Positions 1 through 64,000 of a stretch of DNA of 64,000 nt are shown piece after piece (the stretch's first letter is position 1; each line of letters begins with the position of its first letter). The stretch covers positions 310,001 through 374,000 of the forward strand of contig OZ218955.1 in the NCBI GenBank assembly GCA_965112735.1, given 5' to 3'. This stretch comes from Phaeosaccion multiseriatum. Lineage: Eukaryota > Protista > Ochrophyta, other classes. A program made the translations under genes and the position numbers. Below the pieces are notes generated by a model. That model was not told the origin of the DNA and ran no database searches. It was given only the letters and a program-made list of their open reading frames with translations.

Positions 1-404
1 ATTCGAGCCCCCTACACCAGGATCCAGCAGAGGTCTAGGCCAGGGGTCCTGTGCCCCCCCCCTGGGTAGGCCTAGGCCAGGGGCTTGCGACCCCTCTAGA
101 CCTGCCGAACTTCGCCTCCGTCATCGGTCGTGCTGGTTCGAGAGCACGGCATTCATTGACATAAACAGATCTCTTTGCAAATTTGTTTGGGGTTTGGGCC
201 AAAGAAAAAGAAGAAAAGAGAGAAAGCGAGCGAGAGAGAGAGAGAAGGAGGAGGAGGAGGAGGAGGAGGAGAGGGTAGGGAAAGGAAGTTGAGTAGGAAG
301 GTGAGATGAGGCAGAACTGACAAGCGAGGGAGAGAAGCAAAGGCGGATTCAGCGCGGAACAAGCGTCAAAAGAGGAAATAACGCAATCCCCTTCCCTCCC
401 CAGA

Positions 405-1500
405 ATGAGTAGAGAAAGAGAAAGAGAAAGGGATGACACCTCTTTCACGTCTCCTCATCGATACGGGTCGTGGTGGGTGGGAGCAGGGAGCGCGGATCTC
501 AGCTCCGCCTACAGCCGGGTTTGCGATGACTCCTTCGCTCGCTGGCTGCTGGAGGGCTCAGCCGTAGACACCGATGCAGCCGCGGCAGCAAGAGCAGGAG
601 CAGGGGACGGGACCCTCTCGCCAGACGCAGGGCTGGGGCTTGGGAGCAGTACAGCGGATATGGACGAGCAACTTGCACTCCAGGCCGCGGAAAGCGTTCT
701 TACTGCAGCAACTGCAGCAGCAGCGAGGGGGCGGGCGGGAGAAGAGGAAGGCGACGGCGGCAGTGGTAGTGGGGATGGCGGGGACTTCCCCGAGCCTTCT
801 CTGGGCGGAGAGGGAGGGGAAGTGGGATCCCGCACTGCGGAGCATAAACGCGCAGCGGTGGAGGTGCTCACCCAAGGGCTGTACGACTCATGCCGCGTCT
901 TCTCCCCGTCCTTCAACGACGACATGGAGCGGCGCCTAGTGCTGCTGGGTCTAATGGGAAACAGTATCGTTGGCAGCAGCTGCGAAGAAGCCTCCCCGCC
1001 GGCTCCTGCCACGACCCCCTCTGCCGTATTTGGGAGTGGCGGTGCGATGACGTTGCTTTCGGTGGGAGGAGCAGCAGCGGAAGGAGCAGGAGCTGGGGGC
1101 TGGCTCGGAAGCGGAAGGGGAAAGCTGCTGCGCGTAAGGAGGAGCGAGCAAGGTGCGAGCGGCGAACGCCAACCCCAGGCCCAATGGATGGCGCAGGAGC
1201 CGCTCGACACGCTCACTGGCCTGGGCTCGAGGCACCACTTGCTGCTGCAGGGTCGAGACACCGCCAAGCTCCCCCTGCCCTACGCCCCGACGGAGCAGGT
1301 GGGATTGGAGATGCTGTGCGCCTTTCTGGAGGAGTTGCCGCCGGACAAGTGCCCCCCCGGGGCGGTGCGGAGGATGCAGGACCTGCTGCAGGCCCTTCGG
1401 CCGTCCGCGCTGTTTGAGGACCTCAGCAGAGTCGATCGGGGCTTCACAGAGCAGGTGGGGGGTGGAAGGGAGCTGATTCTACGCCTTGCCTGCTTGCCTG

Positions 1501-1548
<48 letters not shown>

Positions 1549-4500
1549 CATTGTGGGTGGGCATTGTGGGTGGGCATGATGTCTGTTGACACCAGCATTG
1601 CGTTACTCACTCGGAGAGTGTAAGACTGTTTGCTTGAACGCCTCTACGCTTTTGGTCTAACACCCCGTGCGTGTGTCCTCGCATCCTCCCGTCCTTTCTC
1701 TTCAATTCACAGGAGCTGCAGCTGAATCCCACTTCCTTCCTAGCAGCAATGGAGGTGAGGGAGGAGGAGGTTGAGGGTGCCGTGGGAGCGTTTGCCTTCT
1801 CTACATCCACCGTGCGGGCCAACAGTAACAGCGAGGCCTACCGCCCCATCCGCGCCCTCGGGTCGGACAGCTTCTACTGGAGCTCCGTTCAAGTGGTCAG
1901 TACCATGTATCAGTGTCAGGAATGTCAGGAGTATCAGGATTTGGTGACTTCCATGTGCTTGCATTGGGTCTTACGTAAGGGTCCATGAGTCCGTAGAATT
2001 GATGGCTCATGACTCATGACGTCACTCGCCCACCCATGCGCCCACGACCCACTCACGACTCAGGATTCCGCCCCCGATGCCGCCGCGTCGAGCACATCCT
2101 GGGGGGTGGTGTTTTCGTCGTACGTGTCTGTGAGCTCCGTTCGGCTCAAGTGGCACAAGGACTGCCTGCCGAGGGTGGTGGAGGTGTACGCATTGCTCAA
2201 GGACATGCAATCGCAGGTAATGTAACTGTAATTATATTTGATGGAGTCCGTCAGTCAATCAATCAATCCATTCGAATCTAATCGAGGAAATCTAATTCAG
2301 GTGATGCGATTAACCCCCCCTTTCGTTTCTTATCACTCCCACTCTCACACCCACGCCAACCCTACTTACGTACCTCTTACCTACCTACAACGTATAGGCT
2401 TACTACGCTTCGAGAAGCGAAGTCGAGAACGATCCTAACTACGTTCTGCTGGGCACCGCACTCGTTCCGTCGGTGGAGAACGGAGATGTGCTGGTGCTCC
2501 TGGAGACCTCGCTGGACGACCGAATACAAGGCCGGAACCTCAAACTGGAGGGACTAAGGATCCTGGCCATGAAGCTGACATTCAAAGGATTGGCCAGGTG
2601 CAATAGGCACGCTTACCACAAGCTCAAGCAGGCATGTTTCTACACGCCTCTCAAGGTGAGTGAGTGGGCGAGTGTGTGAGTGTGTGAGTGGGTGAGTGAG
2701 TGAGTGAGTAAGTGGGTGGGTGAGTGAGTGAGTGAGTGAGTGAGTGAGTGCGTGCGTGAGTGAGTGAGTGTGAGTGAGTGAGTGAGTGAGTGAGTGAGTG
2801 TGTGATTGAGTGAGTGAGTGAGTGAGTGAGTGAGTGAGTGAGTGAGTGAGTGAGTGAGTGAGTGAGTGAGTGGGTGAGTGAGTGGGTGAGTAAGTGAGTA
2901 AGTGAGTAAGTGAGTGAGTGAGTGAGTGAGTGAGTGAGTGAGTGAGTGAGTGAGTGAGGCTTCCGTCGTCCGATGTCAGATCGTCAGGGCGTTCCCTCCT
3001 CTTGACGACTGTGGGGCACACGTGCCATGCACGCACGACACCGACGCACGCACCCATGCACCGTCACCCTCCACCCCACACCCGACAATCTCGACAAGCT
3101 TACGTCTCCCTCTTTGTCCCTCTCCCTGTCTCTCTCCCTCTCCCCATCTCTCTCTTCCTCGCCCCTCCCTCACTCCGCCCCACCGTCACTCACCATCCCC
3201 ATGTGCCTCTAACCACACACGCACACACCCACACTCACTCGTGTCCCAGGGGGCTCTGCGTGTGTCTTCCCCGAGTCTCATCACCCGGCTGCACGAGTGG
3301 CTGTGCAAAGGAGCGGCCAAGGTGGTGGGGCAGGGCTCAGTCTTGGAGGGCTGTCTGATTGGTTGTCTGCAGGGGCTGGGCGTGGCCACGGGATCACTCG
3401 ACATCCTCCTCAGTCTCGCTGAGGTGCTCATGGCGGGGGGTGGGGACGGGAGGGACCACGAGGTGAGTGGATGGTAGCGGATGGCGTGAGTGGATGGATG
3501 GGTGGATGGGGTGTCCTTCATGGCTCCCCCCCCCCCCCCCATGTTTGTGGCTGGCCTGCGAAGAGCCTGCCCTCCTCCCCTTCCGTTGACACAAGAAGAA
3601 GGAAGAGCACTTCTCTCTGACCACCGCTGCTTCCAACTTGCTCAGCCTCTACCCTCCTCTCCTGCCCAACCCCACCAATCCCACCCGACTTTCGTCCTCT
3701 GTCCGGTGCGGTTATTCACTCACCCACCTGCTCTCTCCCTCTCTCTCTCTGCACATGGACGGGTGTGGTTGGGTGTTGTGTGGTGCTCAGGCGTCCCCCC
3801 AAGTGTGTGCAGCTCTGGCCCTGCTCGCCAAGCACATCCCCCGGTCCCAGTCCAAGGCCTCACCCACCCTGGGCCCCACCAGCAGCAGCAGCAGCACTGG
3901 CAGCTCCCTCTCCACCACCACCACCACCACCACTACAAGCACCGGGACCGGCACCGGTGAGAGCGGTGGCAGCGGCGGAGAGGGCAAAGTGCTGCGGACC
4001 GTGCGAGCTGTGTTTGAGCGTCTGTTCTGCCGGCGTCAGGGCTTCGCCATCCACCACGTGTTGGACATCCACACATGGTCACACTCTGTGCAGTGCGTGA
4101 GACGCCTCAAGGCAGCGGATGGAGGCAGCTCCGCCAGGCAAGAACCAAAGATTCGTTTGCAACGTATGCTTACTTTTGCTTACTTCAACGTCAGCTGAGG
4201 ACGGACGGAGAGGACGGTCGAAAGATGTTGGAAACATGTCCACCAGATGAGGAGGACACGTCAGTCAATCAGTCCCTTCGTGTAGTGTGTGTACTGTATT
4301 GACTCATCCCCTTCCTTCCCTTCCCCATACATTTTCTCCTCTCTGCTCTCTTTTCCCATCAATTTCTTACCCGTATGGTTCCGTCTATTGCCATCCATTC
4401 CCTACCATCCATCTGTTCCCTCACAGACACGCCATGACCTTTGTGAGCCTCCCTGTGACGCTGGACCACGGCATGGCCATGTGGGAAATGGCGCTGGGGG

Positions 4501-6560
4501 CCAATAGCGCGGTGTGCGAGGGCCTCCTCCTCGGCCTGGTGCGGCCCGCCACATTTGGCGACGCTGTGAAGGAGGAGGGTGGAACGTGGCTCGTGGATGC
4601 GGGCACGGGGAGCAAAGCTATCGCAGGAGGGGCCGGGGGAAGATCCGGCGATGGCAGTGGATGCGACGGTAGCCTGGGAAGGCTCCAACCCGGGGATGTG
4701 TTACGCTTCGTAGTGAATGCAGATGCGGGTACCATGACGGTGGAGCTCGTGATCGAGGCGGCTGCTGTATCCCAAAGTGGTGGCGCTGGTGGTACAGGCG
4801 TTGGTGCTCTGTCATCTTCTTCTTACGGCGCCGGCGCCAAGAAGAAACTGACATTCGAGAGGATAGGGGCGGGGTGCCAGCCTGCCGTAGGGTTCCGGGG
4901 CGACATTGCCGCGACGGTGCGAGCCGAAGTGGCCCTCCTCGGGGCTGGAGCGGTGCACCTCTGGACCCCAGATGGCGACGGCGACGGTGCGGCGATCAAA
5001 CAGGTGGCGAGTCTGCCCGAGGCGGCAGTGCGAGGGTGGCAAGGAGGCAAGCACGGCCAGCCGCGGCGAGGGAGATTCTTTTGGAAACGGGCGGCAGAGG
5101 CTCAGTTCCGAGGCAGCTTCCTCCCCAATGCGCTGTGCTGCATGGCACCGGTCCCGTCCCCGGCAGCCCCGCCCCCTCCCTCCTCCACGCCCCCCTTCCC
5201 GCCCCCTACACCCTACCCGGCTCCGCACACGCCCCCCTCGCTTCGACTCCGAGCTGGGGCTGGGGCTCCCCGAATGCCCTCCTCCTCTGCTCCACCACCA
5301 GCCCCTCTACCTCCCCTATCGTCTTCTCCTTCGGATGCTTCCTTATGGTTTCAGTTCCTGGCACATGGCCCCCCAGAGGGTACCATCCCAGGGGATACGC
5401 CCCCCCCCTTTCCGCCTTCTTCTATGGGAGGAGGAGTCAGTGGTGGTGGGGGGGGGGATGGTGGGATGGCAGCAGATGGCGGCACCAACAGTGAAGAACC
5501 ATCACGCGGAGAAGAAGAAGGAGGAGGAGAGGGCCAACTCACCGCAGAGGCAATCAACACCGACAGCAGTAAGTGGGCCACCTCAGTCTCTTACCAGCTC
5601 CCTCTCGACCAGTACGAGACCTTCCGGAGCTCCGTTGGCTTTGCAGACTCTTCCATACCCGTCCTTCGGGGCCGGACGGGCGGGGACAGGCGCCGCAACA
5701 GGCTGCTGAGCAAGGTGGTGTTCCAAGTCATCTGTGACTCTGTGCCGTTGTGGACTTCTCAGCCCCTCTGCGCAGCGGACGACAGGACCGAGGAGGTGAG
5801 GAAAGGGAAGGGAAGGGAGGGAGGGAGGGAGGGAGGGGGGGGTGGGGGCGAATCAGTACGAAAGGCACGACCCCACACACAAGCACTAGGTGGAGACCCT
5901 AGGTGGAGACCCTCGAAGTGCTCCGCCCAGAGGCACAAGCGCAAACTCAAACTGTCCCCCCCCCCCCCCGTCCACTGCCATCCTCACCATACGTACATCA
6001 GGTGGAGCTCTGTGTGCGACGTATTAGAGAGCTTGAGCTGCGTGTGCTCAGCGTAGCACCAACTGGCGAAGAGGAGATTGCTGCTGCGGCCGCGGCAATG
6101 GCGGATGCGGCAGCTGCCCCCCCCACAGAGTCGAGTGGAGTCGTCGCCTTGTGGATCAACCCAATACTAAAGGAGGTGCCAGGGCCGGGTCTGCTGTTGG
6201 AGGAGGAGGAGGAGGAGGAGGAGGAAGGGGAGGAAGAGGAAGATGAGGTGGTGGTGGAGGAGGAGGGTAGAGAGGCGGATACGCAACGAGCCCTAGACGG
6301 TGGGGGAGTAAAAGTGGTGGGTCCCTCCCCTCTTGACGCCACCCCTGGGCGGGGGAGCGTGAGGAGGAAGAGGGTGAGGGGGAGGAGCAGCAGCAGCAGC
6401 AGCAGTCTCATGGGCAGCAGAGGCGGCGATTTCCGATCGTTTTGCAAAGGCTTCCGTCGCAGTGCCGTGAGCGCAGGAGAATTTGCACTGTGCATGTGCG
6501 GCCGACCGGAGTGGCTGCATTCCGGTTACAAGCAACCGAAGCAGCAGCAGCAGCAGCATC

Positions 6561-6593
<33 letters not shown>

Positions 6594-9500
6594 TGACGCT
6601 CTGTCGGAGCAGAGGCGGAGGGGAGGGTGGAGGAGGGACCTCCCCAATACAAGCTCGGACTCCTCCGGCACAGGCTCAGAGACGAACGCTCTATGGGGCA
6701 GGTCTGGCGCTCATCGAGGGCATCGGAGATCTTGCCGCAGAAGTTAGTCGCCACCCTGAGCTGTACAGAGGCGGCGGGCAAGGGCTTGCGGGGAGGGCGG
6801 GGGGGGCAGGAGGAACAGGAGGAGGAGGAGCAGCAGGGGGGGCAGGGGGGGGAGCGGCGTTCTCACCGCAGTACCTGCCTTTTAGCGTGGAGACCACCGT
6901 TCCGTGTATGCAGCGCATGTGCCGTCTATTGGAGCAGCTCGTACCCACTGATGGGGACCTGGAAACCCTCAAGAGGGGCCTGAACGGAGGAGGAGGGGGG
7001 AAGGGGGGGGTTGCGGTGCTTTGTGCTGTCCTACGCATCGTGCGGGCCAACGTGCTCGGCCTAGGCTCTAGCAATAGCAATGACAATGACAGTGGTCAAG
7101 AGAAAGAGGAGCAGGACGATCGGCAGGAGCAGGAGGAGAAGGAGGAGGAGGAGAAGGAGGAGGAGGAGGAGAGGCGGCAGCTGCAGGCGATCGCACGGCG
7201 ACTTAGGCGGTTGCTGGAGCGGCTCCTGCTTCCTTTGCTGGCGTACACTCGTAGAGAACCAACCATCAATAGACCCCCCAACACGGCGGGGAGGGCAGCG
7301 GAAGAAGTGGGCATTGCAACTGAAACTGGAACTGTGCCTCTTGGCTCCTTGAGAGGCGAAGAGGAGGCCGTGGGAGAGGCTGTAGCTCGGGGCAGAGGAG
7401 GAAGAGAGGGAGGAGGAGGCAAGGCAGAGGAGGAGGAGGAGGAGGAGGAGGAGGAGGAGGAGGAGGAGGAGGAGGAGGAGGAGGAGGGCACAGGGGAAGG
7501 CGAGAACAGCCTCGGCCTCCTTGGAGAGGAGTTGTCGCTGACAGTGGAGGCGGGCATGCATTTTCTATACCCGAGCACTGCGCTGGTGACGGGCCTACTG
7601 CGGAAGCTTTTGAAATGCAGCCGCAGCCACAGTCCAAGTACGAGGAGTGGGGGAGAAGGAGCGAGGCGAGACGAGGAGCAGGGGGGCGAAGGAATCCGGG
7701 TCGAGGAGGAAGGGGAGGGTGATGGTGACGACCCCTTGGAGGAAGAGGAACAGAGGGAGACGCAGGCGATGCCTCCCAAGCAACTCTTGGTGCTGCTGCA
7801 GATAGTCCTAGGCCACATGTGCAAGACAGCGAGGTACGTACATTTGACCGGGTGTTGGGGCGTGTGGGAGCGTTGGTGCGGGAAGGAGCTGCTCCTCATA
7901 ACGGATGGGAGTGGTCTTATGTTGGGTGCTTTGAGAGCAAAACTTGCCTTGTCCTCAGAGCAGCGACAAGTAGCGCTGCAATCTGTTCCTGTCTCTGTCT
8001 CTTTGTGTCGCTGCGTAGTGTCGTATAGTGATGCTGCACCGTTCATCCCCCCACCCCCCACCATCCTCCTCTCACCCCATATGCCTCTTAATGCCTGTCT
8101 GTGGGTGCAGCGCCGAGGACATTATGATAAATATCTCCACGGCCTCTGAGATCTCTACGGCCTCTGAGATGGCAGTGGATGGGAAGGCCTCTTCTGTGGT
8201 GCTGGAGCTGTTCGAGCTCTGCTTCGAGTGGACTGCAAAAGTCGCCGCGAGGGACTGGAGGCCCTCAGAGGCAGAGGCAGCGCAGGGGCTTATCGATGTG
8301 CGTAGTGATGGAGGGAGAGGGAGAGGGGGTAGAGGGAGGAAGGTGGGGCCCACTCCTTTATAGCTGTGTGTGTGTGGGTGAGTGTGTGTGTGTGTGTTCG
8401 TACCCTCGCCTCGTGCTGTGTCTCGCTGTCTCATGTCGTGCACGTCGATTTTACATCTGCCAAATGTCACTGTGGATATATGTATATATAACCCATATCC
8501 ATGTCAACACACACAGGCCACCGCCGCGCTCGAGAACACGCTGTTTCGAGCGCACTACATGATGCTCGGAGCGGTAAAGAGCAGACCGATGGACACCACG
8601 GAACAAGTCGGGCGGCTGGTAAAGGCGCGCTGCTTCTTCGTGGAATACATGACCAAGGTGTTGGAGCGCTGCACCGCTGCACTTCGAGATTTGTGTGCGC
8701 GAGACATGGACAAGGTGAACAGAGGTAGGGCAAGTAGCAGGAGCAGCAGCAGCGGTAGGCATCTGTTGAACCTCTCTCCCGTGACCAAGCTCGCCCCCCC
8801 GGTGGTTACGCTGCTTTGCCTGCTATCGAGAGAGCTATGGCTGAGTCAGGCGCTGCTGCCTCAGCTACTGGAGCTGGTGGGCCGGCTCGAGGACGCTACT
8901 TTTCAGTTTTGCTCCTACGGCAATGAAATGGGAGTCCTACAAGAGCTGCAGAGGCTCGAACAGATGACGTGCACGAGGCGGAGATTAGGGTTAGGGCCCC
9001 TGGGCAGTGGGGAAGTTGGTGATACAGCGACAGCAGCAACAGAGGCCCGACACGCGCGATTGCGACGTGCCAGGAACGGCATCGAAGGTATCAGTGGCAT
9101 GATCGTCGAGCACACACGGGGTGGTGGTGGTGGAGGAGGTGGAGGAGGAGGAGGCGTGGCAGGAGGCGGCGGGGTGGCGGGACGGAGGGGTAGTGCTGCT
9201 GGTGGCGGCCCCGGGGGGTACCCCATGCAGGCCCTACAGTTTCATCCAACCTTGCACGGACCGAATGTGCAAGTGGCCTTGACGGGCAGCAACGGCGCTA
9301 GCACAGCCACAACCAACGCTGGAACAATTATGAACCTTGCCCTGCTCTATCTCCCCAACGAGGGCAACAGCCAGCGGCAGGGAGGGGGAGGGGACGAGGA
9401 AGAGGAGTTACTTGGAGTGTGGGAGAATCTCGGTGTGGGCGAGCACACATTCCAAATCCAAGTGCTTGCCGACGAGACGCCGGAAGACGACGAGGATCAG

Positions 9501-12500
9501 GATGAGGACGAGCAGGGGAGTCTCGGCTTTGCGTTGGTCGACCTGACAGAAGCGGGGCCGGACGTCCTACTGGAAGGGAGCGACGTCAACTGGCTCTTAG
9601 AGGGAGATAACGACGATTTGTTGATCGGCTACCTGTCGACAGGAGAGGCGGTCAACGGAGCACTTGGACTGGGCATGTATGGACGCCCCTACGGAACGGG
9701 GGACATGGTTACGATGACAGTGGCAGTTACGCATACGGCTCCCCCGAGCGGGGTGGAGGGGGAGGCAAGGGGGGTGACGGTGGCGGTCTCCTTTGCGGTG
9801 AACGGGCAGTCGCAGGGGCTGGTGGGGGAGTGGGGCTTCCGCTCCGCTCAGGTGAGGCACACAAGGAACGAACGCCACTCTCTCTCCCTCCCCCTCCCTT
9901 CTCGCTGCTTGTCCTGACATTCGGTTGGGTTGCCCCCTCTCTGTCTGGGTTGCCCCCTCTCTGTCCTGACACTCAGTTGCGCCCTCTCTGTCCTGACACT
10001 CATTTGCACCCCCCCTCTCTTGCACTATTTCACTACGCTTGCAATGCAAAATAACAAAACAACACGAAACGAATCATGCAGCGCACGTTGGTGCCCGTGG
10101 TGGTTCTCTACAATGAGCTCGACAGTTGTCAGAGCGGCGTCTACACGGGACCCCTGGCCTCCGGAGGTGGACCACAGACTGCCATATCTGCCTCCTCGGG
10201 AATGGGCACCGCGTATCCCTTCGGCTCCCTGGAAGGCGGCGTGGTCGGGGGGTACGGGTACGACGCTGATGGTGACGACATCCTCGTCGCTGTATCACCA
10301 ACTGCTGTGGCCGATGGTAGGAGTGGAGAGAGGGTAGGTGGTGGTGGAGGTGGAGGAGGAGGAGGAGAGCATGGCAGCAGCGCAAGAGTCACAGCAGACG
10401 TCGGCATCAGCGGCAGCAGCAGTGACCGACGAGGTCAACAACAAAAAGGAGAAGAACAAGAACAAGAAGAGGAAGAGGAAGAAGAAGAGGAAGAAGAAGA
10501 GTACCTTCCGGGCAGGGGGCTTGCCCTCTCCCCCGATGCCATCTGCCCGCACTTCATCATCGAAGGAGGGCCATTAAGCGCCTTGCTGGGCCCGCGCCCC
10601 CCTCCACTGCCATCCCGAGCGGCCGTAAGGGCTCGATTGACCTCGTTCAGTGGACCGCTTAAGCCCCCTCTGTACGCGGCGCCGAACGTGGTGGAGGTCA
10701 TGGCAGGGGCGGAGAGGGCGTGGGGAAGTGCGCTCTTCAAGCCGGGGTTGCTTGCGAGTAGAGGAGGAGGAGGAGGAGGAGGAGGAGAAGGAGGAGGAGG
10801 AGAAGGTGTTGAAACCTCACGGCAGGCTGGAGGAATGGCGACTTTTGCTGGACGAGGCGTGGGAGTGCATATGTGGGATGTCCTGGTGATTCGCCTCGGT
10901 GAGCAGAGGGAAGGGAGGAGGGGGAAAGGAAGGAGGGGGGGGAGGGTGAGGGAGAGGGGTAGGGTGAGAGGGAGGGGGAGAGAGAGGAGGGGAGGGAGGG
11001 CGTGTACGGGAGATATACGCACACCGAATCTGATGTGTTTGGAAAGACGGAAAGAAAGGAATGGAGGAGTCTCATTTATCCCAACCGTCACCCACCCTGC
11101 CTCTTCCCCTTCCCCTTCCCTCGCCTTCATGGCTCTTTCACTCACCTGCGATGTATCGAAAGCACCTACTTGTTCGGCAGGTGGAGGAGTGTCCATGTGC
11201 GTGGGCGTGACAGACGCCCCGGTCTCCTCGCAGCAGCTGTTAGCCGCCGGAGGGCACGGCTGGGGGCTACTTAACAGCGGGTGTCTCGTCTCTTGTTCCT
11301 CTTCTTCTGAGGGGGAGGCAAGCCCAAGCTCAAGTAGTGGGAGCGCCGTCGCCATCAAGGACAGAGGGCACCATCCCCGCCGCCGCCGGACCCGGACCCG
11401 TAAGGCTCTGACGGTTACGCCCTACTGCGCGCCCCTCCACACTGGGGACGTGGTGACGGTGGTGCTCGACGTGTCTGCAGGCACCCTGGCCTACAAGTAG
11501 GTCATAAAGAGGACTTCCGTACGATAGGGAATCACTCCAAATACTAATTCCTCCGCTCATTTCTTTGTTTGTTGTTATCCCATCCTCCCATACTTTGCTT
11601 CAGGCTCAACGGGGCAGACTGCGGAGTGGCGTTCGGCCCTCCCGACTCCGGAGCGGCTGTCGTGACATGCGCAGAGGCATGGAGAGGAGAGAGGCCGGCA
11701 AGAAGGGGCGAATGGCTTCCCCACAGCGGCTTTAACAGCAGCAGGAGCAGCAGCAGTAGCAGCAGCAAGAGGAGAAAGAGGAAAAGGACTGTCTCTTCCT
11801 CCGGATCACCAACTGCTTCGGCTGCTGGTGATGGGGATGGAGGCGGAGAGCTACTGCTCTATCCGTGTGTTTCGCTGCGTGAGCCTGGCGACAGCGTGCG
11901 GCTCAGCTCCAGGGGGGTGTGTGGGTCGACGTGGTATCTGCCCTGGACGCTCGAGCTGGCAAAGGTACCTGACTACCTACCCACCCACCTACCCACCTAC
12001 CCACCCACTCCCTACCTACCTACCTCCCTGCCTCCTTACTTCCTACCTACCTACGTACCTACCTACCTGCCTACCTGCCTACCTACCTATCCTACCCAGC
12101 TACCCACCCATCTACCTACGTACGTACTTACCTCCCCCCTCTGCAGCACAGAAGGTTACGTAAATAGAATACGTATGCGTGTGTACATGTCTACTGACTC
12201 CACTATTTGCCTTTCCACCGCTCCCGCTTTCCCTCCCCAATCGCAATGAACACTCTCCGGTGGTATCACTGGCAACTCGGTACTTGTCTCCCCTTGAAGG
12301 TCTCCGCCAATACTGTGGGGCGGATGTGCGCCAGTCTCATTTCAGGAACAAGCGCAAGAGGCTTGGCTGCTGCGTCTACTCCCACTGTCCGAGGAGGAGG
12401 AGGAGGAGGAGGAGGAGGAGGAGCTCCCCAGACAGGGGGTACAGGCACCGCAGGCGGAGCAGGAGCAGGCGCAGCAGAATCCGAGGCCGCAGTAGCAACA

Positions 12501-13347
12501 GCAGCAGCAGCTGGTGGTGGTGGTGGTGGTGGTGCAGCAGTATTGCATGGGTCAAGGGCAGACTCTGCGGTGGACGAAGATGACGTGTTTAGTCCGTGGC
12601 TGGCGAGCGCTTTCATGCGAGGAGGGTATGGTCAGGTGCAAGGGTTCATGCGGAGTCATACGAGTATTGGGATGCGGCAGTGGCAGAGCTGCGTCAGCGC
12701 CGCTCAGCAGAAGCAGCTGGAGGAGGCGCATGTCCATACGCCCCCACATGGGGGGGACAACCCGTATGCCTGTAACCGTCTGCCCGACGACGCCCTGAGC
12801 TTCCTATCGGTACGCGCAATTGTGTGAAGGTGTACAATGAGTCAGTAAGTCTCAAGTTTGGGTAGAGGGGATGGCAGTGGAGGGAAAGTATCTGAGCGAG
12901 GAAAGAGTGTTGGAGTAAGGTCTGTTGAACCGAAACGGAGGGAAGGGTGTGAATGTGCAGCTTCTTGCTTCCTATGTCGCCTTCGCTCTGCTCACGCACG
13001 CACGCACGCACGCGTTCTGTCGCTGTGACTAACCTCCATGCATGTGTACCCCTGGGTCAATCGAATCGTTATCGCTTGTGTCCGTCCCTCCTCCTCCTCT
13101 GCCCTGTTGCCCTGCCCTGCCCTGCCCTGGCCTGCAACCACCATACAAGGCCCTCTCTGGATTGGACGTGCACCGAATGCAAGAGGGGGGGAAGGGGAAG
13201 AGGAAGGGGCAGGCGGAGAGCGATGAGGCGGCGTCCTGGACTGGACCCTGCTCGGCCCTGATTGCTTGGCTTGTTGACTCCGTGCCCGACAGCGACCACA
13301 CCGCGCTCCGGCACAGAACGAGGGGGGCGAACAGGGGGGGTGGCGGA

Positions 13348-13384
<37 letters not shown>

Positions 13385-16300
13385 GTGGTGGTGGTGGTGG
13401 TGGTGGTGGTGGGGGTGATGCTGATGATAGTGGAAAAGGAGGACAGTGGGAAGAGCTCGAGCCGCTGGACATAGCGGAGAGGAGCTTCTTTGCGGCTCTG
13501 CTCCTGCACGGAGGGGTCTTTCGAGCGGCCATGGAGGCCGCCTCTGCTGCTGTATCACCAACTGGTGTAGGGGGTAGCGCTGCTGCATGTTTGCTCCAAG
13601 GGGTGTGGGTGCAGGTACAGGACTTTCGCTCCCACCTGGCCCGAGAAGAGAGGCGTTTCGCGAACATGCTGCCCCCCCCCGGAGCGGAGGGCTTGGCGCT
13701 CCGCCCAACTGCAGCAGTTGGTGCTACAGTAGCATCCGCGGCAGCGGCAGCAGCGGCAGCAGCAAGCGCGTCTAAAGAACGCGGGGCCGAGGGAGAAAGG
13801 ATGGCACCAGAGTTCACCTACCGTGCGCCCGTGTGCTTCTCTGAACTGCTGGTGGAAATCATGGACCGACTTGTGTTTGTGCTGCAGCTCAACCCTGCCT
13901 TCGATGAAGGAGGGGCAGCAGCAGCAGCAGCAGCAGGAGGAGGAGGAGGAGGAGGAAGAGGAGAAGGAGAACGAGAAGCATCCGACAGATCAGACGCAGC
14001 AGCAGCAGCAGCAGCAGTTGATGGTGGTGGTGGAGCAGGAGCGGCGGGGAGGAAGCGAAGCACCCGCCGCGGTTTGGTGGCAGGTCTTCCGGCCGACGTG
14101 CTCCAGCTCTCCAAGACGTGTTTGGCGTACCTGTTGGGTGGGCAGATGGCCCCTCCCTCCGCCTTGGCACTGGCCAGCCGCCGTCGCACTCAGAACGCGC
14201 AGTTGCGCTCCACGGGCCTGAGTCAGTTGCACTTGTTGATGAGTAGGGCGGCGCGGTCTGCTTGTGTCAAGCAGGAGGGGTTGCTTTTCCTCAAGCCAGC
14301 CCTGAGGGGGGTCCTGCCGGGCTGCGCGGGTTCGTGCTCCGGGCCCGATGCGTTGGCGACGATGCTACGCCTGAGAGTGGAGCAGGAGGAGAAGGAGAAG
14401 GAGAAGGAGGGAGAGTGCGAGGACAAGATGAAGGAGGGGCAACAGGAGGAGAAGAAGGAACAAGTGGAAGTGGACAGCGGCGCCTCACTCTCACGTGAGG
14501 ACCAACAAGCAAACACCACCGCTGAAGTTGTCACAGTCTTGAGGTATGAAGACGTGCTACTGGCTGGAGGACGGATCCCAGAAGGAGGAGGGGAGGCAGC
14601 AGCAGCTCCATCGCCGTCTGCTGCCATCTTCGGCGGAGGAGGAGCCCAGCAGCTGGACTGTAAGGACTACAGCGGGTGGGAGCCTTTTTCTTCCCTGGGA
14701 GAAGGAGGCCCTGCTGCTGCTAAATCTCGCCACCACTACGACCAGGCTCTCGAAGGGAGCGATCACAAGTGGCGTAGGGAGGTACGAATCGCATCGCCCG
14801 CGGAAGGTTTTTCTGTGAAAGGCATGGTTCGGAGGCAGAGAAGAGGGGAAGGGAGGTTTTCTATCTAGTCTTCCGAGGCCTTGTTTTGAAGCACATCGCC
14901 ACAGTCCTTTCACCATGCCCCATGTGCCCTTCTCAGTTTCAGTTTCGCCTCTGTGTGCCCATGTGCATCTCTCGGTCTCTCTCCCTCTCTCTCTCTGCCC
15001 ATGTGCCCCTCTCAGGTGCGGCTGAACTTCTATCGCCTCAGTCAGTCGCTCGCCGCCATCCTCTCCTCAGCGGCGCAGGCCCTTGACCCATGCAAGGCCA
15101 ATGGGAATGTATCTCCTTCCCTCGTGCACCTGTCCTTGTGGGCGTTTGCGGTGGACTTCCTCCCTGAAAGAGACTCGGCCTTCCTCTCGGAGGTGGGCAT
15201 TATGGACACCCTCTCCCGACTGGTTTCTGTGCACGACATGTCCACTCGGGCTCGCCTGACGAGCGCAGAGGCTGACCATTGTAGTAGTAGCATCAGCAGC
15301 AACCGCAGCAGCAGCAGTACCAGGCTTGGTCCGGGCCTTCACCACCATCATGGGGGAAAGACTGGGGGCGGCAGCAGAGCGGCGAGCAAGGGAAGCCTTC
15401 TCGGCCATCGAAATGGCACCATGCCCTCTGATGCCGCCCTGCAACTGCCTACGAGTGATGAGTGGAACTACTCCTCACCCTCCTCCTCAGGGCCCCTGCT
15501 CTCGTCTCTCTCGATCGGACGAGAGGCGGTATGGCAACCCTGGCCTGTATCTGCCGTGGCACTTGCTTTGGAGGACGGCATCTTGCCTAAACGGAGGCTT
15601 ATTCAGCACATGCGGCAAGTGAGCCCAGTCAAGAGAGTACCACCCTTGCGCTGGTGGCTCAGGCACGGGATGGTGGGGCGTATGCACGAAGTTGTGGCTC
15701 GGCACAGCCTTACTTCTCTCCTGAAAGTCTACTGCGACTTCGTTCGGATGACAGTGGATGGGGAGAGGAGGAGGAGGAGGAGGAGGAGGAGGAGACCGAG
15801 GAGACAGAGGCGAAGCAGCACTGCATGTGCCACGGGAATCTCCTCGGATAGGATTGCAGATGACGGTGGCAGTGGGGGCAGTGGGCGTCGGTCGCAGGAG
15901 CAGCAGACGGAGCGGCGGCGACCCCAAGTGCTGGGGGTGCATTTGGCGGGAAGCAGCGGCAGCGGTATCTTCCTGCCAATTCCAACGCCAGAGACAATGA
16001 CCACCACCGTCACTGTACCCCGCGGGGACGAAGGCTCTGCGCCCCCTGGGTCAAGCTCTGTCGCCCCTGGGGCAGCAGGCTCTGTCCCCCCTGGGGCTGC
16101 AAGCTCTGCCCCCCCCGGGGCAGCAGGCTCTACCCCCTCCTCGACGACCCTGACGGCTTGGGTGCGGCCCCAGAGCAGCGCCACAGGGGTGGTGCATCTC
16201 CTCTCGGCCCTGCAGGCAGGGGTGGGCAGTGGCGGGGGCGGCGCTGGCATTGGAGGTGGCGCGTCCTCCTCCCTCTCCTCCTCTCTCCCCCCATCCCTCT

Positions 16301-19300
16301 CCTCCTCCTCCTCCGGCTCCTCCTCCTCTTCTTCCTCCCCGCAGTTCCTCTTTGCGCTGGTGCTCTGCGGTGGTGTGCTGGAGGCGAGCGTGGTGTGCAG
16401 CGGCTCAGGCTCCTCCTCCTCCTCCTCACCGCCATCGGAGGGGGGGATTATGTCACCTTCTCCCGTTGGTTCTTCACACAAGTTCCATCACGTCATCGCG
16501 TCTGGGGAGTGGGCTCACGTGGCCGTGGTCCTGACGCAGCATCATGGAATGGGTCAGGGGCAGGGGCAAGGGCGAGGTCAACAGCCACGCCAGATGAACT
16601 CGATGGAGGGAGGAAGCAGCAGCAGCAGCAGGAGCAGCAGCAGCAGCGATGCAACAGTGATTCTACAGCCCTCTGCTTCCACCTCTGCCTCTACCTCTGC
16701 CTCTGCCTCTGCCCACTCTTTGCTACTCACCGCCCAAGTATATGTCAATGGGAGCCACGCAGAGCAGCACACCTTTAATTTGCCCCGAGGGCTGGTTCGT
16801 CCTCCTCTCCCGCCACCCTGCTGGCAGATTGGCATGGCCGCCCCCCCGGGTCTGATGGTGGCAGCCCCCTCGGGTAGGGGTGCCATGGGGTGCCATCTGC
16901 AGGCGGACGGCTTCAAGGGCTTTGTGGCGCATGTGTGTGTGTGGGGCACCGCACTCACGGGATGGGAAGTGCGCAACGTGTGGCAAGGGGACGAAAGTCG
17001 AGCAGAGATGGTGACAGCGACGGACAGGCGGGTGGGCCTTCAGCAACGGCAAGGGCAGGAGCTGGAGAGGGTTGGAGGTGGTAGTGCTGGTGCTGAGACG
17101 GCAGCGACGGTGGGCAGGAAGGAGGGCGCCCGAGTTGGGTTCCGAATCGAGGAAAAGAAGGGAGAGGAGGATGTACGGCAGAGAAGAGTCCGCAGCAGCA
17201 GGAAGAGCAGGCTGCGGGCCAAGCTGCTTTCGTACTGGCCGCTGGTGCAGCCTTGGGGTCTACAGCAAGCAGGGCCTGTTGTATCACCATCTGCAGGTGG
17301 TGGTGCTATTGGTGATGCTGTAGCAGCAGCTGCTGCTGGTGCTCCTGGTGGTGATTTGCCAACCCCACTGGTCGAGCCAGCAGCAGGCGGCGAGAGGGGC
17401 GAGGGAGGGGCGAAAAGGGGTGAGTGCGTGCGTGTGCGCCTCCCCGCGGTGGGCTGCGAGCTCGAGTGGATGGGGATGGAAGCACCGCCCGGGACAGCGG
17501 CAAAGAGGTGGGAGCGTGGGAGTCGGAGTGGGGGGGCGGCAGCAGTGCCCGCCGCCTCGCTTTCTCTCGCTCGGATGGATGCGACGCGACAGCGAAGCGC
17601 CTCTGTTGGCGCCGCTGTGCCCGAGGGGAGTATCGATGTTCTTGATCATCGCGCTGTTGCCGGGGCGGTGGAAGGAGAAGAAGCAGCAGCAGCAGCAATC
17701 GGTGCCTCTGCTGCTGATGTCAGTGGCGCCTCCTCTCCTTCCCCACCCACACCAGCACCAGCACCAACACCAACACCAGCAGTTGGTGATGCAGCAGCAG
17801 CAGCACCAGTCTCAGCAGTAGGACTGTCTTCGTCGTCGCCCGCCTCTCCCCGAGGATGGCAGCATATGGATCTGGTGGCCCATGTGCAGCGCCACCTCTT
17901 CCTGGGGGCTGACCTGGAGGAGCTGACCACACGGCAATCGGCTTGGATGCTGCTCAAGCTGCTGAGTGCTCTCTCGGCTGGGGGTGCCACCTGTATGCTG
18001 AAGGCAGAGAGGCTCCGGGCGGCCACTAACGCCGCTCAGGTGGCTATGGCACGGGCGGAGGACGCGATTGCCGCTGCAGTACGACGCGCGGCGGAGGCTG
18101 TACCAGGTGGTGGGGGTGGTGGGGGTGGAGGAGGAGGAGGGGAGGGGGGAAGAGGAGGAGGAGGAGGAGGAGGAGGAGGAGGAGGAGGAGGAGGAGCAGG
18201 AGGAGGAGGGGCAGAAGCGGTGGACGCTGAGAATTTGATGCTGTCCCTGCAACTGGCGCCCGCCGACGCCGCGGCTTCGGTGCGGCTTATCCACTCGCTC
18301 TCCTCGGAGATCCTGCTCGCCTCCGAGGCTTTGGAGATGGCCCCAAAGACGTTAGAAAGACGACCGCAGGCACAATTCAGACCCCAACCCGAGTCTGAGG
18401 AGGGTGAGGGGCGGGTGGAGGTGGAGCGCATCACTGGTCCTGGAGACAAGAGAGAGGGCGAGGGAGAGACAGAGGAAGAGGGAGCACATGCAACAGTTGG
18501 TGATACGGAAGCAGCGGTACTGGCGGCGGCGGCGTCTGGCACTGCCCTCAATCGCGTGCGCCACGGAGAGCTGCAGAGCAGCACCATGGCCCTCCTGTCC
18601 AGGGACTTGCAAATGGCGGCGGGACTCTTTGTGCGTCGACTGGAGGCGGACTTCGCTCAGATGGCAGTGGACGGCTTCTATGGCGCTCCCCGACACGGAC
18701 ATGGGGCAAGAAGAGGGGCAAGAGGGAGGAGAGAGAGGAGCCATGGGGGACAAGGAGGATTAGGGGGACGGGTAGAGGAGGGCTCTGGGGTTTCTGTGGA
18801 TGAGAGGATCATCCGAGCGACGTCCGAGCCGGTGTCCTCGAGTGATTTCTCGGGTGCGCTACTGCCCCCCGGGGCTGGCCCCCAACAGGGGCAAGATGAC
18901 GGAGGAGGAGCAGGAGAGGGGTGGCCATCGTCGCTGTATCACCAACTGCTCGGCGTGGGGACTGGGACGGGTTTCTCCACCTCTACCCCAGGGGGCTATT
19001 ACACCCACTTGGAGCCTGTGGAGCTGGAGTCCATCCTACACAAGTACCTGGTCTTTGCTCTCTCGATGGCTGACACCAGGCACTCTCTGGGCAGTGCGCT
19101 GCTCTCTTCCCCTGGTGTGTTTGAGTCGGTGGTGTCCCTTCTTGGGGGGGGCGGGCAGTGCAGTCCTCGCGTGGAGAGGCTCGTGCTGCACGCTCTCAGA
19201 GTGGTCATTGCGTGTGGAAGGGGCACGGGCAAGGGAAGAAACTTGGGGAAGGTCGATACCAATGTCGATAGCGTCGATACTCTCGTCGATGTGGATAAAA

Positions 19301-22300
19301 TCGATGCCAATGTTGATGTCGAAGCCATGGACGCAGAGTTTGGCAAGGTGCGTGCCGCAAGGGGGAGGTGGCTTCTTCGACGACAACAGGGGTGGGCAGT
19401 GGATACGGAAGGACGAGCAGCAGCTGGAGGAGGAGGAGGAGCGAGGCGAAAGGAGGAGGAGGGGGAGGAGGAGGAGGAGAAGGAGGAGGAGAAGGAGGAG
19501 AAGGACGGCGAGGAGCCAAGAGAGAAAAAGGGGAGCGGTGGGGTCGTGGGGGGCTTCATTCTCTGGCTGCTGGAGTGCATTGGTCAGAACATCTCTCTGG
19601 AAGGGCGCGCGCATCAGGAGGAAGGGCAGCAACTGCTGCTCTTGCCGCCGGCGGAGAGAAGAGATGCATCACGCAAAGAAGGTAAAGGGATGGGTGATAC
19701 AGGAGCGATGGGAGAAGAAGGGGTGGAAGAGAGCAAAGGAGGAGAGCAAGAGCGAGAGCGTCAAGGAGAGGTCCATACCCACGCCCACGACCACCGCTGG
19801 GTGGTGACTGGGGAAGGGCTCACTGTTGGTGCTGCAGTTGGTGCTACAGCCCGGGACGGGAGGGATGGGAGGGACTATCAATCCACGCACCTGCCTAGTG
19901 GCGTCGGGCGCGGCTATGTGTCAGCGGCGTTTGCGGAGGAGTGCGTGAGTCTGGCAAGGACGCTGGGGCGGCGAGGGGACTGGAGCAGAGCACTGGCGGA
20001 GGGTATGGCCGGCGCTTTGGACCGACTGACGGAAGCGCTCTCTCTCTACGATGATGGCACACAGGGAGGGGGAGAGGAGGAGGGCAACGAGGAGGACGAG
20101 GAGGGGGAGGAGCAGGAGGCGGAAGGGAAGCAAAAGGGGGCTTCTGTATCACCAACTGCTGCCCCAAGCACAGACCCTCGCCTCCTCGACACGATCATCA
20201 CTCAGGCGTGCGCAGCGCTGAGTGTGTTAGGGGGTGCACCGCCCCTCCTTCGCATGGGTGCGTGCGTGGCGGTAGACCTACAGACTCTCTCTGCGGCGGA
20301 GGGTGACACCATCACTGCAGCATGTGCCGCTGCGGCGGCTAGTGGGACCAACAAGAGCAGCCAGAGCAGTAACAGGGTGCTGGGGAAGGTGGTTCAGTAT
20401 CGCCCCTGGGACAGAGTCGTCAAGGTGAGAGAGTGAGAGCGCGATCGGAAGGCAGTGGATGGATGTGAATGGTAACAAGAGGGAGGGAAAGAGGGAGGGA
20501 GGGAGCTTGCATACGCATGTGCGTTGTTCTGTTTTGTGGCGGATAAGGATACTCTACCCTCCCTCTTACTGACGCCTACTCTCTTTTTAACTTTTGCAGG
20601 TTTCCTTCGGTAGCCCCATGACGGAGTCGCACAGCATCGACGTTACTGCACTGACGAGCGTTGACGCGGTGCCGCTGCCCGCCCTGCTGCTGAGTCACCG
20701 CCGCCAAAGAGGAGAGGCAGTACAGAGCAGGAGTCATGAGGGGGAGAAGGAGAAGACGGAGAAGAGGGAAGCAGCAGCAGGTGGTGATGCATCAGTGGGG
20801 TGTGGCGAGCTGCTACTGACGCAGGCAGTTGTGTGCCTGTTCACAGCCCTGGCGAGGCTCGTGCATAGCGACAGTGAAAGCGGTCCTAGCGGTGATGTTG
20901 ATGGGAGGGGTGGGCGAGTCGGGATGGGGTCCAAGCTGGTGAGGGTGTGGGCCATGACTCTCCGAGTACTTCCGAGGGTGGCGGGAGGAGCCACTTTGAA
21001 CGCAGGCAGCGGCGGGGGGCTTCAGCGGCTGCTGAGTCGAGGAAGAGGAGGGAGGGGGGGGAGCGAGGGCGGAGAGGAGGATGATGACGGTGCAGCAAAA
21101 GAGTTTGGACAGTCTCTAGAATTGGGTGGTGAAGTCGTTGGTGATACGGCCCTGACGGCCCCCCTACCATGTCTGCTGTCGACGGAGCTCCTGCCGCTAC
21201 TGTACGCAGAGTCTCTGAGGGCCGTGGACCTGCCCTCGTTCGTGAGCGTTGATAGCCTCGAGAGGAGGGTGCGTTGCGTCGAGCAGAAGGTCACGGAGGC
21301 CAGGGAGATACTTCGTCAGGGTACTTCAGGCTCAGGTATATATGTATGTATGCATGTATGTTATGTATGTATGTATGTATGTATGTATGTATGTATGTAT
21401 CTATGTATGTGTATTTTTGTATGCATCTATGCGGAAAATGGAAAAAAAATGCATCCAGTCCTCTCCAATATCCTCTCTGTTCCCCTCTCTCCCTCCCTCT
21501 CCCCGTATCCCCCGCCCTCCCCCCGACAACTGAATGAATGAACAGCACGAAACAAACTAATACATCCGGCCTATTCGTCCTCGCTCTTTCTCCATCTTCT
21601 AGGGCCGGCGTTGGACATTCTCAATCTTCCACAACCCATAGGCGAAGGGGAGGGGAAAGGGGGCGGCCTTGATGAAGAGGAACAGAAGCGAGCGGCACAG
21701 CTCAAGATCGCTGTCGAGGAGAGGCAGAGGGCAGCAACAGAGCTATCTATGCTTGGGTTCGAGCTACCCATTTGCGTCAAGTCACTCGAGTTGAATGGCG
21801 ATCAGCCCGACCGGGCGGCGGAGTGGCTCCTGTCTGGGCAAGGGGAGGCCTTCGCTGACTTACTGGAGGAGACTTCGAACTCGGGCTTCGGCGGGGGCGA
21901 GGAGGAGGGAGAGGATAGGGGCAGGCGGGGTAGCGGCGGGGTCGGGGGGGAGAGGAGGAAGGGTACGCAGAGGGAGGAGGAGGAGGAGGAGGAGGAGGAG
22001 GAGGAGTTGTGGCTGTTGTGGGGAGGGAGGAGGCGGCTCGGTGGACTGTGGCGGAAGAGCTCGTGCTCATCACCAACGTTCCTCCGAAGCTCTGCTTCCG
22101 TGCATTGGAGATGTTCAGCGACAGCAGGGAGGCGAGTGTGAACTGGTTGCTCGACACGGGGAGGGAGTACGTAGAGCTTATGCTCAAGCAGGAGGGCAAC
22201 TTCATTGAGACTTTCACTGACTTCATCGAGGTGTGCGGTGACGGTGACGCCGGCGTAGGCTCCAGTGGGAGTGAGAGTGATGACTTGACCCCGGTGGGGT

Positions 22301-25300
22301 GCCAGAGTGGATACATCACGGTGAGTGAGTGAGGGAGGGAGGGAGGGAGGGTGGATATGGGGTGTGGTGACGTTGAGGAGGACAGACAGGAGGGCGACAC
22401 AGGCAGGAGGGAGAGGTTTGTCTCCGTGTCTCTCTACATGTTTTCTCTCTCTCACACTCCCCCCCCCCCTCCTAACGTCCTCACCTCACCCCCAGGACTC
22501 GCAGTGGTCTGCCTCCTCCGAGCAAGACTCTGCCCACTCTGCCCACTTCGCTCGCCTGCACAGCTCCATGGGTGGGGGGGGGTGGAGCGCAGCCCACAAT
22601 GACACCAAGCAGTACTTGCAGGTTCGTGTATGTGTGTGTGTGTGCGCGGAGTAGAGGTGGGGAGGGAGGGGGGGATGTGGAGGGGATGAGCCAGAGGCAG
22701 GGCACTTCCTTCGCCCCCTCTTTAAGCCGCGCCCTCTCCGGCTTGGCATATACACCCCCTTGGGGACTCATTTGACTGACGCATCGGTCGACCACACTCG
22801 TTGCTTCGGCCTGACTGCGTGGCTCGCGTCTGTCTTCTTTCTCTCTCCCACTCTCCCCGCCGCCCCCCCCCCCCCGCCTCTCTCTCTCTGCGTGTTTTCG
22901 CTACGTGTGTACAGGTCAATCTCGGAGGCGTGAGGAGCGTCTCAGGGGTGGCCACCCAGGGGGGCTCATCCCAGGGGGGCTCCGGGCTGGCAGGCAGAAG
23001 AAGCATGGTCACTGCCTTTCGACTGCAGGTGGGTGGGGTGGTGGGGCTGCAAAAGAACTTCGAAGTACTTCGTATGTGTTTTGTAATTACTTGTTACAGT
23101 CACGTGCTTTGTAGCGTAGGGCACTGAGATGGCGTCAGACATTTCCCCTCTCGCGATATCTTCCGCCCTTCTCTCCCAGTGACTTACCATGTGTTGTGTT
23201 GTTTTCGTGTATTACGGCCACTCTCCCCGTCTCTCGCCCATTCCGGGGGCACAGTTGAGCCTGGACGGTGAGGATTGGTACTACATCCAAGCAAACAGCG
23301 GTGCCTGCAGCATCCCCAAGCCTGGCCCCAACCAGGTGGTGTTACACCAGTTGGTGATACAGCAGCAGAGCCAACGCGAGGAGAGTCCAGCGGTTCCGGC
23401 TGAGACACCATCGTCTTCGGGGGGTGGTGGAGATGGTCGTAGCGGGAGCAGCAGCAGCAGCAGCGGTGGGGAAGGAATGCTTTTCGAGAGGAAGGCGGGG
23501 CCTGGGGGGGGCGAAGGAGGAGGAGGACCAGCGACTGACCCCGACGTGGTGGTGATACACGCTCTGTCCCGCCCCGTATACGCCAAGTTTGTGCGCTTCC
23601 TCCCTGTTTCCTGGCAGGTGAGTGAATGAGTGAGTGAGTGAGTGAGTGAGTGAGTGAGTGAGTGAGTGAGTGAGTGAGTGAGGGGCTGCGTGTCCCTTCT
23701 CCTCCCTGGGTACCCCCCCCTGGCATGAAGGAAGGCACTCGAGCACTGGAATATGAACACACTACAGACTTTACCCCATCCGCTGCCATCCTCAAGTCCT
23801 TCCCCCACCCCACCACCCCCCCCATGGTATTGCTTCGTAGGATTTGTTTATTTGTTTCTTTGTCAGTATTTGTCCTTCTCCCTTTATGCCCTACCCTATG
23901 CCCTACCTATCCATTGATTGCCATCCCCTCCCCACGCCGCCTCTCATTAGGAGCACATCTCCTTCCGTGTGGAGGTGCTCTGCCAGCCCCTGGGCAGGCC
24001 CGTCGTGTCAGTACCGGTGTCAGGACAGAGCGACAACAATCCGTTGGTGTCAGGACTACCCCACGCCAACTTGTCCGCCAGCAGCAGCAGCAGTAGCAGT
24101 CATATGGGTACTAGCGGCAGCTGCATAGGCACTGGTGGAGTGTGGAGGGCTATTGCGGGCATTAGTGCGGAGGAGGAGGGGAGCGTGAGTGCGGGGGTGT
24201 TGGACGAAGGGGAGGACAGAGACCGCACCTGGATGCAGGGGGGCGAAGGAGGCAAGGGATGGCACTGGATGCAGGTGGACCTCGGCTATGAGGCCACCAT
24301 CCGAGCCGTGAGCACGCAGGGGGTGTCAGGACAGACAGAGGGGGGATCCGGGTCGGCGTGGGTGTCGGCGTACAGACTGGCCGTTCGCAGCGGCGGCAAG
24401 GGTGACGGGGCCAGTCCTGACACAAATGACTGGCAGATCTTTCCTTCCCTGGACTGTCCTCCTCTGCTGGGCAACACGGACGGATCGTCAGTTGTGATCC
24501 ACACCCTGCAAGGGCATGGTTCTTCCCTCCAGGAAGAGCAGCAGCAGTTGGTGATACAGCAGCAGGGGCCGGAAGGAGAGGCGGAGAGAGCAGGAGGACT
24601 AGAGAGAGAGAGAACGAGCGAGAGAGGCCTACGGGGCCGATTCGTGCGATTCGTCCCTGTGCAGTGGCATGCTACAGGAGGAGTGGCCATGCGGTGCCAA
24701 GTGTATGTGGAGCCTTCCGAGATTGGCGACGACCTCGTGGCTTGGCTTGGTCTGCCCGACGGGGCCTTCACCACCACCACGACTAGTTTGAGTGTCGATT
24801 TGGGGGCAGTTTGCCTCGTTCAGGCAATCTCCCTCCGAGGAAATACCCTGAGTATCGACGAGAGTCCGCTGGCGATTGCAGCTGGCGACGATGTGGACAA
24901 GGAGGACGACAAACACGACGACAAGGAGGAGGAGGACGAGGAGGAGGTGAAAGAAGGAGAGAGGCCATTGGCGGAAGAGAAGGGAGAGGAGCCATCCCCA
25001 TACCCCTTTGGACAGAGTGTAGACGGACGTGATACAACAGTTGGTGATACAACAGTTGGTGATACAGCAGCTTGGGTGACGCGCTTTGCCGTGGAGCTGA
25101 GTTCGGATGGGAAGCTGTGGCGTTACGCCGCCCCTGTCACAGATGCCGAGGCTGCCGCCGTTTCAGCAATAGACGCACCACCATGCTTTGCGGGCAACTC
25201 CGACGGTGAGTGTCAGCGGACGTGCCCCTTCCTCGTGCCTGTGATGGCCCGCTTCGTCCGCCTGACCCCCCTGGATTGGAAGGGCCCGGTCCCTGCTTGT

Positions 25301-28300
25301 CGTATGAGTGTGTGGGGCCGCCCTGCTGGCCCTCCCCTGGGTTTGTCGAGTGGGGCCATTTCGGACGATCAGATCACGGCTTCGAGTAAGAGGGTATCCG
25401 GACCCCCCAAGTGTGCTAGGCTGGGGGGGTGGGGGGCGTGGCAGCCCTCCAGGCACGACGCTCCTGACGGAGAGGGTTCCGAGCTGGTGTGTGGAGGTGG
25501 CGGAAGGGGCAGAGGGGGCGGTGGCGAAATCACCTTCAAACTCAAGGCCACGAGTGTCTTGTCCGGGATATCCACGCAAGGGATTGACGCAGCGGCGGAG
25601 GAGGAGGAAGAAGAAGCCGCAGCCGATGAGGTGAGGCGTTGTGGCGTTGTGGCGCCAATCACCGCAGTCGGCGATGCTTTGTCGCGGAGCTCCTCCTCCA
25701 CCGCTGGGGAAGGGGCAAAGACCCATACAAAGGTCAAGGCAGATGGCAGTGGATGGGGGTGGACGGAGGCGTATCAAGTGGACTACAGCATGGACGGGGA
25801 GAGGTGGACTACGGCAGCCCCTCTTCGGCTAGAAGTAGATGAGGACGAGCAGCAGCAGGCAGCGAAGGGAGGAGGAGGAGGAAGAGGAGGAGGAGGAGGA
25901 GGAGGAGGAGGAGGAGGAGGGGGTGGGAAAGGAGACGGGGAGCAGCGAGTGTTCCCAGGCAATGTGGACGGCGTAGGAGTGGTGACGAATCTGTTGCAAG
26001 AGCCCGTGCGGTGTCGTTTTGTGCGTGTCCGGCCGCTGGCGTGGCGCCATAGGCTGTCGCTAAGGGCCGAGCTCCACGGGATGGGTTTGGAGGATGCATC
26101 GGGGATGGAGAGTGGTAAAGTGGCGGACAGCCAGTTAACCTGCTCGAGCTCGGAGGGAGGAGGAGGAGGAGGAGGAGGAGGAGGAGGGGATGGAGGGAGG
26201 AGTGCCGCTCACTTTGGTCGGCTGAACTCGACGGAAGGCAGCGGGGCTTGGGTTGCGGGGGTACCCAATCAGGACCAGTGGCTCCAGATCGACTTCAAGA
26301 GTCGCCAGATTGTGACGGGCATCAGCACGCAAGGGAGGGCGCCACAGGGGGGGGGAGAAGGAGGCGAAGGAAGTAAGGGGGGCGGGGGCGACGCCTTTGT
26401 CACGTCGTTTTCTCTCATGTTTAGCTCAGATGGCCTCAGCTGGAGCCCGCTGCTGACGGAAGGAGGGCTTTCCAACGGGGGCGGCGACGCTGGGGGAGGA
26501 GCGGTCAAGGTAAGGGAGGGATTAAGGGAGGGAGGGAGGGAGGGAGGGAGGGAGGGAGGGAGGGAGGGAGGGGTTTACGTGCTGTGTGCGTCTATGTGTG
26601 TCTATTCGCCTCCATTCTTTCCCCTTTTCTTTCCTTCCTTCACCCGCCACTCGTCTCCCCTGTCAAACTCAAACTCAAACTCACAGGTGTTCAAGGGAAA
26701 CGCGGACAACACGAGTATTGTGAGCCACGTGCTACCCCGCCCTCTCTTCTGCTCCTTCCTTCGCCTGTGCCCCATGACCTGGCACGGGGCCATCGCCCTC
26801 CGATGCGAGGTATACGTGTCTGTGAGCTGCCATCTGCCTTCGTCCTGGTCGTCTTCGGAGCAGATGCAGGATGACGAAGCCGCTTTCGAGGGGTGCCCGG
26901 CCGAGGGGCTGTGTGGGACTGTGTTGATGGAGAGCAGCGCCGAGGCGGTGGGAGAAGGGGGTGGAGTGGGAGAAGGAGTAGGAGTGGAAGCAGGAGGAGG
27001 AGGAGGAGTGGGACGACGACTGGGAATGGGACTGGGGGGCGGAGGAGGAGGAGGAGGAGGAGGGGGTGGGGGAGGAATGGCAGGGAACGACAGGGGGGGT
27101 GGCTTGGGTGGCGCCAGCGTTGGTAGGGTTGGCGGCGGAGGGGGTCATTCGCAGCTGCAGCAGTTGGTGATTCAACCGCCCTCGGACAGCGAAGACGACG
27201 TCGAGGCGCGCCTCCTGCCCATCGTTCGCGGCCTCGGCCCGGCCGCATGCAATGAAGTAAGGGCAGTGTCGTCGCCATCTGTTGTCTCATCAGCGGCCTC
27301 TGGAGAGCAAGGCGGACGAGCATCGGTAGCAGCTGCACCAGGAGGAGCAGCAGCAGCAGCAGCAGCAGCAGGAGGAGGAGGAGGAGGAGGAGGAGGAGCA
27401 GTTGGTGATGCAACAGCTGGCCAGCCGCCCAAGCCCAAGAAGCAGACGGAGGTGGAGGAGGAGGCGGTGGCCGCTGTACCGGGCATGATGGTGGTCATCA
27501 CCTCCCCTCCCTCTGCGCAGGCCCAAGCTGCCCAGGCCTCCCTTACCAAGGCCCTCTACGGCCGAGCGGGCCGCCTGCTGAGGGTGCTGTTGCCCTCAGA
27601 GGAGCAGGCACCAGGGGACTCAGTGGTGGAGGGGGGAGGAAGGGGGGGGGGGGTCATGTGCCCCGGTAGCTTTGCCTCTGGTGTATCACCAACTGCCGAT
27701 GCTTCTTCTCGCTCATCCTTTTCGCCTTCGTCTACGGACAACGCGAGCGGTGCGGCTACATCACCAACTGCTGCTGCTGCTGCTGCTGCTGTATCACCAA
27801 CTGCTGCTGTCACTGGTGGTGCTTCGTCCTCGCGGCCAGGCCAGGATCATAGTAATGACGGCGGAAGCGCTTTGGTGGAGCTGCTGGACCTCGAGACGGG
27901 CCTGCCCCGACACCTGGTACTGCCCCTGAGCTGTCTTCGAGCCCCCTCCCGTATGTTCGGACAGGCTCTGACGGGGGTGGAGCAGGCGGAGGGCTTTGTG
28001 AGGAACATGTCGAGCGCTTTGGCTGTGCATCACGCGAGGAGGGCCACGCTGGCGCTGCTGGACGCCGCTACGAGTGAGAGTGAGAGTTCGCCCTCAGCAG
28101 TTGGTGGTACAGCGGTCACAGGCTCAGGCTCAGACTCAGGCTCGGTTGGAGCTGCTGCTGGAGCCGCTGCCGCAGGGCTTCCCACCGCTGCTAGTGTTTT
28201 AGTTACACGTATACAGCAGCCGATTCGTCTCTCGCTGGAGCAGCTGGGGGGCGCCCAGAGGCTCGTGGCGCTGGTGAAGTTTGTAGCGGCGTCCACACAG

Positions 28301-31300
28301 GGCGGGCTGCAGATGGGGGAGGTAGAGGCTGCTTCTGGTCACGCAGCGAGAGGGGGGGCAGGAGGAGCGATAGGGCCGGTGGAAGGATCGGGAGGAGGAG
28401 GAGGGGGAGGAGGAGGAGGGGAAGGATGGCAGTGGATGGATGGAGGTTTCCGAGAGGAGGAAGTGATGCAGCTCGTGCGCAAGTTGCTGCACAGCTTTTT
28501 GGACATGGAGAGGAGGGATGCGTCACCATCTTCATCTGCGATATCACCAACTGCCGCGGGAGAGGCAGGAGGATGGCAGGCCGGACGTGAAGCTTGTGCT
28601 GCTGTATCACCAACTGCTGGTGAAGTGGGACTGGGGCGAGGGGGCTTGAGTGGGAGTAGGAGTGTGGGTGTGGGTGTGGGTGCGTGTGCGTCACTGTCGC
28701 TGAGCCGAGTACTTGTCGATGAGACGGTGCGGCACTTCGTTCGCTCCACCAAGCCCGCTGACTCGAGGCAGATGCAGGTAAGGAGGGTGTAGGGGATTAG
28801 GCAGACGCCACGTATTAGGAGGGCGGGGGTTGACACCAGGTTTATATGGTAGAGGTAGGCACGTGCGTGCGTGCGTGCGTGCGTGAGCATGGCAGACGGG
28901 TCAGGCTTTGTTTGACCCTCTCTCGCTTTGCAGCCCATGTCTTTTTTCTCTTGTCCTACTTGTATGCTTCACTGGGGTTGCTATCATCCGCCTCCCTGAC
29001 TGTTTGACTGTTTGAATGTTTGACTGACTGACTGACTGACTGACTGGCTGACCGACTGACTGTAATGAATGACTGACTGACTGACTGATTGATTGATTGA
29101 TTGATAGATTGATGGACTAATGGACTGATTGGCTGACTATCTTCGCGCCCCCTCCCCACCTCTCTACCCCCCTCCCCTCTCCCCTCTGTGAGCAGGTGCG
29201 AGAGTCACTCCACCCGTACTTCCCCGTGTGTGAGTATCAAGGAGAGGTGGTCTTCAAAGGATGCACGGCCCTCCGAGTACACTTCGACCCCAGGTGTCGC
29301 ACACACGCCCTCTCGGTCCTGACACTCGCCATGGATCCGCTCTTCTTGAGGGTGGCGGGGCGCTTTTCAGGCGGACCCGGTTCCTTCAGGCCTCTCCTCA
29401 TTCACGGGAATCGCTTCTTCTTCAAGTTTTCCAGCAGGTGAGTCGATGAATGAATGTGTCAAGATAGGGGAGGGGGTACCGAAGTGTCTGACTGGCGTTT
29501 CAAGGAGAGGCCTCTCGCTCTCGCCCTCGCTCTCTCTCCTTCTCGCTCGGTCTCTCCCTCCTCTTATGTGTGTTTGTGTGTATGCGTGTGCCGATCAATG
29601 ATTTGTTGACACTTCAATGGGGTGGTATCTTGGCCTGTCAAGGCCTGGCCTGAGCGCTTCCTCTCCCCCCCCCCTCCTCTTCTTTCCCGATGGATGGCAC
29701 CCTACTGCAAGCAGGCTCCCCTCCCTGGCAGGGCAGCTCTCTGCCTGTTCGCACGGGTGGGGCTATCGCTTTAGTGTGGTGCCTCTCTTGGGCCTGCAGT
29801 GGACGCACGAGCGACAGGTGAGTGAGTGAGTGAAGGAGTCAGTGAGTACGTGACTGAGTGAGCGAGGCCGTGAAGTGCCTTCGTTCCTCGGGCTTTGCTC
29901 TGGCCTTATTTTTGTTGCTTTGTACGTACGTTCCCACTCTCTTCTCCATCCCTTCGTTTGATTCCCTCCGTCCCTCCGTCCGTCCCTCCGTCCCTCCGTC
30001 CGTCCCTCCGTCCGTCCCTCCGTCCGTCCCTCCGTCCGTCCGTCCCTCCGTCCCTCCGTCCGTCCCTCCGTCCGTCCGTCCCTCCGTCCCTCCGTCCGTC
30101 CGTCCCTCCGTCCCTCCGTCCCTCCGTCCCTCCGTCCCTCCGTCCCTCCGTCCCGCCCTCCGTCCCTCCGTCCCTCCGTTCCGCCCTCCGTCCCTCCGTC
30201 CCTCCCTCCGTCCCTCCGTCCGTCCCTCCCTCCCTCCCTCCCTCCCTCCCTCCCTCCCTTCCTCCCTCCCTCCCTCCCTCCCTCCCTCCCTCCCTCCCTC
30301 CCTCCCTCCCTCCCTCCCTCCCTCCCTCCCTCCCTCCCTCCCTCCCTCCCTCCCTCCCTCCCTCCCTCCCTCCCTCCCTCCCTCCCTCCCTCCCTCCCTC
30401 CCTCCCTCCCTCCCTCTCTCCCTCCCTCCCTCCCTCTCTCCCTCCCTCCCTCCCTCCCTCCCTCACTCCCTCCCTCCCTCCCTCCCTACCTACCTCCCTA
30501 CCTCCCTCCCTCCCTACCTACCTACCTACCTCCCTCCCTCTCTCCCTCCCTCCCTCCGTCCCTCCCTCCCTCCCTCCCTCCGTCCCTCCCAAAAGGTTCT
30601 GCAAGACGCCAGTCTGGAATGGGCATGTTTCCTCCTCGACTTCCTCTTGGACCTTCACACAGCGCAGGCCCTCCCCCGGGGGGCTGTGCACAACGGGACC
30701 GTGTTTGCGGCCCTTGTGCGCTACCTCCGCTCGGGGGGTGTGCCTTACAAGGAGAGAGTTGTTGACCTCCTCACGCGGCTGCTGCGGCACACACACCTCT
30801 TCAGCGAGACCGATCCGCCGGACTTGGGTGCGTGGGCGCGCGCGTGTGAGGGTCTTTGGCGTGGGCGTGTGCGTGTGCGTGTGCGTGCGTGGTGCACACA
30901 TTGCTGTTGGGGGTTGGTGTTGTGGTGGCGGGGTCTGGGGTGGGGCTTTTGTTTCAAATCAGGTGTTTTGTCGTGTGTGTTTCCACATACCCCCTGTCTT
31001 CCTGACACCCCCTGTCTGCGCACCCTCTCCAGGCAAGTTGTCGGGGATCATATCCCTTGTGGCAGAGCGCTGTGCTGTCCGCAGCTCCGCCCTTAGAGAG
31101 AGAAGGAGGATGGCAACCAATGGCACGGGCAGCGCCGGCGGCGGCGGGGGGGGGGTGTCAGGACAGGGGGGCGACCACCCCGGTGGCCATCGTCAGGACA
31201 GTCAGGACTCAGACAACTTCAGCGACTGGGTCAATCAGAGGATCTTCGGGACCCCCAGAGTATTAGCAGGACGAGGAGGAGGAGGAGGAGGGGGGGGCGA

Positions 31301-34300
31301 GGGGTCGACAGGAGGTGGAGGAGCAGGGGCGGGGGCGGGGGCAGGTGGAGCAGGGGCAGGAGGGGTAGGGGCGTGCCACGTGTCTTCGCGGCTGCAAGCT
31401 CTTGTGGAGCTCAGCGTGGCCGCTCAGATCGCGCAAGAGACAGAGACAGACACACACAGAGAGCGACGAGCTCTTGGAGAAGATGGACGGCAGCAAAGTA
31501 TGCCGCTGTCGAGACCGGACCATGACAACGTGCCGCCATTGTCACTGCAGCTGCCGGCCTTTTCCCACGGAGACGAGCTTGCGTCCGCCCAGGGAGAGGG
31601 AGGCGAGCTTGACGCGGAGCCTCTGGCGACGGCGGCTGCGCTGCGGTCGGTGCTGGAGGTGGCTGACGCGATTCACCACCGTCGCCCTCTGCCTGACGCC
31701 CTTGTGTGTCAGGCCTACGTGGACGGGGTTGGTGTGCATGAGGAGGTGGATACGTCACAGTTGGCGCTGGAGGGGTTAGTGCTTCAGCAGCAGCAGCAGC
31801 AGCAGCAAGGGGAGAAGTCTGAGGAGGCCGCTCCTGTGGGGGTCGAGGGGGTGGAGAAGGGCTCGAGCAAGACCTGCCGTGATGAAACCGACGGTATTGC
31901 ATGTGGCAAGGCCAAGGTCAAGGGCAAGGTCCGGGTGCGCAAGGCGATGGGCGATGGGATCACGCAGTATGTCAGTGGGAGAGGCGAGGTGGTGTTTCCC
32001 GGGGCTGCCGCACTGCTTGTGCGCCTGGTTCTCTGTGGAGGACAAGGTGACGATGATGACGAGGAGGATGATGAGGGTGGGGAGGGTGGAGCAGCAGCCC
32101 GTTTCGAGGACAAGGATTTACCCACATTCGTGAGCAAGGGTGCGAGGCTGGTGATTGATGCGACTGGCGGTGAGACGGAGGAGGAGGAGGAGGAGGAGGA
32201 GGAGGAGGAGGAGGAGGAGGAGAAGGGGGAGGAGGAGGTGGAGGTGGAAGGGGAGGATGGGAGCATAGACAGCAACCCAGGGTGTGAAGAGCGCAAGGAG
32301 AACGACCCCGGGGTGGAAGAGAGCAAGGAGAACGACCCAGGGGTGGAGGAGAGCAAGGGGGCGGGGAAGCAGGAGGAGACCGAGGGTCGTTCAGAAGCGC
32401 TACTCGACGAGGGGCAAGGGCAGCAGCAGCAGTTGGTGATACAGCACGGCTCGGTGGGACCGCCGCGGCCGATGGAGGCGGAGGCCGTCGTTCCATCGGC
32501 CGTCGAAGGTGTTGTAAGCGACACGGCGGCACCGTTGCCTGCACCACCAGCAGGCGGTGATACAGCAGCAGAGGCTGAGTCAGGAGGGGAAGAGGTGACC
32601 AGCAGCCCTATCGAAAAGAGCACGCACCACCAGCAGTCCACAGATGGCAGTAATGTGATTGAGGTGCATGAGGACGAGGAGGAGAAGAAGGAGAAGAAGA
32701 AGAAGAAGAAGAAGAAGAAGAAGGAGGAGGAGGAGGAGGAGGGGAAGGAGGAGGAGGAGGAGGAGGAGGAGGAGGAGGAGGAGGAGGCGGAGGAGGAGGA
32801 GGAGGAGGAGGAGGAGGAGGAGGAGGAGAAGGAGGAGGAGGAGGAGGAGGAGGAGGAGGAGGAGGAGGAGGAGGAGGAGGAGGAGGAGGCGATACAACAT
32901 GCCGCCCCGCAGCTGACGATTCGTGTATCCGACGACCCCTCCCTCGATTTGCGCCAGGGCCAGTCACCATATGCTGCGCAGGGTCAGTCGGTTCCATCTG
33001 GATGGGGGGGGGGGGAGGAGGAAAACAGAGTGCCGCCTCCCCCCCCCGGGACTGCCTCTCCCCCGGGGGGGGTGCAGCAGCCGGAGTCTCCTCCGCCGCT
33101 GATTCGCTTGCCCCCCTCCTCTCTTGCGAAGGCTCCACCGAAGAGCACTGCCCCCCGGGGTGTCGTCCCCTCCGAAGAGAAGGTTCAGCAGATGGCAGAC
33201 TTGGGTAAGTCAACGATGGAGAGGGGGGGTGGGTACATTAGGCATCGTCCAAATGATGGGTCGGCTTCGGGTGGGTGGTGCTTTGGCTTCTGCTCACGCA
33301 TCTAGAGGGGATGCTTCCTCCTTTCCGATGACTATTCTTCCCTCCTTGACTGACTGACTGATTGACTGATTGACAGGTATGGATGCGGAGTGGTGTCGAG
33401 CCGCTCTACGCCGCTGTGGAGACGACTCAGACAGAGCCACGGGATATCTCTTCGACCATGAGGCGGAAATGCAGGGGATGGTGGAGGAGGACTCGGCTTT
33501 GGCATTGGCGGAGGCAGAGGAGAGGGCCCGCCTAGCAGCACCAGTTAGTGAGGCGGTTGTAGGATGGGGTGACACAGCAGGTGTGGACGATGCAGCAGCA
33601 AGGGCATTAGGAGGAGGAGGAGGGGGAGGAGGAGGCGGAGGAGGAGGAGGAGGAGGAGGAGGAGGAGGAGGAGGAGGAGGAGGAGGAGGAGGAGGAGGAG
33701 GGGGAGGAGGAGGAGGCGGAGCAGCAGCAGGAGGAGAAGGACAAGAAGGAGAAGGAGAAGAGCAAGAGGGTCAGGAGGTACCAGCACCTCTCGTGGTGGA
33801 CGGCGCTGCCCCTGAGACGGAGCAGGGGCAGGGGATAGCAGTGGATAGCAGCGACCAAGACGAGAGTCCCTACGGATGGGGCTCCTCCCTACCGGACATG
33901 TGGGGGGCGGCAGCTCACGGGGATGGGGAGGTGGATGGAGATAGGGGGTATATAGGGGGTGGAAATGGCAATGGCTGGTCGCAGCACGGGAGGCAGAGCA
34001 GCCTTGAGGTCGACTACGGCGAGGGAGACGAGGGCAGGTTAGTGTGAGTTTCAGTGTCGGGCTCGGGGAGAGTTGAGTTTCAGGACAAAGTGTTGTGCCT
34101 GTCTTTCGCCGCCTTAGCTGCAGCTGTGAGTCCCACTGGGCGGATGAGGTACATGCTACTCACGCTCCGTCCGTCCGTTCCGCAATGACTAACTTCACAC
34201 ACCGCCGCCCGCCCCATGCACCCTTTGCCCCTCCGCCATCCACTGCCATCCCCCCTACCCAGCACGGACGAGTGCCCGTCCCTCGTCAATGAAGACGGCG

Positions 34301-37300
34301 ACAGCCCCCTACACGGCAGCAATTGCGACTTTCACGGCAGCAGCTCCGCCCCGGCTCCGAACGGGGCGCTCACCTTGCCCTTCCCTACAGATGCCGCCGA
34401 CCGTACCACCAACGCGGCTGGTGTGGGGCAGGGGCAAGGGCAGGTCAATGAGGTTGGCGACGATGCGGATGACAACCTTGCGGAGGTCGACCCTTCCGCC
34501 CTTTCACAGATGACGGCGATGGGGTTGGATGTGGAGTGGGCCCGGGCGAGTCTGCGTCGATGTGCGAATGAGGTGGCGGCGGCGGTGGAGTTTTGCTTCA
34601 GCAACGACATGGCGGCTCTTGTTATGATGGACGCCAGGACAGAGGCAAGGAGGATAGAGAGGCGCGAGCATCAGCAGCAGCAGCAGCAGCCGCCGCTGAG
34701 TGAAGTGCTTGGAGTGACTCCACCAGTTGGTGATACAGCAGGGGCACGAGGAGCCCCGGAGGTTGGGGAGGCGCAGCAGCAGCAGCAGCAGCAGGAAGAG
34801 GAGGAGGAGAAGAAGAACGAGGGTTTCCGAGTGGAGGAGGAACGCGTGCTGTCTTCCGAGGAGCAGCGTAGGCGGGCATGGGCGGAGGCGGTGAGCTCCG
34901 TGACGACGGCAACTAGGCTGCAGGAGGGACTCATGCTGGCGTTACGGGTGGTTGGGGAGATGCCAGCGGATAGAGAGAAGGGCAGAGGAGGAGGAGGAGG
35001 AGGAGGAGGAGGAGGAGGAGGAGGAGGAGGAGTGGGTCCTATTCTACGTGCGGCGAACACCATCGGTACAGTGCCTTCGCTGGACGCGCACTGCCTGTTT
35101 GAGCTTGTAAGGCCCCCTGCCAGCACCCTCTCCAGGCTCTTGCAGCAACAACAAGACGCTGGCGGGCAAGTGAGCGCTAGCTGCGCACGCCGTCTGTCCC
35201 GGGGGTGCGTTTTCGTCCTCCAGGCTGCGTCTTGCAGGGCCTTCCTCGCGGTTACGGCGGACGGAGCTCTGGGCCTGGGTACAGACCTTTCCGAGGGCAC
35301 TCCCCTGCTACTCACGCTACTCCCGGATATCCAGACAAGGACGACTAATAGGAGGGTGCGAGCGTCGAGGCGGTTGGTGCTTCAGACTTGGAACGGGAGG
35401 AAAGTGCTGAGGCTCACGGAGGATGGGGAAGGGTTCCGATTCGAGGCCATGCCCCAGATGCCCCAGATGGCAGTGGAGGGAGGAGGGATGGCAGTGGATG
35501 GAAACAGCGTCCTGGAGGTGATGGTCATGGCTGAGCGACCCACGGTGGAGGCCAATGTGGAGTGGGAGTCCCACTTCGTCACATTCGCCTCCCCTGGGCG
35601 GGCCCTCGGAATGGGCAGTGGGGCCATTGGCGACGACCAGCTTCTGGCCAGATCGGCGGCGGTATCACCAACGGGTGAGGCTGAGGGTGGAGTACCCCAT
35701 GTGCCTGGTGCTGCGCCTGTGGTGCCTGCCTTGCTTGGCCCCTACGTGCGCGGGCGGATATCAGAGACGGCTACCGCAGCGGCCTCCTCCTCCCATGAAT
35801 CAAGGGCGGCAGGAGCAGGACCGGCTGGAGGAGGAGGAGGGGGGGCAGGGGCGACGCCGTCCGAGGAGCCGAGCGGGTGGGTTGCAGGAGAGAGCAACGC
35901 AGAGCAGTGGCTACAAGTGGACTTGCTCACGCCGACCAAGCTCACGGGGTTGGCGCTACAGGGAGGTGGGGAGGGCGCAGGCATGGTGCAGCAGTTCAAC
36001 ATCCGTGTCAGTGAGGACGGCCGCCGCTGGGCAGTCGTAGGGCAGCAGGAGCAGGAGGAGGGGCAAGGGCAGCACGGAGGAGAAGGAGATAGGGAAGGAG
36101 GAGGAGGAGGAGGAGGAGGAGGAGGAGGAGGAGGAGGAGGAGGAGGAGGAGGAGGAGGAGGAGGAGGAGGAGGAGGAGGAGGAGGAGGAGAAAGAGGAGG
36201 AGGTCGTTCGACTCTTCCTCTCTTGCCCGGCAACTACGACCCCAGGCAGGTGACGATGTATGTCTTCACGGGACCTTCGGGCAACGGAATCGTCGCCAGG
36301 TTTGTGCGCATATGCCCAACTCGCTGGCCGGGGAGTGGGCAGCAGGGCTCTTCTTCCACCGGAGCTGAAGGAGGAGAAGCCGTAGACAGGCTCGCCAACA
36401 AGGCCAAGGGCTTGTGTCTGCGCCTAGAGCTGTTCGGACCGGAGGTTTACGAGTTTTCCGGAGAGGAATTGGCTGCTGTGACTGGAGCTGGGGCTGTATC
36501 ACCAACTGCTGCCCTAATGGTTAGCGGCGGAAGTGCTGCCCAGAAAGGTGCCCTCTTGGCCAAGCAGCGTGCGGTGCTGCAGCAATGGCGACGGCGGCAG
36601 ATTCGCATTGAGGGGGATACCCTGCGCTTCTCCTTCGTTGCCCCGATGCTGCTCCGGACAGATCAAGAGAAAGGGGGGGATCAGGAGAAGGAAAGGGAAA
36701 GGGAGGAGGAGGGAGAGGAGGCCTCGACGCCGCAGCTACCGAAGGGTTTCAGGCTTTGTGTGACTGCGGTGGGCACGCCCGCCTCTGAGACGCTTCAGTG
36801 GCTGCAGGGGCGGAGGAGGGAGGTGGAGGAGGTGGGAAGGGTGATGCGAGACTGGCCCAAGCAGGCGGATGAAGAGCTTATGGAGTGGGCAAGCGCGCCG
36901 GGCAGGAGGGGGATGAGCGGGATGGCAAGAAGGGTGGGGTTGGGGAAGGGGGGGGGCATGACCAAGAGGGAGAAGGGCAAGCTGCAGGTGAGAGAGTGTT
37001 TGGGGGGGGGGGGGAGGACGCAGATAGGGAGAGAGATAAGAGTGAGGGCCCTCTGTATTTGTGTTCGCGTGTCTTTGCCACGCCTTTCCCTCACTCTTAC
37101 CCTCATCATTCCCAGCTAAGCCCCCCCCCCCCCCCCCCTACATATACCTTACCCCGCCCCTGCCCCCACCTCCCTCGCAGGTGCTCGCCTCCGTGCAACC
37201 CCCCGTGCTGCGTGCCATCCGCTACGCCCTCTTGCGTCACTTCGACGCCCAGCTCCGCACGGTCGTTCCCTTTGTCGACCTCCAGACACGCTCCCCCTGG

Positions 37301-40071
37301 AGGGCCGGGCCCCGCCTCCGCCGAGTGGGAAGGTGCATCTCTTTCGAGCTCAAGATGTCGCTACTCGAAGATGCACTGAGGCAGACGGGCTATGTAGGAC
37401 CGTGTGTAAGTGTGCGCCTTGACCACCACCTCAAGTTGACGAGTCTGGACAGAGAGGAGTCGGACCCTGCAGTGTCGCAGGTGGGTTAGGGAGGTTACTA
37501 CGTGCAGTTGGGTCACACCTCTGTCTGTCCTGACACCCCCCTCTCTCCTGTCCTGACAACCCTTACAGTGCATCTTCGTGCAGGCGTTTCATCAGTTACA
37601 CTTCAGACCGCCACACGTGCTGCGTCTCAATCAGGTCCGTCCCCATATTTCTGTCTCGCTAACGCACTCACTCGCTCACTTACTCACTCACTCACTCACT
37701 CAATCACTCACTCACTCACTCACTCACTCACTCACTTCCTTACTCCCTCCCTCACTCACTCACTCACTACTCACCCCCTCACTCACTCACTCACTCACTC
37801 ACACGCTCACTCGCTCTCTTCTCATTCACTCACTCACCCACCGAAACACACACCCACGCACTCCCCCCCTCACCCACGCACTCCCCCCCTCACCCACGCA
37901 CTCCCTCCCTCACTCACTCACTCCCTCACTCACTCCCTCCCCCACTCACTCCCTCACTCACTCACTCACTCACTCCTTCACTCACTCACTCACCCCCTCA
38001 CTCACCCCCTCACTCCCTCCCTCACTCACTCACTCCCTCACCCTCACTCACTCACTCACTCACTCACAGGTTGCCGGCAAGGTGTTCGACGTGTCCTTCC
38101 AGGGAGAGAGCGGCATCGACGCTGGAGGAGTGTTCCGAGATGCCATCACAGAGATGGTTGAGGACCTTCACAGCCCCTCCCTACACCTGTTGGTGCTCTG
38201 CCCCAACGGGAGGAGCCAGTTGCAAGTCAACGCGGATCGCTACATCCCCTCTCCGGAGTGTACCTCCCCACTGGCCATTCAGCAGCTCGAGTTTGTGGGT
38301 GAGTGGGGTGGATGGCAATGGATGGCAGGGAAGGAGGGAGGGGTTGCCAAGACTCGAGCGTAACCAAACGCTTTGTTCTGTCATCTGATGACTGTCCTCC
38401 CCAAACACACACTCCTGCTCATGCTCCTCCTTCTCCTCCCCCCCATCCACTGCCATCCGCGGTCCAACCTCAGGCAAGCTGCTCGGCATGAGTCTCCGCA
38501 CCAAGGCCACGCTCCCGTTCTGCTGCCCTCAGCTGCTGTGGCGGGGACTGCTGGGGCACGAGCTCTCGTTGGATGACCTCGCTTCGGCTGACACAGGAGC
38601 CGCACACCTCATTGAGGCGCTGAGGGACGAGGATATGACTCAAGGTGAGAGGGAGGGAGGGAGGGAGGGAGGGAGGGAGGGAGGGAGGGAGGGAGGTAAA
38701 CACCATATCAACCTGCGAACGTGAAACGGCCCCTTTACCTAACGTATAGCCTGACTTATGTATTTATCACTTGTGTGTGTTCTGTCTATCCCCGGGCTCC
38801 TCACCCATATGCCGACGAGATACTCCTCCTAACCCATATACCTTTCCCTATCCTTCCATCTCCACCCCCATCACCATCCTCATGTGCCTACAGAGGCCTT
38901 CGATGCCTCGTACGGAGATGCGCTGACCTTCACCGCCACCGGAACAACGGGTAAGGTCACAGAACTCATCCCGGGGGGCGCGACCGTCCCGGTGACCTTT
39001 AGCAACCGACAAGACTACAGCCGCAGGGTGGAGGCGTTCCGCGTGACGGAGCTGGACAGGCAGATCGCGGCCATGAGAAGGGGGCTCGGGACCATCGTGC
39101 CGCTGCGGCTGCTCGAGCTCTTCACTTGGCATCAGGTGGGTGCGTGGGTGGGTGGTGGTGTATCAGATCTAAGTCTCGCGGCGGTTTCATAAATAGACCT
39201 CAACGCTCCCTTCGATCAATACCAGCCAGCGGAGGATCACCCACAGCAAGAGGCGGACAATGAGTAGTAGTACTTAAGAGAGGATGGGTTGGTGCTACAC
39301 CCTCCGTCTACTGCCATCTGTCTCTGCCACGACGTGTTGCTAATAGTGAAGAATCTCTGACCATGTCTTTCCGCCCGCGCCCCCCACTAACGCTTGCTGG
39401 GCCCCACTCCCTGACTTACCAACTTGTTAGGTGGAGGTGCTGTGCGCAGGCCAGCCCGACATTGACCTCGTGCTGCTGCAAGAGCACACGGACTATCGCG
39501 GCTACAGCAAGGAGAGTCCCACGGTGCAGCGCTTCTGGGCGGTGATGGAGGGCTTTAGCAGCCACGAAAGGAGTCAGTTCATACGCTTCGTGTGGGGCAG
39601 GAGCAGGCTTCCTCCACGTGGCAGGCCGTGGCCACAGCGGTTCAAGGTGCATAAGATGCAGAGGTGCGTGCGTTGGTTATTCAAAGGATGTAGCTGTAAA
39701 GAGGTGTGTGTGTTGGTGATTCAAAGGATGTAGCTGTAAAGAGGTGTGTGTGTGGTATGGTATGTGTTACCAGGTTCATGCAATGGTGTAGCGATGTACA
39801 GGCGGCGCGTGCGTGCTTGTGTTGTTGTTGCAAGTTACTCAATGAAAGGGCACCTTACCCCCCTTTCTTTGGGCGCGACTTTCCTGATTTGTTCGCTCCC
39901 TCCCGACCCGTCTCCCGACCCATCATCATCAGGTGTTCGGACGCCACTCTACCGGTGACGCACACGTGCTTCTTTAGCATCGAAATCCCGGACTATAGCT
40001 CAGAGCGAGTGCTGAGGGAGCGGCTCAGGACGGCGCTGAACTATGGAGTAGGGGGCATCCTCAACGCGTGA
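405..40071 (+). CDS. Giant multidomain HECT-type E3 ubiquitin ligase (~10,070 aa, 37 exons)
   Basis: Phase-consistent GT-AG exon chain assembled by eye: 405-1454, 1713-1895, 2064-2216, 2398-2655, 3250-3462, 3791-4096, 4195-4259, 4427-5795, 6002-7833, 8111-8297, 8517-9851, 10082-10898, 11181-11496, 11604-11964, 12300-12809, 13150-14781, 15016-20424, 20600-21335, 21603-22320 (contains a 1-nt frameshift), 22496-22621, 22915-23028, 23255-23617, 23951-26509, 26687-28777, 29196-29437, 29715-29817, 30596-30827, 31033-33204, 33377-34037, 34263-36987, 37181-37480, 37569-37634, 38070-38298, 38474-38644, 38894-39135, 39431-39663, 39933-40071 (sum 30,218 nt). Domains continue cleanly across junctions and the chain ends in a complete HECT domain. 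The start ATG at 405 is uncertain because it directly follows an acceptor-like cttccctccccag. Confidence 0.8.
1800..2655 (+). other. N-terminal DOC/F5-8C-like (galactose-binding jelly-roll) domain of the giant ligase
   Basis: Spliced exons 2-4 give RANSNSEAYRPIRALGSDSFYWSS...WGVVFSSYVSVSSVRLKWHKDCLPRVVEV...MKLTFKG, the pattern of APC10/DOC and discoidin-like folds. Boundaries are approximate. Confidence 0.5.
2656..2957 (+). repeat. (GAGT)n intronic microsatellite starting at the donor site
   Basis: About 300 bp of gtgagtgagt... immediately after exon 4. Confidence 0.95.
4060..4930 (+). other. SPRY/B30.2 domain 1
   Basis: GMAMWEMAL...GLLLGLV...LQPGDVLRFVVNADAGTMTVE...LTFERI...QPAVGF. Confidence 0.65.
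5020..6170 (+). other. NPCBM/NEW2 putative carbohydrate-binding domain, interrupted by a Pro/Gly-rich insert
   Basis: RGWQGGKHG...FRGSFLPNALCCMAP [~140 aa insert] SVSYQLPLDQYETFRSSVGFADSS...VVFQVICDSVPLWTSQPL...VELCVRRIRELELRV...ALWINPIL matches the NPCBM consensus order of motifs. Confidence 0.65.
9230..10120 (+). other. SPRY/B30.2 domain 2
   Basis: LQFHPTLHGPNVQV...GEHTFQIQV...SLGFALV...IGYLSTG...YGRPYGTGDMVTMTV...VSFAVNGQSQGLV...LVPVVVL. Confidence 0.75.
10690..11910 (+). other. SPRY/B30.2 domain 3
   Basis: GVHMWDVLV...MCVGVT...GWGLLNSG...YCAPLHTGDVVTVVLDVSAGTLAYKLNGADCGVAF...LYPCVSLREPGDSVRL across exons 12-14. Confidence 0.8.
11972..12125 (+). repeat. (CTAC)n degenerate intronic microsatellite
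   Basis: ctacctacccacccacctacc... Confidence 0.9.
15930..17245 (+). other. LamG/concanavalin-A-like (pentraxin-like) domain with long low-complexity loops
   Basis: TTLTAWVRP...IASGEWAHVAVV...AQVYVNG...WQIG...GFKGFVAHVCVWGTALTGWEV...LLSYWPL. Confidence 0.75.
21725..22155 (+). other. Two UBA domains (UBA1, UBA2)
   Basis: ELSMLGFELPICVKSLELNGDQPDRAAEWLL and EELVLITNVPPKLCFRALEMFSDSREASVNWLL. The two lie in different frames in this assembly. Confidence 0.7.
22290..26820 (+). other. Five tandem F5/8 type C (discoidin/FA58C) domains
   Basis: Repeated pattern such as GYITDSQWSASS...ARL...W...YLQVNLG...VSGVATQG...VTAFRLQLSLDGEDW...AKFVRFLPVSWQEHISFRVEV, and GMESGKVADSQLTCSS...GRLNS...AWVAG...QWLQIDFKSRQIVTGISTQG...FKGNADNTSIVSHVL...LRCEVY. 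Confidence 0.9.
28996..29137 (+). repeat. (GACT)n/(GATT)n intronic microsatellite
   Basis: tgactgactgactg...gattgattga upstream of acceptor 29195. Confidence 0.9.
29196..29785 (+). other. CUB-like domain of the ES.HPY...FD.RC...WGY.F.V type (as in HECTD4/ZZEF1-like proteins)
   Basis: VRESLHPYF...VVFKGCTALRVHFDPRCRT...IHGNRFFFKFSS...GWGYRFSVVP. Confidence 0.65.
29963..30590 (+). repeat. (CCGT/CCCT)n intronic microsatellite, ~630 bp
   Basis: Compound ccctccgtccgt, then ccct, then ctac array ending at acceptor 30595. Confidence 0.95.
32670..32889 (+). repeat. Coding (GAG/AAG)n tract, poly-Lys then ~60 Glu
   Basis: Within exon 28 of the giant ligase. Comparable coding (GGA)n poly-Gly tracts lie at ~33610-33720 and ~36097-36190. 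Confidence 0.9.
33175..34605 (+). other. Two UBA domains (UBA3, UBA4)
   Basis: EEKVQQMADLGMDAEWCRAALRRCGDDSDRATGYLF (split by intron 33205-33376) and VDPSALSQMTAMGLDVEWARASLRRCANEVAAAVEFCF. Confidence 0.8.
35590..36440 (+). other. Sixth F5/8 type C (discoidin) domain
   Basis: ALGMGSGAIGDDQLLARS...GWVAGESNAEQWLQVDLLTPTKLTGLALQG...VQQFNIRVSEDGRRW...LPGNYD...ARFVRICPTRW...CLRLELFG. Confidence 0.85.
37569..40071 (+). other. HECT catalytic domain
   Basis: FDVSFQGESGIDAGGVFRD...EFVGKLLGMSLR...ELIPGGATVPVT...QIAAMRRGL...FWAVMEGFSSHERSQFIRFVWGRSRLP...LPVTHTCFFSIEIPDYSS...LRERLRTAL. The catalytic Cys codon is at 39967-39969. Confidence 0.97.
37665..38066 (+). repeat. (CTCA)n intronic microsatellite running into the acceptor
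   Basis: cactcactca...cactcacag|GTT. Confidence 0.95.
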
Positions 40072-40407
40072 TGGAGGGAGGGGAGGAAGTAAGTAAGTGA
40101 GTAGAGTGAGTTGAAGTGAGTGGAGTGGGGTGATTTGAGTGAATGAGTTGATGTGAGTGGAGTGGGTGATTTGTAGTTTGTGTGAGTGCGTTGATGTGAG
40201 TGGAGTGGGTGGTTTGTGTGAGTGCGTGGGGTCTCGTAGCCCGCTGTGGGGAGAGACGACAGAGAAGGGAGGGACACAAGAGAGAGTAGGGCAGAGAGCA
40301 AGAAAGCGAGAGGACAGAAGCAGAGCGAGGGTGGGAGGGGGGAGAGGATTGGGGCGGGGCTGAGAGTACCAGCTTCGCTCCATCGAGAGGAGGGTCTTGA
40401 GGGGGCT

Positions 40408-40418
40408 ATTATATATAC

Positions 40419-40453
<35 letters not shown>

Positions 40454-40590
40454 TATATATATATAATATATATATTATATATATATAATTTATATTATAT
40501 ATATATAATTTATATATATATATATATAAATTACTATAAATTATTAAATATGTATATATATATAATTATATATATATATTATATATATAT
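40408..40590. repeat. Degenerate (TA)n tract between genes 1 and 2
   Basis: About 180 bp, almost purely A/T, in an otherwise GC-rich window. Confidence 0.95.
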
Positions 40591-40903
40591 GTACTTTGTG
40601 TAGTGTAGTTAAATCGCAAAAAAAAAAGAATCTGTCCATCTCCTGGCCCCGAGCCCAGAAGGCGGTGTCGTGCCCCTCCCCCGCAGCCACACGCCCCCTA
40701 TCCTGTGCCCTCCTCTGAGGCGCGTGGGAATTGTACTCCACAGCCAACCAACCAACCAGCCAAACCGCAGCGGCGGGGTGGGGAGTCACAGGCTGTCTCG
40801 ATGGGAGAGTTGGTTCTTCGCTAGCCCCACCGCCCGCCGTTGAGAGGGGTCAAGGTACAAAAAATAAAAGAGTCTGTAAGGACTACGATTGCCCGATACC
40901 GAC

Positions 40904-41827
40904 ATGGACAGGTGCCGGGTCTTCTTGGCTCTTTTGGGAGGATTGTCGTTGGCGTCTACAGCAGTGGCAGTCGCAGTAGCAGCACGAGTAGAATCGTCGA
41001 CCTTCAGCCTTGAGCTCGAGAGCCCAGAGGCAAGCCTGTGCCACAGCGCAGAGGCTCTCATCACCGCGAGACTCACTGTAGTGGGGGAAGCCGAGGGCAG
41101 TGGCGAGGGGAAAGGAGGGCCTGTCCCTGGCTTCGTATGCTTCAAACTAGACGGCGGCGATCCCGGATGTCTACCCGCCTCCCAGCTAATGGAGCTGAAA
41201 GAGGGGGGGGGTCTTGCGAGGGCGAACGCAGGCGTTGGCCAAGACCAGGACCGCGACCACCCACCTTCGCAGCAGCAGCAGCAGCAGCAGCAGCAGCGGG
41301 GAGCCAGCGGCTCAATCACAGCCGCTGACCTAGCCCAAGGGTGCCACATGGTGGAGGCCTGGTGGCAGCGTTCCGGCGGACGGGAGGAGCAGGATGAACC
41401 GATAAGAAGCGCCAGGAGTAGTACCAGCAGCGAGAGAAGTAGTGTCGTCCGGCGGCTGTTCGAAGTCGGTGCGTGCAACCTCACTTACAAGCGGATGCGG
41501 CTGCTGTAGCGCCCCCCCCCCTTCTCTCTCTGTGTGTGAGCGCGCGTCGTGTGTAGTGTGTGTGTGTGTGTGTGTGTGTTTGTATACGCTTACAAACTGC
41601 TGCTATTGCGCCCCCTTGGCTGCCTCTCGCACCCCCGCTCGCTTGTTATGATGGCCCCTAATACCCCATCCCCGGCCATCCCCTGACTGCCATCCCCTTA
41701 TCAACTGCCATCGACTGCTCAAGTTCGCCAACGCGAACCTCTGCCCTAACCCCTTTCCAATAAGACGAAAACCCTCTCGTCTCGATCTAATCTATTTTCC
41801 ACTGCCCCTCCTCTCGCGCTCTCTCGC

Positions 41828-41869
<42 letters not shown>

Positions 41870-43240
41870 TCTCTCTCTCCCTCTCTCTCTCTCTCCCTCT
41901 CTCTCTCTCTCTGTGTGTGTGTGTGTATGTGTCTCGATCTTCCCTCAGGAGATGAAGGGCTGGGGGCGTGTTTCGAGGCCTGTCAAGCTCCACTCTTCCG
42001 CTCGCTTCTCCTCCCCGCTCCCACCGATAATGAGGAGACGGCAGGAGGACCCAAGGGAGGGCAAGAGGGAGGGCCCAACAGAGGCCCCAGCCAGTCCGCC
42101 TGGGGGGGGGGTGGTACGAGTGTGACGTTTCCGACGGAACAGATTGTTGTGACGTCTCCCAGGATGGGGCAGAGACTTGCTCCAAAGGTGGATGTGCTCG
42201 TGGCGGTGAAGACAATCCCACCGATGATGGCCCTGGCAGCAGCAGCAGCAGTTGGTGATACAGGAGGAAGAGGAGAAGGGGAAGGGGACAGGGCTGTGGA
42301 GGAGGAGAGTGAGGCGGATAACAACAACAACAACAACAACAACAACAGTATCTTTTGGAAAACGAGCCAAGTCTGCATTCGCGTGTTCGATTCCTCCTCG
42401 CGGCACTTAGTGGGCGCCGCCTGCGGAGAGCAAGAGGACATGGTGCTCTCAAATCTGCCCTCGGGGGGGTACTTGATGCAAGCCACCTGGAAGGTGACGG
42501 CAGGGGCGGAGGGAGGGGAGCAGGGGGGAGGAGGGGGGAGGGGAGGGGAGAGAGGGGAGGGAGAGGGGGAGGAGCGGGTGGTGGCAGCGTCTGCGGAGGT
42601 TTCGTTCGAAGTGATGGACTTGGGAGGAGGGGACGGAGGTTTCCGAGTGGAGGAGGGAGAGGAGGCGAGGAGAGCGAATGCCGACACGGCAGACGGCAGT
42701 ACGAGTGGCAGTACGAGTGGCAGTACGAGTGGCAGTACGAGTGGCAGTACGAGTGGCAGTACGAGTGGCAGTACGAGTGGCAGCAGCAGGAGCGGTAGTA
42801 GCACCGCTGATGAAGGTTCGGCAGCGGGGATGGAAGAAGAGGCGGAGGCTGGGGCGTGCCAACCCTCGGGAGTAGAGGAAGGGTTCGATGCGTTGAGCTA
42901 CAAGAGAGAGGAGGGTTTCCGCCAGATCTACTCCAAAGGCCACTGGAGCGAGGATGGAGGAAGATCGGGCCAAGGCTCCACTCTTGAGGTGAGGGGGTTC
43001 ACAGGTGGCGCCTTTGGGTGGCCCTTGGGGTGTTGGTGCTACACTGACAGAGAAACTGGTGTTAGGTCGTTAACCTGCGTCGTGCCCTGCCTGCCTAAGT
43101 TCCCGGTTAGTCGCATACTCCTGCCATCTGAGAGTCCGAGCTTCCCTTCGTCACATACTCACTAACCCCTGCCCCCCCTCCTCGTGGTCATTCTGCAACA
43201 CCGTCTTCTGCCTTTGAACCAAACCAAACCAACCACCACC

Positions 43241-43305
<65 letters not shown>

Positions 43306-44509
43306 AAAAGGCGTCCTCGAAGGATCGATCCACCATCCTGCACATCATGACGCGGCTGGGCCTGTCCTCTCTACTCGATGCGGGGTGTGGGGCCATGCAC
43401 TGGCAGCCGCTGCTCATGGAGGCATTCAAGGCATACGAGCAGAGGGACCAGCAAGAGGCATATGGGCAGCAGGACCAGAACCAGGCAAATGAGCAGGGCA
43501 TGTTGGAGGCACAAGGGTATTATGGGCAGGAGGAACGAGGAGGGCTGCGCTACCACGGGGCGGACATTGTGCCGGAGCTCATCTCAAGACATGAGAGGAG
43601 CTTCAAGCACGAGCAGGCATGGAGCTTCTCCGTGCTAGACTTGGCCAGGGGACCCATCCCACACGTACGTAAGGGCTCGTAAGACTGTTTGTATAGGGCT
43701 GTTCGGGAGATTTTTCGTGAGGCTGTTCGTAAGCGTGTGTGAGGGACGGGAAGGAAGGAGGGAGGGAGGGATGGATGGATGAAGGGAAGGAGCAAGGAGG
43801 GAGGGAGGGGGTGGGGGAGGGAGGGACGGAGATAGGTAGGTAGGTAGGTAGTAGGGAGGGAGGGAGGGATATGAGGCAGGGAGGGAGGGAGGGATGGGAG
43901 GCAGGCAGGGAGGGAGGGTGGGGAGGCGAAACACAGTGCCGGCCGGGGAGGAGCGAGAGCGTAAAGTATCATGTGTGCGTGAGCGCCGCCTGAAACCCTC
44001 CTCTTTAGTCTTGTCTAGCACAATCCTCCTACCGAATGCATTCTAACTGGTATGTAACCCCTCCCCCGAGTGCCCTCTAAGTACGCTCAACTGAACTGTA
44101 CTCAAACTGGAACTGCACACTGAACTGTACTCAAACTGGAACTGCACACTGAACTCTACTCAAACTGGAACTGCACACTGAAATCTACTCAGGGCTTCGA
44201 GATGGTTCTGTGCCGCCACGCCCTCTTTCACAACACCAACGCTGCCGTCAGCGGCGTCCTACAGGGGGTGTCAAGAGCCGCTGCAGCAGTTGGTGATACA
44301 GTGGAGCAGGGGGTTGGGTTGAAGTGGTTCCTGGCCACCACGGTGAGGATAGGGACAGGGGCAGCAGGTGGTGATACAGCAGCGGCGGCAGCTGTGATGG
44401 AGATAGAACGGTGCAACGCGACCTTGGGAGGAGTGCTCAACGCAGACATGGCCATCGGTACAGACGGGTAAGGACGGGACTCACAGATGGAGCAAGTCGC
44501 ATCGCATGC

Positions 44510-44551
<42 letters not shown>

Positions 44552-44832
44552 GCACGCACGCACACACACACAGGCGTGCCATGGACTTCGGTGGATACCG
44601 GCCTGTGGCACTGGAGCTGCCGCCCTTCAATCTTCCGCCGCCGGTCTACTTCAGAGAGGACGGCACAACTGATGGTGTTGTATCACCAACTGCTGAGGAT
44701 GGAGGGGGGGGTGGGTGCTCGACCATGGTGCAGGGGTTGGGTCTCTGGCGCATTCCCTTTTCAAATGGCGACGATGGCAGCGATTATGTGGATGTGGAGA
44801 GTGCTGCTGCTGCCCTCCTGCTTCGGGATTGA
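40904..44832 (+). CDS. Secretory-pathway class I SAM-dependent methyltransferase-like protein (~830 aa)
   Basis: Exons 40904-41468, 41949-42988, 43311-43664, 44193-44467, 44574-44832 (2493 nt, in frame). N-terminal signal peptide MDRCRVFLALLGGLSLASTAVAVAVA. Methyltransferase motifs FRQIYSKGHW...SGQGST, LLDAGCG (motif I), YHGADIV, FEMVLCRHALFH and GGYRPVALELPPFNLP. Confidence 0.8.
42695..42782 (+). repeat. Coding 12-bp tandem repeat (GGCAGTACGAGT)x7 encoding (GSTS)7
   Basis: Perfect copies in the linker of the methyltransferase. Confidence 0.95.
44091..44192 (+). repeat. 29-bp intronic minisatellite, ~3.5 copies, ending in the splice acceptor
   Basis: Unit CTGAACTGTACTCAAACTGGAACTGCACA. The last partial unit ends ...ctactcag|GGC. 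Confidence 0.9.
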
Positions 44833-45073
44833 GGAGGAGTAGCAGTTGGTGATACAGCAGAGGGATGCGCGCAGTCGAAGGAAGAATAGGCATGAATACC
44901 TGGGGGCTTGCCGATCCTAAATACCCCGCGCCCGCCAACTAGCGCCCCACACTCGTTCTCTTTTTTAACTGCTGTACTCTTGGATTGGTCGTATCTGCTT
45001 AACCCGCAATGAAACAGAACCGAGAATGGAAAACGCCGCTTGCTCATACCGTATCAAACAACAAAATTGAGTT

Positions 45074-45181
45074 CCTGACCCTGACCCTGACCCTAACCCT
45101 GACCCTAACCCTGACCCTGACCCTGATCGTGACTCTGACCCTAACCCTGACCCTAACCGTAACCCCGACCCTGACCCTAAA
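45074..45181. repeat. Interstitial telomere-like hexamer array (CCCTAA/CCCTGA)n
   Basis: About 18 units mixing CCCTGA, CCCTAA and variants between two convergent genes. Confidence 0.8.
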
Positions 45182-45221
45182 CCTTCACACATCACCCCCC
45201 CCCCGTCCATTGCCATCCCTC

Positions 45222-45767
45222 CTACCCCTCCACCTTCGCAGCCCTTCTTCCCCTGGAGCGTGTGTTGTGCCCGTGTACCTTGACAGGCGTTGGCGGGTCC
45301 TTCTTGACCGGGTGGAGACTGGGGCTCCAGCTGCCCTCCTCCTCCTCCCCCCCCCCCTCCTCCTCCTCCTCCTCCTCCTCCTCCTCCTCCTCCTCCTCCT
45401 CCTCGTCGTCGTCGTCGCCGTACGTCTTCTTCTTCTTGCTAACCCGTGCCCTCTTCTTCTTCTTCTTCTTCTTCTTCTTCTTCTTCTTCTTCTTCTCCTT
45501 CTTCTCCTTCTTCTTCTTCTTCGGCGTAACGGGGGCGACTGCACTGTCTTGTTTGGTGTCATCGGCTTCGGCCCTCTCTTGAGTGGGGCAAGTCTCTGCG
45601 GCCGCCTGAGCTGCGACGAGAGCAGCTTCATCCTTCTCCCACTCCTCCTCCTCCTCCTCCTCCTCCTCCTCCTCCTCCTCCTCCTCCTCCTCCTCTTTGC
45701 GCTGTCGCTTCTTGGCGGCTGGAGCAGGCTGGTAGGCGGGGCAGGCACGGGGGGTTCAGCTTCAATT

Positions 45768-45798
<31 letters not shown>

Positions 45799-47899
45799 CG
45801 TGTGTGTGCACGTGTGAACCCCCCGGCTACCCCTCCCTGCCTCTTCACGGTCGGTGGCTATGCCTGCCACCCTCCCTTTGACTCCCTTCCCCACATGCTT
45901 CTAAATCCCCCCCCCCCCCTCCCATACTCCTCTACTCTTACCCCTCCCCCGCTCACCTTCTTCTGGGCCCCGGCATCAGCGATGAGCGCTGCTGCAGCCC
46001 TGTGTTCCTCGGCATACCCACGCAGCTTGGCCTGTCGGGTTTCCGGTGGCAGATCCTGCGCCAGAAGCACAGCCAAGACCTCCACCAGGCGAGGCCTCAG
46101 CGCCGGGGGGCCCTCGATAGTGGATTGCATGAGTTTGGTCTGGTGTGTTGGTTGTTGACACAGGAGGGGGTTGGGGGGGGGCTGTGATGAGCTGAAACTG
46201 AAATTGGATGTGTACCAGAGACGGAGGGGAGAGCATAGATAGGGCGAGAGGGTGGGATATATACTAAGTATATTATATATGCATATATATAGCAGTGCCC
46301 CACCCTACCCCACCCCACTCTACCCTACCCCACCTCACCCCACCCACCTGCGCAAGGGAGGCCAAGTCCTTGCTGACGCATGCAAGGTGCACAAACTTGA
46401 AGGCCATGGTCTTCGTGCCCGCAGTGGCAGAGCCCAGACATACCGCCTGAGAGGGGCAGGGGAGAAGGATGGCTTGGGTTCGAGTGGGTGACGAAATCCA
46501 TCGATGAAGGGCGAATGTGTGCTCCAAGTGTTGATGGCGCGTTGGGGTGTTAATGGTGTGTGTTCCAAGTGTTAATGGCGTGCTGGGGTGTTGAATTGGA
46601 GAGAGGACGAGTGAGAAATGGAGTGTTGAATTGGAGGGAGGACCAGCGTTGAATGGAATGTTGGAGGGATTGCGTTGGAGCGACGAAGGGCAGAGATAGC
46701 TCCCCGCCCGCCTTCCTTCCTTCCTTCCTTCCTTCCTTCCTTCCTTCCTTCCTTCCCGGGATTGCTCCTGCCCCGCGAGTTGTTTGTCGACTTACGTGTT
46801 TGGTGATGAGCTGGCCACACTCAACGCACTTTTTGGCTCTGTTGCAGGGCTCCAGACGGAGATGCGTCTTCACCGTATCGATCAGGGGTGTCAGGACAAC
46901 ATTAGGGGTGTCAGCACAGTGATCAAAGGAGGGGTGCGAGGAGAGGGATGGAGAGGGAGAGGGGAGAGAAAAACGAACAGAGACAAAGAGATGGAGGGGG
47001 GGGGAGAGAGAGATAGATCAAGAGAGAGCAGAGAGAGGAAGGAGCAACATGGAAGCAGTGCAGCGAGAGAGACAAGAGAGAGAGATACAAGAGAAGAAGG
47101 GGAGGCAACAAGCACCCTTATCTTACTTGCTGTGCCGCGAAATTCTTCCTTCTCTCCGCCGCCGCGGCTATGAAGGGCGACAAATCTCCCCTCGCCTTAA
47201 TGCAGCGGAAGGTATTCACCACGAGGAGTCTCTCTTCGGTAGTGAGGTCGGCTGTAGTGGTGGGAAGAGGCGGGCGGGAGAGCGGAGACTGAGAGAGGGA
47301 TGGAAATGGAGACAGAGAGAAGGTTAGAGAGAGAGAGAGAGAGAGAGAGCAAGGAGGGGGCGGGGCCGGGGCGGAGAAGGAAGAGGGAATAGTCGCTGAG
47401 GCCCAAGCGCTTGATATTACAGTACTCCGTGCTGCTTACAGTAGCCGGGAAGGTTGTCCACGCGGCAATACTCCTCGAAGTTGCCCATCTGTATCTGTGT
47501 GACGCAGCAGAGATGCCTGCTCCATTTCATGTGGCGGTTCTCGTAGTCGTCTTCTTCCGGCAGGCTGTTGAAGCGGATCTCCCCCTTTCCGATCTGCAGC
47601 GTGTTTGTGTTTGTGTATAAAGAGAAGGGGGGAGAGAGGGGGGAGAGAGGGGGGAGAGGAGAAAAGAGGCGAAGGTGGGTGTTGTGACGGACACAGAGAA
47701 ATTTAAGGAGAAGCTCGCTCGCTCGCACAACAAGGTCAGATGCGGGCGGTGGAGGTGGGGGGAGAGAGAGGCAGAGAGAAGAGAAAAAAGAAAAAAGAAG
47801 GGGGGGAGGAAAGGGGGGGAAAGCGGTCTTCCTCACCAGCTCCTTGCACTTATTGCACTTGCCCCTGCCACTTGGCGCCACCTCCCGAGAGTGAGGCAT
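45222..47899 (-). CDS. Protein with two PARP-type zinc fingers and a K/E-rich tail (~400 aa), no catalytic domain
   Basis: Exons (minus) 47899-47837, 47593-47440, 47251-47127, 46867-46796, 46446-46348, 46139-45957, 45728-45222. ZnF1 is EVAPSGRGKCNKCKELIGKGEIRF...WSRHLCC...LPGYSDLTTEER. ZnF2 is LEPCNRAKKCVECGQLITKH...FKFVHLAC. The tail contains KKRQRK and PKKKKK NLS-like runs. Confidence 0.72.
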
Positions 47900-47973
47900 A
47901 ATATCACGTGCTTTCACATGTAGGGGTAGTTTTTCGGTAAAAGTAAAGCTGGCTTCAACACCGGAAAAGAGGC
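47900..47973. promoter_or_regulatory. Putative very compact bidirectional promoter
   Basis: Only 74 bp separate the divergent ATGs of the zinc-finger gene (47899, minus) and the transaldolase-like gene (47974, plus). It contains CACGTG and CACATG E-box-like hexamers. Confidence 0.45.
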
Positions 47974-50432
47974 ATGGTGCTTCCCTCTCGCCGAGGCATT
48001 CTCATGCCGCTTCTCGTTAGCTACGGGTGCTGCAGCTGCCTCTTGATCGTAGCTCAAGCATTTATCTCTTCCTGGGCCTTACAGAGTGAACATGCAGGAA
48101 GCACTATGGCTTCGCCTCTTCGAGGGGAAGCTGCTACTGAAGGAGCAACAGAGACTCCATCATTGGCGACCGGGCCGTCCCTCCTGGATGCCATACTAGC
48201 AAAAGCTCCTCAAGGTCTGCTCTACTCTGCTCTCTCCTTCCGCTCTCGCTGTAGCCTAAGGAGGGGTAGATTGCCTTCCCTTCGGTTTGTTGGGGAGCTC
48301 CCTCGGCACTATGCAGCCCTTCTCTCCACGCCTTCTCCACCGACTTACAGCCATCCATGTTATACGTATGCCGTTTGCCCACTCTCTTCAGTGACCCTCT
48401 GGGCGGACACGGCCCTCGTGGAAGAAGTAGGGCCCGACATTGCTCGGCTCGGTGGCGTTACCACCAATCCCAGCCTCGTGTATGCATGGGCCCAGCATCG
48501 CGCGGAGCAGCAGAACGGCCGCGAGAGCAGTAGCAGTAGTAGTGGTAATAGTAGTAGCAGCAGCAGTAGTGCTCGGGCGCTGGTCCAGGCAGCGTCTGTG
48601 GAGGCCGCCCTCTCGGCTCTGCGTCTCCTGCCCCCCCACGGTAGGGTGTGCACACAGGTGAGTGATTGGTGCATGAGTGCGTGAGGAAGTGAGTGTGTGA
48701 GAGAGAGAGACTGCGTGAGTGAGGGAGTGAGTGATTGAGTGAGCGAGTGAGGGAGTGAGTGAATTGAGTCAGTGAGTGAGTAAATGAGTGAGCGAGTGCG
48801 TGAGTGGGTGGGTGAGTGAGTGAGTGAGTGAGTGAGTGAGTGAGTCAGTGAGTGAGTGCATGAGTGAGGGAGTGCATGAGTGAGTGAGTGAGTGAGTCAG
48901 TGAGTGAGTGCATGAGTGAGGGAGTGCGTGAGTGCGTGAGTGAGTGAGGGAGTGTACGCACTCAACTCCTTCCCCCCAAGGAAATACAAAATGTCACGGA
49001 GATACGCAGCCACCTATGTGGCCGTCTCTTGACATCAACGACCCTACCCAGCTCGCCCCCCTCGTTGCCTCGCTCCGCTCTGCTACTCTGTATTACCAAC
49101 TGCTCAGGTGGACCCCCGCCATAGCGACGACGAGGAAGGCATGCTCAGGGATGCTCACGAGATCCTCGACAGGTGAAGACAGAGAACAGAACAGAATAAG
49201 ATGATATGATGTGCTTGTATCCTAAAGTATTTCTCATGAAACATGATTTAGGGCCTCATTGCTCACTTCCAAAGAAATTACCACACCAAGCAACCACCCA
49301 CACATCTACCAACCACCCATTCACCCAACCCACCAACGAACCAACCAACCAACCGACCAACCAACCAACCAACCAAACGTAGGTATTCCCAGGGGGGTGC
49401 GGACATGAGCCGAGTGTTGCTGAAGCTTCCTTCCTCCTGGGCAGGCCTGCAGGTCACAAGGAAGCTCGAGAAGGAGGGGGTCGCGGTGCTCGTTACCTTG
49501 GTGTGTGAGCCCTCACTGGGAGAGGGAGAGGGAGAGGGAGGGAGGGAGGGAGGGAGGGAGGGAGGGAGGGAGGGAGGGAAGGAGGGAGGGAGGAGGGGAG
49601 AGGGAGAAGTTTAGGGGCAGATAGAGGGAGAGGCGGAGGGGGAGGGAGAGGGAGAGGGAGACGTCTGGAGCCTTCGACTATGGTAGATACTTGCGTGTCT
49701 TCGTGTCAGCTGCCCCACTCTCTATCTCTGTCTGACATGCTCTCTCTTCTCTCTCTCTCTCTCTCAAACACTCTCCGTCTCTCTCTACATACATCATTGG
49801 GAAAAAACAGTTTTTCCCCAATGCATACAATTATATCATCACTCTCTTATATCTTTGTCCCTCTCTCTTACTTATGCTTAGGTATGCTCGGAGGTGCAAG
49901 CCCGAGCAGCCGTCGAGGCGGGCGCGACCATCATGGCCACATACGTCGGTCGAGTTGCAGACTGGCACAAGCAGCAGCAATTGGTGGTACAGGAACAGCT
50001 ACAGACGGAGCCAGATGGCGATGGCCAGCCCTCCCCCCCCCCGGGAGGGGCTGCGCTGGACGACCCCGGGGTGCGGCTCACAGTGGCTGCCCACGAGCTC
50101 TGTCGGACGGCGCAGAGCACCCGGGAGCACGACAACGACAACGACAACGACAAGAGGACGGAGGTGATGGGGGCTTCCTTCCGAAGTGTTGGACAGGTGC
50201 GGAGTGTTTCGATCTCTTGGTGATTTGATTTCGATGCTCGATAATCTACCTTGATCGAGGTCAACTGAAACTGAAACTGAAACTGTGAGCAGGTGCAGGC
50301 GTTGGTGGAGGCGGGGTGCGCTCACGTGACCGTGTCGCCTCAAGTGCTGCAGATGCTCAGGGACACGCCCTCGCCTTGGACTGAGCCTTCAAAGAGTGGC
50401 ACCGACCCCACCACCATCACCACCATCACCAG

Positions 50433-50463
<31 letters not shown>

Positions 50464-50688
50464 AGCAGCAGCAACGGCAACAACAACAGTGGGAGTAGTG
50501 GTGTCGAGGTAGATGTAGAGGGTGGTGTTATTGGCTCCCCCTCCCCTCCAGCCTTAACGGAGGTGTCCTTGGAGCAGCTGCTGGCGGCGGACGAGTGCGG
50601 GGCCTCAGTGAGCGGTGCAAGCCTCAACGGCTTCGCCACTCACGCCCAGGAGCTCGAGGACCTGCTGTCCTCCCTCCAAGGAGTGTGA
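47974..50688 (+). CDS. Transaldolase/fructose-6-phosphate aldolase family protein, predicted plastid-targeted (~466 aa)
   Basis: Exons 47974-48214, 48392-48657, 49108-49172, 49383-49500, 49882-50196, 50293-50688 (1401 nt). Motifs WADTA, TTNPSL, GRVCTQVDP, VLLKLPSSWAG (Schiff-base Lys at 49423), ATYVGRV, MGASFR and a TalB-like C-terminal helix. Signal peptide ends in AQA-FI. Alternative start at 48004. Confidence 0.88.
48658..48953 (+). repeat. (GAGT)n intronic microsatellite starting at the donor site
   Basis: gtgagtgattggtgcatgagt...gagtgagtgagt in intron 2 of the transaldolase-like gene. Confidence 0.9.
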
Positions 50689-50794
50689 GTTGCAGTTTGC
50701 TGCACTTACCCTTCGGATGGGTGTCCATACAGTACAGGTTGTGGGGAATGGGTCGACATTCATTTAATGGAACGAACTGAACTGAACTCCTGAC

Positions 50795-50860
50795 ACGACG
50801 ACAGACGACAGACGACAGAGGACAGAGGACAGACGACAGACGACAGACGACAGACGACAG
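50795..50860 (+). repeat. 7-bp tandem repeat (GACGACA)n
   Basis: About 9 units downstream of the transaldolase-like stop. Confidence 0.9.
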
Positions 50861-51966
50861 ATAGGCAACAACCTCAGTGGCATGCAAAACATTGGCGGGG
50901 GATGGCACCATGAGATTACACCCCGATGGGCGTTTTTGCATGCTCTGTGTGCTTCCTTTACGGACAAGATTGACTTGGACTTGATGAGCTCCTTCCTGTT
51001 TTGCTTGTCTCGTACAAGTACTTGACCTGCTTGCTTGAGGAGGCCTCTTTCGCCATTGGTGTTGGGCATGAGTGGGGCATGAGGGAAGGCACTTTGCCGA
51101 CTTTCAAGGGGCACTTTATTGACTTACAGGGGCATGAGGGACGATGCATGACGGTGCTGAGCTCGGGGCACTACCTTGGCTACAGCAGTCAGAGCTCGTC
51201 GCACCACCTTTGGCTACAGCAGTCCGAGCTCGTCGCACCACCTTTGGCTACAGCAGGGAGAGAGGCTCGCTCTCTCTCGAGGGGCACGATGGTGCTGAGC
51301 TCAACAACTTGATATAAGATTAAATGACGCTTGTAATCTTTATGTAAATGACGTGTGTATGCATCGTACATATTCCGTAATAGGACGTAATGGTAGCTAT
51401 CTGTATAATACGCCCCCCCCGAGATTCAGATGTATATCATAATAACTCTTCATCCCGCTAAAAGTGAGTGGGGTAGGGCATGTTGATCAAAAGATCAATG
51501 CCCACCCAACAACAACAATCGAAATGGCGAGGCGCCGAAAGGCAGCACACACACACGTGCGATGTGTCTACGACAGATGAGATCACAGATGGACAGATCG
51601 TACATCGTTGTTCCTCAAAGCAAAGCGGTACATGTATGCTGTCTTGGGGCGCCTGGTCATGGCGGGCTGTAAAAGCGCTTGGGCCACTTCCGATGCCCAT
51701 GTCAAGTCAGAGCGGTCGGTATCCACTATCCACAGTCGTGTGGTCTGATGTGTGGGTGCGTACGTGCACGTTCTCCCTCTCTCTCTTCTCTCCGCACCCA
51801 CCCATTGACTTAGTGTGACAGAAGTGAAGCCCGTCTTGAGAGGCGAGCGTAGCGTGCAGCTCCCTTCACAACAGTCGCCACACCGAACGAGGGATGGCAG
51901 TGGATGGGGGGGGAGGACAGTCCAACTCAAACTATCGGCCCGGCTGTAATGTAAGTGAGAGTGCCT

Positions 51967-52000
<34 letters not shown>

Positions 52001-52091
52001 ACTACTACTGCTGCTGTATCACCTCCGTTCCCCTCGCGCCTCAGGAACCCCCCCATCCATCCACTGCCACCCCTCGTCCCTGTTTGAAGCC

Positions 52092-57186
<5,095 letters not shown>

Positions 57187-57559
57187 GGCTTCTGCTACGA
57201 GAGACCCGCGCAACCAACGAAGCTGGTTGGTGAGAAAGCGTAGTCTCCTACAGAGATCCTACAGATAGATGCGTTCGGACAGAGGGTGCCGAATCAACCC
57301 GGCCCCCCAGGGGAAATTTTCCGAGCCCAGATGGTTGCCCACCTTAACCGTTTGCCGGGCGAGGGGCGCAACCCATTGCACGTTGTCCCGCTTGGAGCGG
57401 AGAGGATTCGACTGTGAACGTGGCAAGCAGCAGACTCAGCAGCAGTATCAGCAACAACAGAAGCAGGAGCAGAAGCAGAAGCAGCAAGCAAAAGGAAAAG
57501 AGAGGGAATTGAAGGAGAGGGAGAGGAGCAGTGGGGAAGCACAACACAGGCCACCCACC

Positions 57560-57773
57560 ATGTCGGTACGTAAAGCAGCATGGCGTTGATGCAATTGATC
57601 ATCTCCTGCTGCCTTTGCTGCAGTGGTCGTGCCCTCGGTACAGTGTTCGCTGGAGAGAAGGGCGGCGTCAGTGTTGGCTTTTGCGAAAGGAGGAGGGCCT
57701 AATGGAAACCATGCTCCTTTCCTTCGCCTATGCCTCCTTCATATTCACTTCGTCTGTCTCGATGTCCTAATCT

Positions 57774-57813
<40 letters not shown>

Positions 57814-59084
57814 ATCTTTCTATCTATCTCTTCCCCTCCGTTTCCCTCTGTATACCTCCTCTCCCTCTCTCTCTCTCTCTCTCCCCTCCTCCCCCCCCTT
57901 TCTCTCTCGCGGCAGGATGACAGCGACGACTTTAGTCATGGCGAATTTGAAGACAGCGGCTTCGACGACAGCCAGGGGGCGGAAGTGGGGGGGGGCGCCA
58001 ATGGGGGTGGGAAGAAGAAGGAGCGCCAGCTTGAGAACGATAAGTACGACATGGCCATGGACGTTAGCGCCAGTATGGATGGCAGCGATGGAGGGGGGGG
58101 GGGAGGGGGGGGCACCAAGGTCAACTCACGCAAGGAGCAAATGGTGAAGAATAACAAGTTTGACGAGGCGTTGGATGTGTCTGCGAGCATGGACATTAAT
58201 AGTAGAGTCGACGGAGAGGGCAAGCACGGGGGTGGAAGCGGGGGAGGCGAGAGGAAGGACGGGGAGGAGGTGAAGGATGATCAGTTTGATGCGGCGTACG
58301 ACTTGTCGAGTGGAGGGGACGACGAGTCGAGCGTAGAGACGAGAGACGAGCGAGAAGCCCCCAAGAAGAGGACTGTGGGCGGGGGCTCGAGCGAGAGCGC
58401 GGGTGGTGGGGGGGGTGGGGGGGGGTCCGGGGGGGTAGCACCTACTGCAGACTCAGCACTACATTCGTCAGGCAATGCGCTGGCTTCCTCTGGAGCGGGG
58501 GGTGGAGGAGGGGGGAACGGGGCACACCGAGCGGGGGGGAAGGGAGGGGCTGGAGGGGAGGGAATGGGCAAGGGGGATGGTGGCGGCGGCGGCGGGGCGG
58601 GGAGTGACTCCGAGTCGGGTAGTGATGACGGAGAGTCCTCGAGTGACGGAGAGGAGCAGGAGGGGAACGCCTCGGTCAAGGTCGAGGGGGCCTACAACCC
58701 GAAGGACTATGTGCACTTGGCCGTGGGGGACGAAATTAGGGACTTGTTTCAGTACATTGAGCGTTACAAGCCACACGAGGTCGAGCTGGAGACAGCGGTG
58801 CGACCCTTCATTCCCGACTACATCCCGGCAGTTGGTGATATGGATGCTTTCCTCAAGGTCAGTTGGGGGAGAGAGAGGGGGGGGTGGTGGGTGGTGGAGA
58901 AAGGGTGGACGGCAGTGGATGGGGAGGTTGACTTGAGGGTGAGGAGGAGGGGTGGGTGAGTGGGTGGGGTGGGGGGGGTGGGGTAGAGGAGGGGAGGATG
59001 GCAGTAGACGGGGAGGTGGGTGTCAGGACACACGAATAGGCAGGGACCTTTTGTGTTTTGTGTGCTTACGCGTGGTTTTGTATC

Positions 59085-59136
<52 letters not shown>

Positions 59137-60164
59137 CTTACACTCTCTCATATCCTTCCACTCCCTCCACCGCCTCCCCTCCCTCCCCTGTCTCCCCTCC
59201 TAGGTTCCACGTCCGGACGACAAGCCCGACGGACTAGGTCTGAAAGTACTCGACGAACCCGCAGCCAATCAAAGCGACGCGACTGTGCTGGAGCTGCAGC
59301 TGAGGGCCGTGAGCAAGAAGCAGCACGGGGACGTGGCAGTGAGGTCCATTGAGAACGCGCACAAGAATACGCAGGAGATTGAGCGGTGGATCAAGTCTAT
59401 TGACGATCTGCACCGGACCAAGCCGCCGCCGCAGGTGAGCCATGGGAGGGAGGGAAGTTGGAGGGATGGATGGATGGATGGATGGATGGAGAAAGGGGAG
59501 AGGAAGGAGGGAGATTTGAAGTGTATGGGGAAGTAGGGACTCACTGTTGCCCGCCCCCCCCCCCCCCACCTCCCCCTCCTCCTCCTCCTCCTCCTCCTCC
59601 TCCTCCTCCTCCTCCTCCTCTCCTGCTCCTCCTCTCCTCCTCCTCCTCCTCCTCCTCCTCCTCCTCCTCCTCCTCCTCCTCCTCCTCCTCCTCCTCCTCC
59701 TCTCCTGCTCCTCCTCCCCCTCTACGCTCTCTCATGCATGTACATCGCCTCACCCCATTCCTTCCCCTTCTGCCCCCCCCCAGGTGCAGTACCGCAGAGA
59801 CATGCCCAACATCGACGATCTGATGGAGTGCTGGCCACCCGAGTTTGAGGAGGTGCTGGGGCGGGTTCGACTTCCCCCGCCCGATCTTGATCTTCCTCTG
59901 CACGACTACGCCAAGATGTTGCTGGTGCTGGTAGATATTCCTGTGTTCGACAACAACATCGTTGAGAGCCTTCACGTCATGTTTACACTGTATCTAGAGT
60001 TTAAGAGCAACGGCCACTTCGAAGGGGGGGGAGGAGGAGCAGTAGGAGGAGGGGGCGGAGGAGGAGGAGGAGGAGGAGGAGGAGGAGGAGGAGGAGGAGG
60101 CGGGGGGGCAGGGGCAGGCGAAGGGCTTGGGCTGGAAGCTGAGTATTACACTGGGTACAAATGA
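57560..60164 (+). CDS. IFT46: Intraflagellar transport complex B protein IFT46 (~519 aa)
   Basis: Exons 57560-57565 (ATG TCG micro-exon, less certain), 57916-58857, 59204-59434, 59784-60164. Motifs GAYNPKDY..L.V..EIRDLFQYIERYKP, PFIPDYIPAVGDMDAFLKVPRPD, GLKVLDEP, WIKSIDDLH, MPNIDDLMECWPPEFE and ESLHVMFTLYLEFK. Confidence 0.95.
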
Positions 60165-60769
60165 GGGGGAGGGCAACATATGACCACAGAGGCATTCGAT
60201 GTCGGTACAGTATCGTGATTGGTGAGAGATGAACGAATAGAAACTGGAACTGAAACCTTCGGCGGTGGCTGGCTGGTTCTCTGGTCATGGCCCTTTCCAA
60301 GAGACCGACCGCGGCAGCCCTCCTTACAGTAGACATCGGGCTTGAGGCCCTCTCGCCGTGCGCGCTCAGAGTAGGCGCAACCCTCTTCTATTATTGCTCC
60401 TCCCCGTATCTTGGAGCATGCCTCAACCTGTCACCTCCTCCATTGGAATAGCAGGACCTTTGCTGCTGCAGCTGCTCCTGCTCATGGAGAGTAGAGTCAG
60501 TACACCGTTCAGCAGCGGTGCTTTACTGCGGGTCCCCTTCTGTTTGGAGAAGAAGGAGAAAAAGAAGAATAGCGTCCAGTTGTGAGTTTCGCGGAGGACC
60601 AACACATGCATCCACATCATCCTATAAGTCAATTAAATCTCATCACGCCCTAGATCATAGATCATAGAGAGAGAGAGAAAGACGTCGTCCCCTCCTATCT
60701 CTCTGGATATAAACTAGCGAAGCTCGCGTGTTAGTTCTCCCGGAGTCACATACCTTCCCTTCCCTTTAT

Positions 60770-61912
60770 ATGTATGGGTTATCCCTGTCCATCGACACAG
60801 ACTTGAGGCACAAAATTGAGGAGGGAAGGGTTGTTGGGCATGAGGATGGCAAATCCAAGGAAGTGGTCGCTGGGCATGAGTATGGAAGAACCCCTTCCGC
60901 GGGATCTGAACAAGATAGTGATGCTGAACATGGTGAGGAAGGAGGGCCTACGGTATTCAATGGAGGCGTGAACCAGGCGCTGTTTGCAGTTTGCCACGAG
61001 GCCTTGACGAAACCCGAGCTGCTCCGTGTCGTGTTGGAGTACGTGGGTGGCGGGGACTTCCTCTTTGTGGCTGCTACGAGTAAGGAGTGGGGGGTCCAGT
61101 ATGGCCATTTGTACCCAGGCTTAAAAAAGACAAATTGTTCTTCGGTGGTCAGCTCTGTTGAGTGCGTGAGATGGGCGACGAGTCAGGGCCTCGAGCTATG
61201 TGTGGAGGTCTTTAGGGCCGCTGCTAGGCACGGAGATGTCAAAGTGTGTAAGGCCCTCCACGGCGCAAAGTGTCCATGGGATGAAAGCGTGTGTCGTGGA
61301 ACGACAGAGAATGAGAAGCATGGCTTACGTGTCCTCCGCTGGCTGCGATCCGAACATCTCCCCAAGAAGGAGAGGTGCCCAGGGATAGAAGAAATGTGTG
61401 GATGGGCTGGATATATGGGGAGGCTGGACATCGTCAAGTGGCTGCTTTCAGAAGAGGGGAATCCTTGTCCTCCGATCGATAGCCTCAGTTGGCAATACGC
61501 CTGTGCAGGCGGAAGCGTCGAGGTCGTTGAGTATCTGCTCAATCATGCTCCCACGAGAGCGTTGCTGGAGGAGAATGAAGATAGGCGCTGGCGACATGGG
61601 GCTGGGTGCGCTGCTGTAAATGGTCACATTGGGGTGCTGCAGCTCCTCCACGCCAATGCCCGCCACCTCTGCGATTGGGACGCGTGGGTCTGTAGGAATG
61701 CAGTCATGAGGGCAAGGAGTCTCGCAACGCTCAAGTGGCTCCGATCGGAGGAAGTGCTCTGTGGGTGGGACGAAAAGTCGTGCCCACAGGTCATCAGGGA
61801 CCAGCGGCTGTACACCCTGCACTTTGCAGAGTGGCATATCGATCCCCAAACCTTTGAGGAGATTAAGCAGTGGGTACACACCAATGGACATCCCTGCCAC
61901 TGCCAAGACTGA
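60770..61912 (+). CDS. Ankyrin-like repeat protein with an F-box-like N-terminal segment
   Basis: Uninterrupted ORF. LRVVLEYVGGGDFLFVAATSKEW is followed by repeats AARHGDVKVCKALHGAKCPWDE, AGYMGRLDIVKWL, ACAGGSVEVVEYL and AAVNGHIGVLQLL...CDWD. The start is uncertain: there is an ATG at 60770 and an acceptor-like acacag at 60800. Confidence 0.8.
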   Translation: MYGLSLSIDTDLRHKIEEGRVVGHEDGKSKEVVAGHEYGRTPSAGSEQDSDAEHGEEGGPTVFNGGVNQALFAVCHEALTKPELLRVVLEYVGGGDFLFVAATSKEWGVQYGHLYPGLKKTNCSSVVSSVECVRWATSQGLELCVEVFRAAARHGDVKVCKALHGAKCPWDESVCRGTTENEKHGLRVLRWLRSEHLPKKERCPGIEEMCGWAGYMGRLDIVKWLLSEEGNPCPPIDSLSWQYACAGGSVEVVEYLLNHAPTRALLEENEDRRWRHGAGCAAVNGHIGVLQLLHANARHLCDWDAWVCRNAVMRARSLATLKWLRSEEVLCGWDEKSCPQVIRDQRLYTLHFAEWHIDPQTFEEIKQWVHTNGHPCHCQD

Positions 61913-62495
61913 AGAGAAGTGAGATCGGGCTGAGGATCGGAATGAAGAAGAAGACGCACCGGTGGAGGATGGCATCCTACAGCTGCTCCTGCTTCTCCTG
62001 TGACATTGGCACGTGAGATAAACTACAGCACAGATGGACAGACTCACACATTCACAGCAAGGGGGAAGTATGCTGCGCTTCCAAGTAAACAACCGTCTAG
62101 TTTTTCAATTCAATGGAAGGGAATTAATCGAGGGCAATGGTACCCAGAGGGTGTGAGTCTCCTCGGCAGGGAAGCTTCGCCAGGGCCCCTGTATAATGAT
62201 GTTCTCTCCCCCTCGCCCTGCGACCCCCCCCCTCCACCCTCGCCCTCCTCCAACCCTCTCCCCCCTCTCCCTTCTCCTCCACTCGGGAAATCCACCTCCC
62301 CCCTCCTCCTCTTCCTACCGCTCCTCATGTTCCTCCTCCTCCTCCTCCTCCTCCTCCTCCTCCTCCTCCTCCCCCTGCTCCTCCTCCTCCTCCTCCTCCT
62401 CCTGCTCCTCCTCCTGCTGCTGCTGCTGCTCTCCCTCCCCATCCACTGCCATCCTCCTCCTCCCCGGTCTCCCGCCCTCCACAGCCCCGCCCAAA

Positions 62496-64000
62496 CTACC
62501 CCCCCCCCGCGGTGACGGCGTTGAGATCTGCGGCCTTGACGGTCATCAAGCGCGTCGCTCCCTTCGCTACAAAGTCCATCTCGAACGGTTTCTCCTCCCC
62601 CGTAATGGCCCACTGCGCAATCACGCTCTTGGGCCCGAGCTTGGGTACAATCTCCCCCGCCACAACAATGTACATTCGGTCTGGAGTCTCCCCCGACCGG
62701 CCCAAGAAGGCCCCATCCTCCAGCTTGACCTCCTCCATTCGATCGGCAAGGTCTCCCATCTCAAGCGGGGTGAGTGCTTTGGTCTCCGGGGTGTGCCGAA
62801 GCGCTTTGAGCACCACCTCTCTGAGGATGCCCATGGCGATACAATGCCGGAAGGAGGAGCGATCGAGTGTCCAAAGGAAGCCCGTGGAGGTGCACTTGAT
62901 CGTCGCTGTCCGGGGCTCTCCGTACATCAGGGCGAGCTCTCCGAAACAGGACCCACTGGCGCTTATATCACCAACGCGCTTATCTTTCCCCTTGGCATCT
63001 GCCACGGACACCACGTACCCGCCTGCACCCACCATGTAAAACTTGTCTCCATCATCCTTCTCTTTGATAACGATGTCCCCCGGCTCCACCTCCTCCTTAT
63101 TCATGGCGTGGATGATAAGGTCGAGCTGTGTCTCGCTCAGCTTGGCGAAGAGAGGGAGGGCCTTCAGGCACCGTGCCATCACCTCCTTCTCCTCCGCCGT
63201 CTTGACGCTCCCCATGGTGTTGGTGAGCGAAGCGGTGGCGTTGGCACCTCCTAGCTCCCCGTCCTGCTCATTGCCTAGCAGACGCCTCTGTGCGTCGTTG
63301 CCGAAGTGCCTTCGCACGGGGCGCATGCCGACCGTCTCAATGCCCTCCGGACTGACCATACTGATCTTCTTGCTTATTCTCCTCGTATGGGCCGACGCCG
63401 CAGATTCTTCCCCGCTGCCGGTCTTTCCTCCTTCGCCGCCTGCTTCGGCTCCTCTTCCTTCTCCTTCTCCTCCTCGTGGTCCTTCCGTAAAGTTCTCTAC
63501 GAAAAGAATGATGATTGTGATGTCGTCTGTGCGGGTCTCGTACTGCAGCCACAAGCGAAAGCTCTCCTGCACCACGTGTCGAGCGGCTTCCAGAGGGTCC
63601 TCATATCTATCGCACACGCGCACACGCATACACACACACAAAGAAGAAGAAGAAGAAAAGAGAGGGGGAGGGGGGGGGGAGTTCATGTTAAGGTGGGAGA
63701 CAGCACAGGACAAGAGTGGCACGAAGAGGTCGAGAGCCCAGAGCCTAGAGCCCACTCGTCCATGGGAAGGGACCAGCGCGAGAGACCCAAGTCTGGCGCT
63801 CCTCCCTCCCTCCCTCCCTCCCTCCCTTCCTCCCTCTTTGTCTCCAATTCACTCACCTGTCGATGACCTCCATGACCTGCTTGGACGTCATAAACTCCCA
63901 CACGCCATCCGAGGCCACCACGATGAACCTGTCGTCCTTGGTTAGCCTACGACACACCTGCTCTGGATCGGGGCAGACCCCCACCGACTTTGCCACATTA
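62496..64000 (-). CDS. PP2C (PPM) phosphatase with two C-terminal cyclic-nucleotide-binding domains, 5' part outside the window
   Basis: Exon >64000-63857 reads VAKSVGVCPDPE...FIVVASDGVWEFMTS. Exon 63606-62496 reads FRLWLQYETRTDDITIIILF, then LPLFAKL...GDIVIKEKDDGDKFYMV...FGELALMYGEPRTATI...LWTLDRSSFR, then a second degenerate cNMP domain. The exact stop lies beside a G10 run and is uncertain. Confidence 0.9.

Follow-up and report, generated by a model that had tools for sequence, protein, structure and literature searches.

Does the long run of open frames between positions 405 and 40071 of the window (the whole 64,000-nucleotide stretch of DNA analysed here) belong to one gene for a protein of about 10,000 residues, or is it made up of several neighbouring genes? 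The initial annotation had proposed a single giant HECT ubiquitin ligase. Our analysis arrives at the same reading with a probability of about 70%: 405-40071 on the plus strand would be one 37-exon gene of a stramenopile alga for a predicted cytosolic HECT E3 ubiquitin ligase with some 10,190 residues and a mass of about 1.05 MDa.

Open reading frames and exon model

On the plus strand, open frames that reach 200 codons or more occupy 78% of the interval 405-40071, and the longest of them comprise 1,848, 1,613, 1,143, 976, 748, 611, 601, 511 and 481 codons. The corresponding fraction is 33% on the minus strand, where the longest frame has 399 codons, and 2% in shuffled sequence, in which no frame exceeds 306 codons. 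This excess over the minus strand and the shuffles indicates that the plus strand is coding and excludes chance as its origin.

How are these frames connected? The exons were modelled with a codon model trained on the long frames and a dynamic-programming chainer that admitted GT-AG introns and used iteratively trained splice matrices, and the resulting model was then refined by orthologue alignments and by visual reading of doubtful gaps. Similarity and domain searches were carried out exon by exon, and the joined product served for length, mass and composition only. The final model consists of 37 phase-compatible GT-AG exons that lead from an ATG at 405 to a stop codon at 40069-40071. Joined together, they give a coding sequence of 30,567 nt for 10,188 amino acids (about 1.05 MDa), in which the terminal stop is the only one. 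The largest exons measure 5,409, 2,725 and 2,559 nt. The initial annotation had counted 37 exons with about 30.2 kb of coding sequence and single exons of 5.4, 2.7 and 2.6 kb, and the independently derived model agrees with it in these respects. The penultimate version of the model (10,181 residues) contains 15% glycine, and about 27% of it is of low complexity.

The distribution of simple repeats follows the modelled exon-intron boundaries. Tandem Repeats Finder located all non-triplet microsatellites inside modelled introns, namely GTGA at 2656-2958 and 23618-23682, CTAC at 11973-12133, GTAT at 21336-21410, AGGG at 26513-26572, CTGA at 28996-29136, TCCC at 29963-30590, CACT at 37665-38067 and GAGG at 38649-38696, and several of them begin directly at the splice donor. 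The triplet repeats GGA and GAG are exonic and encode runs of Gly and Glu. An early over-permissive chain of 83 exons and an intermediate model that read the TCCC and CACT microsatellites as protein were both dropped after the repeats had been mapped.

Several elements of the final model were recovered by eye, namely a SPRY exon (11604-11964), a discoidin exon (22915-23082), the end of HECT exon 36 at 39663 and an in-frame intron of 177 nt (26510-26686), and an exon of 66 nt (37569-37634) was added from the orthologue alignments. Against another modelled intron, 15654-15851, the orthologue alignments speak. The window corresponds to C6:310001-374000 of a 67-Mb genome in 22 contigs; the open frames neighbouring the gene gave no Pfam match.

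Domains of the predicted product

Relatives of the gene were reached through a search with exon 30. Its matches were mostly generic discoidin proteins, and P0079, the C-terminal half of an orthologue from MMETSP, ranked only 79th, suggesting that much of the protein is fast-evolving or poorly constrained. The cluster of P0079, which also holds intronless 12.8-kb transcript contigs (L003-L005 are collinear with the window), led to P0151, an open reading frame of 7,338 residues from MMETSP Transcript_9759 that is marked 'complete'. A second long relative, P0153, is an ENA prediction of 7,981 residues with SPRY, Laminin_G_3, UBA_7, FA58C and HECT domains (PF00622 for SPRY and PF13385 for Laminin_G_3 among its precomputed Pfam assignments) and is collinear with the window from 11.2 kb onward. 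A search with the 1,848-residue frame, in a length range that left out the giant relatives, returned no homologue, and the N-terminal 1,400 residues of P0151, used as a query, gave one weak match only.

A complete HECT domain, catalytic cysteine included, makes up the last 390 residues of the product. It is distributed over exons 33-37 (38070-38298, 38474-38644, 38894-39135, 39431-39663 and 39933-40071), to which Pfam HECT aligns in four pieces (22.7, 52, 59.3 and 39.2 bits) spanning positions 42-300 of the 306 of the profile, and according to the alignment to the orthologues the domain begins in exon 33. The orthologue P0079 matches the same profile with 240 bits over positions 12-301, and the HECT exons of the window are 38-68% identical to residues 7002-7338 of P0151. 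Moreover, exons 36-37 match HECT domains in the PDB, and the motif LPVTHTCFF, which contains the catalytic Cys (codon TGC, 39967-39969), aligns with the C-lobes of these structures. As this cysteine is encoded 33 codons before the stop, the HECT domain sits at the extreme C-terminus, and an AT-rich intergenic spacer comes next. The C-terminal HECT domain of the initial annotation is borne out by both the Pfam pieces over five exons and the position of the cysteine. Exons 31-32 (37181-37480 and 37569-37634) encode a pre-HECT helical region, which residues 6878-7000 of P0151 match without interruption at the intron.

The product contains six F5/8-type-C (FA58C, discoidin) domains, five of them in an array encoded by exons 19-24 and one in exon 30, the 5 + 1 arrangement that had been claimed for this locus and that Pfam reproduces. 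The first copy (22290-23990) is spread over five exons, 19-23 (22128-22320, 22496-22621, 22915-23082, 23255-23617 and the start of 23951-26509), and is recognised in this region of 22.3-24.0 kb by Pfam matches to fragments and by a match to P0151 3534-3585. Exon 23 (23951-26509, 2,559 nt) continues with copies 2, 3 and 4 and the first part of copy 5, the end of which lies in exon 24 (26687-28777), followed there by a Gly/Ala/Ser-rich and helical region. The four copies in exons 23-24 score 32.4, 26.9, 43.1 and 61.2 bits with F5_F8_type_C, the second just below the cut-off of 28.2 bits, and the whole open frame of exon 23 reaches an E-value of 1.5e-41. The in-frame intron that splits copy 5 carries the (AGGG)n repeat, has a splice score of 11.8 and coincides with a gap in the P0151 alignment. 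Copy 6 (about 35827-36400) matches with 55 bits (1.2e-14). It is encoded by exon 30 (34263-36987, 2,725 nt) together with UBA4 (about 34489-34605) and a further pre-HECT region, and the exon matches P0151 6438-6797.

Between the discoidin array and exon 30 lies the best-conserved part of the product outside the HECT domain, a module encoded by exons 25-27 (29196-29437, 29715-29817 and 30596-30845). Over 29196-30845 it is 56-72% identical to P0151 4835-5025 and P0153 4769-4953, in alignments that are contiguous in the orthologues across three introns. It had earlier been called CUB-like. This label finds no statistical backing, as neither the window exons nor the contiguous orthologue has a Pfam match and the PDB sequence search returned nothing beyond Gly-run or chance matches. 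A single-sequence AlphaFold model of the module in the orthologue reached a pLDDT of 48 and was unusable. Exons 28-29 (31033-33270 and 33377-34037) follow with an acidic low-complexity region and UBA3 (about 33377-33500).

Four UBA domains had been proposed. Pfam UBA_7 gives weak matches for two of them, UBA1 (about 21740-21844, E 0.005) and UBA4 (E 8e-4). UBA2 (about 22050-22170) is recognised by its conservation with P0151 3441-3524 and UBA3 by the short UBA-containing proteins P0055, P0067, P0089 and P0123, which match 33370-33525. The UBA of the orthologue itself scores above the Pfam cut-off. UBA1 and UBA2 are encoded within exons 17-19 (20600-21335, 21603-22008 and 22128-22320), where the reading frame presents a problem at 21930-22033 to which we return below.

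Upstream of the UBA domains the initial annotation had listed SPRY, NPCBM, SPRY, SPRY and LamG modules. Exon 7 (4427-5795) encodes a SPRY1-like region (about 4434-4950), which is recognised by motif only, with no statistically supported match, then a Pro-rich linker and the N-terminal half of an NPCBM-like domain (about 5583-5780). The remaining NPCBM-like part is found in exons 8-9 (6002-7833 and 8111-8297), followed by a helical region with Glu/Gly runs. The Pfam match for NPCBM is sub-threshold (E 0.18), and the region aligns with residues 3-44 of P0151 (Z 5.1, 0 of 300 shuffles). Exon 10 (8517-9851) comprises a helical region and SPRY2 (about 9150-9851). SPRY2 aligns with the SPRY domain at 761-934 of P0151 (Z 5.3), and its look-alikes in the ESM Atlas are SPRY clusters (0.92, 23 of 30); its exon has no Pfam match, and the PDB sequence search yielded Gly-run or chance matches only. 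SPRY3 is interrupted by two introns and encoded by exons 11-13 (10082-10898, 11181-11496 and 11604-11964), the last of which contributes the C-terminal SPRY strands. Here Pfam SPRY scores 14.4-17.1 bits, below the cut-off of 26.3, and matches are found to P0151 1131-1270 and P0153 244-299. Exons 14-15 (12300-12821 and 13150-14826) are Gly/Ala-rich and helical, with weak collinear matches to P0151 1568-1644 and P0153 963-1026. The 5,409-nt exon 16 (15016-20424) contains a Laminin_G_3-like region (about 15940-17010) and is otherwise helical or of low complexity. Pfam Laminin_G_3 matches at nt 16132-16260 with 15.2 bits (E 0.025, cut-off 27.6), and the Atlas look-alikes of the region are Laminin_G_3 domains (0.96, 21 of 30). 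The proposed order is therefore retained by sub-threshold Pfam matches for NPCBM, SPRY3 and LamG and by look-alikes and orthologue for SPRY2, with SPRY1 left as a motif. Most domain calls outside the FA58C and HECT domains fall below the Pfam thresholds.

Continuity of the gene

How far can these exons be traced as parts of one gene? The alignment of P0151 with the window stays collinear from about 5.6 kb as far as the stop codon and takes in part of the NPCBM-like domain, SPRY2, SPRY3, exons 15-18, both UBA domains of the 22-kb region, the discoidin array, the conserved module, UBA4, FA58C 6 and HECT. Its residue numbers run without gap across eight introns of the window (28.7-30.8 and 37.0-40.0 kb), among them introns of 418, 778 and 435 nt, and the remaining large gaps are closed by domains that straddle introns, SPRY3 with three exons and FA58C 1 and HECT with five each. 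FA58C 1, by extending over exons 19-23, ties the UBA exons to the large FA58C exon. These alignments give good support to a single gene over the whole span from about 5.6 kb onward. Exon 7, in addition, joins SPRY1 to the NPCBM-like part that the orthologue covers, so that one gene reaches from about 4.4 kb as far as the stop codon. P0151 begins in the middle of the NPCBM-like domain, indicating that it is truncated at its 5' end and uninformative on the exons further upstream.

These upstream exons, 1-6 (405-4092), lie outside the coverage of P0151 and gave neither a homologue nor a Pfam domain. Exon 1 (405-1565) opens with the ATG at 405 and encodes a low-complexity N-terminus that ends in a perfect (CTG)16 repeat (1501-1548, Leu16). 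Exons 2-4 (1713-1943, 2064-2221 and 2415-2655) had been labelled DOC-like, a label that finds no support: PF03256 (ANAPC10) was not found in the window, nor exon by exon at E-values up to 10 with the three-exon region searched unjoined, Smith-Waterman comparison with the APC10 of the same genome gave Z values of at most 1.2, and a genome-wide search with one of these exons retrieved only itself and no paralogue. Exons 5-6 (3250-3462 and 3596-4092) are helical and Ser/Thr-rich, without a known domain. The upstream neighbour is encoded on the minus strand, so that some plus-strand gene must begin near 405. Is it the same gene? Splice signals are what would link 405-4092 with exon 7. The earlier proposal of one giant HECT ligase gene for about 10,000 residues therefore stands on splice signals for the first 4 kb and, for the part that corresponds to 5.6-40 kb, on the transcript open reading frame of a relative.

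Two tandem genes could accordingly be imagined, one of about 830 codons from 405 to about 4195 (TGA at 4196) and a giant HECT gene of about 9,350 residues that starts with the ATG at 4434. We regard this arrangement as rather unlikely, although it has several points in its favour. The ATG at 4434 lies just inside exon 7, 7 nt past the acceptor and directly before SPRY1, the donor of exon 6 is weak (score 2.4), and exons 1-6 bring neither homologue nor domain nor coverage by the MMETSP orthologue. This last point loses weight as P0151, being truncated, is silent on upstream exons. Furthermore, the spacer 4196-4433 would leave only 238 nt for a 3' UTR, a promoter and a 5' UTR. The modelled intron 4093-4426 is similar to the other 35 introns, with a GC content of 0.51, a 72% pyrimidine tail and a CACAG acceptor, and differs from the intergenic spacer behind the stop (40072-40880), which has a GC content of 0.44 and contains (TA)n. 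Finally, the exon chain is phase-compatible.

A different objection to the single gene arises in its middle. Between UBA1 and UBA2 the reading frame shifts (21,930-22,033), no positive-scoring GT-AG pair bridges the two frames, and the automatic intron solution at 21.93-22.03 kb removes half of the conserved UBA2. A recently disabled gene or a mis-assembly with a true frameshift between the two domains, from which no protein of 10,000 residues would be made, could explain this observation. We consider it very unlikely, since all other exons are open, including the frames of 1,848 and 1,613 codons on either side of the break, and the catalytic Cys of the HECT domain has been kept. Moreover, the break coincides with a G7 run followed by a (GAG)n tract, and tracts of this type are places where errors of a single nucleotide arise in long-read assemblies. 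A real frameshift is less likely than an indel in the assembly or a short intron of atypical form (of 50 nt, for example), as everything downstream is intact and P0151 has UBA1 and UBA2 in one open reading frame. For the latter reason the break at 21.95 kb is also not a gene boundary.

That at least three independent genes stand head to tail, for example for a SPRY/LamG protein, a discoidin-array protein and a HECT ligase, is scarcely credible: gene predictors do generally tend to fuse neighbours and introns of 418-778 nt do occur, but a single transcript open reading frame of a relative has all parts in identical order, domains straddle the largest gaps, and tetranucleotide repeats fill large and small introns alike.

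Possible function and comparison with known HECT ligases

What might a single protein with this composition do? Since the HECT domain is complete and contains its catalytic cysteine, the protein is expected to take over ubiquitin from an E2 in thioester form and to hand it to substrates. In the mechanism that we propose, an E2 would load ubiquitin onto the HECT Cys for subsequent transfer, and the other approximately 9,800 residues would form a long flexible scaffold of helical and low-complexity spacers. Along this scaffold, beta-sandwich modules (three SPRY-like, one NPCBM-like, one Laminin_G_3-like, six discoidin and the conserved module) could bind substrates or other ligands. The four UBA-like domains could bind ubiquitin or growing chains and favour chain growth or the recognition of targets that are already marked. 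Discoidin, NPCBM and Laminin_G_3 modules usually bind glycans or lipids outside the cell. It could therefore be imagined that the product (about 10,190 residues) would be the largest HECT ligase so far predicted and would act as a cytosolic sensor, with damaged membranes, precursors of the cell wall or exposed lumenal glycans as its targets for ubiquitination, a suggestion that we consider speculative and distinctly unlikely. If it were true, the protein would play among HECT ligases the part that the sugar-recognising ligases play among F-box ligases, and this role would be conserved in a clade restricted to protists. A ubiquitin ligase equipped with lectin-like domains in any case raises a testable question, namely whether there is glycan- or membrane-directed ubiquitination in algae.

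For genome annotation, a megadalton gene of 37 exons is a clean example of a locus that automated pipelines would probably fragment, and as the orthologues in the databases are truncated, the locus in the window offers a fuller template for the giant HECT clade of protists. Knowledge of HECT chemistry is left unchanged, and HECT ligases of about 1 MDa are already on record.

The architecture had been presented as one not recognised from any characterised protein. Its novelty is smaller than this suggests: collinear orthologues are found in the databases, and heterokont HECT proteins with SPRY and Laminin_G3 domains were catalogued in 2013 (Grau-Bove et al., 2013; PMC3673628). P0151 and P0153 have the module order of the window gene (NPCBM-like, SPRY, SPRY, LamG, two UBA, FA58C array, conserved module, UBA, FA58C, HECT), with HECT exons that are 38-70% identical. 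They are shorter by 2,200-2,850 residues, P0153 beginning at the equivalent of SPRY3. The window gene has longer Gly/Glu/Ala spacers and an additional N-terminal part of about 830 residues (exons 1-6) for which neither orthologue provides confirmation. More generally, the databases hold many SPRY/UBA/HECT proteins of 4,500-6,900 residues from oomycetes, diatoms and unnamed protists. The closest homologues with a named source among the matches come from oomycetes and diatoms, in agreement with a stramenopile origin. Further giant loci with SPRY and HECT also occur in the same genome, for example at C3:4,004,410-4,041,843 on the minus strand.

Where does this group belong among the HECT ligases? 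In a HECT tree that included the orthologues as proxies and left out the split HECT domain of the window, P0151 and P0153 are sisters (100/99) and form a clade with four other unnamed giants (98/96), apart from the clades of HERC2, HECTD4 and HUWE1. Its placement relative to the HERC2 and HUWE1 groups hinges on the midpoint root, which is arbitrary. The phylogeny that had been suggested as a check supports a clade of its own, and a placement of this clade with class I would depend on the root. The nearest named animal family to the C-terminal region of the orthologue is HERC2 (E 1e-64 to 1e-59, 32-34% identity), and in the ranking by E-value HERC2 and oomycete SPRY/LamG HECT proteins stand above HECTD4 and HUWE1. 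The gene probably falls within a clade of giant SPRY/UBA/(FA58C) HECT ligases that is specific to protists and has its relatives among the class I (HERC2-like) HECTs.

Class I HECTs are the SPRY-bearing ones, and among them the heterokont family HECTHe1 combines SPRY, Laminin_G3 and HECT; the words 'discoidin' and 'F5_F8' are absent from the text of that survey (Grau-Bove et al., 2013; PMC3673628). Like the window gene, HECTHe1 is large and of stramenopile origin, and its SPRY and Laminin_G3 domains upstream of a C-terminal HECT correspond to the SPRY-like and Laminin_G_3-like regions of the window gene, whereas the survey describes it without F5/8-type-C, NPCBM and multiple UBA domains; the two are likened here by domain description. 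HERC2 of animals (about 4,830 residues) is likewise a giant scaffold-type HECT ligase with beta-sandwich modules, at half the size. Its hallmarks RCC1, MIB_HERC2, Cyt-b5, ZZ and ANAPC10 had no match in any exon or open frame of the window, and neither did Cul7.

As for size, the product had been put at roughly double the known giant HECTs (HERC1, HERC2, HUWE1 and HECTD4, about 4,000-4,900 residues). This comparison has to be revised, as the orthologues reach 7,338 and 7,981 residues and PfHEUL (PF3D7_0826100) of Plasmodium falciparum is a HECT ligase of 8,591 residues and about 1 MDa (PMC12007708). PfHEUL resembles the window gene in its mass of about 1 MDa, its inflation by low-complexity sequence and a catalytic Cys near the C-terminus. 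Unlike the window gene, it is a member of the HUWE1/TOM1 family (DUF908) that lacks SPRY, FA58C and LamG domains, and the clade of the two orthologues, which stand in the tree for the HECT of the window, is well separated from the HUWE1 clade. Compared with these systems, the window gene is best described as a new member, perhaps the largest so far, of a group of giant HECT proteins of protists that is catalogued but uncharacterised.

Repeats within and beyond the gene

The introns of the giant HECT gene are rich in tetranucleotide and octanucleotide microsatellites (window 2656-2958, 11973-12133, 21336-21410, 23618-23682, 26513-26572, 28996-29136, 29963-30590, 37665-38067 and 38649-38696), several of which, built of GTGA repeats, start exactly at the GT donor. 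The only repeats found in its exons are triplet repeats, and this difference is a convenient marker of introns for this genome. Unlike these introns, the spacer 3' of the stop codon contains an AT-rich (TA)n tract (window 40407-40590) and its GC content falls to 0.44, features that mark true intergenic sequence. The neighboring open frames on either side of the gene, at window 40880-43162 (+) and 45009-45881 (+) and at L002:9016-9858 (-) in the flanking DNA, have no Pfam match.

Leucine run and frame break

A perfect (CTG)16 repeat in exon 1 (window 1501-1548), shortly followed by the first donor, codes for a run of 16 leucines with hydrophobic residues on both sides. Either this run constitutes a transmembrane-like segment within a supposedly cytosolic HECT ligase, or it indicates that exon 1 is shorter than modelled. 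Between the first two UBA-like domains the reading frame apparently shifts at a G7 run and (GAG)n tract (window 21930-22033), and no good GT-AG intron bridging this interval was found. An indel in the assembly could account for the shift, as could a genuine frameshift or a short intron of atypical type.

Related loci and public transcripts

How are the public copies of this ligase family represented? In a JGI transcript contig of the orthologue (3300017188), two extra ORFs (3-317 and 482-1330 of L003:1-1391) precede the 3,726-aa ORF, whereas a single 7,338-aa ORF in the MMETSP assembly comprises all of these separate ORFs; public copies of the family are thus broken up by frameshifts. Within the genome itself, HECT pieces adjoin SPRY matches in open frames of 1,000-2,200 codons at further loci, all on the minus strand (G000:C3:4004410-4041843, G000:C16:1946068-1958344, G000:C4:67007-69895 and G000:C7:3899367-3902936), so several giant SPRY-HECT genes are present here.

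What the first reader, a model, noticed from the sequence alone, without database searches (positions are those of the whole stretch)
47974..50688. Plastid-targeted TalB-type protein with the full active-site signature of fructose-6-phosphate aldolase (FSA)
Seen: a long TalB-like scaffold (DT, TTNPS, Schiff-base Lys, GASFR, C-terminal helix), but with GRVCTQV (Gln, 48655), EGVAVLVTL (Leu, 49489) and IMATYVGR (Ala and Tyr, 49936-49944). Established: E. coli TalB has Glu96, Asn154, Ser176 and Phe178 at these positions, whereas E. coli FSA has Gln59, Leu107, Ala129 and Tyr131. The F178Y and E96Q/F178Y variants convert TalB into an F6P aldolase. Characterised FSAs are short bacterial enzymes. Inference: a natural eukaryotic aldolase on the TalB scaffold, cleaving F6P (or a related ketose) to dihydroxyacetone plus GAP in the plastid (AQA-FI bipartite signal). 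This would imply an unrecognised plastid carbon route and a possible biocatalyst.
Basis: partly seen in the sequence, partly recalled or inferred. Interest (0 to 1): 0.76.

Follow-up and report, generated by a model that had tools for sequence, protein, structure and literature searches.

The report
Algal transaldolase-fold enzyme with aldolase active site
This alga's gene encodes a protein built like ordinary transaldolase but carrying the catalytic residues of bacterial fructose-6-phosphate aldolase; it belongs to a small unrecognised family in stramenopile algae and probably splits sugar phosphates instead of shuffling them, though no activity has been measured.

Summary
A 5- or 6-exon gene (47974-50688, +, all GT-AG) encodes a TalB-type transaldolase-fold protein. 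The Schiff-base Lys, Asp17, Asn35, Thr156 and the phosphate site are kept. TalB Glu96, Asn154, Ser176 and Phe178 are Gln, Leu, Ala and Tyr, as in E. coli FSA.

It is not a one-off. Seven other proteins carry the same signature, plus Pro177Thr: Ectocarpus (2), Tribonema (2), Heterosigma and two environmental sequences. All 226 other full-length TalB-type hits are canonical. The eight form one clade (bootstrap/SH-aLRT 100/99) even with the signature columns removed.

Five have hydrophobic signal peptides. Three, including the window, have Phe right after the predicted cleavage site, which is the ochrophyte plastid motif.

Some cyanobacteria independently have TalB-type Gln/Tyr proteins. In three genomes the next gene is glycerol dehydrogenase, the same pairing as E. 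coli fsaB-gldA.

Aldolase activity, the true substrate and plastid location remain inferred. No RNA evidence was obtained. No paper found describes this family, and databases call its members transaldolase. Verdict: new variant of a known kind, worth a bench test.

The parts
47974..48060 (+). Start codon and predicted signal peptide (29 aa, ending AQA); Phe codon follows at 48061-48063
   Evidence: Sequence read. Mean Kyte-Doolittle hydropathy over 15 aa is 2.27, against 0.71 for TalB. No dedicated predictor was available. GC3 of exon 1a is only 0.475, so the N-terminus is the least secure part of the model.
48061..48214 (+). Ser/Thr/Ala-rich transit-peptide-like stretch, then the start of the mature N-terminal helix (rest of exon 1a)
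   Evidence: The helix motif aligns with the N-terminal helix of the homologues.
48215..48391 (+). Probable extra in-frame intron (177 nt, GT..AG, 67% pyrimidine)
   Evidence: GC3 is 0.52, like the other introns. It encodes 59 aa with no counterpart in any homologue. Not confirmed by RNA.
48392..48657 (+). Exon 1b: catalytic Asp (48406-08), TTNPS Asn (48466-68), poly-Ser insert, and Gln replacing TalB Glu96 (48655-57)
49108..49172 (+). Exon 2 (helix after the Gln strand)
   Evidence: GT-AG borders and spacing identical to P0002
49383..49500 (+). Exon 3: Schiff-base Lys (49423-25), Leu replacing Asn154 (49489-91), Thr156 equivalent (49495-97)
   Evidence: Pfam TAL_FSA 29.6 bits on this exon's ORF; alignments
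49882..50196 (+). Exon 4: Ala-Thr-Tyr replacing Ser176-Pro177-Phe178 (49936-44), Arg181 equivalent (49951-53), low-complexity inserts, Ser/Arg phosphate site in MGASFR (50176-84)
   Evidence: Pfam 37.6 bits. PDB best hits are TalB F178Y variants. The motif pattern matches once in the window and 0 times in shuffles.
50293..50688 (+). Exon 5: last barrel strands, a long Ser/Asn-rich insert, the C-terminal helix typical of TalB-type enzymes, stop codon 50686-88
48658..49107 (+). Intron 1, mostly a (GTGA)n-type microsatellite
   Evidence: Contigs of the DNA runs break here.

Best explanation
The gene encodes a member of a small, conserved subfamily of class-1 (TalB-type) transaldolase-fold enzymes found in ochrophyte (stramenopile) algae.

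The protein keeps the Schiff-base lysine, the Asp/Asn/Thr that position the ketose, and the Arg/Ser/Arg phosphate site. The general acid-base Glu is replaced by Gln and the neighbouring Phe by Tyr. This gives the Gln-Thr-Tyr water-binding triad of fructose-6-phosphate aldolase.

Inferred mechanism:
1. The lysine forms the imine with a ketose phosphate.
2. The C3-C4 bond is cut and the aldose phosphate leaves.
3. Tyr and the bound water then protonate and hydrolyse the three-carbon enamine instead of holding it for a second acceptor.

The enzyme would therefore act as a lyase (F6P, or a related ketose phosphate, to or from a DHA-type donor plus GAP or another aldose phosphate) and not as a transferase. 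The Asn-to-Leu and Ser-to-Ala changes make the donor pocket hydrophobic, as in FSA, so hydroxyacetone or glycolaldehyde may be as good a donor as DHA.

An N-terminal signal peptide followed by Phe suggests import into the complex plastid.

Shown here: the gene model by homology, the residue set, the clade, the fold of a relative, and the targeting motif.
Inferred: the activity, the substrate and the location.
For: - Residue mapping to TalB and FsaA.
- All eight subfamily sequences have Q/L/A/T/Y at TalB positions 96/154/176/177/178. All 226 other full-length TalB-type hits have E/N/S/P/F.
- The clade has 100/99 support with those five columns removed (quick trees).
- The window protein keeps 54 of 61 subfamily-invariant columns at only 33-47% overall identity. 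This indicates purifying selection on the core.
- An AF2 model of relative P0002 (pLDDT 89) matches TalB-type and human transaldolases best.
- Literature: TalB F178Y gains FSA-level aldolase activity (70-fold), and the donor preference is set by S176/A129 (PMC3962226). Swapping the water-organising residues between FSA and TalB interconverts the two activities, and Q59-T109-Y131 hold the catalytic water (PMC13259622).
- Convergence: cyanobacterial TalB-type proteins with Gln/Tyr arose separately. In L012, L013 and L014 they lie directly upstream of glycerol dehydrogenase (NF006941, 517-524 bits against a cut-off of 336). E. coli fsaB-gldA has the same arrangement (PMC6643234).
- Signal peptides are present in 5 of 5 members with complete N-termini, with Phe at +1 in the window, Ectocarpus and Heterosigma.
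Against: - No assay of any member exists.
- No transcript evidence was obtained: the RNA runs matched only a trinucleotide repeat.
- The window protein sits on a very long branch (2.7-2.9 changes per column). It is interrupted by low-complexity inserts and has unusual composition.
- Exon 1a, which carries the signal peptide, has non-coding-like GC3 of 0.475.
- Tribonema, Heterosigma and P0005 have 10 or fewer residues between the signal peptide and the mature domain. That is short for a stromal transit peptide.
- TalB F178Y and E96Q/F178Y variants were made in the laboratory on an Asn154/Ser176 background. The effect of adding Leu/Ala/Thr on this scaffold is unknown.
- It is not known whether the genome has a separate canonical transaldolase.
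Confidence: 0.6

Rival explanations
1. It is still a transferase: a transaldolase with an altered acid-base pair and a hydrophobic donor pocket. It might work on an unusual donor or acceptor, for example a deoxy- or sulfo-ketose, as bacterial 6-deoxy-6-sulfofructose transaldolase does.
For: The scaffold, the Schiff-base Lys, Asp17, Asn35, Thr156 and the phosphate (or sulfonate) site are all conserved. Transaldolase-family enzymes with non-classical substrates exist (PMC7491151). Plastids make sulfoquinovose lipids (general knowledge).
Against: Every characterised transferase of the family cited here keeps Glu and Phe. The Gln/Tyr pair is the feature that converts TalB to an aldolase (PMC3962226, PMC13259622). 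The independent cyanobacterial Gln/Tyr genes pair with glycerol dehydrogenase, which needs free DHA.
Confidence: 0.2
2. It is an FSA-like aldolase, but F6P is not its physiological substrate. It might condense hydroxyacetone or glycolaldehyde with aldose phosphates (carbonyl scavenging, or deoxy-sugar phosphates), or make or cleave sedoheptulose-7-P or arabinose-5-P.
For: The donor pocket is Leu/Ala as in FSA, which prefers hydroxyacetone. Ser at this position is what favours DHA (PMC3962226; PMC13259622). The physiological role of E. coli FsaA is itself unknown (PMC6643234).
Against: Nothing speaks directly against it; this refines the main reading. The cyanobacterial analogues that pair with glycerol dehydrogenase keep Asn/Ser, so their context says less about a Leu/Ala pocket.
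Confidence: 0.3
3. The protein is not stromal. The signal peptide takes it into the ER, the periplastidial space or the secretory route.
For: Three of the five complete family members have almost no transit-peptide-like region. P0005 and Tribonema lack Phe at the likeliest cleavage site. The window's putative transit region carries four Glu.
Against: Phe follows the predicted cleavage site in the window, Ectocarpus and Heterosigma. The Ectocarpus extension is long, Ser/Thr/Arg-rich and basic, the classical ochrophyte pattern. A sugar-phosphate enzyme has no obvious substrate in the ER lumen (inference).
Confidence: 0.3
4. This copy is a decaying or non-expressed gene, and the conserved residues are a remnant.
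For: Very long branch, many low-complexity inserts, no RNA support.
Against: The reading frame is intact across five or six exons with canonical splice sites. All 12 catalytic and binding positions are intact, and 54 of 61 subfamily-invariant columns are kept. GC3 of exons 1b-5 is 0.68-0.81, against about 0.5 in the introns.
Confidence: 0.07

Closest known systems
E. coli transaldolase B / human TALDO1 (transaldolase subfamily I, EC 2.2.1.2)
   Same: Same long (beta/alpha)8 scaffold with the C-terminal helix. Same Schiff-base Lys, Asp17, Asn35, Thr156 and Arg181/Ser226/Arg228. Best structural matches for the modelled relative.
   Different: Glu96 to Gln, Asn154 to Leu, Ser176 to Ala, Pro177 to Thr, Phe178 to Tyr. 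Further subfamily-specific changes: Gly19Ala, Ser205Leu, Val206Thr, Lys294Val, Gly298Ser; Arg300 is not conserved. Relatives score 196-221 bits against a cut-off of 396 for NCBIfam talAB. N-terminal signal peptide; eukaryotic introns.
E. coli fructose-6-phosphate aldolase FsaA/FsaB (transaldolase subfamily V)
   Same: Same catalytic residue set: Asp6, Asn28, Gln59, Lys85, Leu107, Thr109, Ala129, Tyr131, Arg134, Ser166.
   Different: FSA is a 220-aa chain of the short type. The algal proteins are 340-470 aa TalB-type and branch with subfamily I, not V. They score 71-90 bits against a cut-off of 246 for NCBIfam fsa_talC_mipB. FSA has Pro130 and Lys168 where the algal clade has Thr and Arg.
Engineered TalB F178Y, E96Q/F178Y and E96Q/F178Y/R300E (PDB 3cwn, 4rz6, 9qpk)
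   Same: TalB scaffold carrying Tyr (and Gln) at the same positions. These are the best PDB sequence hits of exon 4. Ectocarpus even has Glu at the Arg300 position.
   Different: The laboratory variants keep Asn154, Ser176 and Pro177. The algal clade is natural and adds Leu/Ala/Thr.
Cyanobacterial EF-hand transaldolases with natural Gln96/Tyr178 (Aphanothece hegewaldii, Chroococcus sp. FPU101, two MAGs; found here)
   Same: Natural TalB-type proteins with the Gln/Tyr pair.
   Different: Independent origin inside the canonical cyanobacterial clade. They keep Asn154/Ser176/Pro177, have a C-terminal EF-hand, pass the NCBIfam 'transaldolase' cut-off and sit next to glycerol dehydrogenase.

Membership tests
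Transaldolase subfamily I (TalB/TALDO1 type) | Long (beta/alpha)8 barrel with C-terminal helix; colinear with TalB over its whole length | tested here: met
   The window model aligns with TalB residues 10-312. The AF2 model of relative P0002 matches 3te9, 1f05 and 1onr at E 1e-27 to 1e-25. The window's own joined protein was not folded.
Transaldolase subfamily I (TalB/TALDO1 type) | Schiff-base Lys132 with Asp17, Asn35 and Thr156 | tested here: met
Transaldolase subfamily I (TalB/TALDO1 type) | Catalytic Glu96 and Phe178, invariant in 226/226 canonical full-length hits | tested here: not met
   Gln and Tyr
Transaldolase subfamily I (TalB/TALDO1 type) | Donor C1-OH binders Asn154 and Ser176 | tested here: not met
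   Leu and Ala
Transaldolase subfamily I (TalB/TALDO1 type) | Score above the curated cut-off of NCBIfam TIGR00874 talAB | tested here: not met
   Relatives P0002 and P0010 score 196 and 221 bits against 396. The window was tested only exon by exon with Pfam.
Transaldolase subfamily I (TalB/TALDO1 type) | Transfer of a DHA unit from F6P/S7P to E4P/GAP | not testable with these tools
   Needs an enzyme assay
Fructose-6-phosphate aldolase (subfamily V, FsaA/FsaB) | Gln59-Thr109-Tyr131 water triad with Lys85, Asp6 and Asn28 | tested here: met
   The role of the triad is from PMC13259622.
Fructose-6-phosphate aldolase (subfamily V, FsaA/FsaB) | Hydrophobic donor pocket Leu107/Ala129 | tested here: met
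Fructose-6-phosphate aldolase (subfamily V, FsaA/FsaB) | Short (~220 aa) chain of the decameric small-Tal/FSA type; descent from subfamily IV/V | tested here: not met
   466-525 aa TalB-type. Short-type chains match at only E~1e-13. In the tree the clade sits beside subfamily I sequences.
Fructose-6-phosphate aldolase (subfamily V, FsaA/FsaB) | Score above the curated cut-off of NCBIfam TIGR00875 | tested here: not met
   71-90 bits against 246 for P0002 and P0010
Fructose-6-phosphate aldolase (subfamily V, FsaA/FsaB) | Acceptor-independent F6P cleavage / DHA + GAP addition | not testable with these tools
   Needs an enzyme assay
Ochrophyte nucleus-encoded plastid proteins (bipartite presequence) | ER signal peptide with Phe (or Trp/Tyr/Leu) at +1 of the cleavage site | tested here: met
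   By inspection and hydropathy only: AQA then F in the window, ATG then F in Ectocarpus, VDA then F in Heterosigma. No SignalP or ASAFind was available.
Ochrophyte nucleus-encoded plastid proteins (bipartite presequence) | Transit-peptide-like region, and import shown experimentally | tested here: inconclusive
   About 40-50 aa in the window and Ectocarpus, 10 aa or fewer in Tribonema, Heterosigma and P0005. Import is not testable here.

The most novel reading that the evidence does not exclude
Ochrophyte algae carry a natural, plastid-directed F6P-type (DHA- or hydroxyacetone-dependent) aldolase that evolved from a classical TalB-type transaldolase by the same Glu-to-Gln and Phe-to-Tyr switch that enzymologists made in the laboratory. 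Cyanobacteria made the same switch independently and coupled it to glycerol dehydrogenase. This would be a recurrent natural route from transferase to lyase. It would open an unphosphorylated-triose branch (F6P to or from DHA + GAP) in photosynthetic carbon metabolism.
Probability: 0.4. Interest if true: 0.8.

Novelty: new variant of a known kind. Interest (0 to 1): 0.68.

Why it matters
- **Enzymology.** According to the papers read here, F6P aldolase activity has been demonstrated only for the short subfamily-V enzymes of E. coli (PMC7092467), and their physiological role is still unclear. A natural FSA-type active site on the TalB scaffold would show that the laboratory conversion (F178Y, E96Q/F178Y) mirrors an evolutionary path taken at least twice. 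Phylogeny does not settle whether the Simkania protein is a third, separate case.
- **Biocatalysis.** It would provide new, differently shaped DHA/hydroxyacetone aldolases.
- **Algal physiology.** It would point to a route between hexose phosphates and free dihydroxyacetone or glycerol in algae and cyanobacteria.
- **Annotation.** These proteins are currently labelled 'transaldolase', so pentose-phosphate and Calvin-cycle reconstructions of brown algae, xanthophytes and raphidophytes may count an enzyme that does something else.

Tried and rejected
1. The word-based protein search with the Tal part of exon 1 found nothing. Relatives were found only by the exhaustive phmmer search with exon 4.
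2. RNA evidence: the two RNA-type runs matched only the AGT-repeat at 48526-48570. The DNA runs of 'organism B' cover the exons but say nothing about splicing.
3. My first PDB search with exon 3 was one base out of frame and returned nothing.
4. The top hit of the profile search, P0127 (654 aa), is a tandem double canonical transaldolase and not a member.
5. The window is not Heterosigma: GC is 0.598 against 0.479 at the Heterosigma locus.
6. Descent of the algal clade from the cyanobacterial Gln/Tyr proteins is rejected. Those nest inside canonical cyanobacterial EF-hand transaldolases. Simkania's Gln/Ala/Tyr paralogue attaches next to the algal clade, but on a long branch with weak support (80), so no claim is made.
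7. Metagenome scans: the specific motif pattern gave 0 hits. A looser pattern gave 120 chance hits, none of the Tal family by hmmsearch. The same specific pattern gave 0 hits in 185,579 bacterial and archaeal species genomes.
8. The protein atlas returned only generic transaldolase clusters.
9. Neighbouring ORFs in the window gave no Pfam hits that bear on function.
10. Literature: no paper in the library links FSA with algae, plastids or cyanobacterial glycerol dehydrogenase. Schneider et al. 2008 (PMC2662071) is not held.
11. The scan's notebook has no note on transaldolase in this genome.
12. Joined step left out: the spliced protein was never sent to Pfam, NCBIfam, PDB, the big protein searches or the fold tools. 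Those were run exon by exon, by reference, or on database relatives. The joined model was built only inside local scripts from window.fa, for alignments and trees.
Full report
**What is there.** Between 47974 and 50688 on the + strand lies an intron-containing eukaryotic gene. Pfam TAL_FSA matches four ORF pieces in colinear order: profile positions 1-84, 108-141, 143-214 and 213-239. Reading the DNA and translating gives five exons, all bounded by GT..AG and in frame, for 525 aa:
- 47974-48657
- 49108-49172
- 49383-49500
- 49882-50196
- 50293-50688

The junctions are confirmed by homology. The Gln-to-Lys distance is 37 residues, exactly as in the closest relative P0002, and the exon 3/4 and 4/5 joins fall inside conserved motifs without gaps.

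Inside the first exon there is very probably one more in-frame intron (48215-48391, 177 nt, GT..AG).
- It is 67% pyrimidine and has GC3 0.52, like the four other introns. Exons 1b-5 have GC3 0.68-0.81.
- It encodes 59 residues that no homologue has.
- Its removal restores the homologues' spacing between the N-terminal helix and the first strand.

The product is then 466 aa. No transcript evidence could be obtained. The RNA-type runs matched only a trinucleotide repeat, and the DNA runs of the source organism simply cover the exons.

**The active site.** I took E. coli TalB and FsaA from the annotated K-12 record and aligned them with the model in a local script.

Kept:
- the Schiff-base Lys (TalB K132; codon 49423-25)
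- Asn35 (48466-68)
- Thr156 (49495-97)
- Arg181 (49951-53)
- Ser226/Arg228 (50176-84)
- Asp17 (48406-08)

Changed:

| TalB residue | Window residue | Codon | FsaA equivalent |
|---|---|---|---|
| Glu96 | Gln | 48655-57 | Q59 |
| Asn154 | Leu | 49489-91 | L107 |
| Ser176 | Ala | 49936-38 | A129 |
| Phe178 | Tyr | 49942-44 | Y131 |

A phmmer search of exon 4 against PDB ranks TalB variants carrying F178Y first (9qpk, 4rz6, 3cwn), with Tyr on Tyr.

**It is a family, not an oddity.**
- An exhaustive phmmer search with exon 4 against 1.84 billion cluster representatives found four relatives with the same motif. Two follow-up searches added named ones.
- The members are: Ectocarpus siliculosus 'transaldolase B' (P0010), E. 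fasciculatus (P0032), Tribonema minus (P0009), a near-identical transcript (P0002), Heterosigma akashiwo (P0001), and two environmental sequences (P0005, P0007).
- At TalB positions 17/35/96/132/154/156/176/177/178/181/226/228, all eight including the window read D-N-Q-K-L-T-A-T-Y-R-S-R where covered. All 226 other full-length TalB-type hits read D-N-E-K-N-T-S-P-F-R-S-R.
- Further subfamily-specific residues are shared by the window: Gly19Ala, Ser205Leu, Val206Thr, Lys294Val, Gly298Ser.
- With the five signature columns removed, the eight sequences are one side of a branch with ultrafast bootstrap/SH-aLRT 100/99. The window is sister to the Tribonema pair at 98/93 (quick trees).
- The window protein is very divergent: its end branch is 2.7-2.9 and its identity to the other members is 33-47%. 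It still keeps 54 of 61 columns that are invariant in the other members. This argues for selection on the core and against decay.
- All named members are ochrophytes (brown algae, xanthophytes, a raphidophyte). Other agents' notes on this genome also call it a stramenopile-type alga, and the window carries an IFT46 gene.

**Scaffold.**
- AlphaFold2 on P0002 with a 52-sequence alignment gave pLDDT 89.
- Foldseek against PDB puts class-1 transaldolases first (Francisella, human, mouse, E. coli TalB) at E 1e-27 to 1e-24. Short transaldolases of the FSA-like size class appear only at about 1e-13.
- By curated HMMs the algal proteins are members of neither equivalog. For talAB they score 196-221 bits against a cut-off of 396. 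For fsa_talC_mipB they score 71-90 bits against 246.

**Why the residue swap matters (established knowledge, from papers read here).**
- TalB F178Y gains 70-fold aldolase activity and reaches the efficiency of wild-type FSA.
- FSA prefers hydrophobic donors, while TalB F178Y prefers DHA. A129S in FSA raises DHA efficiency, and S176A in TalB F178Y raises hydroxyacetone activity (PMC3962226).
- Gln59, Thr109 and Tyr131 hold the catalytic water.
- The algal clade therefore has the lyase-type acid-base system and the FSA-type hydrophobic donor pocket, on a TalB body with an intact phosphate site.

**Independent support from bacteria.** A scan of one genome per bacterial and archaeal species for Tyr in the TalB-type motif found natural Gln96/Tyr178 proteins in four cyanobacteria: Aphanothece hegewaldii, Chroococcus sp. 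FPU101, a Synechococcales MAG and a Microcoleaceae MAG.
- They read D-N-Q-K-N-T-S-P-Y-R-S-R and have a C-terminal EF-hand.
- They nest inside the canonical cyanobacterial EF-hand transaldolases, so the switch happened separately there.
- In three of the four loci the next gene downstream, on the same strand, is glycerol dehydrogenase (NCBIfam NF006941, 517-524 bits against a cut-off of 336).
- That is the arrangement of E. coli fsaB-gldA, which is taken as the link between FsaB and DHA metabolism (PMC6643234).
- In Aphanothece the cluster continues with enolase and a D-2-hydroxyacid dehydrogenase. In Chroococcus, GAPDH lies upstream.
- This is context evidence that Gln/Tyr on a TalB scaffold goes with free DHA.
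- It bears on the algal clade only by analogy, because the cyanobacterial proteins keep Asn154/Ser176.
- A Simkania MAG has a canonical-looking transaldolase followed by a Gln/Asn/Ala/Pro/Tyr paralogue.

**Targeting.**
- All five members with a complete N-terminus begin with a strongly hydrophobic segment. The 15-aa mean hydropathy is 2.1-2.8, against 0.7 for TalB.
- The residue after the likeliest cleavage site is Phe in the window (AQA then F), in Ectocarpus and in Heterosigma. The full single-exon Heterosigma ORF was read from the genome locus. This is the ochrophyte plastid motif.
- The window and Ectocarpus then have a 40-50-aa Ser/Thr/Ala-rich stretch. Tribonema, Heterosigma and P0005 have 10 residues or fewer.
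- Plastid import is therefore plausible but unproven. An ER or periplastidial location remains a live rival.
- Exon 1a has GC3 of only 0.475, so the start of the gene model is its weakest part.

A natural FSA-type active site on the TalB scaffold is real, conserved and recurrent. The lyase activity, F6P as substrate, the plastid location and any new carbon route remain inferences.
- I found no paper that describes this family, and the databases call its members transaldolase or hypothetical protein.
- I class it as a new variant of a known kind.

Noticed in passing
L012:5-2378, L013:3123-5965, L014:474-5530, L018:3-2046: Four cyanobacteria have an EF-hand TalB-type 'transaldolase' with natural Gln96/Tyr178. 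In three of them glycerol dehydrogenase follows directly. In Aphanothece, enolase and a D-2-hydroxyacid dehydrogenase come next. In Chroococcus, GAPDH lies upstream. This looks like an F6P-aldolase/glycerol fermentation cluster, annotated simply as transaldolase.
   Followed up: partly
L017:3041-4878: A Simkania (Chlamydiota) MAG has two adjacent transaldolase genes. The second has Gln96, Ala176 and Tyr178 but keeps Asn154 and Pro177. It attaches next to the algal clade on a long, weakly supported branch.
   Followed up: partly
L003:4042-6006: P0127 is a 654-aa head-to-tail fusion of two canonical transaldolase domains on a eukaryote-like Logan contig.
   Followed up: no
P0009 versus P0002 (alignment A1 columns 332-368): The Tribonema minus genome annotation carries a 37-aa insert right after MGASFRSVD that the near-identical transcript lacks. 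It is probably an unspliced intron in the gene model.
   Followed up: no
TalB Arg300 column: Arg300, conserved in 63 of 75 non-subfamily rows of the tree alignment, is Asn, Ala, Lys or Glu in the algal clade. Ectocarpus has Glu, the same change as in the engineered TalB E96Q/F178Y/R300E of PDB 9qpk.
   Followed up: no
window 23969-28792 and 34216-37119 (+): Very long open frames with several F5/8 type C (discoidin) domains. They are part of a run of large + strand ORFs from about 4.3 to 37 kb that otherwise have no Pfam match.
   Followed up: no
window 57730-58959 and 60728-61912 (+): An IFT46 C-terminal domain (85.7 bits) and an ankyrin-repeat ORF. The organism therefore builds flagella by intraflagellar transport.
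   Followed up: no
window 48684-48945, 49320-49375, 49515-49660: The introns of the gene are largely microsatellites: GTGA-type, CCAA-type and GGGA/GGGAGA-type. Short-read contigs of the source organism break at each of them.
   Followed up: no
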